A stretch of 64,000 nt of DNA from an uncultured virus (IMG/VR IMGVR_UViG_3300005337_000018). Lineage: Duplodnaviria > Heunggongvirae > Uroviricota > Caudoviricetes. Positions 1 to 64,000 of the stretch are shown piece after piece. Position numbers and translations under genes: made by a program. The notes beneath the pieces were generated by a model. That model saw only the letters and a list, made by a program, of their open reading frames with translations, ran no database searches and was not told where the DNA came from. How positions within the stretch are numbered: position 1 is the first letter of the stretch; every line of letters starts with the position of its first letter. The stretch is taken from IMG/VR virus record IMGVR_UViG_3300005337_000018; one strand, written 5' to 3'.

Positions 1-280
1 CCGCGCCGCCCGCCGCAGCCCGCAGCGCATACCCCCTCCCACACACCTCGGCCAGCGCGTCGCCCCACACCCGGGCCGCATGGCTCTCGGCCAGCGGCGA
101 GTACCCCACCCCGCGCATCCCCGGATCCCTGGCCACCACCCACCCCGGCCACGCCCCGATCCGGTCGACCACGACCGACCGGGGGGACCCCATGACCGGT
201 GGCTTGCCCCGCTTCGTCGCCGCCATGCCGCTCCTCGCCTCGCCGTCCGCCGGGCCGACCTCGCCGATCCCATAATCGCA

Positions 281-610
281 GGTCGCAACCCTCGCATCCC
301 CGATCACCGCAGGTCAACGCCACCACACCCCGTTCGGCCCCCGTCGCACCCCACCGTCGCACCCCCGATAACCGCAGGTCAGACCGTCGCATCCCGTCGC
401 ATCCCACCCCATCGATATTCAGTTGAATAATTACTTACCTAAAGCAACCAATTACTACGCACAGTGATCCCCCGCGGATTCTGAACTTCGTATGGGCATG
501 GGCCCCCCTCCTCCGGGATGCGACGGTTCCCACCTGGCCAAACACGGGATGCGACGGTGGGATGCGACGGAGGATGCGACGGGATGCGACCGGGAATCGG
601 GATGCGACGG
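281..610. repeat. Putative replication origin: oppositely oriented GGGATGCGAC(GG) iteron-like repeats flanking an AT-rich core
   Basis: Six direct copies at 515, 546, 559, 572, 581, 599. Reverse-complement copies CCGTCGCA(T/C)CCC at 341, 354, 384, 395. AT-rich stretch at 411-457. Lies just downstream of the prim-pol/helicase genes. Confidence 0.6.
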
Positions 611-971
611 TGGCCACCTGCACAAACAGCCTCGCCGTCCCCCGAAACCCCTACAATCCACCCTAATCGGGCATCACTCGGAGTAGTTGAACCACCGGAA
701 CGCGCGTCAAACCCGGGGGGAGACCCTGTCTCGACCCCTGCCACCGGTGGTACCGGGCCCTGTGCAATGACCAAACAACCAGCACGCAATCGCCGCCCAC
801 AGCGCTCGGAGCCCCTGATCCCCGACCCTCGCCGACACCCGCTCTCCGGGTGAGCCGAACTCCGGACCGACAACCAGGCACCAACGCCCCGCCAACCTCG
901 GCGCACAACAGGTGCACTGCACCCCGGAGCCTAAGCCCCCACGCCGCCGCGCACCAGGGCCGACCACACAC

Positions 972-2993
972 TCACGGGACCAGAGCCTTGTCGACCACGT
1001 ACAGCGCGCTCGGTTTGCCGGTGGCATCCTTGGCACCCGGCACCGCCGTGACCCCGGACCCCGGCCGCGCCGCCATGGCCTCGAGCGCCTTGCGCAGCAG
1101 TGGCGACATACCGCGCCGCGCCGTCTTGGGGTTCACCGTGGACAGCGCCTTGCGGATGATCTCCTCCCGGCCGAACCCGTGCGCGCGGCGCGCCGGTTCC
1201 TCCCGGGCCATCCGGATGAGCACCTTGCGGACGATGTCGTCGGTGTCCCGCGACTCGCCCTTGGGATTACCGGCCGCCGACGCCGCCAGCGCCTCCCCGG
1301 CTATCTCATCGGCCCGCTTGACCAGGGCCGACGCCATCATGCCCCAGCGCCACGGCAGCAGCCGGACCGCGGCATCGGCGACCGCCGCACCCCGCACCAC
1401 CCGGCCCCCGGCCGCCAGCTCTGTGGCCAGTGCGTCCCGCAGCACGTGCTGCACGACCCGACTGATCAGCGGCGACCACATCATCCGGATGTCGTCCTCG
1501 GCCGTCCCGATGGCCGCCTCGAGCGCCGCCTGCAGCCGCTGCACGCGCCGGTATTCCAGCCGCCCGGCCACGTCCAGCGCCACGTCACCCCGTGGCACGT
1601 CGTCCCCGCCCTGCCCGCCGCCGCCCCACGCCGTCGGCAGGTCCGCCAGCACCGCCGACCGCGGCACCAGCCAGTCCGCCCCCTTGGCCATCGCGCCGGA
1701 CTCCCACGCCCGCAGCCGCCCCTTGACCGCCCGGTACACGTCCGTGTCCGCCACCAGCGCGCCCCAGGCCGCTTCCAGGTCGACCTGTGCCTCCCCCAGT
1801 GGCGTCAGCGCCCCCACGCCGTCCCCGGCCCCCAGCCCGTCCAGGCCGGACCAGGTCACGTCCGCCTTGTCGGAGTACGCCGCCGCCGTCGCCTCATGCC
1901 CACCCGACGTGAACGCCTCGACCACCCAGGCCCGGCCGAACACACCCCGCGAGACGAACGAGTCCGACCCCCGCACCCCGCGGCCGCCGCCCGTCACCTC
2001 GGCGAACACCTCGGTCTGGAACAGCACCGCGAGGTTCAGGGCCACGTTGCGCATGAACTTGACCCCGCCCGACACCCGCGCCGTCTCGATCGAATCCTGA
2101 TCCCACAGATCCAGGAAGAACGTCAGCGCGCCCGCATCGCCGCCGTACGCCGTCAGGTTGCGGAACACGTCCGCCTCCCCGGACAGCACCGCCGCACACC
2201 CGCCGTTGTCCACCGCGAGGTTCCGCAGCGCCTCCACGGTCGGATCCTTGATATAGGTCAGCGGACAGACCCCGGCCCCGAACACTTCGTTGACCTGCTT
2301 CCGCAGCTCCTTCAGGTAGTCGGCGTCCCCGACCACGCCGCCGCCGCCGCTGTCATTCGCGCCGCTCCCGGTGCCCCCGCTCGCCGCCTGTGCCGCCGCC
2401 ATCGTGGCCTTCGCCGCGTCCGCGGCAATGTCCCGCCGCCTCGCCACACCCAGCGCGAGCGCCCGGTCCATCGGCCGCTTGACCGCGGCCAGCGCCGTCG
2501 ACTTGCGCCAGCCGGAGTCGGCCTCGGCCATGAAGTGCATGATCGCCGGGACCTCGAGCCAGCCGCCCTCGGCCTTGGGAGCCCGCAGCATCAGGCCGCC
2601 CTGTGCGCACGTCATCGTGGCCACCGCGGCGAGCCCGTACATCACCCCCAGGTCCGCCCGCGGATCCGCCTCGCAGTAGCGCCGGGCCCACCGCTCGAGC
2701 CCCAGGTCCGAACCCCAGCCCACCGGCAGCAGCCGCTCCCCGGTATCGAACCCGGTGGCAATCGCCGTGATGATGGCGACCGCCGCCTTCGTGTACCCGG
2801 GTGGCAGGTCGAACCCGCTCAGCCCCTTGATGGCCGCCGCGCCCCAGTCCGCCCCGGCCGTGTCGATCTTGCCGCTACCCGCCCCGCCGTCACCCTCCGG
2901 CTTGGTCGCACCCGGCGAACCGGACGTGTGTTCCTCGAACAGCCCGCCCTCGTCCCAACCGTCTTCCGGCATCGCCGCCGGGCCGCTACTCAC
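972..2993 (-). CDS. DUF3987/YfjI-like P-loop NTPase (primase-associated helicase)
   Basis: AEADSGWRKST Walker-A-like motif, plus DPTVEAL and VLSGEA motifs. GTG start at 2993 overlaps the prim-pol stop (GTGA). Confidence 0.65.
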   Translation of the reverse strand: MSSGPAAMPEDGWDEGGLFEEHTSGSPGATKPEGDGGAGSGKIDTAGADWGAAAIKGLSGFDLPPGYTKAAVAIITAIATGFDTGERLLPVGWGSDLGLERWARRYCEADPRADLGVMYGLAAVATMTCAQGGLMLRAPKAEGGWLEVPAIMHFMAEADSGWRKSTALAAVKRPMDRALALGVARRRDIAADAAKATMAAAQAASGGTGSGANDSGGGGVVGDADYLKELRKQVNEVFGAGVCPLTYIKDPTVEALRNLAVDNGGCAAVLSGEADVFRNLTAYGGDAGALTFFLDLWDQDSIETARVSGGVKFMRNVALNLAVLFQTEVFAEVTGGGRGVRGSDSFVSRGVFGRAWVVEAFTSGGHEATAAAYSDKADVTWSGLDGLGAGDGVGALTPLGEAQVDLEAAWGALVADTDVYRAVKGRLRAWESGAMAKGADWLVPRSAVLADLPTAWGGGGQGGDDVPRGDVALDVAGRLEYRRVQRLQAALEAAIGTAEDDIRMMWSPLISRVVQHVLRDALATELAAGGRVVRGAAVADAAVRLLPWRWGMMASALVKRADEIAGEALAASAAGNPKGESRDTDDIVRKVLIRMAREEPARRAHGFGREEIIRKALSTVNPKTARRGMSPLLRKALEAMAARPGSGVTAVPGAKDATGKPSALYVVDKALVP

Positions 2994-4255
2994 CGCACAC
3001 CCGCCGTCGACTCGTCCAGCGCCGCCGACAGCAGCCGGATCCCGGACTCGAGCCCGGACCGGATCGTGGCCGCGGCCCCCGGGCACCCGCACGCCGCGGC
3101 CGCCCGTGTCATTCGGTCCCGGACCGACTCCACGTCCAGCGCGCCGGACACCACAGCCCGCGCGCCCGGCCCGAACCCGATGGCGTTGAGCAGGTTGTTG
3201 CGCCCGGACTCCGGACCCATCCCGGCCAGCCGGTCACACCACGCCTCGAGTTGCCCCACCGCCGCGCCCTGCACCGCGCCGATGTCGCCCACCAGCCCGT
3301 CGGCCCAGATCCGGACGTCGTCGCTCGTGTAGCCGCCGCCGTCCCGGTAGGACTCCAGCCAGCGCGCCAGCTCGTCCACCGCCTCCGGCCCGACCTCGGC
3401 CGCCACCCGCGCCTGCAGCCACGGAGCCACCGCCCGGATCGAACCCGGCCCGTAGCCCGGCCCGTAGACCTCGTGATGATCCAGCAGCAGTCCCGGGTCG
3501 TGCACCGGCCGCATGGCCGACCGCATCCCGCGCCGGGTCCATGCCATGGCCGCCTCGTACTCGCCCGGCAGCGCCCAACTCCGGTCCGCCTGTGGCCCGC
3601 CGAACTCGGCCCCCGGCCAGACCACGTAGCGCCCCGGCCCGGTCCGGACGTCCAGCAGGTAGCCCCGCACCCCGACCTTCCCGGGATCCGTGCCGTGCCA
3701 GTCGCCCAGCCACAGCGACATGGCCCGGTTCAGCGCGCCCTGTGTCCAGCCGGGCATGGAAAGCCAGACGTGCCAGCCCCGTGGCGTCCGTGCGATACCC
3801 ATGATCATTCCGACCGGCACGGTGTCCAGCACCCGGATCCACGCCCGCATCGCCCGCGGGGAGTCGATGTCGACCACCACGACGTCGGCCAGGCACACCC
3901 CGGCCCGCCTCGAGCCCCAGCCGCCCGGCAGAGCGCCCAGCTCGGCCAGTTCCACCGCATCCGAAGCACCGTGGCGGAACCCGGCATCCTCGCCGTTCAC
4001 CCGGACCCACCAGGGATGCTTCCCCGGTGTCCGGCACCGCCCCGGCTCGCCCCACGCGCCGCCGCCGGACAGCACGTCCGCACCGCCGCCGCCGCGCCGG
4101 GAACCCTCCCGGCAGCAGCACTCGCCCAGCACGTCCAGTTGCCAGACCGCCAGCCACCGACGCCCCGCCAGCCGCGGGTCGTCGGCCGGGATCACCAGCC
4201 GGGAATCGGAATGGTCAGTTGACACAACGTCGTGGAATGACAACGCTGGCACCAT
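2990..4255 (-). CDS. Bifunctional DNA primase/polymerase (prim-pol)
   Basis: VVVDIDS, RTPRGWHVW and LDVRTGPGRYVVWPG motifs, with an N-terminal Cys/His cluster (ECCC...CRTPGKHP). Start chosen at the ATG after GAGAGG; the ORF is open to 4306. Confidence 0.8.
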   Translation of the reverse strand: MVPALSFHDVVSTDHSDSRLVIPADDPRLAGRRWLAVWQLDVLGECCCREGSRRGGGGADVLSGGGAWGEPGRCRTPGKHPWWVRVNGEDAGFRHGASDAVELAELGALPGGWGSRRAGVCLADVVVVDIDSPRAMRAWIRVLDTVPVGMIMGIARTPRGWHVWLSMPGWTQGALNRAMSLWLGDWHGTDPGKVGVRGYLLDVRTGPGRYVVWPGAEFGGPQADRSWALPGEYEAAMAWTRRGMRSAMRPVHDPGLLLDHHEVYGPGYGPGSIRAVAPWLQARVAAEVGPEAVDELARWLESYRDGGGYTSDDVRIWADGLVGDIGAVQGAAVGQLEAWCDRLAGMGPESGRNNLLNAIGFGPGARAVVSGALDVESVRDRMTRAAAACGCPGAAATIRSGLESGIRLLSAALDESTAGVR

Positions 4256-4481
4256 CCTCTCGTGGGAAGCGTGGCGGGCATCGGTTGGCAGCCTTGCGCC
4301 CGGCACGGAGTGGAAAGAGTGGACCGAACCCTAGTCCGGATCGCGGTCGCACGGCAGAACCCCCCGCACACCGCGGGGGGTTCCTGCATTCCGTCATCGG
4401 ATCCTCCGGGCACCCGTCGAAATCGCTGCACAACGGGTCCCAGGGCCGTCACTCAGCTTCAGCTACCGCCACGCCGTCCCA

Positions 4482-4832
4482 TCACTCCGGCGTGTCATCC
4501 CGCGGCCCCACAGCGCCCGTCAGCGCGTCCGGAGCCCCCTGTGAGACAGACTCGTGGGCAAGATCTTCCGCGTCGGCCGCCGTCTTCCGGCGTCGCCGCT
4601 TCCGCGGGTGATCCTCCCCGGCCGGAGTCCCGGACGTGTCGTCGTCCGCAGAACCTTCAACGGTGGCACCAGCCGCAGCGTCGCCGTCATCGGCACCGCC
4701 GTTGCCGCCATCGTCCGGAACCTCGGTCACGATCCCGGAGTCGTCCGGCGTGGGGACCCCGGGTCGTTCCTTCAGCCTCGCCGCTCGACGCTCCCGGGAC
4801 AACCCCGTCAGGTGATCCGAATGACTCGTCAC
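4482..4832 (-). CDS. Hypothetical low-complexity charged protein
   Basis: GTGA start/stop overlap with the upstream gene. Acidic, with an RKRRRRK patch. Confidence 0.5.
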   Translation of the reverse strand: MTSHSDHLTGLSRERRAARLKERPGVPTPDDSGIVTEVPDDGGNGGADDGDAAAGATVEGSADDDTSGTPAGEDHPRKRRRRKTAADAEDLAHESVSQGAPDALTGAVGPRDDTPE

Positions 4833-6160
4833 GTCAGCGTGTAGGTCAGGTCGTTGGACGTCAGCGCGCCGCCCAGTCCGTCGTTTATCCAGACGTGGAT
4901 GGGCTTGGAACCCGCGGTACCGCTCCCACCGAAGTGGCAGTTGGCCGCCGTGTCCGTGGCCGAATCCACCACCACGCTCCCGCCGCCGTCGGCCGGGATA
5001 TAGGCCGTGATGCCCTGTGCCAGTCCGGTCCCGGCGAGCACGAACGTCTGACCCAGCAGGCTCGCCCCGACGAACGTGTTCGGCGTCATCGATGTCAGCA
5101 CCGGCGTGACCGGTGCGGGAGCCGCCGCCGCGACCGTGAAGGGAAGCTCGTTGGAAGTCAGCGACCCGCCCGCCCCGTCCGAGATCCACACCGACAGATC
5201 ACAGTCGTAGGGAGCGCCGGTCATGTTCAGACCGGTCGTGAACGTCAGGGTGGCTTGGGTGGGGCTGTCCGCCCGGTAGCCGAATATCGGGCCTATGGTG
5301 GCGGGGCACTCCGAGAACGCAGTGAGTGCCTGATCCAGATTCGTGCCGACCAGCGTCACCGTCTCGCCGGTGTGGTTGGGACCGACGAACGTATTCGGAG
5401 TCATCGAAGTCAGTGTCGGTTGACGTGGCGGTTCGGTCACCACGAAATCCACGATGTTGGAGCCGACCGGGTTGATCGGATTGAACAACTGGACCGGCAC
5501 CGAACCCGCAGCGCCCACCGTGTACAGGAACGTCACCTCGGTGGCCGACACCCACGTCGTGGCAATCTGCGCCCCGCCGCCGATGCTCGCCTTGATGCCG
5601 TTCAGGAACCCCGCGCCGTGCGCGTGGACCGTCGTACCCCCGGCCCCTGCCACCGCGGTCGCCGGGACCAGGGATGTCAGCGTCGGCCGTGGCGGCATCG
5701 CCGTGATGGTGAAGTCCAGCGCGTTCGACGCCGGGCTGTCCGCGTTACGCACGGTGATCTTGGCCGTGCCTGCCGCGCCCGGCCGGTAGACCGCGTCCAC
5801 CTCGGTGTCCGAGACGAACGTGGTGGCCAGCGCCCGGGATCCGGCGTAGACCACCGCCCCGTCCTTGAACCCCGTGCCGTGCACCTTCAGCGCGACCTGC
5901 ACCCCGGCCGTGCCGGTCGTCGGAGTGAGGCTCGTCAGCACCGGAGCGGGCCCCGTGTCGCCGGTGCCCTCGTCGCCGGACCCCTGGCATTGCAGGTCCG
6001 TCGCACCGCGGTAGCGCGCCGCCTGACAGTTCAGGAAGTCCGCGTTGTCCGCACCGCTGATCGTGGATCCGCCCGGTGGATCCTCCACGATCCAGGGCCA
6101 GTTCGGATCACCCGTGTCGTCGGCCGTACCCGGCCCGTCGATCGCCGTGGCCGATGTCAT
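4829..6160 (-). CDS. IPT/TIG (Ig-like) repeat protein, possible virion decoration
   Basis: Four repeats beginning P(V/T)LTS(L/M)xP and containing (H/V/A)G(T/A)(G/N)(F/L). ATGA overlap with the upstream gene. Confidence 0.7.
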   Translation of the reverse strand: MTSATAIDGPGTADDTGDPNWPWIVEDPPGGSTISGADNADFLNCQAARYRGATDLQCQGSGDEGTGDTGPAPVLTSLTPTTGTAGVQVALKVHGTGFKDGAVVYAGSRALATTFVSDTEVDAVYRPGAAGTAKITVRNADSPASNALDFTITAMPPRPTLTSLVPATAVAGAGGTTVHAHGAGFLNGIKASIGGGAQIATTWVSATEVTFLYTVGAAGSVPVQLFNPINPVGSNIVDFVVTEPPRQPTLTSMTPNTFVGPNHTGETVTLVGTNLDQALTAFSECPATIGPIFGYRADSPTQATLTFTTGLNMTGAPYDCDLSVWISDGAGGSLTSNELPFTVAAAAPAPVTPVLTSMTPNTFVGASLLGQTFVLAGTGLAQGITAYIPADGGGSVVVDSATDTAANCHFGGSGTAGSKPIHVWINDGLGGALTSNDLTYTLT

Positions 6161-6441
6161 TCGCCGTCGCCGTTCTCGTCGTCCGGCTCCTCGGCCGGTG
6201 CCTCCTCGGACTCGGACTCGGACTCGGACTCCTCCTCGCCCTCACCCTCACCCTCACCCTCGCCCTCGCCCTCGCCCTCGGCACTCTCACCGGAGCGGAA
6301 CGCCTCGGCGTTGGCCACCAGCACGTCCCGGTTGGCCCCGCCCGTCCACACCGTGCCGCCGTCCTCCACCTGATACGGGTACGGGTTCGGCACGCCCACA
6401 CCCTCGGTGCCCTCGGTCGTTTCCTCGTCCGGATCGGTCAT
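6157..6441 (-). CDS. Small very acidic protein with (EG)n(ES)n tail
   Basis: MTDPDEET start. EGEGEG/ESESES run encoded by 6-nt repeats at about 6205-6280. Confidence 0.65.
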   Translation of the reverse strand: MTDPDEETTEGTEGVGVPNPYPYQVEDGGTVWTGGANRDVLVANAEAFRSGESAEGEGEGEGEGEGEGEEESESESESEEAPAEEPDDENGDGE

Positions 6442-6622
6442 CGGTTCGCCGTTCTCTCGTTGGGAAGCATCCTCAGACCCTAGAACCGCAGGCCACCTAC
6501 CACCAGCGCCCCGCGCTAGACTCGCCGACGGTCCCGCCCTTGGACCTGCAGGCACGGATCGCACCCGTGCAACGGGGCAGACCCCGGGGAGCGTCGCGCA
6601 AATGCCCCCGGGGTTCCCCGTC

Positions 6623-6805
6623 TCAGAACTCGTGGGTGAACAGCCGCAACGGTTCGGCCCAGACGCTCCGGCGCGCCTCGAGCAGCGCCCGGTGCCGACG
6701 TTCGGCCCGTCGGTCGGCCCACCACTCGCCGACCAGCAGCGTCGCCGACACCCCGGTACCGAATCCGGCTATCCAGGCGAGCAGCACCCCACCAGGTTGC
6801 CTCAA
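6623..6805 (-). CDS. Small membrane protein
   Basis: Hydrophobic VLLAWIAGFGTGVSATLLVG segment. Start is TTG 6805 (overlap) or GTG 6787. Confidence 0.45.
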   Translation of the reverse strand: MRQPGGVLLAWIAGFGTGVSATLLVGEWWADRRAERRHRALLEARRSVWAEPLRLFTHEF

Positions 6806-7125
6806 TCCCGGAGCCGTCCGCGTCCTACCTGCCGGTAGGCGACCCGCGCGTGCTCGCCGCACAGCCCCAGGTGGTGATCGGTCACCCGTTCCGAACAGCC
6901 CAGCCGCCCGCACGGCGCGCCGTAGTCGACGTCCCGGATATGGGCCAGCAGCCACCGGAGCACCAGCGCCTGCGCCGCGGGCACGTGCGTCTTGGTGGTG
7001 ACCTTCAACCGGCCCAGCGGCAGTCCGCACCGGCAGTACACCGTGAATTGGTTCCCGTAGCCGTCCGCAGCCGCCCGCCATATCGCCTGATGCTCGACCC
7101 GGACGCTCGACTCAACCATCGTCAT
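6802..7125 (-). CDS. Hypothetical Cys/His-rich protein
   Basis: CRCG and CGRLGC...LCGEH motifs; part of a coupled operon. Confidence 0.55.
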   Translation of the reverse strand: MTMVESSVRVEHQAIWRAAADGYGNQFTVYCRCGLPLGRLKVTTKTHVPAAQALVLRWLLAHIRDVDYGAPCGRLGCSERVTDHHLGLCGEHARVAYRQVGRGRLRD

Positions 7126-7840
7126 CGTCGCCGTCGTCCATCGGGCCGATCGCCATGACCACCCGGCCCGGCCCGGCGAGCGACATGGCGACCCGTTGGT
7201 ACAGGTCGTCCCACATCTCCCCGGTCACCTCACCCTTGCCCTGATCCCTCATCCACTCGGAGAACCGCGGCATCGTCATCATCTTGGACATCACGTGCAC
7301 CAGGTCCCCGGGCCCGCCGTACTCCTCGTTGTCACCGTCCGCGGCCTCGCCCCACAGCACCAGCCGATCGCTCGCCCCGTCACTGTCGACCACCCGGGCC
7401 TCCCGGTACGGGATCGCCGACATCAGCACCGTGCCGGTCCGGTCCGCGCCGTAGACGATGAGAGCCTGTCCGACGGGCCGGTCGTCACCGAATGACACGT
7501 CGGTCCCGATCCCGTCGCCGAACTCGGCGTGGTAGGTCCCAGGGCCGCCGGGAGCCCACTCCAGGCCGGTCCGCGGGTCGATGGCCGATATGGTGATCCA
7601 GGCATCCAGCCCGACCATCAGGAACTCGGAATCGATCGATGCCACCCGGCTCAGCAGGTCGATCATCGGGCCCCGGTCGACGGCATCACCGGTGCACATC
7701 ACCGACAGCCGCGGGAACCCGTCCCGAATCCCGAACACCAGCGCGCCGGGCATCACGTCCTGATCGACCGATCCCTTGCAGTGCCGGGTGAAATCCTCGA
7801 GCCACTCCGGCAGCGTGTGGTCGTGCCCACCGGTGATCAT
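7112..7840 (-). CDS. Hypothetical protein
   Basis: MITGGHDH start coupled to the upstream stop (TGATG). Confidence 0.6.
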   Translation of the reverse strand: MITGGHDHTLPEWLEDFTRHCKGSVDQDVMPGALVFGIRDGFPRLSVMCTGDAVDRGPMIDLLSRVASIDSEFLMVGLDAWITISAIDPRTGLEWAPGGPGTYHAEFGDGIGTDVSFGDDRPVGQALIVYGADRTGTVLMSAIPYREARVVDSDGASDRLVLWGEAADGDNEEYGGPGDLVHVMSKMMTMPRFSEWMRDQGKGEVTGEMWDDLYQRVAMSLAGPGRVVMAIGPMDDGDDDDG

Positions 7841-8106
7841 CAGCGCCACTCCACGATCGCCGGGGTCCGCGGATCCCGCGGCCACCGGTGCGCGATACCC
7901 AGTGCAACGTGGCCCTTGTCCAGACCGCAGACGTAGAACTTGCGGCCGTGCAGTTTCTGCGCCAGTGGCGGCATCGGTTCGGGTGAGACCGCCTTGCACC
8001 AACCGGCAACCTCCCGTGCCACGGACGCCTCGAGCGCTTCCATGGCCAACGGTGGCGGCAGCTTGTGCTTCCCGGCCGCCGACAGGCGGCTCAGTGGCCG
8101 TGTCAT
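7840..8106 (-). CDS. Hypothetical protein
   Basis: ATGA overlap with the upstream gene; MTRPLSRL start. Confidence 0.5.
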   Translation of the reverse strand: MTRPLSRLSAAGKHKLPPPLAMEALEASVAREVAGWCKAVSPEPMPPLAQKLHGRKFYVCGLDKGHVALGIAHRWPRDPRTPAIVEWR

Positions 8107-8363
8107 TGCGTCCTGCCCTTCACTTCGCGCCATGCTGCCAGCGCCGTCTGGATGTTCCTGTCCATCGTCAGTTCGCCCGCCTCGAGCGGGTTCGGAACGC
8201 GCAACCCGAACGCCGTCCAGATCCCCAGCCCGCCACAGGAGACACACAGCGACACGTCGCCGACCTTGGGCAGCCGCCAACCCTCGCCGCCGATCGCCGA
8301 CACCCGGTCGGCCTCGTAGCCGCAGAACGGGCACACGGTCCGGGTCGGCCCCAGCCTCGTCAT
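8103..8363 (-). CDS. Hypothetical zinc-ribbon protein
   Basis: CPFC...CVSC; ATGA overlaps at both ends. Confidence 0.6.
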   Translation of the reverse strand: MTRLGPTRTVCPFCGYEADRVSAIGGEGWRLPKVGDVSLCVSCGGLGIWTAFGLRVPNPLEAGELTMDRNIQTALAAWREVKGRTQ

Positions 8364-8506
8364 GGCCGCACCACGACGATCTCGATCGGTTCCGGCCGGT
8401 GCCGGTGCGGCAGATCGCACTCGACGCGCCGGACCTCCTTGGGCCCCGGACACCTACATTGTGCGTGTAGCCAGCCGTACTGGCACAACTCCTTGTAGTG
8501 CGTCAT
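8360..8506 (-). CDS. Small Cys/His-rich hypothetical protein (48 aa)
   Basis: MTHYKELCQYGWLHAQCRC; fills the gap with ATGA overlaps at both ends; below the ORF track cutoff. Confidence 0.45.
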   Translation of the reverse strand: MTHYKELCQYGWLHAQCRCPGPKEVRRVECDLPHRHRPEPIEIVVVRP

Positions 8507-8709
8507 TCCTCGTTCTCCCAGTCGTCGTGCCGGTGGAGCCCGGCCAGTGCCGTCTCCGTCGACAGCCAGCCGTCGTCGCTCTCGACCTGTGGGGTCAACC
8601 GCGGGTCCCAGACCTCGGTGCCGTCCGGCCGTCCGCCGACCGCCTCGTCAATGTCCTCGCCGGTGCACCGGCAGCCCGGCCGCTCGCCGTTGCACAGCCA
8701 GCACTTCAT
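8503..8709 (-). CDS. Small hypothetical protein
   Basis: MKCWLCNGERPGCRC start after an AAGGGG RBS. Confidence 0.5.
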   Translation of the reverse strand: MKCWLCNGERPGCRCTGEDIDEAVGGRPDGTEVWDPRLTPQVESDDGWLSTETALAGLHRHDDWENEE

Positions 8710-8921
8710 GTCGTCCCCTTGGGTGGGGGAGGAACGGTGGGAACGATCCGGGTCAGGAACCCGGTGCCCTGGCAGACCTGGCAGTACCTCGCCGGGACGT
8801 AGAGCAGCCCGCCGTCGCAGTCCGGACACTCCCGCTGCAGAATGACGTGGTCGGGATCGAAGCCCTCCCAGGCAACCTCGTCCTTCGCCGCCATCGGGTG
8901 GCCACCAAGAATCCGCGCCAT
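8706..8921 (-). CDS. Small protein with CxxCxGxG zinc-finger-like motifs
   Basis: CPDCDGG...CQVCQGTG. Confidence 0.5.
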   Translation of the reverse strand: MARILGGHPMAAKDEVAWEGFDPDHVILQRECPDCDGGLLYVPARYCQVCQGTGFLTRIVPTVPPPPKGTT

Positions 8922-9232
8922 CAGGACGACTGTCCGTCCACCATGAGAGTCGTTAGTTCGCGCCGGATCTCGGCCAGCGCGTTGCGTCGCCGGGTATCGG
9001 CTGATCGGGACGGCCGGGTCGGCGTCCCCTCCCAGTAGCGGGGAAGCATCGCCCGGGCCATCCGCCAGACGTAGGTCGGCTTGGTGATCCGGTCCATGAA
9101 CCGCTCGATCGCTTCGTCCGACAGCGCGCCGCCATCCGATACCGGACGGCAGAAATGCAGGTCCGCGTAGCCCGGATGCTTGGGATCCTCCGGCCACCGC
9201 TCGCCGCACCGATCGCAGATCGCACCCTTCAT
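8921..9232 (-). CDS. Hypothetical protein
   Basis: MKGAICDRCG start after a GAGAGG RBS; overlaps its neighbours. Confidence 0.55.
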   Translation of the reverse strand: MKGAICDRCGERWPEDPKHPGYADLHFCRPVSDGGALSDEAIERFMDRITKPTYVWRMARAMLPRYWEGTPTRPSRSADTRRRNALAEIRRELTTLMVDGQSS

Positions 9233-9525
9233 GACGTCACCTCTCCCTCGATCTTCCGGAGCCGGGCCCGGTGAGAACCACCGTTCGACCATGCCAACTC
9301 GTCCAGGTGCACCCAGAGACCGGGCAGCACCAGTGATTCCCGCACCGCGCCACCGCAGTGGTCGCACCAGCGTGTCGCCATGGCCACCTCGTCCGCCACC
9401 GCCATCAACTCCTCGCCCAGTTTCCGCGCGTCATTCGGTGCGAGCCAGCCGACGGTGCCGGTCACCGACACCTCGACCTGCCCGGTCCGCGGGCCTTCGG
9501 CCGCCGCCGCCCACGTGTCGCTCAC
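9229..9525 (-). CDS. Hypothetical protein
   Basis: GTGA overlap; fits the operon. Confidence 0.55.
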   Translation of the reverse strand: MSDTWAAAAEGPRTGQVEVSVTGTVGWLAPNDARKLGEELMAVADEVAMATRWCDHCGGAVRESLVLPGLWVHLDELAWSNGGSHRARLRKIEGEVTS

Positions 9526-9605
9526 AGCGCTGGATGCAGCATGATCTGCACCGCCAGCACGGCGATCGCCAGTGCCGACAGCACGGCGAGCACCAGTGCC
9601 AGCAC
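9522..9605 (-). CDS. 27-aa single-pass membrane peptide
   Basis: MLALVLAVLSALAIAVLAVQIMLHPAL after TAAGGA; its stop overlaps the next start. Confidence 0.45.
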   Translation of the reverse strand: MLALVLAVLSALAIAVLAVQIMLHPAL

Positions 9606-9609
9606 GTCC

Positions 9610-10746
9610 TTACCGCGCAAGGGTGGTCACCCGCTTCGGCTGATGGATTGGCCCGTCCTCCGGACCGCGCCAGTACGCGCTGATCCACACCCGCTTGACA
9701 CCGTCCTTGGTGTGCACCCGGCGAGCGTGGGCCCGGGTCACCGACCGGTAGGTCAGCCACCGCCCGGTCCCTTCCTCCCGTGCGCCGTACTGCTCCGCGT
9801 GCCGCAGCCGGATGATGGTGACCATCGGCAGCGGCCGTGTTTTGGTCCGGTTGCGCCGGGCCAGTTTCTTGTCCGTCCACTCGTCCAGGTCGGCCACGGT
9901 CTGTGTCATCAGCCAGAACACCGCATACAGCAGCCGCCCGATGTTGGTGACCTCGACCGGGTAGGACACCAGCGGGTCCGCTGTCAGTTCCAGGATCGAC
10001 GGGTCCATGGTCATTCCGGACCTCGGCGCATCGGTCACCTCGTTCACCGCGTCCATCACCGCGTCCAGATCCTCGACCATCGGAGTCTCGTAGACCATCG
10101 GCCCGATGCTCACGTCGAACGGCATGGCGATCATCGTGGTCAGGTGCCAGATACCCAACGACCGCAGCGCCTCGACGGCCGCGGGATCGGCATCCGCCCG
10201 GAGTTGGACGGAGTAGGCATCGGCCGGGTCACTGGCCAGTGCGTACATGTTGACCTCGACGTTGGACCGATGGCCACGGTGGGGCACAGTCTCGTCGTAG
10301 ACCCGCCAGGAGACCGCCGACAGCCCCGACTGCACACCGCGTGCGTCCAGGTAGTAGAACGGTCGCTCGAACACCATGAACCCGGTCCGGGACGGCAAGT
10401 CCTCCGGCGTCCACCGGTCGTGCTCCTCGCTCAGTTTGCGGGCCGCGACCGACGCCATCGCCAGCATCGGTTCGCTCACGTGGAACAGCGCGGCGATGTT
10501 CAGCGCGTTGGCTTCCTTGCTGCACCAGTCGTCGCCGTACAGAGTGGCGTTCTTCCGGACCATGTCCAGATCGATGTCGTCGTAGTCGGTCCGGGAACTG
10601 CGGCCGTTGACCTTCCGGAAGTGCCGGAGGGTCTCGATGTCCAGGTGAATGATGCCGCCCGCGTAGCCACGATAGTTCGGTGTCTGCAAATAGGATTGAT
10701 GGGCCGCGACCATCGCCGGAACCTGCATCGGCTTGATCCCGCTCAT
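9610..10746 (-). CDS. Conserved-type phage hypothetical protein
   Basis: C-terminal basic motif RSVTRAHARR...VWISAYWRGP; ATGA overlap at the start. Confidence 0.7.
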   Translation of the reverse strand: MSGIKPMQVPAMVAAHQSYLQTPNYRGYAGGIIHLDIETLRHFRKVNGRSSRTDYDDIDLDMVRKNATLYGDDWCSKEANALNIAALFHVSEPMLAMASVAARKLSEEHDRWTPEDLPSRTGFMVFERPFYYLDARGVQSGLSAVSWRVYDETVPHRGHRSNVEVNMYALASDPADAYSVQLRADADPAAVEALRSLGIWHLTTMIAMPFDVSIGPMVYETPMVEDLDAVMDAVNEVTDAPRSGMTMDPSILELTADPLVSYPVEVTNIGRLLYAVFWLMTQTVADLDEWTDKKLARRNRTKTRPLPMVTIIRLRHAEQYGAREEGTGRWLTYRSVTRAHARRVHTKDGVKRVWISAYWRGPEDGPIHQPKRVTTLAR

Positions 10747-10943
10747 GCCGCGACTCGCGCGAACTGGATCAGTTGGTCGGCGAGCCAGAGCGCTTGCTTG
10801 ACGTCCAGCACTCCGGACCCACCGGACAGGTTGATCCGGACGGCGTCGCGGTAGACCTCGACCCCCGGGTACCGGACCAGGACGGGCTGACCGTCCGCGT
10901 GACTGGCGACGAACCCGCCGCCGCGGTACTTGACCTCGGCCAT
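10743..10943 (-). CDS. Hypothetical protein
   Basis: GAGAGGAG RBS, directly downstream of the 10973-11002 promoter. Confidence 0.6.
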   Translation of the reverse strand: MAEVKYRGGGFVASHADGQPVLVRYPGVEVYRDAVRINLSGGSGVLDVKQALWLADQLIQFARVAA

Positions 10944-10972
10944 AGTGGTGTCTCCTCTCGGTTGGCAACCGT

Positions 10973-11002
10973 AGGGTACCACCTGCTACCAACCGTTGTC
11001 AA
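10973..11002 (-). promoter_or_regulatory. SigA-type promoter of the repeated cassette family
   Basis: TTGACA-18 bp-TACCCT with TGGTAGCAGGTGGTAC in the spacer. Confidence 0.7.
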
Positions 11003-11262
11003 ACGCTTTCCGGTTGCCACGCCCCGGGAGCCCGTGGGTCGCAGGGCATTCCGGCGATCGTCACCGCTCGATCCACCTGCCGACGGATGCCTTCGTCGCC
11101 CACCGGAATGGCCACGACCACCTGCTGGATCGGCCACTCGGCCTGCCGGACCGGTTGCTCGGCCGGAATGACAGTCCGGCTCCGGAACACTCCCAGGTAC
11201 GCCAGAATGACCACGACCACCAGTCCGATTGCCAACGCCAGAATCCATCCCGCAGGGTTCAC
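10999..11262 (-). CDS. Small membrane protein
   Basis: N-terminal TM helix WILALAIGLVVVVILAYLGVF. Confidence 0.6.
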   Translation of the reverse strand: MNPAGWILALAIGLVVVVILAYLGVFRSRTVIPAEQPVRQAEWPIQQVVVAIPVGDEGIRRQVDRAVTIAGMPCDPRAPGAWQPESV

Positions 11263-11567
11263 TTGCTTCCCCTTCCTCCATCACCATCGATCTGCAGCGG
11301 AACCCACCGCAGGTACATCTCGACCTCGTAGTCGGCGTCCGGACGGTCGGCCGCCGCCGTCACCTGCACCTCGTAGTAGCCGCCGTCCGGCTCGGCGAAC
11401 GCGGCGATCAGCCCGCGCCGGATCCGCCACGCCGTCTGGCCCATCGATCCCAGCCTCGAGCGGTCACCGCCGCCGACCAGGAACCACGTGCCGGGATCCG
11501 ACCGCACTTTCTCGGCTATCGCCCGGCTCGACTCCAACAGCACGGGATTCCGGGATGGTGTCATCAC
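11259..11567 (-). CDS. Hypothetical protein
   Basis: Coupled to the downstream gene by GTGA; start uncertain. Confidence 0.5.
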   Translation of the reverse strand: MMTPSRNPVLLESSRAIAEKVRSDPGTWFLVGGGDRSRLGSMGQTAWRIRRGLIAAFAEPDGGYYEVQVTAAADRPDADYEVEMYLRWVPLQIDGDGGRGSK

Positions 11568-11593
11568 TCAACAATAACAGGCGTGTTGAGTGC

Positions 11594-12382
11594 TTACACC
11601 GGTCGGCCGTGCGGGTACTGGCTCGTGACCGCCAACAGGATCTGCGCCCGGGCCGTGTTCCTCGCCTCGGTGATCTTGGCCGCGTGGGTCAGGTACAGGG
11701 CCCGCTCGATCTCGGCCAGCGGAGTGAACGCGACCTGCTTGGTCGCCTCCTCCTTGGTCATTCCGGAGAACACCCGCATCAGCAGCCTCGCGTGTTCCTT
11801 CCGGACCATGATGCCGTACTGCCGGTGGTAGCCGATGACTACGTTCCACCGTTCGGTCAGCCACCCGGGTTGTCCGAGATCCGGTATGACGTAGGAACTC
11901 TCGACGGTACCCGTGTCGATCGGCGTGCCCTGCCCGACCAGCGGGACTGCCATCACCCGCAGCAGCCGCGCGCTCGGTGGCGAACCCTTCACCTCGGATT
12001 CCTCGAACGCTTTCGGGTGGTAGTAGGCGAGGAACTGATAGACGTCCGTGTGGATCTTGGGAGCAATGTCCTGCGACACCCGGATCTCCCGCTCGCGCCG
12101 TTGCGCCGACGTCGCTGTCATTCGCTTGTTGACCACCTCGTAGTGCGCCGTCTCGGTCATCCAGCCGTGCACCGACCGGTCGATCACCAGCGCCGCCGCC
12201 TCCATCCGGAGGGTCGGGTGATCCTTGGTGTCCGGGACGCCGACGTCGTAGGAACCGATCACCGGGCCCGTCTTGGCCCGCCCCGCGGCTTGGATCGTGC
12301 GCTCCCGCCACTCCCACGCGACCGTGCCCTCGACCGCCCACTTCGGTGGCTCGTGGTACATGAATGCCGTCATCGCGCTCAC
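11594..12382 (-). CDS. Hypothetical protein
   Basis: GTGA overlap with the helicase stop. Confidence 0.65.
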   Translation of the reverse strand: MSAMTAFMYHEPPKWAVEGTVAWEWRERTIQAAGRAKTGPVIGSYDVGVPDTKDHPTLRMEAAALVIDRSVHGWMTETAHYEVVNKRMTATSAQRREREIRVSQDIAPKIHTDVYQFLAYYHPKAFEESEVKGSPPSARLLRVMAVPLVGQGTPIDTGTVESSYVIPDLGQPGWLTERWNVVIGYHRQYGIMVRKEHARLLMRVFSGMTKEEATKQVAFTPLAEIERALYLTHAAKITEARNTARAQILLAVTSQYPHGRPV

Positions 12383-14280
12383 ACCTCGAACAGCGCCCGG
12401 AGCCGGTCCCTGTCCCGGACCAGATCCTCGTAGGTGGCAGCATCGTGACCCAGCCGGTCGATCTGCCGTTGCTCGATCGTGTCGGCCGCCAGGTAGTCGA
12501 ACACCGTGATGGACTCGTGTTTCTCGGCACCGATCCGGATGAACCGGTCAAGCCCCTGCTTCATCAGGATCGGCGACCACGACCGCTGCATCAGCACCAC
12601 CTGATCGGCCGCGGTCAGCGTGATGCCCGTGCCACCGGCCGCGTAGGTGAGCAGACAGAACCGCTTGCGCCCGGCTTGGAACGCATCGATGACCTCGGTC
12701 CGCCGATCCAGGCTCACGTCGCCTGCAATGACACCGATGTCGTCCTCGAGCACGCCGTGATCCAGCATCGCTTTCTCGACCAGCCGGAGGAACTTGCGGG
12801 ACTCGAACAGCATCCCGATCTGCGAATCGCCGAACAGCTCGTCGTCCAGATCCTCGAGAAACTGCGCCAGCTTGGCCGACGGCAGCTTCAGTCCCATCTC
12901 GCTGATCCCGCCCTCGTCGTCCAGGATCGGGTAGCCGGTGGCCGACGACAGCAGTGTCATTCGGCCTGCCTGCACCAGCGCGTTGGACGCCGTGATCTTC
13001 CCTTCCTCGACCCAGGCGATCATCTTGGTGCGCATGTCGTCGTAGACCGCGCGCTGCTCCCGGCCCAGCGTGACCTCCCGGATCAACGAACCGCCCCGCA
13101 GCACCGGGGGAAGATCCAGCACCTGATCCTTCAGCACGCGCCGGGTGATCCCGTCGAACGTGGCGATGAACTCGTCCTTGCGTTGCGGATTGAGCCCGAC
13201 CACCTGCCAGAACCCGTGCTGGTCGAACCCTTGTTCCAGGTAGTAGTCGACCCAGGCCGACTTGACCGGCCAGGCATTGTGGTCGGCGTACCGCAGCGGT
13301 GCCCACGCCTGATCCGTGCGCTTGCTGATCAACGTGCCGGTCAGTCCCCACCGCAACACCGTGTCCGGTGCGCCGTCGACCACGCCCCACAGCGCTTGGG
13401 TGAGTTGCGCCGTCGGATTGATCCCCTTGTGGATCTCGTCGCAGACGATCACCGCCCAGTCGATCTCGTTCAACTCCCGCGGGTGCGCCTGACACCGTGC
13501 CTCCGGCACCACGTCCTCGCCCGTCTTGGGCCCTCCGTGGGCCGCACAGCGCTTCAGCGCGTGCCCGGGGAACGCGGAGTACCGGGTGTGGGTCCGGAAC
13601 GACTCGTGGCCGATCAGCAGCACGTCGGCCTCGCCCGCCCTGACCAGATCGATGGCCTTGCGCCGCTTGGCCGCGGAACCGTCGGCGACCACCACCCGCA
13701 CGTGCGGCAACCAGGTCTCGAACGCCGCCTGCCAGCCGACCCGAATGACAGACTTGGGGCAGGTGATGAGCACCGGCCAGCGATCCAGCGACTTGAGCGC
13801 CTCGATCACCGTGATCGTCTTGCCGGTCCCGGTGTCGTCCAGCAGCAACCGCCCGGCCGTGGGGAACCGGCCGTCGCCCGGACCTATCAACCAGCGCGCC
13901 CCGGCCCCTTGGTGGCCGTACAACTCGCCCGGGGCAGGCATGGCCTTGCCGCCACCCAGGTCCGCCGACAGCGCCCGCAGTTCGGCCCAGCCGTTCTTGT
14001 ACTTGGTGACCCAGGCCGCCAGTTCGGCCGTCGGCCGGATTCCGACCTTGAGCCCACGCGCGACCTCGCCGATGGTGAGCACCGCGGGCCACGACAGCGG
14101 CACCGTCCAGCAGCCGTCCAGCTTGGAGTACAGCGCGCCGGGGATCTCCTTCACCCGGTTGTGGAACAGCGGGGACGCCGCGATGGCGATCCGTCCCGCG
14201 TGCCGTCCGGTGGCCACGATGCCCAGCCGGAACACCCGATCCTCGACCGGGGCAACACCATCACTCAACTGCACACTCAC
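12379..14280 (-). CDS. SNF2-like superfamily 2 DNA helicase
   Basis: LLLDDTGTGKT, VCDEIH, GLTGT, AGGTGITLT and QGLDRFIRIG motifs. Confidence 0.9.
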   Translation of the reverse strand: MSVQLSDGVAPVEDRVFRLGIVATGRHAGRIAIAASPLFHNRVKEIPGALYSKLDGCWTVPLSWPAVLTIGEVARGLKVGIRPTAELAAWVTKYKNGWAELRALSADLGGGKAMPAPGELYGHQGAGARWLIGPGDGRFPTAGRLLLDDTGTGKTITVIEALKSLDRWPVLITCPKSVIRVGWQAAFETWLPHVRVVVADGSAAKRRKAIDLVRAGEADVLLIGHESFRTHTRYSAFPGHALKRCAAHGGPKTGEDVVPEARCQAHPRELNEIDWAVIVCDEIHKGINPTAQLTQALWGVVDGAPDTVLRWGLTGTLISKRTDQAWAPLRYADHNAWPVKSAWVDYYLEQGFDQHGFWQVVGLNPQRKDEFIATFDGITRRVLKDQVLDLPPVLRGGSLIREVTLGREQRAVYDDMRTKMIAWVEEGKITASNALVQAGRMTLLSSATGYPILDDEGGISEMGLKLPSAKLAQFLEDLDDELFGDSQIGMLFESRKFLRLVEKAMLDHGVLEDDIGVIAGDVSLDRRTEVIDAFQAGRKRFCLLTYAAGGTGITLTAADQVVLMQRSWSPILMKQGLDRFIRIGAEKHESITVFDYLAADTIEQRQIDRLGHDAATYEDLVRDRDRLRALFEV

Positions 14281-14504
14281 AGCGCCACCGCTCCGATCTT
14301 GTACCGACACCGCGGGCAATAGTCCTTGTCCTGCCGAATGACCCAGCGATGCTCGAGAATCCGCTCACGCATCTCGGTGAACTCCGTACCGGCCGGAGCC
14401 ACGATGCCCAGCCACGTCCTGCGGCAGTGGTCACATCGGAACCGATACGTCTGTGTTGCCTCGGTCAGCATCGGACCCCCAAGGTAGGTGCTCTCCATCA
14501 TCAC
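14277..14504 (-). CDS. Small zinc-binding hypothetical protein
   Basis: CDHC...CPRC; start near the 14501-14504 overlap is uncertain. Confidence 0.5.
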   Translation of the reverse strand: MMMESTYLGGPMLTEATQTYRFRCDHCRRTWLGIVAPAGTEFTEMRERILEHRWVIRQDKDYCPRCRYKIGAVAL

Positions 14505-14929
14505 GACACCGCAAAGTCTTTCGGCTCGAGCGACTGGCAGAACAGCACCAGGTGGCGGGCCGCGTCCCGGGCATGACCGTCGCCGCCGCGGACATACGCC
14601 CGCACGTCCTTGATCTGCTTGGCGTCGCCCACTTTCTGCATGACCAGCCGGACACCGCGTTGCCGACACATCCACCGCACCGCGCCGATGACCTCGAGGT
14701 GCGCGTACTGCGCCGTCTGCGTCCGGCCCGACCGGTAGGAGAACGCCTCGCACACGACCACCAGTTGCTCCTCGTCCTGCCGGTGGACGAACGCCCAGAC
14801 CGCGTCCAGCGCGAGCGCCTGATCGATCTCGTCGTGCCGAATGACGGTCGGGATGAGGTTGCCCTGATGGAACTCGGCCAGCACGGTGCCCGTCTTCGTG
14901 CCCGGGTCGATCGCCATGATCAGCATCAA
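14501..14929 (-). CDS. RuvC-like Holliday junction resolvase
   Basis: AIDPGTKTG, VVVCEAF and HARDAARH catalytic-type motifs. Confidence 0.8.
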   Translation of the reverse strand: MMLIMAIDPGTKTGTVLAEFHQGNLIPTVIRHDEIDQALALDAVWAFVHRQDEEQLVVVCEAFSYRSGRTQTAQYAHLEVIGAVRWMCRQRGVRLVMQKVGDAKQIKDVRAYVRGGDGHARDAARHLVLFCQSLEPKDFAVS

Positions 14930-15147
14930 TACTTCCCCGTCAGTAGGTCCACGATCTTGTCGGTCGCCAGCGCGTCCTTCGTGATGCCGTACATGTCATC
15001 CCGGAGTCGCAGCACGTAGGACCGTTGGTCCCCCTGTGCCCAATGGTTCAGCCACCCGGCCACCAGTTCCCGGCAGTCCGGACAGACGTCCGTCCGGATC
15101 ATGCCGATCGGATCCGCAGCGTGCGGACTGTGCGAGGGGAATGGCAT
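14926..15147 (-). CDS. Hypothetical protein
   Basis: Coupled between polA and the resolvase. Confidence 0.5.
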   Translation of the reverse strand: MPFPSHSPHAADPIGMIRTDVCPDCRELVAGWLNHWAQGDQRSYVLRLRDDMYGITKDALATDKIVDLLTGKY

Positions 15148-16961
15148 CAGTGAGCCTCCGCCCAGTTGTCACCGGTGCCGACGGACGCCCGGACGGCGAC
15201 CCCGTAGCGCTCCGGGTTCACGACGCTGTCCATCACCTCAGTCATCTCGGCCGCAACCTCGGCCGCGTCATTCCGTGGCACCGATGCGAGCACCTCGTCG
15301 TGTACCGGCAGCATCAGGAACTCCTCGAGCCCGGCCGCCCGGAGCCGGATGAGCGCTTCCTTGAGAATCTCGGCGGAATGACCTTGGGTCGCCCAGTTCG
15401 GCAGCTTGTGCGCCGCCTTGGGTGACTGCTCCCGGGTCAGCGCGAACCGCCGTCCGGTCGGGGTGAAGATCATCGCCTCGCCGGATCCGCTCCGGTTGAC
15501 CAGTGACATCCCGCGGTCAGCCACGGACGGGTACGCCCGCCGCAGTTCCCGGAGCACCGGGACCACCTCCATCACCGGCACGCCCGCCGTCGCCGCGATG
15601 GTCTCGGCACCGCCGGAGTAGATCGTGGCGTACATGCTCGACTTGATCAGGGTCCGACGTCGGTCCGCCTTGATGAACTCCGGGTCGTTGTAGATCTGCC
15701 GACCGATGGTCACGAAGAAATCGGACCCCGTGGTGTCGGCCTCGGCGAACCGGTCCAACAGCGCCTGATCCTTGTTCAGCGCCGCGAACACCCGCATCTC
15801 GATCTGCCCGAAGTCGGCCGACACGACCGTCTCGTCCGGGTTCCGGGCCACCACCGCCTTGCGAACGACCGGGTCATCCCGCGGCAGTTGCTGCAACGGC
15901 GGGTTCTCCACCGACATCCGGAACGTCTTGGCTTCCATGGACTTGATGCCCGGATGCACCAGCCCGATGCCGGTGGACTCCCCGCCACCGGCCGTGTGCA
16001 GGGCCTGTAGGTAGGTGCCACGGACCCGATGCACGAACCGGTAGGTCTCCACCGCCCGGGCCAGCGGATGATCGATCAGAGCCAACGTGTCGCCGTCCAC
16101 CGATGGCTTGCCGGTCGCCGTCTTGCGGTCCGGTGGCAGGATCCCCATCTTGTCCAGGGCCAGTGCGACTGCCGCGTTCTGACCCGGGTTGGTGATGCCG
16201 TGCCCGGCCAGAGTCACCATCACCGCTTTCTCTTTCGCCGCGTACATCTCGATCTGCTGCACCAGGTAGGGGTTGTCGACCGGCAGGCCGCGCTGCATCA
16301 TTCCGTTGGTGATGGACACCGTGGCCAGTTCCAGGTCGTGCAGTCGCCGGTACTTGACCATCCGGTCGGCCCACGCCTCGTAGAGCAGCCCGGTGATGCA
16401 CGTGTCGACCACGCCGTACATCGGGTAGGGCCGCCACCCGATCGGGACCGTCGACCAGTCCCAGCCCTGCTTGTCCATGCCGTCCTTGAGCAACGACTGA
16501 CCAGCCGTCGCCCACCGTCCCAGCACCTTGGCCGCGTTCGGCTTGAGCGCCCGGAGATCCTCGGCGTAGTTGCCCAGCCCGGCCAGGATGATGGTGTCGA
16601 CCACGTTGGAGTAGTCGATGTTGATCCCCTGCGTCCAGAGCGCGTTGCCGTCGAATGAAACGTTGTGCCAGACCGTCGTCATCCGGTGCCGATCGCACCA
16701 CTTCAGTGCCTCGGACACCAGGGTGGGCCACCCATCGAACGGGATGGCCCAACCCCCGGTGTGGTCGCCGAACTGGATCAGCCTGACGATGAAGCCAGGT
16801 CGCCACCACTCGAGCGCCGAATGCCCATGGACGTTCCCGGTCTCGGTGTCGACCGCGACGTAGCCGCGCGGCCGGTGGGTCAGCCAGTCCCAGAACTCAC
16901 TGACCTGCTCCGGACGCCGGAGCACCCGGATCTTGAGATCGGGAACGCCCTCCGTCATCAC
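15147..16961 (-). CDS. polA: DNA polymerase I (family A) with 3'-5' exonuclease
   Basis: AVDTETG (ExoI), SADFGQIEMRV (motif A), RTLIKSSMYATIYSGG (motif B), PVHDEV (motif C). Confidence 0.95.
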   Translation of the reverse strand: MMTEGVPDLKIRVLRRPEQVSEFWDWLTHRPRGYVAVDTETGNVHGHSALEWWRPGFIVRLIQFGDHTGGWAIPFDGWPTLVSEALKWCDRHRMTTVWHNVSFDGNALWTQGINIDYSNVVDTIILAGLGNYAEDLRALKPNAAKVLGRWATAGQSLLKDGMDKQGWDWSTVPIGWRPYPMYGVVDTCITGLLYEAWADRMVKYRRLHDLELATVSITNGMMQRGLPVDNPYLVQQIEMYAAKEKAVMVTLAGHGITNPGQNAAVALALDKMGILPPDRKTATGKPSVDGDTLALIDHPLARAVETYRFVHRVRGTYLQALHTAGGGESTGIGLVHPGIKSMEAKTFRMSVENPPLQQLPRDDPVVRKAVVARNPDETVVSADFGQIEMRVFAALNKDQALLDRFAEADTTGSDFFVTIGRQIYNDPEFIKADRRRTLIKSSMYATIYSGGAETIAATAGVPVMEVVPVLRELRRAYPSVADRGMSLVNRSGSGEAMIFTPTGRRFALTREQSPKAAHKLPNWATQGHSAEILKEALIRLRAAGLEEFLMLPVHDEVLASVPRNDAAEVAAEMTEVMDSVVNPERYGVAVRASVGTGDNWAEAH

Positions 16962-17518
16962 GGCCAGTCAAGCCCGGAGGTGTCGTCGGACGCACCGACG
17001 CCAGCCGGAGCCTGCGCACCGAGATCCTCGGCCTCGGCGGACAGGTCGTCGGCCACCGGCCTGTTCGCCGCCGCAGCACCGCCGCCCTTGCCGCCACCGC
17101 TGATGTTCCGGTTGAACCGCACCCGGTTCCGGGCCGCACCGCCCCACTCGTCCTCGCTCAGTGCGACCTCGATGACCGAACCGGTGCACCGGTCGCAGAT
17201 CTGTCGCGGGGTCGGCCGCGCCGTCTTGATCCACGTCTGGTCGGCACCCATCACCGTGAGACCCTGCGCGAAGATCCGCATGGCCGCGTCGCTCTCAGGC
17301 GACCAGGTCATCTGCTCGGAGATCTTCTTGCCCTTGAACTTGCCCTCGGTGAACTCGAGCGTGACCACGAACGCGCGCTTGTTCGCGCCCGTGACCTTCG
17401 GTTCCATCTTGGACACCAGCATGGTGTAGGTACCGGCCGGATACGCCTTGCCCAGCAACTCGTCCCCGGCCGCCGCATACTCGTCGGCGAACGAGAACTC
17501 GTCCGTGTCGTAACTCAT
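16958..17518 (-). CDS. DUF669-like putative ssDNA-binding protein
   Basis: PAGTY...EGKFKGKKI...RNRV pattern with an acidic/aromatic tail (DDTSGLDWP); lies next to the AAA ATPase. Confidence 0.65.
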   Translation of the reverse strand: MSYDTDEFSFADEYAAAGDELLGKAYPAGTYTMLVSKMEPKVTGANKRAFVVTLEFTEGKFKGKKISEQMTWSPESDAAMRIFAQGLTVMGADQTWIKTARPTPRQICDRCTGSVIEVALSEDEWGGAARNRVRFNRNISGGGKGGGAAAANRPVADDLSAEAEDLGAQAPAGVGASDDTSGLDWP

Positions 17519-18390
17519 GACACCTTCCTTTCGTCGTCCGGGCCCTCGCCCGATCCGTGTTCACCGGGAGCCGCAGGTGGCGGCACCGGCGCTGGCAGGG
17601 ACTCGACCACCGGGGCCTTGTCCCGAAACACCCGCCGCATGATGAGCTGGTAGGTGATGTTCTTCCGGATCAGTTCCTCCACCGTGTCGGCAGAGACGTC
17701 CGGGAGTTTGAGCAGCGGCGGGATCTTGCCGTTCACCCGCTGTCCGGCCTCGACGCCGTTCCGCCGCCGGGACAACAGGTACCGCTCCTCGTTGCCCTCG
17801 TCATCCTCGTTGACCTGAATGTAGGCCGTGACGTCCATCAGGTACGGAATGACATGCTGGAGCTGGCCCTGCAGGTGCGGCCGGGTGACGCCCTTGTTGT
17901 CGTCCCGGGACATCGCCGTGAGCACCACCGCCGACAGCGGATGATGCGGGTGCATGGTCAGGTCGCGGAGATCCCGGACGAACCAGCCGACCTCGCGGAG
18001 CGCCTCGCCCCACTGTTGGATCTTGACCTGTGACCGCCCGGCCACGTGCTCGACGTAGCGCGCCTGTAGTTCGGAGATCGAGTCGACCGTGGCCGACTTG
18101 AACGGATGGTCCCCGGTGGTCAGCCACTGCAGGGCCAGCGTGGCGTCCGTCCACTTCCGGACCGAAACGACCGCGGTGTCCCAGGTTCCGTCCAGTGCGG
18201 GCGGAGGATCCGCGGGGTCCCAGGTGATGGCCCGCAGCGGCAGGAACCGGGCCGCCGACTCGACGTCGAACAGCACCCGCGGAGGAGGTGTCGACACCGA
18301 CAGCAGCGACTTGCCCGCCTTGGACGGACCGTGCACCAGCATGGTCAGTGACTGATTGATCGGGGATTGGTTCCCCTTGGGTTCGGTCAT
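17515..18390 (-). CDS. AAA_24/Sak4-like ATPase
   Basis: VHGPSKAGKS Walker A, VLFDVE, TVDSISE. Confidence 0.8.
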   Translation of the reverse strand: MTEPKGNQSPINQSLTMLVHGPSKAGKSLLSVSTPPPRVLFDVESAARFLPLRAITWDPADPPPALDGTWDTAVVSVRKWTDATLALQWLTTGDHPFKSATVDSISELQARYVEHVAGRSQVKIQQWGEALREVGWFVRDLRDLTMHPHHPLSAVVLTAMSRDDNKGVTRPHLQGQLQHVIPYLMDVTAYIQVNEDDEGNEERYLLSRRRNGVEAGQRVNGKIPPLLKLPDVSADTVEELIRKNITYQLIMRRVFRDKAPVVESLPAPVPPPAAPGEHGSGEGPDDERKVS

Positions 18391-18749
18391 GCCGATGCCT
18401 TTCGTCGTTTCGGCTTCGGCGTGACCTCCACGACGATCGCCGGGTGATGCTTGTTCCGGTGGTACCGGAGTCCGGAGGAGGACAGGTAGGTCATCCCGCA
18501 GGAGTCACAGGGATACTTCCTCCTGTCACCGACAGCCCTCGACGGCACGTTGGTGATGTCGTCCACCGGGTTGCTGATCCGGAACAGTTGCATCCCCACT
18601 TCCCAGTGGGTCTCACACAGGTCGACCGCCCGGTTCGGTCCGTCCGGCCGGTCGGAGACGTACAGGATCTCCTCCTCGTCGCCGACCAGGTTCTCGGACC
18701 CGCTGTCCAGGCAGACGTCGCAGAACCGCAAGATCTGGACGCGCCTCAT
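18387..18749 (-). CDS. C2H2 zinc-finger protein with Lsr2-dimerisation-like N-terminus
   Basis: CDSCGMTYLSSSGLRYHRNKHH; N-terminal CDVC...VDLCETH; basic tail. Confidence 0.55.
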   Translation of the reverse strand: MRRVQILRFCDVCLDSGSENLVGDEEEILYVSDRPDGPNRAVDLCETHWEVGMQLFRISNPVDDITNVPSRAVGDRRKYPCDSCGMTYLSSSGLRYHRNKHHPAIVVEVTPKPKRRKASA

Positions 18750-19093
18750 CGCTTCGACCCCCGGGCCCGGCCGTTGCTCGTCCGGCCGACCTCGCCACGC
18801 TGGACACTCGCCAGCCGGATGGTGGCCATCCGGGACGCTGTCATTCGGCCGGTGTGGGACAGGTAGCCCTCGGGGTAGGAGTACCAGGACGCCAGGATGT
18901 AGCCGTGGACGTCCAGTTCCTGCGTCTTGACGGTGCCGCACCGGCCGCACGTCAGGAGGATCCGGTAGTACCGGTACTTGCTGGAATAGGCCGCGGATCG
19001 GCCCTGCCAGGCGTGCTGGAGGGATCTGCACTCCAGGACTTCGTCCGGCCAGTTCTCGACGTCCCGGGAGACGTCGTCATCGGTGGTGGCCAT
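18746..19093 (-). CDS. Hypothetical zinc-binding protein
   Basis: CRSLQHAW...CGRCGT; AAGGGG RBS. Confidence 0.65.
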   Translation of the reverse strand: MATTDDDVSRDVENWPDEVLECRSLQHAWQGRSAAYSSKYRYYRILLTCGRCGTVKTQELDVHGYILASWYSYPEGYLSHTGRMTASRMATIRLASVQRGEVGRTSNGRARGSKR

Positions 19094-19104
19094 GCGGCCC
19101 CTTC

Positions 19105-19193
19105 GTGTTGGGACCGGTCCGGCCGGTCCGAGTGTTGGGAGCCGGGAGGCTCCTGTGTTGGGGATCGAGATCCCAGGTGTTGAGCAGACGATA
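19105..19193 (-). promoter_or_regulatory. Structured leader: three hairpins separated by four CAACAC motifs
   Basis: Plus-strand GTGTTG at 19105, 19132, 19155, 19177. Stems GGACCGG/CCGGTCC, GGAGCC/GGCTCC and GGGATC/GATCCC. TATCGT -10-like hexamer upstream. Confidence 0.6.
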
Positions 19194-19204
19194 CTCCCGG
19201 CCGA

Positions 19205-20185
19205 TCAGAACGCAAGCTTCGTGGCGTCGTCCTCGTCCGCGTAGCGCGCGAACGGGTCACCGACCTCGTATTCGTTGTGCAGCATGTCCTTGGCACCCTT
19301 CCAATTCCCGTCCTGCATCTCGAAACAGGGGTTGCGGAACGGGCAGGACTTGCACTGCCAGGAGACGTGGAACGGCACGATCAACTCCGGCTTGACCGCC
19401 TTGGCATCCAGCATCGCCTTGGTGGCCACCAGGTCGGTCACCTGTGCCCGGATGTTCATCGCGGCAGCCCGGAGGTTCGCATCCGATACCGTGCGCTCGA
19501 TGATGCCGTAGAACGGCGGGTTGGCCGTCTTGGTCCGCTTAACCTTGCGGAGCAACGTAATGACATAGCCCGCCGACCATTGCTCGGCCGGGGCTTGCTG
19601 TCGCTCGAGGAGGAGGTACAGCCGGAGTTGTGGGGTCTGGTAGAAATTGCCGATCGTGTCCGGTGAGAGCGAACTCGTCGTCTTGAAATCGTTCACCAGG
19701 ACCGCGTTGTCCGAACGTCGCCGGAGCCGTTGGTCCAGCTTCCCGCGGAGCAGCACCGCGATCGGTTCCTCATCGATGCCGACCGGCACCATCAGTACCT
19801 CGGACAGCTTGCTCTCGACGGAGAGCACCTCGTACTTCTGGTCGAACCCATACTCCTCGAGCCAGTCGGGGAACCCCTCCAGCATGATATGGCCCAGTTC
19901 GGCTTCCTTCACCAGACCGTCGGTGAACAACCCCAGCTCGTTGGCCCGATTGAAATCGGCTGTCATCAGCGCGTCGTAGGCGTCTTCCGGCTTCTCGACC
20001 TCGCCCCGTCCCCAGCGCTCGAGCGCCGCGTGGATCCGCGACCCGAACGGCAACGGGCCGTCCAGGGGCTCGGCCTTGCGCTTGAGTCGCAGGTAGGTCC
20101 CGAGGTACCACGAGCGTGGACAGTTGGTGAACCGCTGCAGGTCCGAGTAGGACGTGACCGGCTCGGTCGCCGGGTTGTGTGTCAT
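19205..20185 (-). CDS. Cas4-like PD-(D/E)XK exonuclease
   Basis: SYSDL..F..CPR, GSRIH, RGKLD...VNDFKT, QLRLY, CKSCPFRNPC. Confidence 0.85.
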   Translation of the reverse strand: MTHNPATEPVTSYSDLQRFTNCPRSWYLGTYLRLKRKAEPLDGPLPFGSRIHAALERWGRGEVEKPEDAYDALMTADFNRANELGLFTDGLVKEAELGHIMLEGFPDWLEEYGFDQKYEVLSVESKLSEVLMVPVGIDEEPIAVLLRGKLDQRLRRRSDNAVLVNDFKTTSSLSPDTIGNFYQTPQLRLYLLLERQQAPAEQWSAGYVITLLRKVKRTKTANPPFYGIIERTVSDANLRAAAMNIRAQVTDLVATKAMLDAKAVKPELIVPFHVSWQCKSCPFRNPCFEMQDGNWKGAKDMLHNEYEVGDPFARYADEDDATKLAF

Positions 20186-20222
20186 TCCGGCAGAGTACAC
20201 CCGCACTCAACAATAACCCGGG

Positions 20223-20618
20223 TTATCGGTGCCAGTCCATGACATCGATGACTACCCAGGTGAGGATTGCCCACACAGGTGCCATGACCACACCGACGAC
20301 CAGGGCCTGCAGCACGGACGACGACCAGCCCGACGTCTGGACCAGAGCGAGGATGAACGTGGCTACCGGCATGGGCAACCCCCAGATCAACACGACGTTC
20401 TTGCGTCGCCAGCGTTTCTGGATCCGCGACAGCAGGACGCTGGCGATCCAGAACGGGTTGAGGATGGAGAACCCCATCGCGGCCAGTGCCGCAGTGCCGA
20501 TGGTGTCGCCGGGGTTGGCATTCAGCAGCAGCACTGCGTAGACGCTGGCCATCACCATCAGCGGCACCGGTAGGAAATCGACCAGGTTGATTCGTTCCCG
20601 AGCTTTCTGCAGCATCAT
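20223..20618 (-). CDS. Multi-pass membrane protein
   Basis: About four hydrophobic segments. Confidence 0.65.
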   Translation of the reverse strand: MMLQKARERINLVDFLPVPLMVMASVYAVLLLNANPGDTIGTAALAAMGFSILNPFWIASVLLSRIQKRWRRKNVVLIWGLPMPVATFILALVQTSGWSSSVLQALVVGVVMAPVWAILTWVVIDVMDWHR

Positions 20619-21142
20619 CCCTCCCGCTTGGCGGAGTAGTACGCACGGCCCGGCTCGAGGACAACCTGGACATGGAAGACGTACTTGTCAGGGCAAATGG
20701 AATCCTTCACGAACGTGCAGGTCCGGATACCCACGAAGTAGTGCACGACGACGTGGTAGCCGTAAACGGTCTTGGACGAGATCGGATGGCGGGCAGCATC
20801 AGCCGGGCCGATCTTGTAGTCGACCTTGTCCGTCACGCCGTCCTGCGTCTGAATGCTCCCGGTGATCCCGGACAGTTTGTTCCGGGTGAGCGCGCCACCG
20901 GACCAGCAGACGTGGACATTGAATGTCCCCTTGGCCAGCAGGACCCCGGCAATACCGCCCCGGGCATACGTCCTCGAGAATGACCCACAGCCCTTGCCGA
21001 CGGTCGCGTCATTCGGGCTGACGGTGATAGGGCCGACGATGGGACCGGGAATGGCGGCATTGCTCATGCCGCCTCCCAGGAGCAGGGACCCGAGGAGTCC
21101 CAAGACCACGATCAGTGTTCGAGCCATTCCGGAGCGTGTCAT
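20615..21142 (-). CDS. Secreted/exported hypothetical protein
   Basis: Signal-peptide-like N-terminus; paired Cys residues. Confidence 0.6.
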   Translation of the reverse strand: MTRSGMARTLIVVLGLLGSLLLGGGMSNAAIPGPIVGPITVSPNDATVGKGCGSFSRTYARGGIAGVLLAKGTFNVHVCWSGGALTRNKLSGITGSIQTQDGVTDKVDYKIGPADAARHPISSKTVYGYHVVVHYFVGIRTCTFVKDSICPDKYVFHVQVVLEPGRAYYSAKREG

Positions 21143-21166
21143 TCCGGGAGAGTAACACCCGCTCAA

Positions 21167-21367
21167 CTAAACGTCATCTTGGAGGTAGTTCTCGTACATC
21201 TCTGCGATGTCGGTCCCGACACGCTTGGTGAGCACACTGAGCATGTCTTTGTCGGACAGTCCAGTCCTGTCCTGCAGCATGTCGATCTGCCACATCAAGT
21301 CGTCCATGAGCGAGTCGAGACTCATCTCGACTTCCTTGGTGTCCTTCTTCGGCTTGGCTTTCATCAC
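21167..21367 (-). CDS. Hypothetical protein
   Basis: GTGA overlap; AAGGAGGG RBS. Confidence 0.55.
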   Translation of the reverse strand: MMKAKPKKDTKEVEMSLDSLMDDLMWQIDMLQDRTGLSDKDMLSVLTKRVGTDIAEMYENYLQDDV

Positions 21368-21660
21368 CCCTCCTTCCTCCCGCAGTAGGGCACGTCCAGC
21401 TCGATGGCCCGGAGCAGTTGCGGTGGCTTGGCCCCGTTGTCGGTGCCGGACAGCGTCGACCAGAACCCCGTGAAGTCCACGCAGAACCGGACCACGTTCG
21501 GGACGTTGTCGGCGTTGCGGAACACCTGGACCTTGGTGGCATCACTGATCTGGTCCGGCTTCTTGCCGTTACCGGCGTCCCGGTCGTTGTCGGCCGACGA
21601 ACCGCACCCGGTCAACACCACTGCCAGCGCAGCGGCAACGGCGAGCACGCGGGTCCTCAT
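21364..21660 (-). CDS. Putative lipoprotein
   Basis: MRTRVLAVAAALAVV-LTGC lipobox. Confidence 0.7.
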   Translation of the reverse strand: MRTRVLAVAAALAVVLTGCGSSADNDRDAGNGKKPDQISDATKVQVFRNADNVPNVVRFCVDFTGFWSTLSGTDNGAKPPQLLRAIELDVPYCGRKEG

Positions 21661-21845
21661 GCGTACAGGTTCGGGTAGAGCCGGGTACCCAGGGGTGGGG
21701 ACCACATTCCCCCACCGATCTTGATCTTGATCCCGCCGTCCACCGTGATGGCGACCTCACGACCGGCCTCGGCCGCCCGCAAGACGTCGGCGGCCACGGC
21801 TTGCGCCTCGCGCGCCGACAGCACGTAAATGTCTTCTCGGTTCAT
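21657..21845 (-). CDS. Hypothetical protein
   Basis: GGAAGGGG RBS; coupled to its neighbour. Confidence 0.55.
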   Translation of the reverse strand: MNREDIYVLSAREAQAVAADVLRAAEAGREVAITVDGGIKIKIGGGMWSPPLGTRLYPNLYA

Positions 21846-21846
21846 G

Positions 21847-22056
21847 TCATTCCCCTTCCGCGTAGCGGATTCGGCGACGGCGAGGTGCCGTCGACCGGTG
21901 GTACTTCACCGCCGCTGCCCGCGCTCGAGCGGGCAGGTAGGCGACGATGATCTTGTGGATCCACATCCAGTAGGAGCGGACCAGGAACGGGACGATCAGC
22001 CGGTCGGTCCAGGGCTCGCGGATGTTGGTTCGGTGTTCGATCCAGGTGTAGGTCAT
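21847..22056 (-). CDS. Hypothetical protein
   Basis: MTYTWIEHR; ATGA overlap. Confidence 0.5.
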   Translation of the reverse strand: MTYTWIEHRTNIREPWTDRLIVPFLVRSYWMWIHKIIVAYLPARARAAAVKYHRSTAPRRRRIRYAEGE

Positions 22057-22205
22057 CGCACGGCTCCCTTCCGGTGCTGCCAGCACCGCTTGTGGGGCTC
22101 GCCGGAGGTCTGAATGACACGGCGACGACAGGGGTTCAGCCAGGCGACCACCTTGCCGCCGATCCTGGGACCGCGGATCGGAAACCCACACTCGGCCGTG
22201 GCCAT
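22053..22205 (-). CDS. Small Cys/His hypothetical protein
   Basis: MATAECG...RCWQH; coupled to its neighbours. Confidence 0.45.
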   Translation of the reverse strand: MATAECGFPIRGPRIGGKVVAWLNPCRRRVIQTSGEPHKRCWQHRKGAVR

Positions 22206-22471
22206 CACCAGCCACCTTCCTTCACGCCGTAGTGCTCCGGCTGGTCGCACCGGTGGACGTGAGCGCCACCGGCCGCGTAAACCGGCATCACCCGGTAGGT
22301 CCCCTGCCCGTTGTTCAGGACGTTGGCCGGGTACCACTTGCCGGTGCGCTCGGACCTGACCAGCGTGATCAGGAACCCGCACCCGCGGATGCAGGGCTTC
22401 ACCTTGACCCGCTCGGCCGCCCGTTGCCGGGCCATGCTTGCGTTGGCCGCCGCGTTCCAGTCGGTCATCAC
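22205..22471 (-). CDS. Hypothetical zinc-binding protein
   Basis: CIRGCG...HVHRC; GGAGG RBS. Confidence 0.55.
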   Translation of the reverse strand: MMTDWNAAANASMARQRAAERVKVKPCIRGCGFLITLVRSERTGKWYPANVLNNGQGTYRVMPVYAAGGAHVHRCDQPEHYGVKEGGW

Positions 22472-22890
22472 GCACCTCCGACGGCGACCGCGGTCGGGTA
22501 GTCGGTGATGAAACCGCCGTGGCCGTAGTCGTTCTTGGGGAGCAGGTAGTGCTTGTCGTCGCTTCCCAGCAGCATGGTCATCCCAGCCGGGACGTCGGCG
22601 TGCCAGTCGCCGTAGGCCGCGCGGACCTTGACCTCACCGGCGTCCAGCCGGGCCCGAATGACATCGGCCTTGGCCTGGGAGGCAGCCGCGCCGTCCCGGC
22701 AGGCGTCGCCGTGCACCCCGCGCAAACCACCGCGGACCTTGTAGCACGGCGCGCAGTAGGCCGGAGCCGGGCAGTAGTGGAGACCGCTGACCTTGTAGGG
22801 GCACTTGCGCTTCCGGACACCACCGGCCTGCCCGCAACGGTCGCAGACCAGTCGTCCCGCGTAGTCGAAGCAATAACCCATGTCACTCAC
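22468..22890 (-). CDS. Cys-rich hypothetical protein
   Basis: CDRC...CPYK...CAPC; overlaps the upstream stop. Confidence 0.6.
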   Translation of the reverse strand: MSDMGYCFDYAGRLVCDRCGQAGGVRKRKCPYKVSGLHYCPAPAYCAPCYKVRGGLRGVHGDACRDGAAASQAKADVIRARLDAGEVKVRAAYGDWHADVPAGMTMLLGSDDKHYLLPKNDYGHGGFITDYPTAVAVGGA

Positions 22891-23233
22891 CCTTCCCGGC
22901 GAAGTAGCGTTCCTTCTCGGCGAACATCATCTCGGCCCACGCGACGGTCTCGGCGCGGTCGTCACACGCAACGGCCCGGCCCTCGGCCACGATCCGGTCG
23001 TTCTGGTCCAGGTAGTCCTGGACGGTGAAGTGCTCACGCCCGGCGAACCGCTTGGCCAGGAAGTCAGCGTGAGCCTTGCGGGCCCGAGTCTTCCGGGCGG
23101 CCAGCGCCGCCTTGGTGACCAGTTTGTAACCAACGCCGTAGCAGGCGAAGCAGACCCCGTAGCCGTGGTAGTGCCCGGTCCCGTCGCACCGGTGGCACTG
23201 GACCCGGACCTTCTCGGCTCCCTTGGTGGCCAT
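22883..23233 (-). CDS. Hypothetical protein with CxxCxGxG zinc finger
   Basis: CHRCDGTG...CFACYGVG; AGGAGG RBS. Confidence 0.65.
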   Translation of the reverse strand: MATKGAEKVRVQCHRCDGTGHYHGYGVCFACYGVGYKLVTKAALAARKTRARKAHADFLAKRFAGREHFTVQDYLDQNDRIVAEGRAVACDDRAETVAWAEMMFAEKERYFAGKGE

Positions 23234-23269
23234 GGGAACCTCCTCTCACCGAACCAACCTGACACCGTC

Positions 23270-23299
23270 AGTGTAGCATCTGGTACCACTTGACAGCAA
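23270..23299 (-). promoter_or_regulatory. Cassette-family promoter
   Basis: TTGCTG-18 bp-TACACT with TGGTACCAGATGCTAC. Confidence 0.6.
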
Positions 23300-23300
23300 G

Positions 23301-23657
23301 TCACTCCCACGGGCCGTAGTGCTCGTGGACAACAGCCATCCGATGGGCCTCGGCCACGGTGTATCGGGTGACGGCCGCGGGATCGATGTTGCCCAGCCGG
23401 TAGTAGTACGCAGCGGGCAACCTGACGTCGTTCCCGTTGCTCTGGTCGATCACCCAGACGACCTCGGTGGCGAACCCCGGAATCCGGATGGTCTCGGTGT
23501 ACTCGATCCAGGCGTGGCCGTAGCGCACGCCCTCGATCTTTCCCTGGCCCAGCGGGTATCCGTGGCACACGCGGTAGGCCGCGTTGTCTTCCGGCAGGTC
23601 CAGGGTGAACTCCAAGGCGACGACGAAGCAGTCGCCGTCTCCGGTGGGCATCTTCAT
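23301..23657 (-). CDS. Hypothetical protein with a Cys-His pair (GDC...HAW), possibly papain/transglutaminase-like fold
   Basis: GDGDCF and RYGHAWIE motifs; GAGGAG RBS. Confidence 0.55.
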   Translation of the reverse strand: MKMPTGDGDCFVVALEFTLDLPEDNAAYRVCHGYPLGQGKIEGVRYGHAWIEYTETIRIPGFATEVVWVIDQSNGNDVRLPAAYYYRLGNIDPAAVTRYTVAEAHRMAVVHEHYGPWE

Positions 23658-23681
23658 GGCGGGGCTCCTCTCTGCTACCCA

Positions 23682-23711
23682 ATGGTAGCACGTGCTACTC
23701 GCGGACAGCAA
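23682..23711 (-). promoter_or_regulatory. Cassette-family promoter
   Basis: TTGCTG-18 bp-TACCAT with the palindrome GTAGCACGTGCTAC. Confidence 0.7.
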
Positions 23712-23747
23712 TCGACCCGGCCCTTCGGCCGGGTCGAGTCTGGTCGA

Positions 23748-24206
23748 TCAGCGAGCGTCGATCGCCGCGTCCGCGGCCACTCCGAGGAATGACACCTGCG
23801 CCACCGGAGCACCGAGGACTTCGGCGTGGTACTTGGCCGCGCCGGTTGCGTACAGGTACCCCCCACTCCACTCGTGCGGGTTGGCACCCACGGCTTGCAG
23901 GGCTCGCCAGCTCACCGGATCGGCCATCCGGTACCGCACACCGTCGGCCGGAGCGTTCCAGCCCGCGGGCTTGTAGACGTCGCCGGTCATTCGGTTGACG
24001 AACAGGTGGACCGACCCGCCGTCACCGAGACCGTTGCTGTGGCTGTGGGACACGTACCGCATAGAGACCTTGGCGTACTTCCGGCCGACCGGCTGGACGA
24101 CCTCGAAGTAGCAGTAGTCCGGCTTCATCAGGTTGAGCGCGGCCAGGTGCTCCTCGAGCCGGGATTGCAGGACCGGCGTGGCCATCACAACGGGGACAGT
24201 GGTCAT
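23748..24206 (-). CDS. Phage hypothetical protein
   Basis: GRKYAKV...VHLFVNRMTGDVYKPAGWNAPA pattern; GAGGAG RBS. Confidence 0.65.
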   Translation of the reverse strand: MTTVPVVMATPVLQSRLEEHLAALNLMKPDYCYFEVVQPVGRKYAKVSMRYVSHSHSNGLGDGGSVHLFVNRMTGDVYKPAGWNAPADGVRYRMADPVSWRALQAVGANPHEWSGGYLYATGAAKYHAEVLGAPVAQVSFLGVAADAAIDAR

Positions 24207-24308
24207 GTCATTCTCTCCTCTGGTTGGGGCCGCTCGCACAGCGGCCACTGGGGGCAAACGTCGGCGTAGTCACTTTGGTCGGCCCGGGTGGGCCGACCGC
24301 AGCGGCAC

Positions 24309-24521
24309 TTATCCGGCATGGTGGTGGCGGTGGTCCTTCCACTCGGCGGCCGGAACCCACTGGCCGCAGGTCGCGCACCCGATGGTCGGGACCGGGACAG
24401 CAGCGGTGGTGTAGTCGACCGGCTCGTTGCAGCACGCGGTGTAACCCTGGTCCAGCGGGTGAATCCAGTCGATCGCGGTGGTCCCGCACCCGGTGCACTG
24501 CAGAACGGTGATGGTGTCCAC
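24309..24521 (-). CDS. Small Cys/His-rich protein
   Basis: CTGCG...CC...CATCG...H; follows a promoter-hairpin-RBS unit. Confidence 0.55.
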   Translation of the reverse strand: MDTITVLQCTGCGTTAIDWIHPLDQGYTACCNEPVDYTTAAVPVPTIGCATCGQWVPAAEWKDHRHHHAG

Positions 24522-24559
24522 GACGCTCCCTCCCGCGGGGGCTCTCCCCGCTCACCTCG

Positions 24560-24589
24560 ATGGTACCACGTGCTAGCTCTCGCTAGCAA
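24560..24589 (-). promoter_or_regulatory. Cassette-family promoter
   Basis: TTGCTA-18 bp-TACCAT. Confidence 0.7.
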
Positions 24590-24598
24590 CGTGGTGGT

Positions 24599-25021
24599 TC
24601 AACCCATCGCCACGGTGGCTTGGGCCTCGGCGACCTGGTCGGCCGTCGGGTTGGTGGCGGTCAGGTAGATCAGCGCCGTGTAGGTCTCGGCGAGGGTGGG
24701 GGCTTTGAACCCGGTCAGGTGCCGGATGGCTTCGGCCATCACCGGCTTCCGAGTCTTCCGGCCCGGCACCCGGAGCCAGACCCGCGCACCGGCTTTGGTG
24801 CCCCGGGCGAAGTAACCCGGGGTCTCGGCCAGCACACCGACGATCACGGTGCCGTCGGCCATCTTGACCCGGACCGGCCGGTTGGCGGTCCGGTAGAGGA
24901 CGCCGTGCCGTTCCTTCCAGGTCATCTTGGCGGGCAGCGCGATGGCGAACTCGGTGCCGGTGGGCAACGCTCGGACCTGATCGTAGGTCTTGACGGCGAC
25001 CGGCTTGGGGGCGGTGGTCAT
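24599..25021 (-). CDS. Hypothetical protein
   Basis: AGGAGG RBS after a promoter and hairpin. Confidence 0.6.
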   Translation of the reverse strand: MTTAPKPVAVKTYDQVRALPTGTEFAIALPAKMTWKERHGVLYRTANRPVRVKMADGTVIVGVLAETPGYFARGTKAGARVWLRVPGRKTRKPVMAEAIRHLTGFKAPTLAETYTALIYLTATNPTADQVAEAQATVAMG

Positions 25022-25066
25022 GGTGACCACCTCCTCTCTGGCGGGGGCCCTCCCCGCTCCACCTTG

Positions 25067-25096
25067 ATGGTACCACGTGCTAGCGACCGCTAGCAA
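25067..25096 (-). promoter_or_regulatory. Cassette-family promoter
   Basis: TTGCTA-18 bp-TACCAT. Confidence 0.7.
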
Positions 25097-25099
25097 CTC

Positions 25100-25462
25100 T
25101 CACATGGTCCGCCACTCGCCCTTGTCGTCGCGGTACTGAATCTCGACCGCACCGGCGTTCGGCCGTCCGAAATCGTCCAGCGGGCCGAACACGGACTCCT
25201 CGTCCATCGCCCACGGGGACGCGCCGTCCGCGGTCATCAGGTGGCCGACGTAGTACAGGGTGCCGTCGTCGTCCAGCATCCGGAACTCGTGGACCTTGGC
25301 TGCGTTGATCTTGGGGTGGCGCAGGACTTCCAGCATGGAATCCGGCGCGTTCCGCGGGCCCTCGGTCCCGGCTTGTGACCACTGCTCCCGCGGGAAGTCC
25401 GGATCGTCCTTGCCGAACAGAACGTCTCGGCTGATCCGCCAGGCGTAGGTGCTCTCGGTCAT
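25100..25462 (-). CDS. Phage hypothetical protein
   Basis: FRMLDDDGTLYYVG...FGPLDDFG pattern; GGAG RBS. Confidence 0.65.
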   Translation of the reverse strand: MTESTYAWRISRDVLFGKDDPDFPREQWSQAGTEGPRNAPDSMLEVLRHPKINAAKVHEFRMLDDDGTLYYVGHLMTADGASPWAMDEESVFGPLDDFGRPNAGAVEIQYRDDKGEWRTM

Positions 25463-25463
25463 G

Positions 25464-25706
25464 TCATTCTCCATTCGTGAAGTTGCTTGTGGGGACCTGG
25501 GACCAGACCTGGCCGCAGCGCTCGCACTTGTAGTGGACGCCGTCCCAAGTATCGAGCGGGCTACCGCTCTCGTCGTGCTGGTCGGTGCCGTCGGCATCAC
25601 TGGCGTAGAACCCGTCGGTGTCGGCGCGGTTCTTGCAGTCACAGATCAACTGGTCGCCGTAGGGGTCCTCGACGGACTGGGGGATGGGCTTGACTGGCTT
25701 TGTCAT
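25464..25706 (-). CDS. Small zinc-binding protein
   Basis: CDCKN...CERCG. Confidence 0.6.
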   Translation of the reverse strand: MTKPVKPIPQSVEDPYGDQLICDCKNRADTDGFYASDADGTDQHDESGSPLDTWDGVHYKCERCGQVWSQVPTSNFTNGE

Positions 25707-25716
25707 GTCATTCCTC

Positions 25717-26007
25717 TCAGGTGATCTTGACGTTGCCGAGACGGTTGACGACCAGGTTGGCGTACCAGCGGCGGTCGCGCTCGGGGTCGGGGCCGACGAC
25801 GACGTAGGTCACGCCCGGCTTGGCCTCGGTGGTCGGGAAGACGTTGCCGTCGCCGAACAGGCTGGTCTCGTACAGGAGCACCTGGTCCGGGGCCTCGGCA
25901 ACCGCGCGCTTGAACGCGGCCTTGGTCTTGTAGTTGCGAACCGGCTTGCCGGTCTTGGGGTCTCGGCCGATCTTCTCGGGCATCGCGCCGGTGTTGACGA
26001 ACGTCAT
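25717..26007 (-). CDS. Phage hypothetical protein
   Basis: YKTKAAFK...VVGPDP...RWYA pattern; GAGGAG RBS. Confidence 0.65.
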   Translation of the reverse strand: MTFVNTGAMPEKIGRDPKTGKPVRNYKTKAAFKRAVAEAPDQVLLYETSLFGDGNVFPTTEAKPGVTYVVVGPDPERDRRWYANLVVNRLGNVKIT

Positions 26008-26057
26008 GACGACTCCTCTCGTGGGTGGTGGGGGCGGCGACCCCGCCCCGCACCTCG

Positions 26058-26087
26058 ATGGTAGCACGTGCTATCAGTCGCTAGCAA
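26058..26087 (-). promoter_or_regulatory. Cassette-family promoter
   Basis: TTGCTA-18 bp-TACCAT with TAGCACGTGCTA. Confidence 0.7.
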
Positions 26088-26092
26088 CTCGA

Positions 26093-26278
26093 TCAGCGCC
26101 ACACGGCGTGTCCCTGCGGGTAGTTCCGGGTGGGCACGTGCCTGCCGGTCGGGGAGTCCTCGCACTCGTCGGACTCCTCGTCCCACCAGTGGGCGGCTCC
26201 CGACTGGCGGACGATGAACACCCCGCAGTGAGCGCAGTTGGCCCAATACTCGGTCGGGCGGGCGGATGCGTAGGTCAT
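26093..26278 (-). CDS. Small Cys/His protein
   Basis: CAHCG; AAGGGG RBS. Confidence 0.5.
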   Translation of the reverse strand: MTYASARPTEYWANCAHCGVFIVRQSGAAHWWDEESDECEDSPTGRHVPTRNYPQGHAVWR

Positions 26279-26279
26279 G

Positions 26280-26534
26280 TCATTCCCCTTCCTGGGCTTG
26301 ACGCTTGGCGGTGGGCCGGTGGTACCGGGCCCGGTTTCGGTGGGGGGCAGCAGCGTTACCGCGGCGCAGCCCCTGGACCCGCTGGACCTTGCCGCCCCAC
26401 ATGGCGGCCAGGTCGGTGGCGGTCATCTGGGCGACCATCCGCTCGCCCTGGGGCTCCCAGCACGGGAAGCACAGGTCACCCGGGAAGACCTCGAGCGGGT
26501 GGACGGGGCTATCGCACTTCTTGCAGGTGGCCAT
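26280..26534 (-). CDS. Small zinc-finger protein
   Basis: CKKC...CFPC; GAGAGGGG RBS. Confidence 0.55.
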   Translation of the reverse strand: MATCKKCDSPVHPLEVFPGDLCFPCWEPQGERMVAQMTATDLAAMWGGKVQRVQGLRRGNAAAPHRNRARYHRPTAKRQAQEGE

Positions 26535-26535
26535 G

Positions 26536-26682
26536 TCAGACCCCCTCTCGGTGCTTGGTGATCCTGCGGAGGATGCCTTTCCAACCGGCAGGCTTGATGT
26601 TCGCCCACCCGCAGGTGCACTGGGCGAAGAACACTCCCTCCCGGGCACCGTGCTCGGTGATGGTGACGTCGTGGGTGGCCAT
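26536..26682 (-). CDS. Small Cys/His protein (48 aa)
   Basis: MATHDV...CTCGW...H; fills the gap; AAGGGG RBS. Confidence 0.5.
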   Translation of the reverse strand: MATHDVTITEHGAREGVFFAQCTCGWANIKPAGWKGILRRITKHREGV

Positions 26683-26683
26683 G

Positions 26684-26800
26684 TCAGACCCCTTTCTTGG
26701 GCTTGGGCTTGGGGGCCAGGACCGGCACCCCGTTGATCAGCGCCAGAACCTTGGTCCTGGTCGCGGTGGCGAGTGGCTTGGTCATCACAGCGGCGGTCAC
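26684..26800 (-). CDS. Small basic peptide
   Basis: GTGA overlap; ends PKPKPKKGV. Confidence 0.35.
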   Translation of the reverse strand: MTAAVMTKPLATATRTKVLALINGVPVLAPKPKPKKGV

Positions 26801-26949
26801 AGCACACCAGCCCTCAGCGGGTTGGCGGTCCAGACGACCAGACCGGTGAACAGCCCGTCGGCCATCAGGGTCAGACCCAGTAGACCCGGGGCGAAGGCCA
26901 TGACCATCGCGGTGACGGCGACGGCGACCAGGAGGAGGAAGAACCTCAT
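26797..26949 (-). CDS. Small two-TM membrane protein
   Basis: MRFFLLLVAVAVTAMVMAFAPGLLGLTLM; follows a promoter-hairpin-RBS unit. Confidence 0.55.
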   Translation of the reverse strand: MRFFLLLVAVAVTAMVMAFAPGLLGLTLMADGLFTGLVVWTANPLRAGVL

Positions 26950-26990
26950 GACGCTCCCCTCTGGGCGGGACCACCCCGCCCTACGACTCA

Positions 26991-27020
26991 ATGGTAGCAG
27001 GTGCTACCAGTCGCTAGCAA
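26991..27020 (-). promoter_or_regulatory. Cassette-family promoter
   Basis: TTGCTA-18 bp-TACCAT with TGGTAGCACCTGCTACCA. Confidence 0.7.
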
Positions 27021-27046
27021 CACACCATGCCTCGGTGTGTCGGGGA

Positions 27047-27247
27047 TCACCCGTTGGGTTCGTCCAGTTTGCCCTTCACCCACGTCGCCCAGAACGTCAC
27101 GCTGGTGCGACAGTGCTTGCAGGTGACCGCATTCAAGTCAGTGGTGAAGTGGCCGCGGATCAGCCAGCGATTGCACGCGGTCTTCTGCCGACCACGATGG
27201 CTCACCGGCTGTCCGGCGTCCAGGTGGACTTTCGTCGGCTCAGTCAT
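27047..27247 (-). CDS. Small zinc-binding protein
   Basis: VH...TAC...VTCKHC. Confidence 0.55.
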   Translation of the reverse strand: MTEPTKVHLDAGQPVSHRGRQKTACNRWLIRGHFTTDLNAVTCKHCRTSVTFWATWVKGKLDEPNG

Positions 27248-27524
27248 TCGGGCCACCGACCAGCAGGCTCATCTGGTACTCGTGCTCGCCGTGCTCCCGG
27301 CAGTACGGCAGGTCGGCCACCTGCATCACGGCCGGGTCCCCGCACTGGGCATGGAACCCAAGGTCCCAGACGCAGTAGCCGTGCAGCTCGGCCACGGTGG
27401 TGCCGGTGGACTCGGCCTGGTCGGCACAGCCCGGGCACAGCGGCCGGTCGTGGGCCACGGTCCGGTAGGCCGCCTCCTCGCCGCAGACGTCGCACTTGAC
27501 GCTCTCGATGACGTCAATGTCCAT
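27240..27524 (-). CDS. Cys-rich hypothetical protein
   Basis: CDVC...CPGC...YCREH. Confidence 0.55.
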   Translation of the reverse strand: MDIDVIESVKCDVCGEEAAYRTVAHDRPLCPGCADQAESTGTTVAELHGYCVWDLGFHAQCGDPAVMQVADLPYCREHGEHEYQMSLLVGGPND

Positions 27525-27525
27525 G

Positions 27526-27807
27526 TCATTCGCCGTCCGGACTCGGCAACCCGCGGAACGGGTCATTCTCCGGCGCTGGCCGCAACTGTCGGACCTGGAA
27601 CACCACGCGGCGAGCGAGGTTCCACGCTTTGACGTGCTGGTGGACAGCAACCCCGGCGATCACCTCACCGGCGATCACGTCGGCCACGTCCAGCATCGTG
27701 GCCCGGGCGGAGCCGGTCTGGTTCATCGCGGTCAGTAGCGCGTCGCAGGCGTCCAGCGTGCGCTCGGCCGCCTGACTCGCGGTCAGTTCGATTGTCTTCA
27801 TTGTCAT
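27526..27807 (-). CDS. Hypothetical protein
   Basis: GAGGAGG RBS; ATGA overlap. Confidence 0.55.
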   Translation of the reverse strand: MTMKTIELTASQAAERTLDACDALLTAMNQTGSARATMLDVADVIAGEVIAGVAVHQHVKAWNLARRVVFQVRQLRPAPENDPFRGLPSPDGE

Positions 27808-28055
27808 CTGATCCTCCTCAGATCGTCGTAGTCGTCGTTCTCCGGCCAGACGTCGTCGCCGGTGAACAGTGCCGCGTGGTCCGCGCAGAGCCACAGCGTG
27901 GACGTGGTGTGGTAGTACCAGGCCGGAGCCCGGCACCCCGCACCCTCGGACTCCCAGGTCTGCGGCTCGACCTGGAAGTCACACTCGTGGGGCTCGGCGA
28001 CCTCGTCTTCCGTTGCCAGCAGGACGGTGTCGATCTCGGTGATGGGTTCGAGCAT
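27804..28055 (-). CDS. Small acidic Cys/His protein
   Basis: MLEPITE...LCADH; coupled to its neighbours. Confidence 0.5.
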   Translation of the reverse strand: MLEPITEIDTVLLATEDEVAEPHECDFQVEPQTWESEGAGCRAPAWYYHTTSTLWLCADHAALFTGDDVWPENDDYDDLRRIR

Positions 28056-28693
28056 CACGCCCACCCCGCGTAGGTGATGCACACCGGGCCGATGCCCTGA
28101 GCCACGCTGACCGGGTCGGTCAGGGTCTTGCCACACCGGACACAGCACCCGTACTGCTTGCCCAGCGCCCCGGCTTGGGCCGCGGTCATCGGGTTCAACC
28201 CGGCCAGAACCTTCTTGGCCGCATAGGTGCCGCCGACGTATAGCCACCGTCCGATGGTCTTGCCGTCCCAGGTCTTCTTCAACACCAGCCTGCGGAGTTT
28301 GGGGACCATGTAGCCGTTCTTCTTGGCCTTGTCCCAGTAGTACAGGAACTCCTTGCCGGTGTCCTTGCTAACGACCGTGTAGTAGCCGTAGTCCGGAGTG
28401 ACGTCGGCGACCGGCTCCGGGAGCACCGGAGCAGCAACCGGAACCACCGGCACAGCCGGGACCGGAGCCGGAGCGACGTACTGCTTCTTGGCCTTGGGCA
28501 ACTGTTTGAGCGCGTCGATCAGGTTGCTGGCCATGCCCTTGGTGAGCAGGTTCTGCTTCATGGCGAACCGGGCCCGCAGAACGTACTCCGCGTCGGGCGG
28601 CCGGGTGTCGGCGAGGAACGTCAGGTACTTGACCTGAGCCTCGCTGGCAGGAGCGTTGGGCTCCTTGATCGTGATGATCTTGGGGGTTGTCAT
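28055..28693 (-). CDS. DUF6011-like domain protein
   Basis: C-terminal GCCVRCGKTLTDPVSVAQGIGPVC; N-terminal PASEAQVKYL. Confidence 0.75.
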   Translation of the reverse strand: MTTPKIITIKEPNAPASEAQVKYLTFLADTRPPDAEYVLRARFAMKQNLLTKGMASNLIDALKQLPKAKKQYVAPAPVPAVPVVPVAAPVLPEPVADVTPDYGYYTVVSKDTGKEFLYYWDKAKKNGYMVPKLRRLVLKKTWDGKTIGRWLYVGGTYAAKKVLAGLNPMTAAQAGALGKQYGCCVRCGKTLTDPVSVAQGIGPVCITYAGWA

Positions 28694-28721
28694 TGGGGGC
28701 TCCTCTCCCTCGTTCACCCTC

Positions 28722-28751
28722 ATGCTATCACGTGCTACCATCTGACACCAA
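28722..28751 (-). promoter_or_regulatory. Cassette-family promoter
   Basis: TTGGTG-18 bp-TAGCAT with TGGTAGCACGTGATAGCA. Confidence 0.6.
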
Positions 28752-28754
28752 CAC

Positions 28755-28786
28755 GCAAAGCAAAGAGCCCGGCCGAAGCCGGGCTC
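28755..28786 (-). terminator. Intrinsic terminator
   Basis: GAGCCCGGC-TTCG-GCCGGGCTC followed by TTTGCTTT on the minus strand. Confidence 0.75.
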
Positions 28787-28807
28787 CCTCCCCACGCTCA
28801 CACCGTG

Positions 28808-29173
28808 TCACTCGGCCGTCTCGGTTTCCTCGACCTCGGCCTCGACCGCCTTGGCGAGCACGGCCTCCTCCGAGTCCGCAACCCCCTCGACCATCGCTTC
28901 CAGATCGGCCGGGATCACCACGTCGGCCATGAGTGCCTGGAACGTCTCGGCGTCCTCAGCCGCCTGGACCACCGGAGCGCTGGACAACTCGATCAGTTCG
29001 TCCACCAGGACGGCCATCCGATCGATCTGGACCTTGGCCAGCTTGGACAGTTCCAGCCTCTGCTCCGGGGTGAGACCGGGACGGCCACCCAGAATCTGAG
29101 CCGCCGCGAACGCGCGGCGCTGGATCGAGTGCCGCAGGTCGTTGCGCTCCTCGAAACGGTTGATGTCGGTCAT
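28808..29173 (-). CDS. Hypothetical acidic protein
   Basis: GGAAGGGG RBS; followed by a terminator. Confidence 0.65.
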   Translation of the reverse strand: MTDINRFEERNDLRHSIQRRAFAAAQILGGRPGLTPEQRLELSKLAKVQIDRMAVLVDELIELSSAPVVQAAEDAETFQALMADVVIPADLEAMVEGVADSEEAVLAKAVEAEVEETETAE

Positions 29174-29230
29174 GTCGTTCCCCTTCCTCGGGAATCGGAT
29201 CTGGTGACCGGCTGATCACCTGATGCCTTG

Positions 29231-29260
29231 ATGCTAGCACACGCTAGCGATAGATACCAA
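29231..29260 (-). promoter_or_regulatory. Cassette-family promoter
   Basis: TTGGTA-18 bp-TAGCAT with CGCTAGCGTGTGCTAGCA. Confidence 0.6.
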
Positions 29261-29346
29261 ACTGCTGGGCAGTTGGTATTCGAGTAATTCGGCGTACTGT
29301 CAGCACACCAACTCCACCAGTCGGGGACCAGCAGAAAGAGGGCAGC

Positions 29347-30309
29347 ATGAAGAAACGCACCAGGGCGGTTGTGTCCACGGCAGGGGGAATGCTGCTCACA
29401 GCCGGGATCATTCTGCTGGCCGCACCCGCTGCATCGGCCAGCGGTGACGGTGTTACCCCGCAGGGTGGTGGCGGGTACGGCACCACAACCAAGACCGTCA
29501 CCGTGACGGTCACCTGCGCACCGACAACGGTCACCAAGACCGTGCCGACCACCAAGACCGTCACCTACACGACCGAGGTTCCGACCACGGTCACCCAGCC
29601 CGGCACCACGATCACCCAGACCGTGCCGACGACCAAGACCGAGACCGTCACGACGTCGGTGCCGACCACCCTGACCGAGACCGTCACCACGACGTTCACC
29701 CCGCCGGACACCGGTCAATTCAGCGTGCCGGTCGGCACGCCCACTACGGTCACAGTGCCAACCACAGTGACCACCACGGCCACCGAGACCATGACTCTGC
29801 CACCGAGCACCGAAACCGTCACCTCGGCGACCACGGACACCGTGACGCTGCCCAACAGCACCGTCACCGAGACCACGACGTTCACCCCGGGGAGCCCCGG
29901 ACAGCAGACCGGTCCTCCGGTCACGGTGCCGATCACAGTCACGGTGCCGGGGTCCGGAACCACACAGACACTCACGATCCCGGTCACCGTGCCCGAGGGC
30001 AGCACCGTGACTGTCACCGAGACTGGTTCCGACACGACGGCCACGGCGACCAGGACCGAGACCGCCAGCACGACCGATCACCAGATTGCGGTCAAGTCCT
30101 TCATCGTGCTGCTCAGCAACGGCACGTCGGAGACCGTGTCCAGCGGCTCGACCACCGGCCCTGTCATTCCGGGACCGATCGTGCCGGGTGAGCTGGCCAG
30201 CACCGGCACCGACGCCGTCAACCTCGCACCGTGGGGCCTGGTCGGAGTCTTGTCCGGGGCCTGCTTGCTCCTGATCGGAGCGGTGAAGCGGAAGCCACGC
30301 AGTCACTGA
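29347..30309 (+). CDS. Thr-rich secreted protein with LAxTG sortase cell-wall sorting signal
   Basis: Signal peptide (MKKRTR...APAASA), TVT/TET repeats, then ELASTG + hydrophobic segment + KRKPR. Confidence 0.8.
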   Translation: MKKRTRAVVSTAGGMLLTAGIILLAAPAASASGDGVTPQGGGGYGTTTKTVTVTVTCAPTTVTKTVPTTKTVTYTTEVPTTVTQPGTTITQTVPTTKTETVTTSVPTTLTETVTTTFTPPDTGQFSVPVGTPTTVTVPTTVTTTATETMTLPPSTETVTSATTDTVTLPNSTVTETTTFTPGSPGQQTGPPVTVPITVTVPGSGTTQTLTIPVTVPEGSTVTVTETGSDTTATATRTETASTTDHQIAVKSFIVLLSNGTSETVSSGSTTGPVIPGPIVPGELASTGTDAVNLAPWGLVGVLSGACLLLIGAVKRKPRSH

Positions 30310-30583
30310 TCCTCCCGAGTTGCGCAACGGGGACCCGCGAAAGCGGGTCCTCGTTGTTGTTTCTCCGGAACTCGACGTTCCACAGCACCGTGATGACGAT
30401 CGGAATGCCGTCGGTGCCGTACACGAACACCACCGTGAACCCGTCACCCCGTGCGTGCCACCGGTCACCATTCGCCGGGTAGCGCAGGAACGATCCCCGG
30501 AACAGGCTCTTGATTGCTTTGGTCGGGATGCCCATCTCCGCAGCCCGTTGCCGGGCGTGCGGAGACAGGCGGGCGGTGAACAT
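30218..30583 (-). CDS. DUF4258/RelE-like small protein
   Basis: LSPHARQRAAEMGI...VVFV...IVITVLW; the 3' end overlaps the convergent gene. Confidence 0.55.
   Translation of the reverse strand: MFTARLSPHARQRAAEMGIPTKAIKSLFRGSFLRYPANGDRWHARGDGFTVVFVYGTDGIPIVITVLWNVEFRRNNNEDPLSRVPVAQLGRISDCVASASPLRSGASRPRTRLRPGPTVRG
30331..30350. terminator. Hairpin between convergent genes
   Basis: GGACCCGC-GAAA-GCGGGTCC followed by T-rich sequence on the plus strand. Confidence 0.65.
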
Positions 30584-31335
30584 CAGTGCTTCCGCTTGCC
30601 GCCGCGGGACCCGCGACGACGGCGCTTCCCTTCCGGACCGTTCCGCAGGGACTCCTTGGCCAGCAGCGACTCCCAGTCCTCCTCGGACGTCGGAATGACA
30701 TCGTCCGGGACCCCGGCCAGCGGGCCATCCTCCGGGACCAGACCCATCAGGGTGTCGGTCTCGTCGTCGGCGACGTCGATCGCGGTGTCACCGTCCCACG
30801 CCAACTCGGTCGCCCCGCTGAACGCGGCGGACTGCGGGTGAGTGGACCAGTCGAACTGCCTCTGGCGACCGGTCGGAACGTAGTTCGGGTTCGGAACCCA
30901 GGACCGGGCAGGCACAGTTTGTCCAGCCGCCGCACCGGCCGCGGGCGGAGTCCAGCGGGGGGCCTTGGCTTCCTTGTCGCGCGGAATCTTGGAGTACGGA
31001 CGGTAGGGCTGCAATTCGGCGAACGCGGACCAGGTGGCATACAGCGCCTTGGACCGGGTCCCGTGCTCGGTCTTGGGGGACCGCTTGATCATCTCGTCCT
31101 TGGCATGGGACCAGTAGTCGACGTCGCGCACCTGATCAGCGACGATCTGGGCCAACTCCTCCCGGTCGACCAGGACGCGGTAGAGATAGTCAGCGCCGGG
31201 CCAGGTCTCGATCTGGCGGTCCGGACCGAATATCCGTTCCAGGTCGGCCTTGACGCGGGCTCGGACCATCATGACGCCGGGCAGGTCTCGGTGGGCGACG
31301 ACGGAAATGAACCCGTCGGTGGACATCATCCACAC
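30583..31335 (-). CDS. Phage hypothetical protein
   Basis: MWMMSTDGFISVV...VRARVKADL...ADYLYR; GAGAGGAG RBS. Confidence 0.7.
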   Translation of the reverse strand: MWMMSTDGFISVVAHRDLPGVMMVRARVKADLERIFGPDRQIETWPGADYLYRVLVDREELAQIVADQVRDVDYWSHAKDEMIKRSPKTEHGTRSKALYATWSAFAELQPYRPYSKIPRDKEAKAPRWTPPAAGAAAGQTVPARSWVPNPNYVPTGRQRQFDWSTHPQSAAFSGATELAWDGDTAIDVADDETDTLMGLVPEDGPLAGVPDDVIPTSEEDWESLLAKESLRNGPEGKRRRRGSRGGKRKH

Positions 31336-31378
31336 GGTGTCTCCTCTCTTGAATCTGTTGAGTGACGTTATACTCTGG

Positions 31379-31582
31379 TCAGACGAACGCGGGGGCAGCG
31401 TGCCCCGCGTCCACCACGTGCTGGTTCCACTGCCCGAACATCTTGGGCAGGACGCCGTGTCCGGTCGGACCGGTCAGCACGACGTCACAACCGTCCATCG
31501 TGCAGGTCCAGGTCATCTGGCCGGTGCCGTCCAGAGTGATGACGCGCTGGTGCTTGAACTTGGTGGCGAACTTGACGGCCAT
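31379..31582 (-). CDS. Small Cys/His protein
   Basis: GGAGGAGG RBS after a promoter and hairpin; MAVKFATKFKH. Confidence 0.55.
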   Translation of the reverse strand: MAVKFATKFKHQRVITLDGTGQMTWTCTMDGCDVVLTGPTGHGVLPKMFGQWNQHVVDAGHAAPAFV

Positions 31583-31629
31583 GGCGCTGGCACCTCCTCC
31601 CGGGCGGGACTCTCCCACCCGACACCTCG

Positions 31630-31659
31630 ATGGTAGCAGGTGCTAGCGCATGGTGTCAA
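31630..31659 (-). promoter_or_regulatory. Cassette-family promoter
   Basis: TTGACA-18 bp-TACCAT with CGCTAGCACCTGCTACCA. Confidence 0.75.
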
Positions 31660-31844
31660 ACCTCATCGAGCGCCGGGTACTGGGTGCGCAGTGCCCGGAG
31701 CAGAACCGTTTGCAGATTTCGTTCCTCGTCGGCGGAGATTCGCTTCAGTTCCTCCCGCTGCCAACGCGCCATCCGCACCGGAACCTGAACCGTCTCGAGA
31801 TCCTCCGCGGTGCGGCGTGGCTTCGTGGGTGCCTTGATGGCCAT
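31656..31844 (-). CDS. Ribbon-helix-helix DNA-binding protein
   Basis: TVQVPVRM (strand), RWQREELKRISADE (helix), NLQTVLLRALR (helix); GGAGAGG RBS. Confidence 0.7.
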   Translation of the reverse strand: MAIKAPTKPRRTAEDLETVQVPVRMARWQREELKRISADEERNLQTVLLRALRTQYPALDEV

Positions 31845-31905
31845 GTCAATCCTCTCCTGGGTGCTGTCAAGTGATAGCAGAACTCTACCAGAAAGGACTG
31901 AATTG

Positions 31906-32376
31906 CTACGCCGGAGAGAACGCGGGATCGTTCCGCTGGATCTGGCTGATCGCTTCCCGGACCAGCAGAGGCAGATGATCACGGCCCTCGGTGAGCACTT
32001 CGAGCAGCGCGGTGGAGTCCTCGGCCGTCAGCACGGAGTACCGGGTGACCTCGACGTGCAGCATCGGGTCGATCCCGGACCGGCTGATGACCGGCAGGCA
32101 CTCGGGGCAGGCCATCCGGCGGCCCTGTTCCTCGGACGGCGCGTCGATCCACAGCGGCATCCGCCAGGTCACCCGCGGGCAGGATTCCTTGTGGGCGATC
32201 TGCGACCGGCCGACCTTGCTCACGATGTAGCGGCCGTCGCGCAGCAGGTAGACCACCAGCTCACTCCACCGCGGAGCCCCGGCGCGCTGGCTGGTCACCG
32301 CGGCCAGCACCGCGGCATCGAACTTCAGCACCCGGCCGCCGTCGCGCACCACCCGCGGCAGGTAGGCGCATGTCAT
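31906..32376 (-). CDS. Hypothetical protein
   Basis: ATGA overlap; RWSEL..Y...GRYIVSKVGRS and CPEC motifs. Confidence 0.65.
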   Translation of the reverse strand: MTCAYLPRVVRDGGRVLKFDAAVLAAVTSQRAGAPRWSELVVYLLRDGRYIVSKVGRSQIAHKESCPRVTWRMPLWIDAPSEEQGRRMACPECLPVISRSGIDPMLHVEVTRYSVLTAEDSTALLEVLTEGRDHLPLLVREAISQIQRNDPAFSPA

Positions 32377-32627
32377 TCGGTCGCCACCCGGACGTAGAGC
32401 GACGACCCCGGACCGTTGGCAGGCCCGGCGACCGGCCGGATCCGGGACACGACACCGCGCTGCCGGAGCTGCCGGAGCCGGATGGCGATGTCGTGCGTCG
32501 GCATGTTGAGCTTGCTGGCCACCTCGACCGGCCGGGCCGGTTCTTCCAGGACACGCAAGATCGCCGCGTCCAGCCGGATCAACTCCGGGTTGCTGGACGC
32601 GGGCGGATCCTTGCGCTGAATGGGCAT
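32373..32627 (-). CDS. Winged helix-turn-helix protein
   Basis: ILRVL...PVEVASKLNM...IAIRLRQLRQRGVV. Confidence 0.7.
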   Translation of the reverse strand: MPIQRKDPPASSNPELIRLDAAILRVLEEPARPVEVASKLNMPTHDIAIRLRQLRQRGVVSRIRPVAGPANGPGSSLYVRVATE

Positions 32628-33587
32628 CTACAGGATGGGCTTCTCGTCCCACGCGGTACCGGTCCAGTAGACGAGCGTCTCGTTGACACTCGCGTACTCG
32701 GTGTCCGGGTCCCACGCCGTGGTGGGGTCGGCGACGTAGCCGCCGCCGTTCAGCGCCGCGAGGATCTCCTCGAGCGTTCCCGCACCGGAGATCCCGATAT
32801 TGTCGCCGGGCGAGATCGTCTCCACCTGACCGGTGCCCGCGGCCATCGCACCGACCCGGACGATCGCACACGGGTCCGTATCGATCACAGCGATCTGGCT
32901 GACCAGCAACTGGGCCTTGTTCGTGCGTGACGCGACCAGCAGGCCGCTGGTGTCGACGGACGACAGGTAGACCTCGAGCGCACCGGTGAAGAACACCTGC
33001 GGGTTGCCCTCGAGCGAGTAGCCCGCATTGATCACCACCGGGTCACCCCAGACGGAGTAAACCGCGGTCTCGTTGAACTTCAGCACGCCGTCCACGACCA
33101 ACTGCGGGGCAACTTCCGGGGCGACATGCAGGATCGGGTGGCCCGGTGGAGTGGCATCCGGGTTGACCGCCTTGGCGTACCAGAGTGCTCGCGCCTCGGC
33201 GACCGCGGCGACCAGTCCCGTTGCATCGGCCGGTGCAGCGACCTCGGTGGCGGCAGGATCGCCGATCCACGACTCGGTCCCGGCCACCGGCTGGGAGACC
33301 AGGGCCCGCCCCAGGACGTACTCCTGGACCGATTCCAGGGCTTGTTGCAGCCACTTCTCGTCGTCGTCCCGCATACACCGGACGGTCCGGTGCAGCTCGG
33401 CGGTGATGCCGAACGGCAGGGTCGTGTAGACCCCGGGATCGGACCCCGGGATCAACTCACCGCCCTGATCCGGATCACAGGCATCTTCGAGCACGACCCG
33501 GACCGAGCACTCCCGGGAGTCGCCTTCCCAGCCCCGGTACCACTCGCCGGTGCCCTCCCTTACGTCCGCGGCATCCAGCAGTCGCAT
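32628..33587 (-). CDS. Probable structural protein, major capsid pentamer-like
   Basis: PFGITAEL..C, QEYVLGRAL, ILHVAP, WGDPVVINAGY and FTGALEVY resemble, from memory, capsid pentamer proteins of cluster-B-like actinophages. Confidence 0.5.
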   Translation of the reverse strand: MRLLDAADVREGTGEWYRGWEGDSRECSVRVVLEDACDPDQGGELIPGSDPGVYTTLPFGITAELHRTVRCMRDDDEKWLQQALESVQEYVLGRALVSQPVAGTESWIGDPAATEVAAPADATGLVAAVAEARALWYAKAVNPDATPPGHPILHVAPEVAPQLVVDGVLKFNETAVYSVWGDPVVINAGYSLEGNPQVFFTGALEVYLSSVDTSGLLVASRTNKAQLLVSQIAVIDTDPCAIVRVGAMAAGTGQVETISPGDNIGISGAGTLEEILAALNGGGYVADPTTAWDPDTEYASVNETLVYWTGTAWDEKPIL

Positions 33588-33612
33588 GGCTCTCTCCGTT
33601 CGTTGTTGCTGA

Positions 33613-34287
33613 TCAGAATAGGGGTGTGAACCGCAACTGCCCAGAACCGCTGAGCCATGGGTAGGGGGTATCCGGGAACCCGAACCTCCGGGCGACGATG
33701 CCTTCGACCAGTGGATCCGCCAGGATCAGGTCCAGCCAGCCCAACGGCAGAGGCACCCACGTCAGTGCGCCACCAGCCGGAACGGTCTCCAACGGGTCCC
33801 ATTCGGTAGACACGTAGACCGGAGCCGCGGAGACCTGTTTCGCCAGCCAGAGCGCCGGTTCGACCAAGGTGCTCGACTTCAGGCCGATCTCCAAGGACGT
33901 GGCCGACTGACTGGCGAGGTTGGCCAGGGCGACCCGGTTGTAGCGCCAATGGTCGTTGCCGACCGTCACCACCGGGTCCAGGAACATCGGCGGAGGGGTC
34001 GGGTTGGGTGTGTCGTAGACCAGCGCATTGATCCGCCCGATGGCGACCATGCCCATGGATTCGATGATCAGGCACTGAGCGATGTCGTCAGGCTGTGGAT
34101 CGGTGTAACTGTGGAGCACTCGCACTCCATCGATGTTGCCGCCCGCGATGTTCACGACCAGTTCGTTCGGGACGTCGTCATCGAACGACACACTGATCAC
34201 CGTCGCGGCGACCCACTGCAATCTGGATCGCCGGGCCAGCAGGTCCACCAGGAACGCTGGCGGGAGCGTGCCGAAAGAGGCTGTCAT
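33613..34287 (-). CDS. Minor tail protein
   Basis: Last gene of the tail operon; OB-fold-like N-terminus. Confidence 0.55.
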   Translation of the reverse strand: MTASFGTLPPAFLVDLLARRSRLQWVAATVISVSFDDDVPNELVVNIAGGNIDGVRVLHSYTDPQPDDIAQCLIIESMGMVAIGRINALVYDTPNPTPPPMFLDPVVTVGNDHWRYNRVALANLASQSATSLEIGLKSSTLVEPALWLAKQVSAAPVYVSTEWDPLETVPAGGALTWVPLPLGWLDLILADPLVEGIVARRFGFPDTPYPWLSGSGQLRFTPLF

Positions 34288-34291
34288 TCGG

Positions 34292-35386
34292 TCACCCGCC
34301 ACCCTCGATGGGAATCTTGGTGGCCAGGGTGTCCATCCCCATCGAGGACGTGTTCAGGGAGATGGTCATCTTCTCGATGAGGTGCTTCTCCCGAGTCCCG
34401 TTGGTCAGTACGACCGTGATGACGTCACCCGGCTCGAGAAACGGGACCGGTGAGGAGCCGAATGTGAGTTGTCGGTTCTGGGCGACGGCGCGGGACAGCA
34501 GGTTGTTGGCCACCGACTGGCACTGGGCGTTGGTCATCAGGAACTGGGACGTGTAGAACATCGGCACCTGCCCGAACTCACCGCCGTAGCGCGTCGGGCT
34601 GGTGGGGTTGGTGTCGGAGACGAAGGCGTAGGGGATCGGCCTGTTGTTCCCCGGGTCCTTGCCGGTGACGACCACGGCGTTGTAGACCCCGGTACGAGTG
34701 TTGGTCACCGCCTGGTTGGTCAGCAAGCCACCGTCGCCGGGGTTGATGGTGTACACCGACCGGCCCTTGGACAGCGACGGGCTGTTCTTCAGCACGAACA
34801 CCCCGTCGTAACCGGCGTAGACCTCGCCCAGCACCGAACTGGCCAGTTGGTCCACGGCATCACGTCGGTCCTTGTCCCAAATCAGAGGGATCGGAGTCAG
34901 GACGTTCCTGGTGATCTCGTTGCGGAACCGGACGTGCGGGACCACCTCGCCGATCAGGTTCTTGACCCCAGCGATGGCGTTGGTGCCCACCGGTGCCGTC
35001 CGCGGCCGAATGAAACGGGCGTCGACCACGTAGGACTCCAACCCGACTCCCTTGATCGCCAGGCTGCCGCCGTCGGCCCGGGTGACCTGTTCCATCCGGT
35101 ACTCACCAAGTTGGATCGCCTCGGCGAAGCCGATGGACGAGATGCCCTTGTAGACCCGGAAACGGTAGGAGTAAACGTCGGCCGGGATGGTGTTGTCCCA
35201 TGGGTTGTTCGCCAGCACCAGATCGCAGTTGAGCCGCACTCCCGCGCCGCGGTCCGCACTCACCTGGCCGGACACCACCGGAACATCGCGGGCCACCACC
35301 GTACCGGCCTTGACGATGTCCACCCGCGCGTAGTTGGAATGCGAGTAGCGAACGGCGCTCGCATAGGTCGCGGAAATCTTGATCAT
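34292..35386 (-). CDS. Minor tail protein (baseplate hub/Tal-like)
   Basis: YNAVVVTG, PTRYGGEFGQVP and PFLEPGDVITV motifs; second gene after the tape measure. Confidence 0.8.
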   Translation of the reverse strand: MIKISATYASAVRYSHSNYARVDIVKAGTVVARDVPVVSGQVSADRGAGVRLNCDLVLANNPWDNTIPADVYSYRFRVYKGISSIGFAEAIQLGEYRMEQVTRADGGSLAIKGVGLESYVVDARFIRPRTAPVGTNAIAGVKNLIGEVVPHVRFRNEITRNVLTPIPLIWDKDRRDAVDQLASSVLGEVYAGYDGVFVLKNSPSLSKGRSVYTINPGDGGLLTNQAVTNTRTGVYNAVVVTGKDPGNNRPIPYAFVSDTNPTSPTRYGGEFGQVPMFYTSQFLMTNAQCQSVANNLLSRAVAQNRQLTFGSSPVPFLEPGDVITVVLTNGTREKHLIEKMTISLNTSSMGMDTLATKIPIEGGG

Positions 35387-37164
35387 GGAGTCGGCAGCTC
35401 GATCTGCGTCCACGACTCCCACGCGGGCAGGGTCGGCAACTCAGTGGTCCCCAGCAGGATGTTCGGGCTCTCGGAGACGTCCGGCTGCAACGGTTCCTCG
35501 CCGATCCGGACCTCCATCCAGGACTCGTTCAAGCGCTCGACAAGGGCCCAGGTGTCGAACTTGTCCTTGACCTGTTGCCAGGTCTGCCCTTGCTGGGACG
35601 CGGCGTTGATGAGTCCGACTGGCTTCTCGACCTTGACGAACGGCACTTGCCACATCCGGTGCGGCTTCCGGTGATCGCGGTACGGCCGGGATTCGGACAC
35701 CGTGCCGACGGCGATGTACCAGGAACCCTCGGAACCGCCTTCCGGCATCAGGATCTCCGGGTTCCGGAACAGCAATGTCCGGCCGGTCTGGAACAGCGCC
35801 AGCACCATCTTGCGCTGCTCGAGCGTGGTGGTGAGCAATGACAACGTCCCGGTCGCCCAGTTGCGGACGTCGGAGATGACGATCTGCGGTGACCGCAGGA
35901 GGATCGAATAAACGTCCTGCCGGGCGGCATAGGCCAGGTCGGAGATCTCGATCAGGCCGAACCACTCGCCCAGTTGCGGGTACACCGGGTCGTTCAGCAG
36001 GATCGGCGTGCAGTTGTAGATCGAGTCGCCCATGTCGGCCGACGGCACCTCGATCTGGCAGGTGGTGTCGGCGTAAATCTGTGACGGCCCGTAGAACAGC
36101 GACGTGGCGTTTCCGGCCGTACCACCTGTGGACCCTTGGGCCGGGCCCTCCCAGATGATGTCAGCGTCCTGTTTCCATGCCCTGAAGTTGGTTCCCGGCC
36201 ACTTCATCTCGGTCGGCGTCGGTAGTGGAGCGGCCGGGGTAGGCGTGTCCCCGGAGAACCAGTACGGGGTGTTCTCCGTGATGTACGCCTTGTCCTGCAT
36301 CCCGAACCGGCCCAGATCCCAGTCCGCGCTGTACTCCCGCAGGTCAGTGCCGTGGTAGAGCCGGACCCACACCGTGCTCGGCACGTTGCCGCTCGGCATG
36401 TTGAAGTCCAGGGAGAACCCGAACCACTCCGACTGGGTGTTGGCAGCGATGCTCAGAACCTTGACCGGCGCAATGATATTCGCACCGTTGGCCGGGTTGA
36501 GGACGGCGATCCAGAGTGAGCCGACCTGGTCCTGGTTCGCCTTGCCCTGTGAGATGTCATTCCATGACGGGAACTCACTCTTGACATTCGCCCAGGTCCG
36601 TCTCGGGTTGTCCCGCACGTCCACCCACAGGTTGACGTCGTGGAAGTTGACCCGGGCCTCACCGGTGATCCGGTAGCCCCGCTTGACCGCCACCTTGCTG
36701 GCGCTCACGGTCACCATCGTGCGAGCGCCCAAGGTCCCCGGGGTGGACGTCGTCTTGGTGATATGCCCGTGCTTCATGGTGTCTTCGGTGACGATGGACA
36801 ACGTCCGGGCAGGACCAGCGGTCCAGGTTCCGATCCCGTGGGTCCAGTCCGGGGTCATGATGTTGTTCCGCTGGATCAACCGGTCGACCGAGTTGATCGC
36901 CGTCTTGGCCAGCGCCAGCACGGTCCGGTACTGCACCGGCACCGCAATCGGGGCTTCCGGATCCTCCCGGACGAAACCGCCCGTGGTAATGACATTGCTC
37001 TGCGTAGCGGTGTCGCGGATCGCCTGGTAGCCGGTGCCCGGGCTCTTGCGGGTGATGGAGATGACGCCGTCCGGGATGTACGTCCCGGTCACCGTGATGG
37101 AGCCGCGGTCCGAGTCCGGTTCGCAACTGAAGAAGGGAATCTGCAGGCCAGCCGGGGTCGTCAT
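35383..37164 (-). CDS. Minor tail protein (distal-tail-like, with inserted carbohydrate-binding-like region)
   Basis: Immediately follows the tape measure; DPEAPIAVPVQYR motif. Confidence 0.7.
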   Translation of the reverse strand: MTTPAGLQIPFFSCEPDSDRGSITVTGTYIPDGVISITRKSPGTGYQAIRDTATQSNVITTGGFVREDPEAPIAVPVQYRTVLALAKTAINSVDRLIQRNNIMTPDWTHGIGTWTAGPARTLSIVTEDTMKHGHITKTTSTPGTLGARTMVTVSASKVAVKRGYRITGEARVNFHDVNLWVDVRDNPRRTWANVKSEFPSWNDISQGKANQDQVGSLWIAVLNPANGANIIAPVKVLSIAANTQSEWFGFSLDFNMPSGNVPSTVWVRLYHGTDLREYSADWDLGRFGMQDKAYITENTPYWFSGDTPTPAAPLPTPTEMKWPGTNFRAWKQDADIIWEGPAQGSTGGTAGNATSLFYGPSQIYADTTCQIEVPSADMGDSIYNCTPILLNDPVYPQLGEWFGLIEISDLAYAARQDVYSILLRSPQIVISDVRNWATGTLSLLTTTLEQRKMVLALFQTGRTLLFRNPEILMPEGGSEGSWYIAVGTVSESRPYRDHRKPHRMWQVPFVKVEKPVGLINAASQQGQTWQQVKDKFDTWALVERLNESWMEVRIGEEPLQPDVSESPNILLGTTELPTLPAWESWTQIELPTP

Positions 37165-40100
37165 GTGAGCAGAACCCTTCTCCCGTTGTAGATCTGGTTG
37201 GCCAGACGCTGCTCACCCTGGTCTACCTCGGACCGAATGAAATTGGTGATCTCGCTGTTCCCGATGAACACCCGGACCTGAGCGTTCACCTCGGTCGACC
37301 CTTGCCCTTGAGTTGCGTTGACGGATGTTGTCGATCGTGTGCTCGCGGTGAGTGCTCGGGTGAACGTGTCCACCAGGGAGGAACTGCCGTTACCGGCGAG
37401 GACACCGTTCGAGAATGCCCCGGCCCCCACCGGCCCGGCCGAGATCTGCACCATCTGCTGCAACGATGGCAGAGTGAGACCGCCTTGCGCCTGAAGGTGC
37501 ACCGGCAGCTTGATCGGACCGGCTCCGCCGGGGATGTTGAACACGTTGGGGTTAATGTCCAGGCTGGTGTTGTTGATGGCACCTGTCAGGTTGTCGATGA
37601 ACATCTGCGCGATACTTGCTGCGGCAGAGGAGATGGCAGACGCGAGTTTGCCGGGCAGGTCCAAGAACCACTGACCGATGTTCCCGACCAGATCCTCGAG
37701 CCCGTCAACGATGTTGTTGATGATCTCGCCACCAAGCTCGAGACCCTTCTGGAAGATGTCAACCGCCCACTGCCAAATCAGGGAGGGCAGACCGGCGAAC
37801 CACGTGCCGATATTCCCAACCAACTCGCCCAACCCGATGACCAGGTTGGTGATGAAGTCATTACCGGCCTTGCCGCCCGCAGCCACGACGTCGACCAGCC
37901 AGGTACCGAAGTCACTGACCAGTCCGACGAACCAGGTGCCGATGTTGCCGACGAACTCCCCCAGCCCGGTGACGATGTTGGTGATGAAGTCGTGTCCGGC
38001 AGTGAGACCATTCGCAATGACATCGGTCAGCCAGGTCCAAATCTGGCCGGGCAGCGCGATGAACCAGTCCCACAGCCCTTGTGCCGCACCGGTGATGCCA
38101 TCGATGATGTTGTCGACAATGTCGCCACCGAACCCGAACACCGACGTGAACAGGTTGGCGAAGAACCCGCCGATCTCCGTGGGGAGGTTGATGAACCAGT
38201 CCCAGAGTGCCTGTGCGCCAGCGACAATGCCGTCAACGATGTTCGATATGATCGTCGTACCGGCGACCAGCAGCTTGCCGTAGATGTCTCCGAGCCAACC
38301 GGTGATGCTGTCCCAGAGTCCGGTGAACCATGACGCAAGAGTGTTCCAAGACCTACTGATTCCGTCCCAGATCGAACTGACGATCTTGCCACCGAAGTCG
38401 AGTAGGTTGCTGAAGATCGTGCTGACCGCGGTACTGATCGTGCTCCACCAGTCGCTGAACAGTCCGGAGATCAGGTCCCAAACACCGGTGAAGATCGACA
38501 GGACGTCGCCCCAGACTTCGGACCAGTTGCCCTGGAAGATGTCTGTGAAGAAATCGATGACACCCTGGAAGATGTCGATAACCGGCTCCACGGCATCCAG
38601 GATGATGTCGAACGCGCTCTCCACGATCGGCCACAGTGCCTCGATGACCGGCATGAGGAACTCGGCGATCGCCCCGACCAGGTCCAGGAACGACGCAACC
38701 AGGTCGCCGATCTTGGGTGCGACCTTCTCGATCACCGGAACCAGTTTCTGGATCAGCGTCGCGGCCAGATCACCGAAGAACCCGAACAATTTCTCGATGA
38801 TCGGCAGCAACCGCTCGAACGCCGGTTGGACCTTGTCCCAGATCTTCAGCAAGGCCCCGAACCCGACCCTGACCAGTTCACCGAGCGCGTCTCGGAGATC
38901 CTCGGAGTTCTGGAACATGAGGACGAAGGCCCCGACGATCAGACCGATCGGCCCGAGCAGCGGCCGGAGGAGACCACCGAACTTGCCGAACACCTCCAGC
39001 ACCGGTCCGAGCACCTTACCGATCTTCGAGAACGCGCCGACCAGCGGACCTATCGCAACAGCGGCAACAGTGAACGCGCCAGCGATCTTGAGAACCGTTT
39101 GACCGGCGTCGGTCTTGGCGAAGTCAGACACCTTGGAGATGAACTCGACCAACTTGTCCACGACAGTCTGTACGGACGTGGCGAACTCGGGGCTGGCGAT
39201 GAAGTCCAGGAAACTCTGGAACGCATCACTGATGCCCTGAAACGCGGAGGCCAAGCCGCCCTGGATCGCCGGGCTGTCCCACAGTTTGGAGATCGGCTCC
39301 CACAGCGCCTGGAACCCGGCCGCCAGACGCTCGACAATCGATGCGAACGCATCGGACGTGATCCCCTTGGCGATCGATTCGATGATCCCTGCCAGGGCCT
39401 CCGACACGGTGCCGATCACGCCGGAGTCCACCAGTTTGCCGAATATGTCGAGCAGCGCGTCGAACAGGTCGAGCAGCGCGTCTCCGACACCGCCACCGGC
39501 CATCTGGGCGAACATGTCGGCGAGGATGTCCACGAGATGGCTTGCCACGTCAGCGAAGTGCTGAATGACAGTGGGATCGAACGCACCCACCGCGCTACCG
39601 ACGGCACCGAACAACTTGCCGAACACCGGCAACAGCGCGCTGGCGATAGCCTTCATGTTGGTGAAGAAATTACCGAGAGCCGTTTGCCCTGAAGCGGAGT
39701 CGGTCCATTCCTTGAACTTGCTGGCAACCCGCTCAAGGGTGTCCAGGAACGTGCCTCCGTCGTCCGACGCAGCGCTGAAGATCCCCTTGATCCCCTTGCC
39801 GAAGTCGACCAGCGCCCCACTGAGCTGCAGGAAAGAGTCGAACATCCGCTGGAACGTCGCCGACAGTTCACCGGATGCAGCCTTGGCCGACAGGGTCGAC
39901 CCGGCCCACTCGCCGAACTGCCCGACCATATCGCCGATCTGAGTTGTGATGGGGCGCAACGCATCTAGGATCGAAATGAACGCAGTAACCAGACCACCGG
40001 CACCCTTGCCGATGTCTTCCATGAAGCCACCGGTGTTCTGCAGGATCCGGCCGATCGCCGCCACGTTCTTGGTCGACCCGAACGCCTTGGCCATGTTGAC

Positions 40101-40913
40101 CGCGACGCCGCCGACGGCAGTCCCAATGTCGGCCAGACCGTCCTGGATCGGTCCCTTGGCGAACGCCTTGGTGAGCAGTTCCACCGACTTGTTCAGTTGG
40201 GGGAACATCGCATCGGCCACCGGCTTGGCGATGACCTGTTTGAGAATGCTCAACTCCTCCGAAAGATCGGCAGCAGCCTCCTTGTCGACGTCCATCGCCA
40301 GAGCGACGAGTTTCAGGCTGACGACCAGCGGAGCGATACCGGCCGCGGCGGCTACCCCGAGACCACCGATCGCGGGTCCGAGCTGGGCGAGCCCCTGGGC
40401 GAAGACCGTCACCAGGGACGTGGCCGCCGCAGCGACGCCACCGATGGCCCCGGGAGCCGCGAATACGGCGGAGAGAATCCCGCCGATCTTGAGCGCCTTC
40501 AGGCCCGCGGAGATCGCACCGCCGAACGCCTTGGTGAAGATGTTCCCGTGGCGGCTACCGGCCGCCTCCATGTCCTTGCCGGGGAAGTCGATACCGCGGA
40601 AACCGTCACGGAGTTTCTGCTTGATGGTCGAGTTGAACCCGCGAGCGACGTCATTCGACGCCTTCTCACCGGCCCGGAACAGATCGGCGGCCGGGGGATC
40701 GACGTCCTTGAGCCCCTTGGACATCTCCCGGCCGACCTTGCCGGAGAACCCGCGGCCATACGCCTCGGCGGAATCCTCACCAAGCTTGTTGAACTCGCGC
40801 TCGGTGGACGCCTTGGCCTCGGCCGCAGCGCGCCGTAGATCCTCCCGGATCTGCTTGGCCAGGTCACCGGAGATGGCCTCAACCCGCACGTATGCGGTGC
40901 CGACGATGGCCAT
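37161..40913 (-). CDS. Tape measure protein
   Basis: 1250 aa; starts IVGTAYVRV; Ala/Gly-rich helical with periodic W/F repeats; follows the tail chaperones. Confidence 0.95.
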   Translation of the reverse strand: MAIVGTAYVRVEAISGDLAKQIREDLRRAAAEAKASTEREFNKLGEDSAEAYGRGFSGKVGREMSKGLKDVDPPAADLFRAGEKASNDVARGFNSTIKQKLRDGFRGIDFPGKDMEAAGSRHGNIFTKAFGGAISAGLKALKIGGILSAVFAAPGAIGGVAAAATSLVTVFAQGLAQLGPAIGGLGVAAAAGIAPLVVSLKLVALAMDVDKEAAADLSEELSILKQVIAKPVADAMFPQLNKSVELLTKAFAKGPIQDGLADIGTAVGGVAVNMAKAFGSTKNVAAIGRILQNTGGFMEDIGKGAGGLVTAFISILDALRPITTQIGDMVGQFGEWAGSTLSAKAASGELSATFQRMFDSFLQLSGALVDFGKGIKGIFSAASDDGGTFLDTLERVASKFKEWTDSASGQTALGNFFTNMKAIASALLPVFGKLFGAVGSAVGAFDPTVIQHFADVASHLVDILADMFAQMAGGGVGDALLDLFDALLDIFGKLVDSGVIGTVSEALAGIIESIAKGITSDAFASIVERLAAGFQALWEPISKLWDSPAIQGGLASAFQGISDAFQSFLDFIASPEFATSVQTVVDKLVEFISKVSDFAKTDAGQTVLKIAGAFTVAAVAIGPLVGAFSKIGKVLGPVLEVFGKFGGLLRPLLGPIGLIVGAFVLMFQNSEDLRDALGELVRVGFGALLKIWDKVQPAFERLLPIIEKLFGFFGDLAATLIQKLVPVIEKVAPKIGDLVASFLDLVGAIAEFLMPVIEALWPIVESAFDIILDAVEPVIDIFQGVIDFFTDIFQGNWSEVWGDVLSIFTGVWDLISGLFSDWWSTISTAVSTIFSNLLDFGGKIVSSIWDGISRSWNTLASWFTGLWDSITGWLGDIYGKLLVAGTTIISNIVDGIVAGAQALWDWFINLPTEIGGFFANLFTSVFGFGGDIVDNIIDGITGAAQGLWDWFIALPGQIWTWLTDVIANGLTAGHDFITNIVTGLGEFVGNIGTWFVGLVSDFGTWLVDVVAAGGKAGNDFITNLVIGLGELVGNIGTWFAGLPSLIWQWAVDIFQKGLELGGEIINNIVDGLEDLVGNIGQWFLDLPGKLASAISSAAASIAQMFIDNLTGAINNTSLDINPNVFNIPGGAGPIKLPVHLQAQGGLTLPSLQQMVQISAGPVGAGAFSNGVLAGNGSSSLVDTFTRALTASTRSTTSVNATQGQGSTEVNAQVRVFIGNSEITNFIRSEVDQGEQRLANQIYNGRRVLLT

Positions 40914-40935
40914 TCCGGTGACCTCCCTCTTGAAA

Positions 40936-41230
40936 CTAGCGCCGCATCAGCAGGTGTGGCGGTGTGTTGGCGAGCTGCTCGATCTTGTCCGGGTCCTCCA
41001 TGTCATTCACAACCTTGGCGACCCGGAGCAACTGCGCCCGGTGCTGGTTACGTGCGTCGTGGATCTCCTTGGTCTCGGTCGCCGACTCCTCGAGGTAATA
41101 CTCGATCAGGTTTGTGCACCGACTGGCTCTGGCCTCGAGTACGTCGTAACCGTGGGAGAGTGCCCATCCGTCGAATCTTGGCCAGATGAGGGGGGAGACG
41201 ACGTGGGTGAAGATGACTCTCCAGTAGGGC
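40936..41230 (-). CDS. Tail assembly chaperone T segment (via predicted -1 frameshift)
   Basis: Overlapping -1 frame (PYWRVIF...) entered at CGC CCT AC; ends just before the tape measure RBS. Confidence 0.6.
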
Positions 41231-41552
41231 GGGCGGTGTACTCGCCTGCCAGCCACGTCAGAATGTCCAGCAGCAGGTTGATCGAAATCGGGACGTCCGG
41301 GTCGTTGAGCAGGTCGCGCATCTCCTGCCGCTGCTCCGGCACGATCGCCGCGTCCAGGAAGTCCCGGATGAAGGCAATCATGTTGCTGTTGGACGCTCCG
41401 GTGTCATCGTCGTTGTCCCCGGCCGTGACGTCGGCGAACCGCATGATCAGTCCAGCGGGAAGCTGGGGTTGGCACTTGAACACCCGTCCATCGATGTCGA
41501 ACTCGATCTCGGTGGTGTTGACCGCGGTGCGGAAGCTGCGTTTCGTTGCCAT
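41106..41552 (-). CDS. Tail assembly chaperone G
   Basis: Position; ...WLAGEYTARPT followed by a Ser-rich tail. Confidence 0.75.
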   Translation of the reverse strand: MATKRSFRTAVNTTEIEFDIDGRVFKCQPQLPAGLIMRFADVTAGDNDDDTGASNSNMIAFIRDFLDAAIVPEQRQEMRDLLNDPDVPISINLLLDILTWLAGEYTARPTGESSSPTSSPPSSGQDSTDGHSPTVTTYSRPEPVGAQT

Positions 41553-41602
41553 TCCATCTCCATCTCATCGCTGGGTCCCGACCGCCGGGCCCCGGGGGAA
41601 TG

Positions 41603-42037
41603 CTATGCGGAGTTGATCCACCGGGTGAAGGCCACGACCAGCCCGTTCTCCAAGTAGCGGTAGGCCCTGTTGCCCGGATGGCTGACCGATGTCATTCGGA
41701 CGACCCGGCCGATCTTTCGCCAGTGGAAGACCAGGTGGGTGCCGTTGCGGGGGCGGATCGTGTGAGGCTTGGTCCCGGACTCGACGTAGAGCGCGTAGGG
41801 CCTGTCCGATCCGATCTCGGTCCAGATGCCCCTCGCCGACTCGCCCCGCTTGCCGACCTTGATCGAATCCCGGAGCAGACGGCGCTTGGAGTAGTCGCTC
41901 GGCACCAGTCGCTGAGCCGCGCCGATGGTCTGCCTCTCCAGCTTGTGGAACTCCGTCCCCAGCTCGCCGCCCCAGCCGACCATCTGGTTCACCGCTGGCG
42001 GGTAGACCGCGGTGTGGATGGTGACCTTGGCGCTCAT
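41603..42037 (-). CDS. HK97 gp10-like tail completion/neck protein
   Basis: LRDSI, YALYVESGTKPHTIRP and VSHPG...YL motifs. Confidence 0.75.
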   Translation of the reverse strand: MSAKVTIHTAVYPPAVNQMVGWGGELGTEFHKLERQTIGAAQRLVPSDYSKRRLLRDSIKVGKRGESARGIWTEIGSDRPYALYVESGTKPHTIRPRNGTHLVFHWRKIGRVVRMTSVSHPGNRAYRYLENGLVVAFTRWINSA

Positions 42038-42588
42038 TCGAGCGCACCGAATGACGGGAATGACACGTTCAACTCGGTGGTCTGGAACCCACCCTGCGGG
42101 GGCGATGTGTTGATCGACAGATCGGAGGCGATCTCGTCCAGCGAGCGCACGACGCAGATGAATGCCTCGGCATCGTCCGATGCCATCTTGGCCGCCGCGT
42201 TCATCTGCAGCACCGACGGCGCGTTGCCCTTCCGGTCCGGGATGGCCGGGGAGCACCGGGTGACAGCGACGGTGAACCCGGCCAGCCAGCGGAAACTGTT
42301 GCAGTGCGCGGTGTTGTCCCAGGTGTGGTCCGGGGTCCAGCCGGTGAACAGCACGGCGAGTTGCTCGCAGTCGGCCGGGATCGGACTCATGTAGATCACA
42401 TGGCGCGGAGGCAGGGACAGTCCGGCCTCGGTGAAGCATTGCTTGGTCCGCTCGAGGATGATCTGGGCCATGTCGTAGAGCGTCTGGCCGGTCGGCACCG
42501 GCTGCAGGAACACCGTCGCGTTGGACGCCGGGATGTTGGACTGGGCAGGCCGCTGGCCGTACCGCGAGTAGAGCGTCGGCGCGCTCAT
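42034..42588 (-). CDS. Putative tail terminator/neck protein
   Basis: Position; PADCEQLAV, VTRC and PQGG motifs. Confidence 0.55.
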   Translation of the reverse strand: MSAPTLYSRYGQRPAQSNIPASNATVFLQPVPTGQTLYDMAQIILERTKQCFTEAGLSLPPRHVIYMSPIPADCEQLAVLFTGWTPDHTWDNTAHCNSFRWLAGFTVAVTRCSPAIPDRKGNAPSVLQMNAAAKMASDDAEAFICVVRSLDEIASDLSINTSPPQGGFQTTELNVSFPSFGALE

Positions 42589-43352
42589 GCCACCGCCACG
42601 TGCGGAGCCGGGTACAGCGGGCGGACCCACTTGATGCACCGGTTGACGGCCGGGGGAGCGTCAGGGGTCCAGACCCCGGACGGCCGCAGCGCCTTGGACG
42701 GGTTGACCGAGTTGAGCCACGTGTCCACCAGCGGGAGCCCGGTGCCCAGTCGGGTGAGGTAGGACTGCGGGTCGAAGATCTGGTAGCTCAATCCCTCCCG
42801 CTGGATCGACGTCGTTCGCTCCGGGAGTTGGCAGTCAGCGTCGCCGCGGCATTCCAACAGGATCTGGTAGGCGAGGTACAGCACCGCGCGGCGAGCGGCG
42901 GCCGTGACCGTGTTGCCGAATTGGTAGCAGAGCCGGAGCACCTCACGGTCGGGCAGACAGCCGCACACCTTCATCCACCACGCGCCGCAGGAGCCGTTGC
43001 GGAAGTAGATGTCCGAGCCGACCATGTACAGCGCTTCGTCATCCTCGATGATCTCGTCGGTCTGCAACGGCGTTCCGAGCACCCTCTTGAGCCCCAGAAT
43101 CCGCCGTAACGGCCGATAGTTCGGCGTGAGTCGCCTGACCCGCGGGGTGCCGACGAAGTCCTCCTCGGCGATTCCAGCCGGGTGGACCAGGTAGCCGGAG
43201 AGCCGGAGTAACAGATCGCTCGCGGCCTCGAGCGCCATCCGGACTTCCTCCGCTTCCTCCGGAGTCGGATCGGGTGGAGTGATGCCACCGCACCAGGTGC
43301 CCACCAGAACGGACGCCACGACCCGCGGGTCAGATGGGTCGAGCCAGAGCAT
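42585..43352 (-). CDS. Head-to-tail adaptor
   Basis: ALEAASDLLLRLSG...CQLPERTTSIQREGLSY...TGLPLVDTWLNSVNP. Confidence 0.75.
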   Translation of the reverse strand: MLWLDPSDPRVVASVLVGTWCGGITPPDPTPEEAEEVRMALEAASDLLLRLSGYLVHPAGIAEEDFVGTPRVRRLTPNYRPLRRILGLKRVLGTPLQTDEIIEDDEALYMVGSDIYFRNGSCGAWWMKVCGCLPDREVLRLCYQFGNTVTAAARRAVLYLAYQILLECRGDADCQLPERTTSIQREGLSYQIFDPQSYLTRLGTGLPLVDTWLNSVNPSKALRPSGVWTPDAPPAVNRCIKWVRPLYPAPHVAVA

Positions 43353-43427
43353 GGTGGCCTCCCTGTGACTGAACGGGACGCCCCTGATTGTTCACCAGGA
43401 GCGCCCCGTTCGTCTGCTGCCGTCGGA

Positions 43428-45116
43428 TCAGGTGTACGTGTATCCGCCGGTCTTGGTGACGTTGCCGCCGGGGTGCACGAGCACCACATCAGTTGCACCG
43501 GTCGCGTGCGTCGGGGTGGTGACGTGCAGCGAGGTGGAATTGTCGACCACCAAATCGGTACCGCTGTCGCCGCCGAACCCGACGTCCGTCGTTCCTTCCA
43601 GGTTGGTGCCGCTGATCAGGAGAACCGTTCCTCCTGCAGCCGGACCAGTGGCCGGAGAGATGGTGCCGACCGTCGGAGCGCTCGCCGCGATGTAGCGGTA
43701 GCCGTTGGCCGCTGTCCCAGTGCCCACCGGGGTGGTCACCACGACGTTGACCTGACCGATCGCACCGGCTGGAGGACGGACGCTGATCTCCGTTGCGGAG
43801 ACCACCGTCAGATCCGTACCGGCCTGACCGCCGAACGTCACTGCCGTGGCACCGTTGAAGTTGGAACCGGTGATCGACAGCAGCGTGCCGCCGTACTGCG
43901 ACCCCTGGTTCGGGGTAACGGCACCGATGACCGGCACTGGCGGAGGCGGAGCAAGCCCCAGCTTCCACAGCGTGCCATCCCAGTACGCCTGGGTGTTGTC
44001 GGCGAGGTGCACGTACTGGCCCTGCAGCCATGCCGTCGTCGGGCTCGCCGAGACCGCGGACAGACCCGCCAGGTTCGGAGGTGTCGTGGCTCCGGGAGGA
44101 CCGAAGTATCCGGGCGAACCGGCGTAGCCGGTCGTGGCCGGAATGACAGGCTGGGGAGACCTTCCAGCCGCCCATCCCTCGCCGTCCCAGTAGGCGTCCG
44201 TGCCGTCGCCCAACCGCAGGTAGTAGCCGGGCGGCCATGCCGTGGTCTGTCCCAGAGCGCCCATCGCCTGCAGGTCTTCCAGGTTGGCAGGACGGGTGGC
44301 GTTGACCGGGACCAGTTGGGCCGGGGCACCCGGCACGATCGCCACGATCGCAATACCGAGGTTGCGGTAGCAACCCTGGAGTCCGAGCGGAGCGTTCATG
44401 TCGCGTGCGTACAGGAACGGCCGATCCGTGTAGGTCGGGAAGTCCCAGTCGAACACGCCCTCGACCGGTGTCGGGCTGACACCGGTCAGGTCCATGTTCG
44501 GGCCGGGGCCGAAGGCAGCGTTGCCGCCACCGGTCCCGGTGAACACGGTCGCCAGGTTGCCGTTCTCCACCACGCGGTCACCGTCGAGACGGAGCTTGGC
44601 GTAGGGGATCAGGTACCGCCAGTACGGACAGTTGTTGGCGGCCTTGCCGCCGACGACCGCCTGTGCCCAGACCTCGATGGCCACGCCGTAACCGGATCCC
44701 TCGGATCCCAGAGCGTCCGCGGCGTAGCCGACGGCCACGGTGTCCGTGACCTCCGACCCGATTGGAGCGCAATCGGAGTTGCCGGAGGCAGTGAGAACCT
44801 CACCACCGGCAAGCATCTGAGTGAGCACCGGATCCGGGTCACACAGTTCGAGTCCGACCGTCACCGACTGCAGCGTGTCCGGCGACTTGTAGTAGACGCA
44901 GACCGCACCGGAGGCGTTGGTGATCGAGATTTCCTCGCCGGTGGTGTACTCCGGCGTGAACGTGAAGTTGATGAACCCGCTGGTCAGGTAGACATCGCAA
45001 GGCGATCCGACCGCAGGTGCACCATCCGCGCCTAGCCTGGTGACGCGCATGACCAGACCTCGAACAGAGGCTGCATTGTCCTGCACATAACCGGCTGGGA
45101 CGGTGGGTGCCGTCAT
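43428..45116 (-). CDS. Major tail protein with C-terminal IPT/TIG domains
   Basis: MRVTRLGADG...GEEISITNASG.VC tail-tube domain; two TAW..G.Y..L.D.T.AYWDG..W repeats; two P..G...GGT...I.G.N IPT repeats. Confidence 0.8.
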   Translation of the reverse strand: MTAPTVPAGYVQDNAASVRGLVMRVTRLGADGAPAVGSPCDVYLTSGFINFTFTPEYTTGEEISITNASGAVCVYYKSPDTLQSVTVGLELCDPDPVLTQMLAGGEVLTASGNSDCAPIGSEVTDTVAVGYAADALGSEGSGYGVAIEVWAQAVVGGKAANNCPYWRYLIPYAKLRLDGDRVVENGNLATVFTGTGGGNAAFGPGPNMDLTGVSPTPVEGVFDWDFPTYTDRPFLYARDMNAPLGLQGCYRNLGIAIVAIVPGAPAQLVPVNATRPANLEDLQAMGALGQTTAWPPGYYLRLGDGTDAYWDGEGWAAGRSPQPVIPATTGYAGSPGYFGPPGATTPPNLAGLSAVSASPTTAWLQGQYVHLADNTQAYWDGTLWKLGLAPPPPVPVIGAVTPNQGSQYGGTLLSITGSNFNGATAVTFGGQAGTDLTVVSATEISVRPPAGAIGQVNVVVTTPVGTGTAANGYRYIAASAPTVGTISPATGPAAGGTVLLISGTNLEGTTDVGFGGDSGTDLVVDNSTSLHVTTPTHATGATDVVLVHPGGNVTKTGGYTYT

Positions 45117-45159
45117 CAGGTCCCTCCTCTCAATTCAGACGTCGTGATGGGGGACCTGA

Positions 45160-47052
45160 TCAAGCGCAGCAGGCGTACTTGCCCGACACGTCGATCGTGG
45201 ACGTGATCCAGAGCGACTCGCACCCGACGTTCACCGCGGCCTCGAAGGTCTCGGAGAACTGCTGGTAGTCGTTCGCCCGCACCAGGGACGAGTCGCGGAT
45301 GATGCCGAGATCCAGCGTGCCGCCGTCCAGGAACAGCCAGCCACCTTCCACGAACAGCGCCCACTGCACGGTCGTCGGCCATGCGGGCAGGTTGCCCGGG
45401 ACCTCGGGAACCGCTGGCGGAACGCCACCGTCACCGGCCGGAACACCCGGGGTCCAGTCGATCGCCGGGAAGAACCCGCCGCCGTTGGTCGCCGGGTCGG
45501 ACGAGTCGAGCGCCCACGTGACGTTGATGTTCCGGTCGCTGAAGAACCCCTGAATGTCGGCGTCGCTGACGCCGTAGTGGTTCCTCGGGCTGTCGGCGTA
45601 GGCCGGTCCGTAGATGATGTCGGCCCGGAGAGCCTCGAGCACCCACGACGGGAGGATCGCGCGGAGCGCGACGCTGTCCACGCGGTACCGGTCGCGGTAG
45701 TACATCGCCGCACGACCGACGGCCGACATCAGGTCGCGGACCGCGCCCCATGTCGTTCCGCCGTCGGCGACCCGGGTGCTGCCGTTCTTGATCTGGGCCA
45801 GCAGAGCCGACTCGGCGATCCGGGCGTGGGCCACCATGGCGAGCTTGTTGTTCGCCACGGCCAGCTCCGGGAACACCCGGGACTGCAGAACACCGAATGT
45901 CAGGCAGAGCGTGACGGCCTGGATCTCAGCGGTCTGCTCCGGGGGGCACTGGATCCTGGCGCACTGCTTCCAGTTCGCCGGGATGTTGGTGCCGGATCCG
46001 GGCTCATCGCTCGGGTCGATCGCCGCGTCGTCGGCGCAAGTCCAGAACCCGACGCCATCGTTGATGTCGGCGAGCGCCGGTGGCGCGAAGAACCGGATGC
46101 CACCGCGGTCGGCACGGAATGACGCGAGCGAGTCGCGGACCGGCCGGGCGGACGAGCCACCGCAGTCGAACAGCTCGTACCGAGCCGTCAGCGGGGCGCA
46201 GCACCCACCGGATGCCGTGATGGCGTCCGGGTCGGTGACCGCGTTGATCTTGTCCCAGACCGTTGCCGGGTCATCCCGGAAGTCCAGGGTGCGGTCCGCG
46301 GGAACCTCGGTGCGGATGGAGGCGACGAGCACCTGTTCTCCGTCGCCACCGGTGGTCCGGGCGAGCATGTTGATGCGAGCGGCCATCGCCTGGCCGAACT
46401 CGTCACCCGACTTCAGTTCCTGTCCAGCGGAGAATCCGGGGACGTCCGCTCCGACGTAGACCGTCGAAGTCGGAGCCGCGGCCACCACCGGCTCACGGTT
46501 GCGAGGCACTGCGACGGTGCCGGAAGCGGTCACGGTCGGTCCTTCCTGGTCGTCGGCCGAAGCCGGGTCTGGTTCGGAATCACCGTTGTCGTCGTCTCCG
46601 GCGGGTTCGGTGTCCTCGGTGGGTGTGTCGGGCTCATCGCCCTCTGCTGGTTCTGCTGGTGGTTCCGGCGCTGGGGCCTGTGCCGGTTCCTGTGCTGGGG
46701 GCTGAGCAGGCTGCTGATTGGGGTCAGCCACCGGAACTTCAGTGGTGACCGTGACCGGTGCCGTCTCCGGATCTGCCGATGCGGCGACCGGTGCCTCTGC
46801 TGAAGCGACAGGAGCAACGTCAGGAGCGGGAGCTGCGTCGGCGTTCTCCGTGTCATTCGATCCGGCCCGAGAGTCGATCTCGGCCCGAACCTGGTCCAGC
46901 GCGTCGGCCAGCGCAGTGATGTTCGCGTCGTCCCCGGCCTGGTCCGCCTCATCGAACGCATCGATGAGGTCACTTTCCAGGCTCGAGAGATCGTCGTCGG
47001 ACAGGCTGGTGACATCAGTCAGCCGATCGGCGAAGTCGTCAATGGAAGCCAT
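45160..47052 (-). CDS. Major capsid (hexamer) protein with N-terminal scaffold-like extension
   Basis: Acidic/Pro-rich N-terminus; ITASGGCCAP, RPVRDSL..F.ADRGG and LDLGIIRDS..V.ANDY..FSETFE motifs; GGAGGG RBS. Confidence 0.88.
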   Translation of the reverse strand: MASIDDFADRLTDVTSLSDDDLSSLESDLIDAFDEADQAGDDANITALADALDQVRAEIDSRAGSNDTENADAAPAPDVAPVASAEAPVAASADPETAPVTVTTEVPVADPNQQPAQPPAQEPAQAPAPEPPAEPAEGDEPDTPTEDTEPAGDDDNGDSEPDPASADDQEGPTVTASGTVAVPRNREPVVAAAPTSTVYVGADVPGFSAGQELKSGDEFGQAMAARINMLARTTGGDGEQVLVASIRTEVPADRTLDFRDDPATVWDKINAVTDPDAITASGGCCAPLTARYELFDCGGSSARPVRDSLASFRADRGGIRFFAPPALADINDGVGFWTCADDAAIDPSDEPGSGTNIPANWKQCARIQCPPEQTAEIQAVTLCLTFGVLQSRVFPELAVANNKLAMVAHARIAESALLAQIKNGSTRVADGGTTWGAVRDLMSAVGRAAMYYRDRYRVDSVALRAILPSWVLEALRADIIYGPAYADSPRNHYGVSDADIQGFFSDRNINVTWALDSSDPATNGGGFFPAIDWTPGVPAGDGGVPPAVPEVPGNLPAWPTTVQWALFVEGGWLFLDGGTLDLGIIRDSSLVRANDYQQFSETFEAAVNVGCESLWITSTIDVSGKYACCA

Positions 47053-47246
47053 GTGTCCCTCCGTTTGGGGTCGGAAGATCTGACCATCACGGAGGTACTG
47101 CACCCTCTGGCGCGGTCACGGAGGGGGAAGGCACTCGTCGGGCAGAGTATCCCCTGGTGGTAGTGACTGACAACACCGACGAATTAGTTGAGTACCTGAT
47201 ATAGTTGAGTCGCAGAGGTTTGCAGACACGAGAGGTGGTGTTGAGA

Positions 47247-47387
47247 ATGACCGAGCCACAGGTCCCATCGCCGGTTCCAGAGGATCCCGACGACGAGACG
47301 CGGGAACCCGACGAGACGGCGCTGCAGGACGGGTCGGACGACTACGACCCGGAGAACCCCGCACCGCCTTCCTGGATCAAACGCTAG
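47247..47387 (+). CDS. Small acidic Pro-rich protein on the opposite strand
   Basis: GAGAGGTG RBS; MTEPQVPSP...; its stop overlaps the stop of the convergent gene. Confidence 0.4.
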   Translation: MTEPQVPSPVPEDPDDETREPDETALQDGSDDYDPENPAPPSWIKR

Positions 47388-48667
47388 GGAGCCGTGGCCT
47401 TGGCCGCGGCATCCTTGGCACGCTGAGCAGCAGCGGCAGCCTCCTTGGTTGCCGCTGCTGCTTTCGCTTGGGCGACATTCTGCTGCCGGGAGAACTCACG
47501 TTGTTGGGCCTCGAACGCAGCCTGCCGCTCTTGGGCCTGGCGACGCGCTCGCTGGTCGGCGATCCGCCGCCGCCGCTCCTGCTCGACTCGTTGCCTGGCA
47601 TCTTCCCGGCGAGCGACCCGATCCCGCCGTGACTTGACGCGAGACGCATGACCGGTAGATGCGCGCGTCGCTGAATCCAGCACCCCTTGCGCCGCGCCCA
47701 GCGTGCGTTGGGCGTTCTGCAGTGCTTGTTGCTGCTCGAGCGTTCGGCCCGGCTGGCTGGACAACTCCCGAATGACCTCGGTCGCACGTGACACTGCTAT
47801 CTGTCGCTGCTCGATCCGGGAGTCCAGAACACCCTGGTCCCTGTCCTCCTTGGCCTGTTCCGCTTCCTCGTCCGCCTTCCGCTTCTCGGCGTCGCGGTCG
47901 AACTTGTCCCGACGGTTCTGCTCGGCTTCCCGGGCCTGCCGATCGGCCTCGTCCTTCTTTGCCTTCTCCGCCCGGGCCTTGGTGTTCTCGAGTTGCTGGC
48001 GCGCCCGCTCGGCCGCCTTCTCCTGGCGATCGGCTTCGTTCTGGGCCTTCTTGGCGTCTGTCTCAGCCTTCTTCTTGACCGCGTCCCTAGCCTTGTCGGT
48101 GGCCGATCCGCCGCCGCCGCCGCCCTTGCCCTTGCCGGACCCGCCTCCCCCGCCTCCGCCACCACCGCCCTTCTTCTTGGCGTTCCGGGCCGCCACTGCG
48201 GCCCGGGCATCGGCGATGATCTCCTCGACGGACTTGTTGGTGTGCTTGCCCTCGCGAGAATCCGGCCGGTTGACCGGGCCACCGTTGCGCAGATCCAGCC
48301 GGGCCCTGGCCTTCGGCGCGGTGATGAGTCGACCGGCCCGATTCAGCGGGATGGTCTCGGTCTTGCCGTCCGGGTACCGCACCGTGATGCCGTTGGGGCC
48401 GATCGCGGTGACCTCGCCGCGCCGCTTCCCGTCGACAGTGACCTGGCCGGACTTCTCGATGAACGTGCCGTCCGCACCGCGCGGATGGAGTTGCTCGAAC
48501 TCCTTGTCCTTCGGTTCCCGGTGCCGGTCCCGTTTCTGCGCCGGGGCCTTCCTCCGGCCGTCGCCGCCGCTGCCAGCGCGACGTTGGGTTGCAGCGGGAC
48601 CAGCCGCGCGACCACCGCGAGCGCCATCGACGCTGGTGGCGGCAACCAGTGCGACCGGATCGGTCAC
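47384..48667 (-). CDS. Highly charged coiled-coil head-region protein with HPRG tag
   Basis: LHPRGADGTFIE, poly-Gly linker and long R/E/K/A/Q helix; GTG start 1 nt after the upstream stop. Confidence 0.7.
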   Translation of the reverse strand: MTDPVALVAATSVDGARGGRAAGPAATQRRAGSGGDGRRKAPAQKRDRHREPKDKEFEQLHPRGADGTFIEKSGQVTVDGKRRGEVTAIGPNGITVRYPDGKTETIPLNRAGRLITAPKARARLDLRNGGPVNRPDSREGKHTNKSVEEIIADARAAVAARNAKKKGGGGGGGGGGSGKGKGGGGGGSATDKARDAVKKKAETDAKKAQNEADRQEKAAERARQQLENTKARAEKAKKDEADRQAREAEQNRRDKFDRDAEKRKADEEAEQAKEDRDQGVLDSRIEQRQIAVSRATEVIRELSSQPGRTLEQQQALQNAQRTLGAAQGVLDSATRASTGHASRVKSRRDRVARREDARQRVEQERRRRIADQRARRQAQERQAAFEAQQREFSRQQNVAQAKAAAATKEAAAAAQRAKDAAAKATAP

Positions 48668-48668
48668 G

Positions 48669-48956
48669 TCACTTCCCGTCTCGACGCCGTTCGGCTGCCT
48701 GGGCCCGGGCCCGAATGACACTGGCACTTGCGGTCACGGGTTCCTGGGAGACGGTGCCGTCCGATCCGACCGGGGTTTCCCCGGGGATCTCGTTGACCAT
48801 GTCCAAGCCGGACCCGGTCGCCCTGATCTCCTCGACCGACTTGGTGATCGCGTCCCACATCTTGCTGGACTCGTCGTCGGTGACGTAGTTGCTCTGCTCC
48901 TTGGGGAGCCCGCCGACAACCTGCGAATAGATCTTGATCACGACATCGGAATCCAT
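48669..48956 (-). CDS. Small acidic protein, candidate partner/antitoxin of the zeta-like kinase
   Basis: Starts 1 nt after the kinase stop; acidic; ends PVTASASVIRARAQAAERRR. Confidence 0.55.
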   Translation of the reverse strand: MDSDVVIKIYSQVVGGLPKEQSNYVTDDESSKMWDAITKSVEEIRATGSGLDMVNEIPGETPVGSDGTVSQEPVTASASVIRARAQAAERRRDGK

Positions 48957-48957
48957 G

Positions 48958-50241
48958 TCACACCGTCCCTGCCGGTACCAATGGACCAGGTACCGGTGCC
49001 GGTACTGGTGCCGGAGCCGCTGACGGAGCCGACGGTGCCCGGACGATCATCTTCGGAGCGTTCGGGTTGACGTCGGCGAGTTTGCGGTACGCATCCTCAC
49101 GGCCCTTGGCGACGAACGTGTCCCAGCCGTCCTGATCGAGAATCCTCTGCTTGCCTCCGACCGACTCCATCAACGGCTTGATGTCGGCCGACGACGTGTC
49201 GTAGAGCCGCACCTCATCGAACTGGTCGTGCAGCTCCGGCAGCACCTTGGACACCGAGATGTGGGTGTCCCGGATGACTTCCTCCGGCACATGCCGACCG
49301 ATCTTGTTGCCGCGAATGATCGCCCGCTCGACCGCGACGTCGGTCGGGACGGTGGTGTAGTAGCCGTTCACGGCGTACCCGGCGTCCTTACCGGCCTTGA
49401 TCTTCTTCATCATGGACTTGGTGGTGGAGTCCCCGGTGCCGTCCAGTGTGACGTTGTAGCCGTTCTCGAACGACGCGGCCTGCAGCCGCTTGGCGAGGTA
49501 ACTGGACTCCTCGTGGGACAACGCTGCCGCCTTCGGATCCCCGGCGTCCAGCATCTCGCGGTACTCGGGCAGCTTGTCCTTCATCTCGTCGGCGTTGACC
49601 ATGACGGCACTGTCGTCGGTGAGCGCCGGAATCCCGGCCTGCCGGACCATCGTGGACTTCCCGGCCGCTGGGCCACCACCGAGCACGTTGAACTGCGGCT
49701 TGCCCTCCGGCGCGGTCTTGCCCTGAAGTGCTTCCTCGATGATTGAGTCGTGGAACGCCTGGCGCTCCGGGGTGAACGCCCACGATCCATCCGGACCCTG
49801 AACCAGATGCTGGGCGGCCGTGGACTCCGGAACCCGCTGCATGTCAGCGAGAGTCCCTTCATCCAAAGGAATGTCGCCCATACCCTTGCGTGGCCCGCCC
49901 CGCAAGATCCTGGGACCACCTTTGTCGTTGTCTTCCAGCTTGGCCACCGACTTCGGTGCCGTGGTCAGCCGCTCGGAGACGTCCTTGATCGGGATGGTCA
50001 CCCGACTGCCGTCGTCCGTGTACTTGACCTGCGGACCGGCCTCGGTCAGTTTCTCGACCTCGGCCCGCCGGGTACCGCCACCGCCACCCGGGTTGAGGAT
50101 GTTGACGAACCCACCGGCCTCGATGAACTTCCCGTCGTGACCACGGGGGTGCAGCCACTCCTTGAAGCTCGCCGCTACCAGCGTGTCATTCGGCCGTCGT
50201 CGCGCAGCAGCTCGCTGCCGGGCCCGCTCAACGCTCGTCGG
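48958..50241 (-). CDS. Zeta-toxin-family P-loop kinase (5' end probably supplied by frameshift from the protease gene)
   Basis: VLGGGPAAGKST, VNADEMK, VTLDGT and R...GRHVPEEV motifs. The frame is open about 90 codons upstream of the first GTG (50001), to a stop at 50272-50274. Confidence 0.8.
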   Translation of the reverse strand, partial: PTSVERARQRAAARRRPNDTLVAASFKEWLHPRGHDGKFIEAGGFVNILNPGGGGGTRRAEVEKLTEAGPQVKYTDDGSRVTIPIKDVSERLTTAPKSVAKLEDNDKGGPRILRGGPRKGMGDIPLDEGTLADMQRVPESTAAQHLVQGPDGSWAFTPERQAFHDSIIEEALQGKTAPEGKPQFNVLGGGPAAGKSTMVRQAGIPALTDDSAVMVNADEMKDKLPEYREMLDAGDPKAAALSHEESSYLAKRLQAASFENGYNVTLDGTGDSTTKSMMKKIKAGKDAGYAVNGYYTTVPTDVAVERAIIRGNKIGRHVPEEVIRDTHISVSKVLPELHDQFDEVRLYDTSSADIKPLMESVGGKQRILDQDGWDTFVAKGREDAYRKLADVNPNAPKMIVRAPSAPSAAPAPVPAPVPGPLVPAGTV

Positions 50242-52621
50242 GAAACGTGGCCGCGTCCGCGGCCGCAGCGGTCACCACCCCAGCGGCAGCAACTGGCTTC
50301 CAGTTGTCCGGGATCAACTCGGTGTGCTTGAGCGCTCGGGCCCTGGAGATGATGTGCCGTTTCACGGCCGCCTTGTGGCTGGGCTTGGCCCGGCCGAACG
50401 CCTTCACGGCCTTCTTCAAATCGGACACCGTGGCGATCGGGAACGACCCGTCCGGCATGGACCCCTTGGGCTTCTTGCCCGCAGCAGCGGCCGTGATCGC
50501 AGCGGTGATCATCTCCTCGACGGCCAGTTCCTCCTCGGCGTCGGTGCCGTGCACCCGCGCCCGGATCTCGGCCCGCCTGGCAACCCGCTCCGCCTCGCGC
50601 CGCTCGGCACTGGCCTGAACCCGTTGCCGGGCCCGGAGCACCGCCTCGTTCGTGGTGAGCGACGGCTCGGGGACCTCGGGCAGTTCCTCCTCGGACAGCG
50701 AGATCACGGACTCGGCCGGAACGCCGTCGTTGAACTCGACCAGGTCCGGCTCGTCGGCCCCGGTCATCTCGGCCAGCGAGCGCTCGAGGCTTGCGATCCG
50801 TTCCTCCACCGCGGCATCCGCGATGGCCGAAGCCTTGATCACGGCGAGTGGACGGGCACCGGCCGCGACCATCGCGGTGATCGCGCCGGAGGCGACTCGA
50901 GCCCGGGCAACCGGGAAGCCCGGCACGTTGACCTGACAGACGGCAACCAGTTCGAGGTTGCCGTTGATCGGACGCCAGTCGCCCGACGGTGCCGACGCCC
51001 GCAGTACCCGCACCTGTTCGGGCTTGATGTCCGGCCGCAATGACCCCGCAACCCAGATCCCGTGGCGATCTTCGCCGACGTTCACATCAGCCACGGCCGA
51101 TGCGGTGTTGTCGTAGTGCGCAACCGCGCGGGAAGCGTCGGCCGACAACGGTGCATGGCCACCGGCGAGCGTGAGCTGCCCGACCGACACGTCCTTGCCG
51201 CCCGCCGTGCGCAGCAGCCCGGTCTTGAAATAGGCGTAGTTCGACCGGGACTTCGGCGCGTGCACCCGTCCCGGAAGCCCGATGTGCGTGACGTCGAACG
51301 TGGCGATGTGGCCGGACACCCGGCCGTCGTCGTCCACCGTCAGCGGGGTCGGTCCGGGAAGATGGGGATCGCCGAACCAGTCGTCCGGTGGCTTCACCGG
51401 GAAGCCGCCTGCGGTCAGAGCGCGAATGAGAACGGCGTCGTCCAGCCGCTCGGCATAGACGCCGTCCTTGATGCCGTTGGCCATGGCGTAGTCCCCTTCG
51501 TTCTCCGGGACCCAGGCCCCGATCTGCAGTGATGATATGAGTGAGCTGATCGCGGGGACAGCCCCGGAAGCGTTCAACCGGGACCCGGTGTAGATCCCGG
51601 TGTTGCGCTTGTGCATGTTCTGGCAGTAGCCCTTGGCCCTGACACCCAGGTACTTGGACAGATACTTGAAGCACCGCGTCCAGTCCCCGTGGGTTCCCCA
51701 GCGGATCTTCGCCCCGCCCTTGCCGCCGATCGACCAGTACCGCCGCAACTTCTCGGCGCGCGGATCCGGGGACACCGCAGCGGTGGTTGCTTCCTCGGCC
51801 TTCTCCTTGACCTTCTCCTTGGCCTTGTCCACGAACTCGGGAGCCGACGCATCCACTTGGGCCACGATGTCCGGAAGCTGCTCGGCCGTCAGTTCGACCA
51901 ACGGTGGCGGTTTCACGCTCTGCAGCGACGCCAGCATCGCCGCGTCGGCGATCCAGCCGCCGTTGTTCGGGTCGTAGATCTGGACCTTCGGACCCGGTGC
52001 CAACCGGATGAGATCGAGTACGGCCCCTGGATCCAACTCGTCCACGACCGCGAACGGCGTCCAGCCTTCTTCGTCGGCCGTGTCATTCGGTGCATCGGCC
52101 GCGAGGATCGGCATCGCCCCGGCGGTCATCACCGTGTCCGGCGGAAGCCACGCCCGCGGCGTCACGTAGCGCAGGAGCAGTCCACCGGCACCGGACTGCA
52201 CGGCGTCGGCGAGATCCTCGGCGATCTCCGGATCGATGATCCGGGCCCGGCCGGTCCCGTTGAACTGCTCCCACGTCCCGGCCGCCGTCAGCACCTGAAC
52301 GCCGTCTCCCTCTCGACGGAGCAGATGCGTCAGTAGGTCCGGGTCCTGTCCGACCAGTGCATACCAGCCGGAGTCCTCACAGTCGGTGCAGGGGATCTTG
52401 CGGCCACCGCTGGCCAGCAGTGCGTCCAACGTCTTGTCGGCCCAGCTCGTGCACGACAGGTCCGGTCGCCGCAACACGGTGAACAGGTCCCACGCCGTCG
52501 TCTGTCCCAGCATCATTCGCTTGGCCAGCGGGTCATCTCCACCGGCCGCCACGACCGCAGCGGCGTTGCGCGCATGGGCGGGTGCGTTGTAGGTCCGATC
52601 GTGCCCGGCGAACATGATCAC
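50228..52621 (-). CDS. Capsid maturation protease (multidomain)
   Basis: PPDDWF.DP...TPLTVDDDGRVSGHIA...GED.HGIWVAG...SGDWR...LELVA...VNVPGFP domain; RRYW...KIRWGT.GDW.RC domain; located between portal and capsid. Confidence 0.82.
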   Translation of the reverse strand: MIMFAGHDRTYNAPAHARNAAAVVAAGGDDPLAKRMMLGQTTAWDLFTVLRRPDLSCTSWADKTLDALLASGGRKIPCTDCEDSGWYALVGQDPDLLTHLLRREGDGVQVLTAAGTWEQFNGTGRARIIDPEIAEDLADAVQSGAGGLLLRYVTPRAWLPPDTVMTAGAMPILAADAPNDTADEEGWTPFAVVDELDPGAVLDLIRLAPGPKVQIYDPNNGGWIADAAMLASLQSVKPPPLVELTAEQLPDIVAQVDASAPEFVDKAKEKVKEKAEEATTAAVSPDPRAEKLRRYWSIGGKGGAKIRWGTHGDWTRCFKYLSKYLGVRAKGYCQNMHKRNTGIYTGSRLNASGAVPAISSLISSLQIGAWVPENEGDYAMANGIKDGVYAERLDDAVLIRALTAGGFPVKPPDDWFGDPHLPGPTPLTVDDDGRVSGHIATFDVTHIGLPGRVHAPKSRSNYAYFKTGLLRTAGGKDVSVGQLTLAGGHAPLSADASRAVAHYDNTASAVADVNVGEDRHGIWVAGSLRPDIKPEQVRVLRASAPSGDWRPINGNLELVAVCQVNVPGFPVARARVASGAITAMVAAGARPLAVIKASAIADAAVEERIASLERSLAEMTGADEPDLVEFNDGVPAESVISLSEEELPEVPEPSLTTNEAVLRARQRVQASAERREAERVARRAEIRARVHGTDAEEELAVEEMITAAITAAAAGKKPKGSMPDGSFPIATVSDLKKAVKAFGRAKPSHKAAVKRHIISRARALKHTELIPDNWKPVAAAGVVTAAAADAATFPDER

Positions 52622-52986
52622 GGCTTGACCAGCTCCTCGAACTCCTCGGTCGAAACCGCTCCGGCCAGCCGCGCACCGCGCAGCACCTCGACCACATCGG
52701 CCTTCAGCGTCGGATCACCCAGGGTGAAAGCAGCGTGCACGGCAGTGCGTGTGTCGTTGTACGGAGCATGTCCGGCCGCGTAGGAACGAACACTGGCCAC
52801 CACGCCGTTCAGCAGCCCAGCGGCCGACCAGGACTCGGGAATGTGGTCGTGCTGCCCCAGTGCGACGGCGCGCCGGATGACGTACCAGCGCGTCTCCGGG
52901 TGTTCGTCGGCGTAGCGAATGGACAGCGTCAGATCCTCCGCGGACGCCACGATCGGCATGTCTGTCATCCGGCCTTCTCCCACCAC
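52618..52986 (-). CDS. Hypothetical head-region protein
   Basis: Shares the P...DL...RA.AL...IP..W domain with its neighbours; start may be the internal ATG (MTDMP). Confidence 0.6.
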   Translation of the reverse strand: MVGEGRMTDMPIVASAEDLTLSIRYADEHPETRWYVIRRAVALGQHDHIPESWSAAGLLNGVVASVRSYAAGHAPYNDTRTAVHAAFTLGDPTLKADVVEVLRGARLAGAVSTEEFEELVKP

Positions 52987-53822
52987 CAGGTCGGGATCCG
53001 GTCGCTCTCACCGAGCGCCATCGCTCGCTTCGCCATGTACCAGCGAGCATCCGGATGGACCGCAGCGAACCTCAGCCCCAGTTCCAGATCCTCTGCGGAA
53101 GCAACCAGCGGAATGCTCACCCCGGCCGCCGCGGTGAGCGACACCGCCGTCTCCGTCGGGACCTCGGCCGGATCGATGATCTCGTCCGAGCCGTCGGTCT
53201 TGCGCGACGCGCTAGGCGTCGGCAACTCGAACACGGAGATCGTGGTGCTGGCGTTCTGGGACGCATCGAACACGTCGACCGCGCCGGACCCCACCGTCAC
53301 CAGTTCCAGATCCTCGAGCGACTGCGAGGTGTCCTGAAGCTGCTGCCACGCTCCCAGGTACCGGACGTAGGGTCCCGACCCGGTCTCCAGGAGCAGCGTG
53401 ACCACCGAGTTGTCCGGTGCCACCACGGCCTGTAGTGAATTGGCCAACATGCCACCTCCTTGGAGAACGTGCATACGGATCACCTCGACCGGTTGCGGAA
53501 CTCCGGCCCCGGGTGAGAGGAGCACTGCGTCATACGGGTCCACGTGCCGGATCCGGATCAGACCTTGGGCCGCGACGATGTCGGAACCGTCCATGGTGAA
53601 CTCACCGACGTTCGCTCCGCGGAGGGTGTCGTCGGTGGACCACACGATCATGATGTTCTCGTCGTCGTTCCGCACGAGTACCGGGAACGCGAGGAACTCC
53701 GGGATCCACCGAACCCGATCGACGGTGCCGGTGACCTCGTCTATCTCCTCGTCCTGTTTCAGCAGGACCGCGACGTCCGGTAGTACCGGGAAGACGGTTT
53801 GAGTGATGGCTGGAGCGGTCAT
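52965..53822 (-). CDS. Hypothetical head-region protein
   Basis: ATGA overlap; C-terminal shared domain after SLTAAAG. Confidence 0.7.
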   Translation of the reverse strand: MTAPAITQTVFPVLPDVAVLLKQDEEIDEVTGTVDRVRWIPEFLAFPVLVRNDDENIMIVWSTDDTLRGANVGEFTMDGSDIVAAQGLIRIRHVDPYDAVLLSPGAGVPQPVEVIRMHVLQGGGMLANSLQAVVAPDNSVVTLLLETGSGPYVRYLGAWQQLQDTSQSLEDLELVTVGSGAVDVFDASQNASTTISVFELPTPSASRKTDGSDEIIDPAEVPTETAVSLTAAAGVSIPLVASAEDLELGLRFAAVHPDARWYMAKRAMALGESDRIPTWWWEKAG

Positions 53823-56800
53823 GCCACCAGCACCTCCTCGGCCTCGGCCGCGGCCGTGACGGTGTCGTAGCTCAGTGGGATCGACGTGATCGGAACGACG
53901 TTCGGCGGGATGTACGCAGTCATGGTGGAAGCGTTGGTCGCCTTGGCCTTCGTGTGGGTCAGAATGACATCCTCGAGCGCACGCCCGTTGAACGATGTGA
54001 CGCCCTTGGACTTCAGGTACTGGATCGCCGCGTCGACACCACTCTGGGACGGCAGGCTGATGTAGCCCGTGGCCTCCCCGGGGATCCCGCCACCGAGGTA
54101 CAGATCCTGAACCTGGCTCTGGTTCAGAGCCGCCTTGAGTGAACTGCTGCCCTGTCCGTGTCCCTTGCCCCAGGCGTCAACGTGTTCGGGCCCGGCTCGC
54201 CAGTCCTGAATCCGGCTGAGCACCGACATAGGGTGGTAGTAGACGACCATCGCTTCACCGGCCGGGAACAGCGGATTGCGGCCCGGGAGCTTGACGCTGT
54301 TGATCGCGGAGGAGAATGACCCGTTTCCGGCGTTGTTCAGTGAGTCGGCGTGCGGGGATGATCCGTGGCCACCGGTCATTCCTCCGGCTCGCTTCAGCAG
54401 ACCATTCGCCGCGCCGAATCCGAGCGCGCTCATCACACTCGGCGGGGTGCCGCTGTTGTGCCCGCTCGCTCGGATGACCTGTTTCACCTGAATCTTGCTG
54501 GCGATCTTCTTCTGCACCCGCTCCGACCAGAAGTAACTGACCTTGCCGGTGGACTCGTCGGTGCCGACCAGGATGTCATCCCAGGTGAGATCCGGGATCC
54601 CGAGCGTCGTGCCCGCGGTGTCGAACAGTTTCTTGTCCGTCCACCCCTTGGTGGAGTCGGAGTCCGTCATGTCCAGACTGAGCAGGTTGCGCAGCATCCC
54701 CTTGGCGGTCGTCTTGGCGGAGTCCTGTGTCAGCGGGGTGATCGGGATCCCCAGGTCGGCCAGCGCGGCGTTCAGGTGGGTCTCGTCGGTGCCCTCCGGC
54801 AACGTGATCGCGGTGAGCCCGATCGCGGAGTCGATCCCCTTCTCGCCACCGCCCCAGCCGCCGGACGACTTCTCGAAATCGATACCCATGACCTCAACGA
54901 CCACACCGTCGGCGGTCACCTTCCGGAGCCCCGGCTGGACGCCGTCGTGCCACGGAATGACAGAGGATCCCACCGGCGTACCGGGTTCGTGGTCCAGCAC
55001 ACCGTCCTGGACGCCACCGGTGATCTTCGAGATCACCCCGTCGTGCTTTGCGAGTTTGGCCCAACCAGCAGCCTTGGCCTCGTCGGAAAGCACCAACGGC
55101 TTGCGGTTCCCGTAGGTTGCAACGCCGCTCGAGGTGGACGTCGCGTCCGGCTCGATCTTGGGCTTGTTCGGGTCCCAGGTGAAGACCGGCAACCCACCCG
55201 TGTGACCGGCCATGAAATTGCTGGTGATGATGGAGTTGTCGTCCATGTTCTCGAGCGTGACGGTGATGTTCCCATCACCCTTGGGCTCGACCTTGCTGAC
55301 CTTGTGTGTCGCCGGACCGTCGGTCGACACCTTCCAGGCGCTCGAGTGTGACGACCAGCGCATGGAGACGATGTCCCCGACGGCGACGTCACCACTGTCC
55401 TTGCTGGACTTCGCCCAGTCACCGAGTTTCGGCGGGGTGCTCGCCGCCTGACTGAGCTTGTCCCGGAGCTTATCGACCTGAGCGTGAGTCAGATTCATCA
55501 AGACCCGGTTGACCTTCTTGCCGGACGGAGTCTTGACGCTGGTCACGACCATCTCGCCGCCGACCGTGCCACCGGACCCGGAGACGATCGGCCGCCACTG
55601 GCCGTCCTTGATCGTCTTGGTGAGTGCCTCGCCCGGGGGGTCCGCGGCGAACGGCATCCCGCTGGGCACCGGCAGCGTGGCCGGGGGAGCGACGTAGGCG
55701 GGCTTGGTCGGGTCCGGGCCCGGCGTGACCACCAGCCGATCGATGATCCGCTTGGACTTCTTGCCGTCGATGTCCAGGGTCGCCGTCTTGCCGTCCTTGG
55801 AGACCGAGATGATCTTGCCCTTGTAGGACTTGGACGCATTGGTGACTGTCATTCCGGGCTTGGGGATGTACCCGTTCTTGGTCAGCACACCACCGGTGGC
55901 CTTCCAGGAGTTGATCGCCTCCCCACCCGGCTTGTCCGGCATGACCAACGGGACGTTCGGAGCCGGAGTGGCCGGGGCTGCCGGAGCCGGTGTCGGCGCT
56001 ACTGGAGTCGTGAAGACCGAAACCGTAGTCAGAGGTGGGAGATCCTCCGTTGTGGTCTCGATCCCGTTGTTCCACAGGGTCCATTGCGTTTCCGAACTGG
56101 TTTCGAGGTAGATGGGATCCGTCTCGAACTGATCTACCTCCCCGCTGATCGGGGAAATCATGTGCAGGGAGCCGTCCGCGGCGACCTCGAAGTTCATCTT
56201 GGTGGAGGCACCGGTAGTTGGATTGACGTTGCTGTAGTGCAGCACCTTCTTTCCGGTGGGGTCATAGGCGTCCGGAATGTCGAACGACGGAGCAGTCGGG
56301 GCAGGAGCACTGGTCGTCGTGGTGCTCGGAACGATGCCGAGACCGTTCGGGTTGATCGGCGACGACGGAGCGTTCAGCATGTCGCCGAGACTCGCGCCGG
56401 AAACCGAGACTCCGTTGGCCCACAGCGTCCAGGTGACGTTGTCCTTCCCGTTCAGGAGATCCATCGCATCCGGGCTGACCGGTGTGTCGTACACCGTCCC
56501 GTCGAGACTGGAAATGACGTGGAAGGTTCCGTCGTCCCAGACCTCCATCTCGACGTCGACGGAGTTGTCCGTGCTGATGGCGTGGATGAGTTTCTTGCCG
56601 GTCGGGTTGTAGCCGCTCGGCAGGGTGAACGGCGGGGTGGGAGCGCTGGCCTGGTTGGTGCTCGGGACCGCGCTCGGTGCGCCGAACTCCAGCTTCCAGT
56701 AGTTGCCCGGATCCGACTTCGGATCGGTATCCGGTTCAACCGCCCAGTCGCCGTCCGGGTACACCCAGTGGTAGTTGCCGTCCGCCTTCAGGATGTACAA

Positions 56801-59800
56801 CTGAGTGCCGCCCGAGTTGGTCCACAGGGACTGTCCCTGCTCGAGCTTCCCGACTGCATCGATCTTCTCGTTGACCGCCGACCACAGCGAACCCAATCCG
56901 GATCCGGAAGGAATGATCACCTCGCTGGACTTGATCGGAATGACACCGCTGGCACCCGGCAGGATGTCCGGCGTCGGCGTCCCGGCCGGGGTGTCGGCAC
57001 CGCCCTGCAGGATGGTGAAGTCACCTTCCGGCTTCTCGGACTTCATCCAGTCGACCAGTGTCTCGGAGATCGGGTCGCTGACGTCCAAGGCACCGTTCTC
57101 GACCTTGAAGTAGTTGCCGGTGCCGCCGGGCTGGACGTAACTCTTGACCGAACCGTCCAGCGTGACGATGGCGACGACCTTGTCATTCGCCTCGGTCTGG
57201 TACCCGTCGGCGACGATGCCCGCCTGGCCCATACCCTCGGGGGTGCCGTTCCAGAACTCGGTCTGCCAGTCGGCGTAGGGCCCGTTGTCCGGGTCGGTCA
57301 GGTAATCGGCGGTGAAACCGTTTGCAGTCCAGGTCCACTTGCCGGTGACCGGGTTGAACGAATGCTCGTGCCACAGCCCATCGGCGTGTGCCACGAACAC
57401 CATGGCCGGAGCGTCCGGGTCATCCGGGTCCGCGAGCTTCATGTACAGACTCGCGCCGGGCTCGCCCGTGTTGGTGTTCGGAACCCAGTCCGGTGAGACT
57501 GTCTTCTTGTCCCCGGCCACGACGAAGATGCCAGTGCCGGACTCCCCGGTCGTGCCGTCCCAGTGCTGGACCGTGTAGGTGTCCGGCATGACACCGTTCT
57601 TGATGTCCTGGTCCATCGCGGACAACTCGGCCAGCGTGCCGTTGAACAACACTCGCTGGTACGTGCCGTCGTCCTGCAGTTCGTAGAGTCGCGGTTCGCC
57701 GTAACCGAAATCGACGTGGACCAGCTTCTTACCCGCGGGGTCGTACTTGGTCGGCACCTCGAACGGAGGAACATCCGACACCGTGGTCACCGAAGGGCCT
57801 TGTACATCCGGCATCGTCAGAACGGCCAGGACGTCCTCGCCAACCAGCTCCGGCGTGACCTTCTGCATGTTGGGCAGGGTCTTCTGCTGATCGGTGCTGT
57901 TGTCCCAGAGCTTGGTGACCGGGTTCCACACCGCCACGGAGGTGCTCGGGCCCCACGCATAGAAATTGTCGTCGTCGTCGTTGAACCAGACGTCGACCAG
58001 GTTGGGACCAGCGTTGACCATCGACTTGAAAGTTGCGTCGTCACCGAGCTTCTGCAGTGTGATCTGGTCGGCGATGTACGCACCGGACTTCTTGGTGGGT
58101 GCTCCCGTGGAGTGGACCCCGGATCCCGTGGTCGAGTTGTTCGCCGTGTAGAGCGCGTTGACGTCGGCCTGGTCGACATTCGGCACCGGCTCGGCAGCAC
58201 CGGCCTTGGTGACGACCATCCCGTTGATCGCCGGGTAGTCCTTGAAATCGATCGTGTAGTCGTTGCCGTTGGTGTCGATCACCGGAATGACAGGGTTGTC
58301 ATCGGTGGTCGGTGGCCCCAGGAGCGTGTAGACGGTCCCGTCCACCGACTCGCCGTTGTCGGACGTCAGGGTGAACGAGTCGCCCTTGGACAACGACTTG
58401 ATCAAGTCCGGCGTGATCGGGTGGACGTTGCCGGGAGGACCGGACAGTGTGGACTGGTCATTCAGGTCGACGTCCGGGAGATCCTGGTCCGGTTCCGGCG
58501 TAACGGCCGGAGGTTCCGGAGCTTCCGGAAGTCCGGGCTGGTAGGACCACTGCTTGTTGCTGTCCTTGTACACAGCCGTAAAGGCCGTACCGCCGTCGAG
58601 AGAGATCGAGTAGTGGTTCGATCCATACCCCACGGACTCGACGGTCCAGACCTGCCCGTTCGCCGGATCGGTCAGCTTGTCGCCGACCTTGGGGCTCCAG
58701 TCGGCAATGGTCTTGGTGGTGTCGGCGTCGAGTGGCGCGATGACCGCGGGTTGCGGTGCGGCCTCCGGCAGCGTCTGGCCACCCTCGTCATCGATCTTGA
58801 CCGCGGTGGTCGACTTCCGCTTCTTGACCCCGGCGGAGTTGGTGATCCAGATGAACTGGCCGTCCGGCGAAACCATGACGATCTGCCCGGTGTGGCCGTC
58901 CTTGGCGGTCGCTGTCATTCCGACCGCGGGCACCACGCCGTTGGAGGACTTCGGCTTCTGGATGCCTTCCGGATTAGGAGCGGCTCCGGCGACCGACAAC
59001 GTGCCGACCGTCTTCAGGTACTCCTTGCCGTCCGCACCCTTGACCGCGGCGTAGGGCCCGGCTTTGTTCAGGAACTCGTACTCCTGGCCGTCCACCTTGG
59101 ACACGACCTTGACGCCCGGCGTTGCGGTGTTCCCGTCACCGAGCACCATGGTCTGCGCGGCCTCGACCACGCTGGTCGACTTCTTGGCCGGAGGGGTCTT
59201 GGGCTTGGCCAGTCCCGGAGGGTTACCGGATCCGTCCGGCAGCGGCGTGACCAGGTCGGCCTTGATCGCATCGCTGGCCGTCACCGCCATGCCGGTCGGC
59301 ACCGCGGGCTCGTTGGCCGCGTTGAGTAGTTCCTGCTCCCACTCCTCCAACTCGACCGGAGTGTCCGGAGTATTCGCCACCTGAGTGTCGTTCGGCGCGT
59401 TCACCGGGCTCTGGACACTCTCCGGAACGACCGGTGGGTTCCAGCGCTTCATGGTGTACGGACCGGCGTTGGCCCCATCTACCAGGAACGGGGAAGGCTT
59501 GTCCACGCCTTCGCTGACCTGCCGTCGGAGCAGTACGGCCCCGGTGGACTTGTTGGTGCCCAGCACGAAGTATGCGGTTCCGGTGGGATCCACCAACCGG
59601 TCCCCGCGCTCGTACCGGTAATCGGTGAGGTGACCAATCGGGATCTCGGCATCATGATCGATGCGGGTGTCGAACAGCGCACCCTTACGCACCCGGACCT
59701 TGTCATTCGCATGGCTGGTCAGCCATGAATAGAGCTGAGCCGACGAGTTGAACGTGTTCAGGATCTCGCCGGACTCGGCAACGCCGTAGACCTCCTCGAT

Positions 59801-62266
59801 CACATCACCGTTCGGCGAGGTGAACTGCACCCGGTCCCCCGGCTCGAGAACGGTGTACGCCTCGGGCATGGACAGCGAGTGCGACCACTTCCGGTCCTTA
59901 CCGCCACCAGAGGTGATGTCGGCCGGGTCCACCAACGGCGCAGTGGTCGGTTCCGGGGAGTCCATCGGCTTGATCGACTCGGGCAGCGGAAGTCCGTAGT
60001 AACTGGCGATGTACGAGCGCCGGGCCTTGAGCGTGTCGGCCAGCGACTTCGGCAGCCCGCGCTCGGCGACCATGTCATCGATCGCACCGGGCGAGATGGC
60101 AAGCACCCGCTGGGCACCGTCCAGCTCGGCGTCCTTGGACATGACGTCCTTGCCGTAGACCGCCGCGTTCTTGCCCTGCCGTAGCGATTCCAGCTCACCG
60201 ACCGCGTCCCCGAAATCGGCACCCTTCGGGCTGCCCTGGGCCCGGAACAACAGAGAGCCACCAGCATCGATCCGCAGCGGTGTCTCGGACCCATCGGACG
60301 TGGTCATGACGTTGTCGTAGTTCGCGCCGAACACATCCCAGTTGGCCAGCCAGGCGTCGACAACGAAGTCCTTCTGGAGCTTCTCGCGCCAGACCGGATC
60401 GCTCATCCGCGTCTGCATGTCCTGCACCGCGGGTTCCATCTCGGAGTAGGTCTTGCCGTCCAGCCCGGTCGACACGTTCGGCACTCGAACACCGGCCGCG
60501 GCGTACAGGTCGTTGGCCAGTTCCTCGTTCTGGCCGTGCTTCTTGGTCTTCGGCGTCTTGACGTAATACTTGGTGGTCTTCGGCTCGGCCGCCTGCTCGA
60601 TGACCGCGGGCAGAATGACAGAGGCGTCCGGAGCCTTGGCGATGTCGCGCCACTTCTTGGTGGCGGACTCGGTCTTGCCCGTCGCCGGATACCACTCGGT
60701 GACGGTCATGTTCTCGTTGGCCGCCATGTCGGCGATCTGTTTCGGGGTGTAGCCGTCACCGAGGAGGTTCCCCGCCTGGCTCCCGCTGGGCACGATCCGG
60801 AAATACTTGTTCTGGTTCGCGTTGTACGAGTAGAACCGGGCCTTGTTCCCCCAACCTAGCCGAATGACTTGGGGTGGACCGAAAGTCACATACTTCCAGC
60901 CGTCGTACTCGATGGGCAGCCCCTTGAGGCGGCCCTTCCCGGCATTCGGATCCATGCCGACGTACTCGCCCGGCCCATACTCGGCCTCGATGTCGGACCG
61001 CTTGTACAGGGGCTTCAGAGCCGGTGAATCGGGATCCGGCTGGACGTTGTCGTGGAACGTGTCCCCGGTGTCCGGGTCGATCCGCATCCACTCGCCGCTG
61101 TAGCCCTGCTGGACGAAGACCTTGTCGTCGTAGACCAGGAAGTTGTCGATCGGTTGCTTGGAGTAGGCGGGCGGGACCTTGGCCAGCGCTTCCGCCTTGT
61201 CCGGGTCCACCGGGGGCGGGTCGTAGTGCTTCGGTGCACTGGACGTGGTTTCCGGTGCGGCCGTTGAGATCTCGCCCTTGACCACAGTCCCGGGTTCCGT
61301 GATCTCATACGAAGCACCGGGATTCGACCCCAACTGCGGGCCGACCTGCTTGGCGTTCGGGCTCGAGGTGGAGAGGTTTGCCTTCTTCTCCGGCGAGGTG
61401 TAGATGTCCGACGGCTTCAGCTCGATGTCGGGTGCACCGGTCGGTACTCCGGACAGGTTCGACGGAGTGACATTGATGACCGGTCCACCGGGTCCCGGGT
61501 AGATCCCGGTGACCTTGCCGTAGTTCCACATCCCGTTGACTTTGGACAGGAACTTGATGACCGAGTTCTTGCGGATGAACTTGCCGTCCTTGCCGCGCGG
61601 GTGCAGCGCCGGGTCCCACACCCCGGCCGCGGCACTCATCGGCAGCGGATCGAAGAACCCGTCGGCCTCGGTGTCGTCGGCGATGTACTCGGCGTCATCG
61701 CTGGCGTGCCAGAGCGCCTCGAAGTCTTGGGCCCCGGCGAGATCGAATGTCATTCGCTTCTCGCCCAGCCAGAGCCCGATCGCCGCGATCTCGATGGAGT
61801 CCGGGACTTCTTCCTCCGGAGGTAGCCCGCCGCCGTAGTTCAGCGTCAGGTGCGGGACGAAGTTCGGGTACTGCTCACAGGACGCCATGGCCGCGGCCAC
61901 CGGAGGTGCGGTCATCAGCAGTTCCCGCAGCGCGACCAGCTCGGCCGACTCGACCAGCAGTACGTTCGCGCCGTCGTCGCCCAGCGTCGCGGTCCCGGCG
62001 ACCTTCACCGAGAACGGTGGAGTGACCATCGCGGCCGTGCCGACACACTGCATGATCGCCTGAGTCAGCTCCGGCCCCAGATCACCGGAGTCACCCAGCC
62101 AGTTCAGCGTGATGTGCGGGGAATCATCCACCAGATCAGTGGCCGGATCCGTCTCGGCCGGAAGGGCGACGGTCAGCGCGCCGGTGTATCCGTCCGACTC
62201 CTGTTCCTTCTCGACCTTGACGTAGGTGACCTCGACGTCGGACTCGGCCTCGTTCTCGTAGATCAC
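53819..62266 (-). CDS. Giant multidomain head-region protein (2H phosphoesterase + HPRG tag + HipA/PI3K-like kinase + SH3-like and other repeats)
   Basis: PHITL and PHLTL (two HxT motifs); LHPRGKDGKFI; GSNPG...YVK...NE.LA..LY...DAWLANWD....DN...IDAGG; GTGA overlap with the portal stop. Confidence 0.8.
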   Translation of the reverse strand: MIYENEAESDVEVTYVKVEKEQESDGYTGALTVALPAETDPATDLVDDSPHITLNWLGDSGDLGPELTQAIMQCVGTAAMVTPPFSVKVAGTATLGDDGANVLLVESAELVALRELLMTAPPVAAAMASCEQYPNFVPHLTLNYGGGLPPEEEVPDSIEIAAIGLWLGEKRMTFDLAGAQDFEALWHASDDAEYIADDTEADGFFDPLPMSAAAGVWDPALHPRGKDGKFIRKNSVIKFLSKVNGMWNYGKVTGIYPGPGGPVINVTPSNLSGVPTGAPDIELKPSDIYTSPEKKANLSTSSPNAKQVGPQLGSNPGASYEITEPGTVVKGEISTAAPETTSSAPKHYDPPPVDPDKAEALAKVPPAYSKQPIDNFLVYDDKVFVQQGYSGEWMRIDPDTGDTFHDNVQPDPDSPALKPLYKRSDIEAEYGPGEYVGMDPNAGKGRLKGLPIEYDGWKYVTFGPPQVIRLGWGNKARFYSYNANQNKYFRIVPSGSQAGNLLGDGYTPKQIADMAANENMTVTEWYPATGKTESATKKWRDIAKAPDASVILPAVIEQAAEPKTTKYYVKTPKTKKHGQNEELANDLYAAAGVRVPNVSTGLDGKTYSEMEPAVQDMQTRMSDPVWREKLQKDFVVDAWLANWDVFGANYDNVMTTSDGSETPLRIDAGGSLLFRAQGSPKGADFGDAVGELESLRQGKNAAVYGKDVMSKDAELDGAQRVLAISPGAIDDMVAERGLPKSLADTLKARRSYIASYYGLPLPESIKPMDSPEPTTAPLVDPADITSGGGKDRKWSHSLSMPEAYTVLEPGDRVQFTSPNGDVIEEVYGVAESGEILNTFNSSAQLYSWLTSHANDKVRVRKGALFDTRIDHDAEIPIGHLTDYRYERGDRLVDPTGTAYFVLGTNKSTGAVLLRRQVSEGVDKPSPFLVDGANAGPYTMKRWNPPVVPESVQSPVNAPNDTQVANTPDTPVELEEWEQELLNAANEPAVPTGMAVTASDAIKADLVTPLPDGSGNPPGLAKPKTPPAKKSTSVVEAAQTMVLGDGNTATPGVKVVSKVDGQEYEFLNKAGPYAAVKGADGKEYLKTVGTLSVAGAAPNPEGIQKPKSSNGVVPAVGMTATAKDGHTGQIVMVSPDGQFIWITNSAGVKKRKSTTAVKIDDEGGQTLPEAAPQPAVIAPLDADTTKTIADWSPKVGDKLTDPANGQVWTVESVGYGSNHYSISLDGGTAFTAVYKDSNKQWSYQPGLPEAPEPPAVTPEPDQDLPDVDLNDQSTLSGPPGNVHPITPDLIKSLSKGDSFTLTSDNGESVDGTVYTLLGPPTTDDNPVIPVIDTNGNDYTIDFKDYPAINGMVVTKAGAAEPVPNVDQADVNALYTANNSTTGSGVHSTGAPTKKSGAYIADQITLQKLGDDATFKSMVNAGPNLVDVWFNDDDDNFYAWGPSTSVAVWNPVTKLWDNSTDQQKTLPNMQKVTPELVGEDVLAVLTMPDVQGPSVTTVSDVPPFEVPTKYDPAGKKLVHVDFGYGEPRLYELQDDGTYQRVLFNGTLAELSAMDQDIKNGVMPDTYTVQHWDGTTGESGTGIFVVAGDKKTVSPDWVPNTNTGEPGASLYMKLADPDDPDAPAMVFVAHADGLWHEHSFNPVTGKWTWTANGFTADYLTDPDNGPYADWQTEFWNGTPEGMGQAGIVADGYQTEANDKVVAIVTLDGSVKSYVQPGGTGNYFKVENGALDVSDPISETLVDWMKSEKPEGDFTILQGGADTPAGTPTPDILPGASGVIPIKSSEVIIPSGSGLGSLWSAVNEKIDAVGKLEQGQSLWTNSGGTQLYILKADGNYHWVYPDGDWAVEPDTDPKSDPGNYWKLEFGAPSAVPSTNQASAPTPPFTLPSGYNPTGKKLIHAISTDNSVDVEMEVWDDGTFHVISSLDGTVYDTPVSPDAMDLLNGKDNVTWTLWANGVSVSGASLGDMLNAPSSPINPNGLGIVPSTTTTSAPAPTAPSFDIPDAYDPTGKKVLHYSNVNPTTGASTKMNFEVAADGSLHMISPISGEVDQFETDPIYLETSSETQWTLWNNGIETTTEDLPPLTTVSVFTTPVAPTPAPAAPATPAPNVPLVMPDKPGGEAINSWKATGGVLTKNGYIPKPGMTVTNASKSYKGKIISVSKDGKTATLDIDGKKSKRIIDRLVVTPGPDPTKPAYVAPPATLPVPSGMPFAADPPGEALTKTIKDGQWRPIVSGSGGTVGGEMVVTSVKTPSGKKVNRVLMNLTHAQVDKLRDKLSQAASTPPKLGDWAKSSKDSGDVAVGDIVSMRWSSHSSAWKVSTDGPATHKVSKVEPKGDGNITVTLENMDDNSIITSNFMAGHTGGLPVFTWDPNKPKIEPDATSTSSGVATYGNRKPLVLSDEAKAAGWAKLAKHDGVISKITGGVQDGVLDHEPGTPVGSSVIPWHDGVQPGLRKVTADGVVVEVMGIDFEKSSGGWGGGEKGIDSAIGLTAITLPEGTDETHLNAALADLGIPITPLTQDSAKTTAKGMLRNLLSLDMTDSDSTKGWTDKKLFDTAGTTLGIPDLTWDDILVGTDESTGKVSYFWSERVQKKIASKIQVKQVIRASGHNSGTPPSVMSALGFGAANGLLKRAGGMTGGHGSSPHADSLNNAGNGSFSSAINSVKLPGRNPLFPAGEAMVVYYHPMSVLSRIQDWRAGPEHVDAWGKGHGQGSSSLKAALNQSQVQDLYLGGGIPGEATGYISLPSQSGVDAAIQYLKSKGVTSFNGRALEDVILTHTKAKATNASTMTAYIPPNVVPITSIPLSYDTVTAAAEAEEVLVA

Positions 62267-63921
62267 TGCGCAGCCTCCTGTGGGGCACCACCGGTGGGAG
62301 ACAGGATGTTCCGCGCAGCGGACGGGAACGGCACCACGGAGTTGTCCAGCGCCTCGTCACGCTGCTGTCCCAGGATCGACGGCAGCGCGACATTGAGCAG
62401 CGCCGTGGTGACCTCGGGCGGGAGTTGGCCCTTGGTTTCCAGGAGCATCAGCGCCAACTCCTCCTCGCTCGGCGCGTCGGCATCGGAGAACCCGTGTGCG
62501 CGCCGCCAGGAGTCCGGCGAAATCAGGTAGCGGTCGAAGCCGTCGGAGGCATCCTGCGCCGCGTTCGGCCGGGTGACGATCTCGCTCGGGTCGTACCAGA
62601 TGACGACCCGGTTGATGTCCTTGTCCTCCCAGCCGTTCGCCTTCAACACCGGCCGCAGGTACACCGCGGTCAGCGAGTCGGACAGCACCAGGGCCAGTGG
62701 CTCGATGTTCGCCTTGTACAGATCCTCGGAGATCTGCACGGCGTTGGAATACTTCACGTTGGCCAGTCCGGTGACCACTTCCTTGGGCACATCAATGCCC
62801 TGCAGGATGCGCTCGAGCGCCCGCTCGGCCCGGTTGACCAGCCACTCGTCGGAGCTGCGCTCGAACGTCTTGTGGGTGATCTGACTACCCAACTCACCGG
62901 GCCCGGTGACGACCATCGGAACCACCGCGGCGGCCGATCCCTCGTCGGTGACCGGCGTCGTCATGGAGTCCATGAGCTGTTCCAGGAACTGGCCACCGGG
63001 ATCAGCCACGGCACCCGGGGCTTCCCCGGTCCACGGGTCATCCGGTTCGTCGGTGACCGGGTCCGGGGTGATCGTCGCGTTGGCCACCGAGATGCCGTCC
63101 GGCACGAACAGCAGACCGGCGTTCAGCCGGGACCGGGTGGCCGATCGCACGAGTCGCTGCAGCATGAGCAGTTCCTCGATCGGGTCCGCGACCGCGACCA
63201 TGGAGGAGTCGGGCTCCTTGGAATACCGCGGATGCTGCCGCCAGATCCGGGCGATGTAGGTGTCGACCGGAAGTTCCCGCGTCGTCTGGTTGGATCCACG
63301 CATGGACACCAGCGCGGGTCCGGTCGGCCGTACCTGGACCTCGTCGGTCGAGTAGATCCCCCACGTCTTGACGGTGGCTTTCGGGTCCAGCGGGTCCGGC
63401 TCCTCGAGTTGCATGAGGTAGCACTCGCCCGGGACCGACATGTTCAGCGAGTAGGACCGCACCATCGAAGCGAACGCATCGCCTACCAGTTCGGAGACGA
63501 CCCGCTGCACCTCGGCGACCTGACCCGGGGTCAGATGATCAACTGCCTCGTCGGACTCCGACGCCCGGGTGACCTCGATCGGTGCCTGGTCCGCACCCGC
63601 AACGACGGCCCCGTAGATCCGGATCCGGGACAGCACATTGGCGACCAGGTTGAACCCGTAGTGGATCTCCCCGACCCGCTCGTAGCCGGTCCACGCCTCG
63701 GACTGCCACGCGGTGAACGGACGGTTGAGCGCCGCAGTGGCGAGATTGACCCGCTCGGCCGACGCGGTGATCGTGCGCGTCTTGTTGTAAGCGGCCGGAG
63801 TTGCCCGTTGGAGCCCGGTCGGTACCTGGCGCGCCGCCGCTGTGATCGGCTTGGGCTTTCCGGAACGGTTGGATCGGGTCATCGGCCCAGCGGGCACGGG
63901 ATCACGCCGGAACAGCCCCAT
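62263..63921 (-). CDS. Portal protein
   Basis: WQSEAWTGYERVGEI, RIWRQHPR...PDS and SRLNAGLLFVP motifs typical of cluster-B-like actinophage portals; first gene of the head module. Confidence 0.88.
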   Translation of the reverse strand: MGLFRRDPVPAGPMTRSNRSGKPKPITAAARQVPTGLQRATPAAYNKTRTITASAERVNLATAALNRPFTAWQSEAWTGYERVGEIHYGFNLVANVLSRIRIYGAVVAGADQAPIEVTRASESDEAVDHLTPGQVAEVQRVVSELVGDAFASMVRSYSLNMSVPGECYLMQLEEPDPLDPKATVKTWGIYSTDEVQVRPTGPALVSMRGSNQTTRELPVDTYIARIWRQHPRYSKEPDSSMVAVADPIEELLMLQRLVRSATRSRLNAGLLFVPDGISVANATITPDPVTDEPDDPWTGEAPGAVADPGGQFLEQLMDSMTTPVTDEGSAAAVVPMVVTGPGELGSQITHKTFERSSDEWLVNRAERALERILQGIDVPKEVVTGLANVKYSNAVQISEDLYKANIEPLALVLSDSLTAVYLRPVLKANGWEDKDINRVVIWYDPSEIVTRPNAAQDASDGFDRYLISPDSWRRAHGFSDADAPSEEELALMLLETKGQLPPEVTTALLNVALPSILGQQRDEALDNSVVPFPSAARNILSPTGGAPQEAAQ

Positions 63922-64000
63922 GAGCGATCAGGGTAGCCGCTATCAGGACAGACGGAACAGCACGTCAGGTGTTATCGGGACCGGCTGTAGCGGGTCGGTG

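Follow-up and report, generated by a model that had tools for sequence, protein, structure and literature searches.

An exact eight-letter word, evenly dispersed and selected at the DNA level in a large soil phage, as a candidate site array for a DNA-binding protein

The stretch of DNA analysed here (the window, 64,000 nucleotides) belongs to a large soil phage, of which approximately 70 kb of an estimated 100 kb are covered and approximately 30% is unseen. Its GC content was measured as 66%, lower than the 70% or so assumed in the original prediction. All 81 called genes lie on the minus strand, and 92% of the window is coding. Like the other word-bearing genomes discussed below, it is recognizable as a phage from the presence of portal, capsid, tail and terminase genes. 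The replication origin has six iterons on one side of its core and two exact plus four near copies, in inverted orientation, on the other. Dispersed over the remainder are the copies of the word GAATGACA, which are listed with their genic context in Table 1.

Table 1. Exact copies of the word and further features of the window, with strand and genic context.
Feature	Position	Strand	Context
Replication origin	282..608		GTCGCATCC iterons flanking AT-rich core
GAATGACA	2351..2358	-	DUF3987 helicase gene, sense (A-N-D-S)
GAATGACA	3107..3114	-	PrimPol gene, sense (R-M-T-R)
GAATGACA	4235..4242	+	intergenic, antisense
GAATGACA	6155..6162	-	at ATGA stop/start overlap
GAATGACA	7490..7497	+	in gene, antisense (V-S-F-G)
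Exact-copy gap	8101..10016		5 one-mismatch copies: CAATGACA, GAATGACG (three times), GAATGACC
GAATGACA	11166..11173	+	in gene, antisense (T-V-I-P)
GAATGACA	12116..12123	-	in gene, sense (R-M-T-A)
GAATGACA	12955..12962	-	SNF2 helicase gene, sense
GAATGACA	13743..13750	+	SNF2 helicase gene, antisense
Exact-copy gap	14336..16660		7 one-mismatch copies
GAATGACA	17847..17854	+	Sak4-like gene, antisense
GAATGACA	18839..18846	-	in gene, sense (R-M-T-A)
GAATGACA	20180..20187	-	exonuclease gene, covers probable leaderless ATG; 4-5 nt past conserved TACTCT promoter block
GAATGACA	21137..21144	-	intergenic; conserved TACTCT promoter block upstream
GAATGACA	21845..21852	-	gene junction GAA-TGA-C-ATG
GAATGACA	22112..22119	+	intergenic, antisense
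GAATGACA	22656..22663	+	in gene, antisense (D-V-I-R)
GAATGACA	23787..23794	+	in gene, antisense (V-S-F-L)
GAATGACA	24206..24213	-	adjoins start codon, just 5' of it
GAATGACA	25462..25469	-	forms stop/start junction
GAATGACA	25706..25713	-	adjoins start codon, just 5' of it
GAATGACA	26278..26285	-	contains TGA stop codon
GAATGACA	27524..27531	-	forms stop/start junction
GAATGACA	30162..30169	-	in gene, sense (G-M-T-G)
248-aa gene	30583..31329	-	restricted to word-bearing genomes; weak candidate reader
GAATGACA	30693..30700	+	248-aa gene, antisense
GAATGACA	32371..32378	-	ATGA overlap, wHTH gene/156-aa gene
84-aa winged-helix gene	32373..32627	-	candidate reader; also in word-less relatives
GAATGACA	34282..34289	-	contains start codon
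GAATGACA	36555..36562	-	tail gene, sense (W-N-D-I)
GAATGACA	39563..39570	+	tape measure gene, antisense
GAATGACA	41001..41008	-	intergenic
GAATGACA	41690..41697	-	in gene, sense (R-M-T-S)
Variant GAATGACG and exact GAATGACA (at 42058)	42049..42065	+	tandem, 9-bp step; in gene, antisense
GAATGACA	44141..44148	+	major tail gene, antisense
GAATGACA	46851..46858	-	major head gene, sense
GAATGACA	48713..48720	+	in gene, antisense
GAATGACA	50184..50191	-	intergenic
GAATGACA	52081..52088	-	797-aa protease-region gene (50228-52621), sense
GAATGACA	53962..53969	+	2815-aa gene, antisense
GAATGACA	54955..54962	+	2815-aa gene, antisense
GAATGACA	55847..55854	-	2815-aa gene, sense
GAATGACA	56938..56945	+	2815-aa gene, antisense
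GAATGACA	57181..57188	-	2815-aa gene, sense
GAATGACA	58285..58292	+	2815-aa gene, antisense
GAATGACA	58913..58920	-	2815-aa gene, sense
GAATGACA	59701..59708	-	2815-aa gene, sense
GAATGACA	60613..60620	+	2815-aa gene, antisense
GAATGACA	61748..61755	-	2815-aa gene, sense

The word occurs 46 times in the 64 kb (18 copies on the plus and 28 on the minus strand), whereas 1.4 matches are expected. Every coordinate and strand of the original prediction turned out to be an exact match, as did the count of ten copies in the 2815-aa gene; nine copies fall on start codons or stop/start junctions, and of the coding-sequence copies described on both strands, the copies do occupy both strands but the called genes only one. 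In 100 shuffles that preserved dinucleotides the count never came to 46 (mean 1.39, largest 4). Among all 8-mers of the window, GAATGACA had the strongest enrichment against a third-order Markov model (46 vs 2.0), in line with the k-mer enrichment that had been anticipated, and a 5.6-kb extension of the window added five more copies. The flanks are nearly uninformative, with C or G at position -1 in 39 of the 46 copies and A on the 3' side in three. The one-mismatch copies noted earlier were found at 4819, 8501, 8840, 9429, 10009, 14336, 14839 and 15266; most of them are GAATGAC[C/G], and they are sited in the two largest gaps between exact copies. Of the seven one-mismatch copies in the gap 14336..16660, five (GAATGACC/G, GAATGAAA) belong to enriched variants.

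Selection acts here on the DNA and not on the encoded protein, as had been proposed. Synonymous-codon shuffles (200 each) lowered the 46 copies to a mean of 10.5 when codons were exchanged within genes and 8.9 across genes, and at least seven of the surviving copies are junction or gap copies beyond the reach of the shuffle. Altogether, 32 of the 49 codon positions at which synonymous choice permits the word are used. Wholly inside genes lie 32 of the 46 copies, 16 in sense and 16 in antisense orientation and in four reading registers; together with the synonymous shuffle, the registers and both orientations rule out a protein motif. The overall sense excess of 28:18 is due to 12 copies at junctions or in gaps; there, the ATG and TGA within the word serve as start and stop codons. 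The copies are also spaced more evenly than random placement predicts, confirming the suspected regularity: the mean distance is 1320 bp with a coefficient of variation (CV) of 0.66 vs 0.98 for random positions (5000 simulations, fraction at or below 0.0006), the shortest gap is 243 bp (fraction 0.0002) and the longest 4104 bp.

In relatives with 40-60% protein identity GAATGACA is missing, and their genomes, 83-90 kb long, contain 84-111 copies of YG-GTTGACA-C instead; in the complete relative genomes GTTGACA was counted 84-111 times vs 0-3 for its reversed control. Nine metagenome loci and L001 likewise contain YGGTTGACAC and no GAATGACA. The core of the relatives' word, GGTTGACAC, differs from GAATGACA at two of eight positions, and the form common to both is therefore G-NN-TGACA; GAATGACA is one dialect of a family-wide word. 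In the present window, 2 of 162 synonymous opportunities for the relatives' word are taken, and in the complete relative G003 none of 41 for GAATGACA. The original prediction had asked for conservation of the motif in related phages; at this distance the exact word is not kept, and a two-letter variant takes its place.

Sites in G003 were kept at orthologous coding positions in 16/33, 17/32 and 7/19 cases vs 15-22% for background 7-mers, and none coincided with a site of the present phage at orthologous positions. The relatives' sites thus appear to be under selection with turnover. G001 (99.99% identity across 23.4 kb) and L010 represent the same phage as the window and were unusable as close relatives for site conservation; the PrimPol of P0002 is 79% identical to that of the present phage. 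The lower-GC relatives examined showed no such dispersed word, the GC content being 66-71% in word-bearing and 60-65% in word-less genomes, in a sample of five genomes each that represents perhaps only two or three independent lineages. Pieces of 37-41 kb from the named relatives GMA2, DSL-LC01, Sixama, Phendrix and Mimi contained 1-4 word copies each, and an enrichment of TTTGACAC in Mimi was traced to a protein repeat. Separately, 38.5 kb of the word-less G006 hold 15 copies of GGGAA[C/G]AC, compared with about three expected by a hand estimate; by eye, some of these copies may resemble codons of GKT-type Walker A motifs.

Orientation neutrality extends to the relatives, with sense:antisense ratios of 24:36, 34:33 and 37:37 in three of them. 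In the four complete relatives, the sites of both orientations taken together are evenly spaced (CV 0.56-0.70, lower than in any of 3000 simulations), and this pooled evenness exceeds that of independently shifted strands (p 0.0013, <0.00025, 0.0015 and 0.0005). The per-strand CV of 0.67-1.01 equals the expectation for random labels, so evenness in these genomes belongs to the pooled orientations and not to the single strands. In the present phage, the comparison of pooled sites with independent strands was weak (p 0.021 for the window, 0.078 with the extension); each single strand was mildly even (p 0.016 and 0.031), and the plus-strand set was slightly evener than random labels predict (4th percentile).

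The word overlaps with promoters. Each relative has 6-10 GTTGACA-NN-GTTGACA tandems, which are followed by a -10 box (CATACT) and a ATGACGCAGA start without leader, such that in these conserved phage promoters the word fills the spacer as well as the -35 position. In the window, just two such promoters were seen, with GAATGACA at the start site (copies 20180 and 21137) and GTTGAG, not GAATGACA, as the upstream element. Besides the promoter tandems, the relatives hold 74-87 single sites per genome. A promoter function of single sites was rejected: a TANNNT box 16-19 nt downstream followed none of 51 here, and 1/75, 1/83, 1/87 and 2/74 in the relatives.

Likewise, the array is independent of the origin iterons. 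We searched for a polarity of word orientation around the single iteron origin and found no consistent change-point among the present phage and four complete relatives (orientation cusum p 0.91 in the present phage, 0.92, 0.32 and 0.08 in three relatives, 0.04 in one). Loading sites of the helicase (Rep) were rejected as well, because the iterons of L015 (GTGTCGCA) and L021 (GGTGTGC-like) differ from each other and the dispersed word is nevertheless shared; those of the present phage are GTCGCATCC.

Taken as a whole, we favour, with a probability of about 0.42, that GAATGACA forms an orientation-blind array of sites for a phage DNA-binding protein, bound on double-stranded DNA. Its binding, the identity of the binder and the effect of binding are the parts that we infer. 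A sequence-specific protein encoded by this lineage would read the duplex word in either orientation, and selection would maintain about one site per kb, leaving no long stretch of the genome without a site. Such coverage could serve to mark, coat or silence the whole genome. Sites would be placed wherever coding permits, start/stop junctions included, and related phages would operate the same system with the altered word. Because the word fills the -35 position and spacer of their promoters, the reader would also silence these promoters. As a contrary point, relatives lacking the word get by without an array of this kind. The core of the original prediction, a recognition site that is dispersed over the whole genome and selected as DNA, holds, while none of the readers it proposed could be shown.

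The best candidate reader is a PF24623 zinc-ribbon protein of 63-71 aa, labelled in Pfam as "putative DNA-binding phage zinc finger". It is present in the current phage and in all four near-complete GT-type genomes and was not found in five word-less relatives, two of which are 87-88% complete. This co-occurrence rests on perhaps two independent lineages, and shared ancestry could explain it. The four other genes that share this distribution include one for an AcrVA2-like protein, an unlikely binder of GAATGACA, and the 248-aa gene, whose product matched no Pfam or NCBIfam family and no PDB sequence; its structural model was poor (pLDDT 55) and had no Foldseek match at E <= 0.001. The previously suggested readers were not borne out: the wHTH gene, like the 156-aa and 94-aa genes, occurs in the word-less G006, the giant head protein is also found in word-less relatives, and no ortholog of the C2H2 zinc-finger gene (18387) could be detected among the relatives. 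The reader may also be encoded by the host.

Four other explanations are less likely than the site array. The first holds that GAATGACA is the template site of the phage's AEP PrimPol (2990-4195), with lagging-strand starts written into the genome. A PrimPol (PF09250 Prim-Pol, E 2e-07) and a DUF3987 helicase are indeed encoded, and neither the window nor 87 of the 125 G003 gene calls revealed a primase of the DnaG type. PrimPol and helicase are the most diverged replication proteins relative to the GT-type relatives (PrimPol 39%, helicase 27-31% identity); neither had a match in the phage collection, the plasmid collection or the genome contigs. The mean distance of about 1.3 kb is similar to the length of bacterial Okazaki fragments. 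In addition to this Okazaki-like spacing, an 8-nt site has a precedent among the helix-bundle AEP PrimPols: according to PMC8718748, the NrS-1 enzyme recognizes 5'-TTTGGTTA-3' plus GTG, and that of pRN1 GTG. The mild evenness of single strands in the present phage also fits. However, such sites are read on single-stranded DNA, whereas in the four complete relatives only the pooled set is even; orientation has no polarity along a genome with one iteron origin, GTG lies on the complementary strand of just 13 of 46 copies, and G006 and G007 retain the PrimPol (41-44% identity) without the word. In view of the data from whole genomes of relatives, we regard priming sites as unlikely, at least for this family.

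Secondly, the phage could have copied a host signal, such as a Chi-like stop for RecBCD or AdnAB or the site of a nucleoid or defence protein, with the dialects mirroring different hosts. Chi is an over-represented word of 5-8 letters that functions via genome coverage, and as an 8-mer it is reported to be accumulated by some phages (PMC3784561). The GC difference between word-bearing and word-less genomes could mean different hosts, and coverage-type spacing would suit the protection of any broken end. Yet Chi is a host word that is read on a single strand and is polar; here polarity is lacking, and a host Chi would not explain why the relatives' word sits in tandem in their own promoters. 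In three unrelated actinobacterial replicons (0.41, 1.81 and 0.70 Mb), which may not be those of the host, GAATGACA occurred 2, 4 and 6 times and GGTTGACA 0, 12 and 10 times, neither above the reversed control; the word is thus not enriched in unrelated high-GC DNA, as the original prediction required. Scans of genome contigs found no relative. A host signal appears quite improbable to us.

We are more doubtful that the word is acted on by an enzyme that nicks DNA or modifies bases at specific sites (compare the T5-like nicks), with sites retained at intervals for replication, packaging or anti-restriction. In favour of this idea, the word is exact, short, asymmetric and present on both strands, as would be fitting for the site of an enzyme, and the genome, one of the large siphovirus kind, is incomplete here. 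Against the idea, which was part of the original prediction, searches of the 81 window proteins and of 87 among the 125 G003 gene calls turned up no family of methyltransferases, HNH enzymes or nickases, apart from an endonuclease VII in G003. Phage nick sites are not known to be enriched or evenly spaced.

The L5 stoperator contains TGTCAAG, which resembles TGTCAAC of the relatives. Cluster A stoperators, at which the immunity repressor of a temperate phage (a monomeric protein of the L5 gp71 type) blocks elongating RNA polymerase, share with the present word an asymmetric site, a similar density and a location both at promoters and at more than 20 positions scattered elsewhere, but are described in PMC9283540 as 13-mers that lie in short gaps between genes, point in the direction of transcription and are inactive when reversed. 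A strict stoperator reading is highly improbable, since it fails on orientation, which is independent of transcription here, and on location, most copies being intragenic; moreover, these phages look lytic, and no integrase or repressor was found among the window proteins or the 87 gene calls of G003.

Other known arrays differ from the present one in further respects. The DUS of Neisseriaceae and the USS of Pasteurellaceae are exact 9-10-mers that occur about once per kb, in either orientation, in coding sequence and in lineage-specific dialects. The word described here is similarly exact, short, intragenic, present about once per kb in either orientation and with dialects; DUS and USS, however, are words of competent bacteria, whose uptake machinery reads them, whereas this word is phage-borne and absent from unrelated actinobacterial DNA. 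Conserved short repeats without assigned function are also known from actinobacteriophages (Cluster EC 18-mers, SAS/ESAS), but these number 5-12 copies and are intergenic, upstream of genes and in one orientation (PMC7302621), unlike the roughly 50-110 mostly coding copies in either orientation found here. A full-text literature search for GAATGACA gave, among the matches listed, only unrelated ones, mostly primers, and searches on over-represented phage octamers, stoperators and repeated actinophage motifs gave no array like the present one.

Coming back to the site array, a more specific version is rather doubtful but attractive for what it would mean: self-marking private to a clade of lytic actinophages, in which a small protein of the packaging module, the PF24623 zinc ribbon, would read an 8-10-bp word maintained by selection about once per kb in either orientation, and in which word and reader could change dialect (GAATGACA or GGTTGACAC). 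If true, the phage could use the array to distinguish its DNA from that of the host, for packaging, protection or global shut-off, and the system would constitute a viral counterpart to self-recognition by Chi and DUS. Chi, DUS/USS, KOPS and stoperators are rare cases in which selection acts on the text of the DNA whatever it encodes, and each has opened the way to a mechanism. In the present case, a clade of phages holds a word near saturation, at two thirds of the synonymous opportunities, in an orientation-blind, even and dialect-switched manner. Moreover, the family provides natural controls in relatives with another word and in word-less relatives, along with a short list of candidate reader genes, which makes the question directly testable.

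The 8-mer GAATGACA occurs 46 times in the window (18 plus-strand and 28 minus-strand copies), and its positions agree exactly with those listed in the original prediction. Dinucleotide-preserving shuffles gave an expectation of 1.39 copies (maximum 4; 0 of 100 reached 46), and under a third-order Markov model it was the top enriched 8-mer (46 vs 2.0). Its flanks are nearly uninformative, with C or G preceding 39 and A following 3 of the 46 copies. The 7-mer GAATGAC is present 71 times, and the one-mismatch variants GAATGACC (13), GAATGACG (9) and CAATGACA (5) exceed expectation. Distances to exact copies are larger for these variants than for random points (Mann-Whitney p 0.03), and the proposal that near copies fill gaps holds for the two largest ones, at 8-10 kb and 14-17 kb. 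The suggested quasi-regular spacing was borne out as well: the mean gap is 1320 bp with a CV of 0.66 vs 0.98 when sites are placed at random (p about 0.0006), and exact copies are at least 243 bp apart (p about 0.0002). The dispersed word is a real and strong observation.

The window has 66% GC, and all 81 genes called by a GC3-based gene caller are on the minus strand, covering 92% of it. Judged by the encoded proteins, the phage is of the siphovirus type, with portal, 2815-aa protein, protease, major head, major tail, tape measure and tail proteins, numerous small genes, and a replication/recombination module (Cas4-like exonuclease, Sak4-like and SSB-like proteins, family A polymerase, SNF2 helicase, PrimPol, DUF3987 helicase). 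An IMG/VR contig adds 5.6 kb at the right end, containing the terminase gene and five further copies of GAATGACA. A further record (G001) is the same phage, and the CheckV estimate for this fragment implies a genome size near 100 kb. The PrimPol and helicase at the window's end had no tblastn match among 50,697 phage records and 72,556 plasmids. The 2815-aa protein, which has counterparts of 3009 aa in relatives, has a 2H phosphoesterase (2′,5′ RNA ligase family) domain at its start; it is probably packaged in the head and made up of several domains.

Selection on GAATGACA targets DNA rather than protein. Relative to the genes, 16 of the 28 sense copies lie fully within genes (read as R/G-M-T or N-D-x), nine over start codons or stop/start junctions and three between genes, whereas 16 of the 18 antisense copies are within genes (V-I-x or V-S-F) and two between them; inside genes, both orientations are therefore equally frequent. 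The overall sense excess arises from the junction copies, which supply their own ATG or TGA (e.g., GAA-TGA-C-ATG or an ATGA overlap); eight of 28 sense copies are within 10 bp of a start vs 0.7 expected. The codon-preserving check called for originally lowered the count from 46 to 10.5 (synonymous shuffle within genes) or 8.9 (across genes), where at least seven of the remaining copies were out of the shuffle's reach. Of the codon positions in the window at which synonymous choice could produce the word without altering the protein, 32 of 49 are used for GAATGACA and two of 162 for GTTGACA, the word of the relatives.

At the DNA level, the only match in the phage collection was 264 bp in Gordonia phage GMA2. 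The capsid protein is at most 41% identical to large actinophage capsids, and pieces of five large actinophages with capsid matches contained just 1-4 copies of GAATGACA. Relatives were gathered with an alignment of PrimPol homologs, scanned over metagenome and IMG/VR contigs, and in a second scan with a conserved 156-aa protein. This protein, which has a conserved H-x4-C ... C-x2-C pattern, occurs in every family member examined, its gene always adjoining the winged-helix gene at the end of the tail operon. The recovered family has structural and replication modules in common at roughly 30-70% identity. Its GT-type members (68.5-72% GC) lack GAATGACA entirely and carry GTTGACA, with the dispersed consensus Y-G-GTTGACA-C; four genomes that are 94-100% complete contain 84-111 copies vs 0-3 of the reversed control, and in one of them, G003, G precedes every TTGACA. 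Aligned on TGACA, both words read G-NN-TGACA, where NN is AA in this phage and GT in the relatives; GAATGACA is one dialect of a family-wide trait. Nothing comparable to either word was found in the word-less members G006 to G010 (60-65% GC). A different dispersed word, CCCCGGCG, occurs in a 41 kb piece of Gordonia phage Sixama (53% GC; 13 copies vs 0.43 expected) and is strand-biased, with 11 of 13 on the coding strand.

Within genes, GTTGACA is found sense:antisense 24:36, 34:33 and 37:37 in three genomes and is read in several registers (e.g., V-D-T, V-S-T, x-V-N). In G003, the word fills 57 of the 252 positions open to it by synonymous choice, among them 21 of 37 V-D-T positions. Among its mapped sites, 16 of 33 (G005), 17 of 32 (G004) and 7 of 19 (G002) are conserved at the orthologous coding position; background 7-mers are conserved in 15-22%, so the sites are under purifying selection, with some turnover. 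In genes shared between this phage and GT-type relatives, no sites coincide.

In GT-type genomes, close word pairs (9-bp step) constitute conserved promoters: GTTGACA-NN-GTTGACA, about 9 nt, CATACT, 6-7 nt, ATGACGCAGA(C), with the first GTTGACA at -35 distance (18 nt) and the second within the spacer. The strict pattern occurs 6-10 times per GT-type genome and neither in word-less relatives nor in this phage; no -10 box follows the single dispersed sites. G002-G005 contain 7-11 copies of ATGACGCAGA (e.g., G003:43026-43100), most of them opening small genes (M-T-Q-T) 6-7 nt after CATACT; they resemble leaderless early transcripts in which the first 11 nt are conserved. In the window, two related promoter-like blocks (short form GTTGAG(C/T)..GGTGT(T)ACTCT..CCGGAATGACAC) have GAATGACA covering the start site and ATG. 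The exonuclease gene shares the frame of this ATG, suggesting that it has a leaderless start there, 13 nt downstream from the called GTG.

Several proteins are candidate readers. The 84-aa winged-helix protein has the putative recognition helix THDIAIRLR here and an invariant TQRVASRLK in four GT-type phages; it is also present in word-less relatives, with yet other helices. Five genes, an association representing few independent lineages, were found in all five word-bearing genomes and not in G006, G007 and G008 (tblastn and HMM, E ≤ 1): a 63-71-aa zinc ribbon, a 248/306-aa protein without recognisable fold, an AcrVA2-like protein, a zeta-toxin-domain head protein and a 121/139-aa protein. 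For the zinc ribbon, the Pfam match is PF24623 (E 1.3e-08 in this phage), described there as "putative DNA-binding phage zinc finger"; this model recovered it in 4/4 near-complete GT-type genomes and 0/5 word-less records. The AcrVA2-like assignment stems from an atlas search, in which the nearest clusters of the 378-aa protein belonged to this anti-CRISPR type V-A2 family (feature score 0.97, structural TM 0.59-0.68); it had no Pfam match. C2H2-type zinc fingers also occur, a single finger in a protein of the window and two fingers in GT-type relatives (G003:51857-52489), with no orthology between these proteins by BLAST.

Coordinates of features in the window and the adjoining contig
Feature	Location	Strand	Remark
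Replication origin	282-608		directly downstream of DUF3987 helicase gene
PrimPol and helicase end	1-4000		72.7% GC vs 62-70% in the rest
AcrVA2-like protein, 378 aa	9610-10746
C2H2-type zinc finger	18387-18731
Promoter-like block, two copies	20180-20243, 21137-21200	minus	GTTGAG(C/T)...GGTGT(T)ACTCT-(G/C)CCG-GAATGACA-C
156-aa protein	31906-32376
Winged-helix protein, 84 aa	32373-32627
2815-aa gene	53819-62266		after portal gene
Zinc-ribbon gene (PF24623)	contig L009, just outside the window		start codon immediately 3′ of a word copy

For strand tests, pairs less than 60 bp apart were merged. With both strands pooled, sites in the four complete relatives were very even (CV 0.56, 0.56, 0.63, 0.70; 0 of 3000 simulations as low), and single-strand sets mostly were not (CV 0.67-1.01, p 0.004-0.65). 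Pooled evenness exceeded that of two independently placed strands (p 0.0013, <0.00025, 0.0015, 0.0005), and per-strand CVs and run counts matched those expected when orientations are assigned at random to an evenly spaced pooled array; both tests point the same way as the CVs, favouring a duplex-level over a strand-specific array. The tests were weaker in this phage: pooled CV 0.68 (p 0.0013), strand independence p 0.021 for the window alone and 0.078 with the 5.6 kb extension, and a plus-strand set rather more even than random labels (4th percentile). Along five genomes, no orientation change-point was found beyond p 0.04 in one.

The window's origin comprises six direct GTCGCATCC iterons, an AT-rich core of ~80 bp and, on its far side, inverted iterons (two exact, four near copies); the exact iteron occurs nowhere else in the window. 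Two word-sharing relatives, L015 and L021, have origins of the same place and layout with other iterons (GTGTCGCA; GGTGTGC-like) and share one dispersed word, so origin-binding specificity and the word vary independently. In each of the three origins read, the iterons are flanked by a CTGACCTGCGG-like element. That the copies serve as priming sites is improbable, since the word has no polarity around the defined origin and the relatives' evenness is pooled rather than per-strand. Somewhat less probable still is a host-derived signal; in three unrelated actinobacterial replicons (0.41, 1.81 and 0.70 Mb), either word occurred at most once per 100-450 kb, not above the reversed control. We consider nick or modification sites a yet weaker candidate, and strict stoperators very unlikely. 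None of the papers covered by the literature search describes an array of this kind.

In word-less G006 (18449, 27792), no more than 8 nt separate GTTGACA from a TATACT or TATATT box downstream, too few for a normal -35/-10 arrangement; the upstream element of the family's promoters may thus have a reader other than sigma region 4. The best-supported reading, to which we give a probability of roughly 0.4, is that a phage-encoded protein binds the word on duplex DNA in either orientation, the array of sites being kept for genome coverage and tied to phage promoters.
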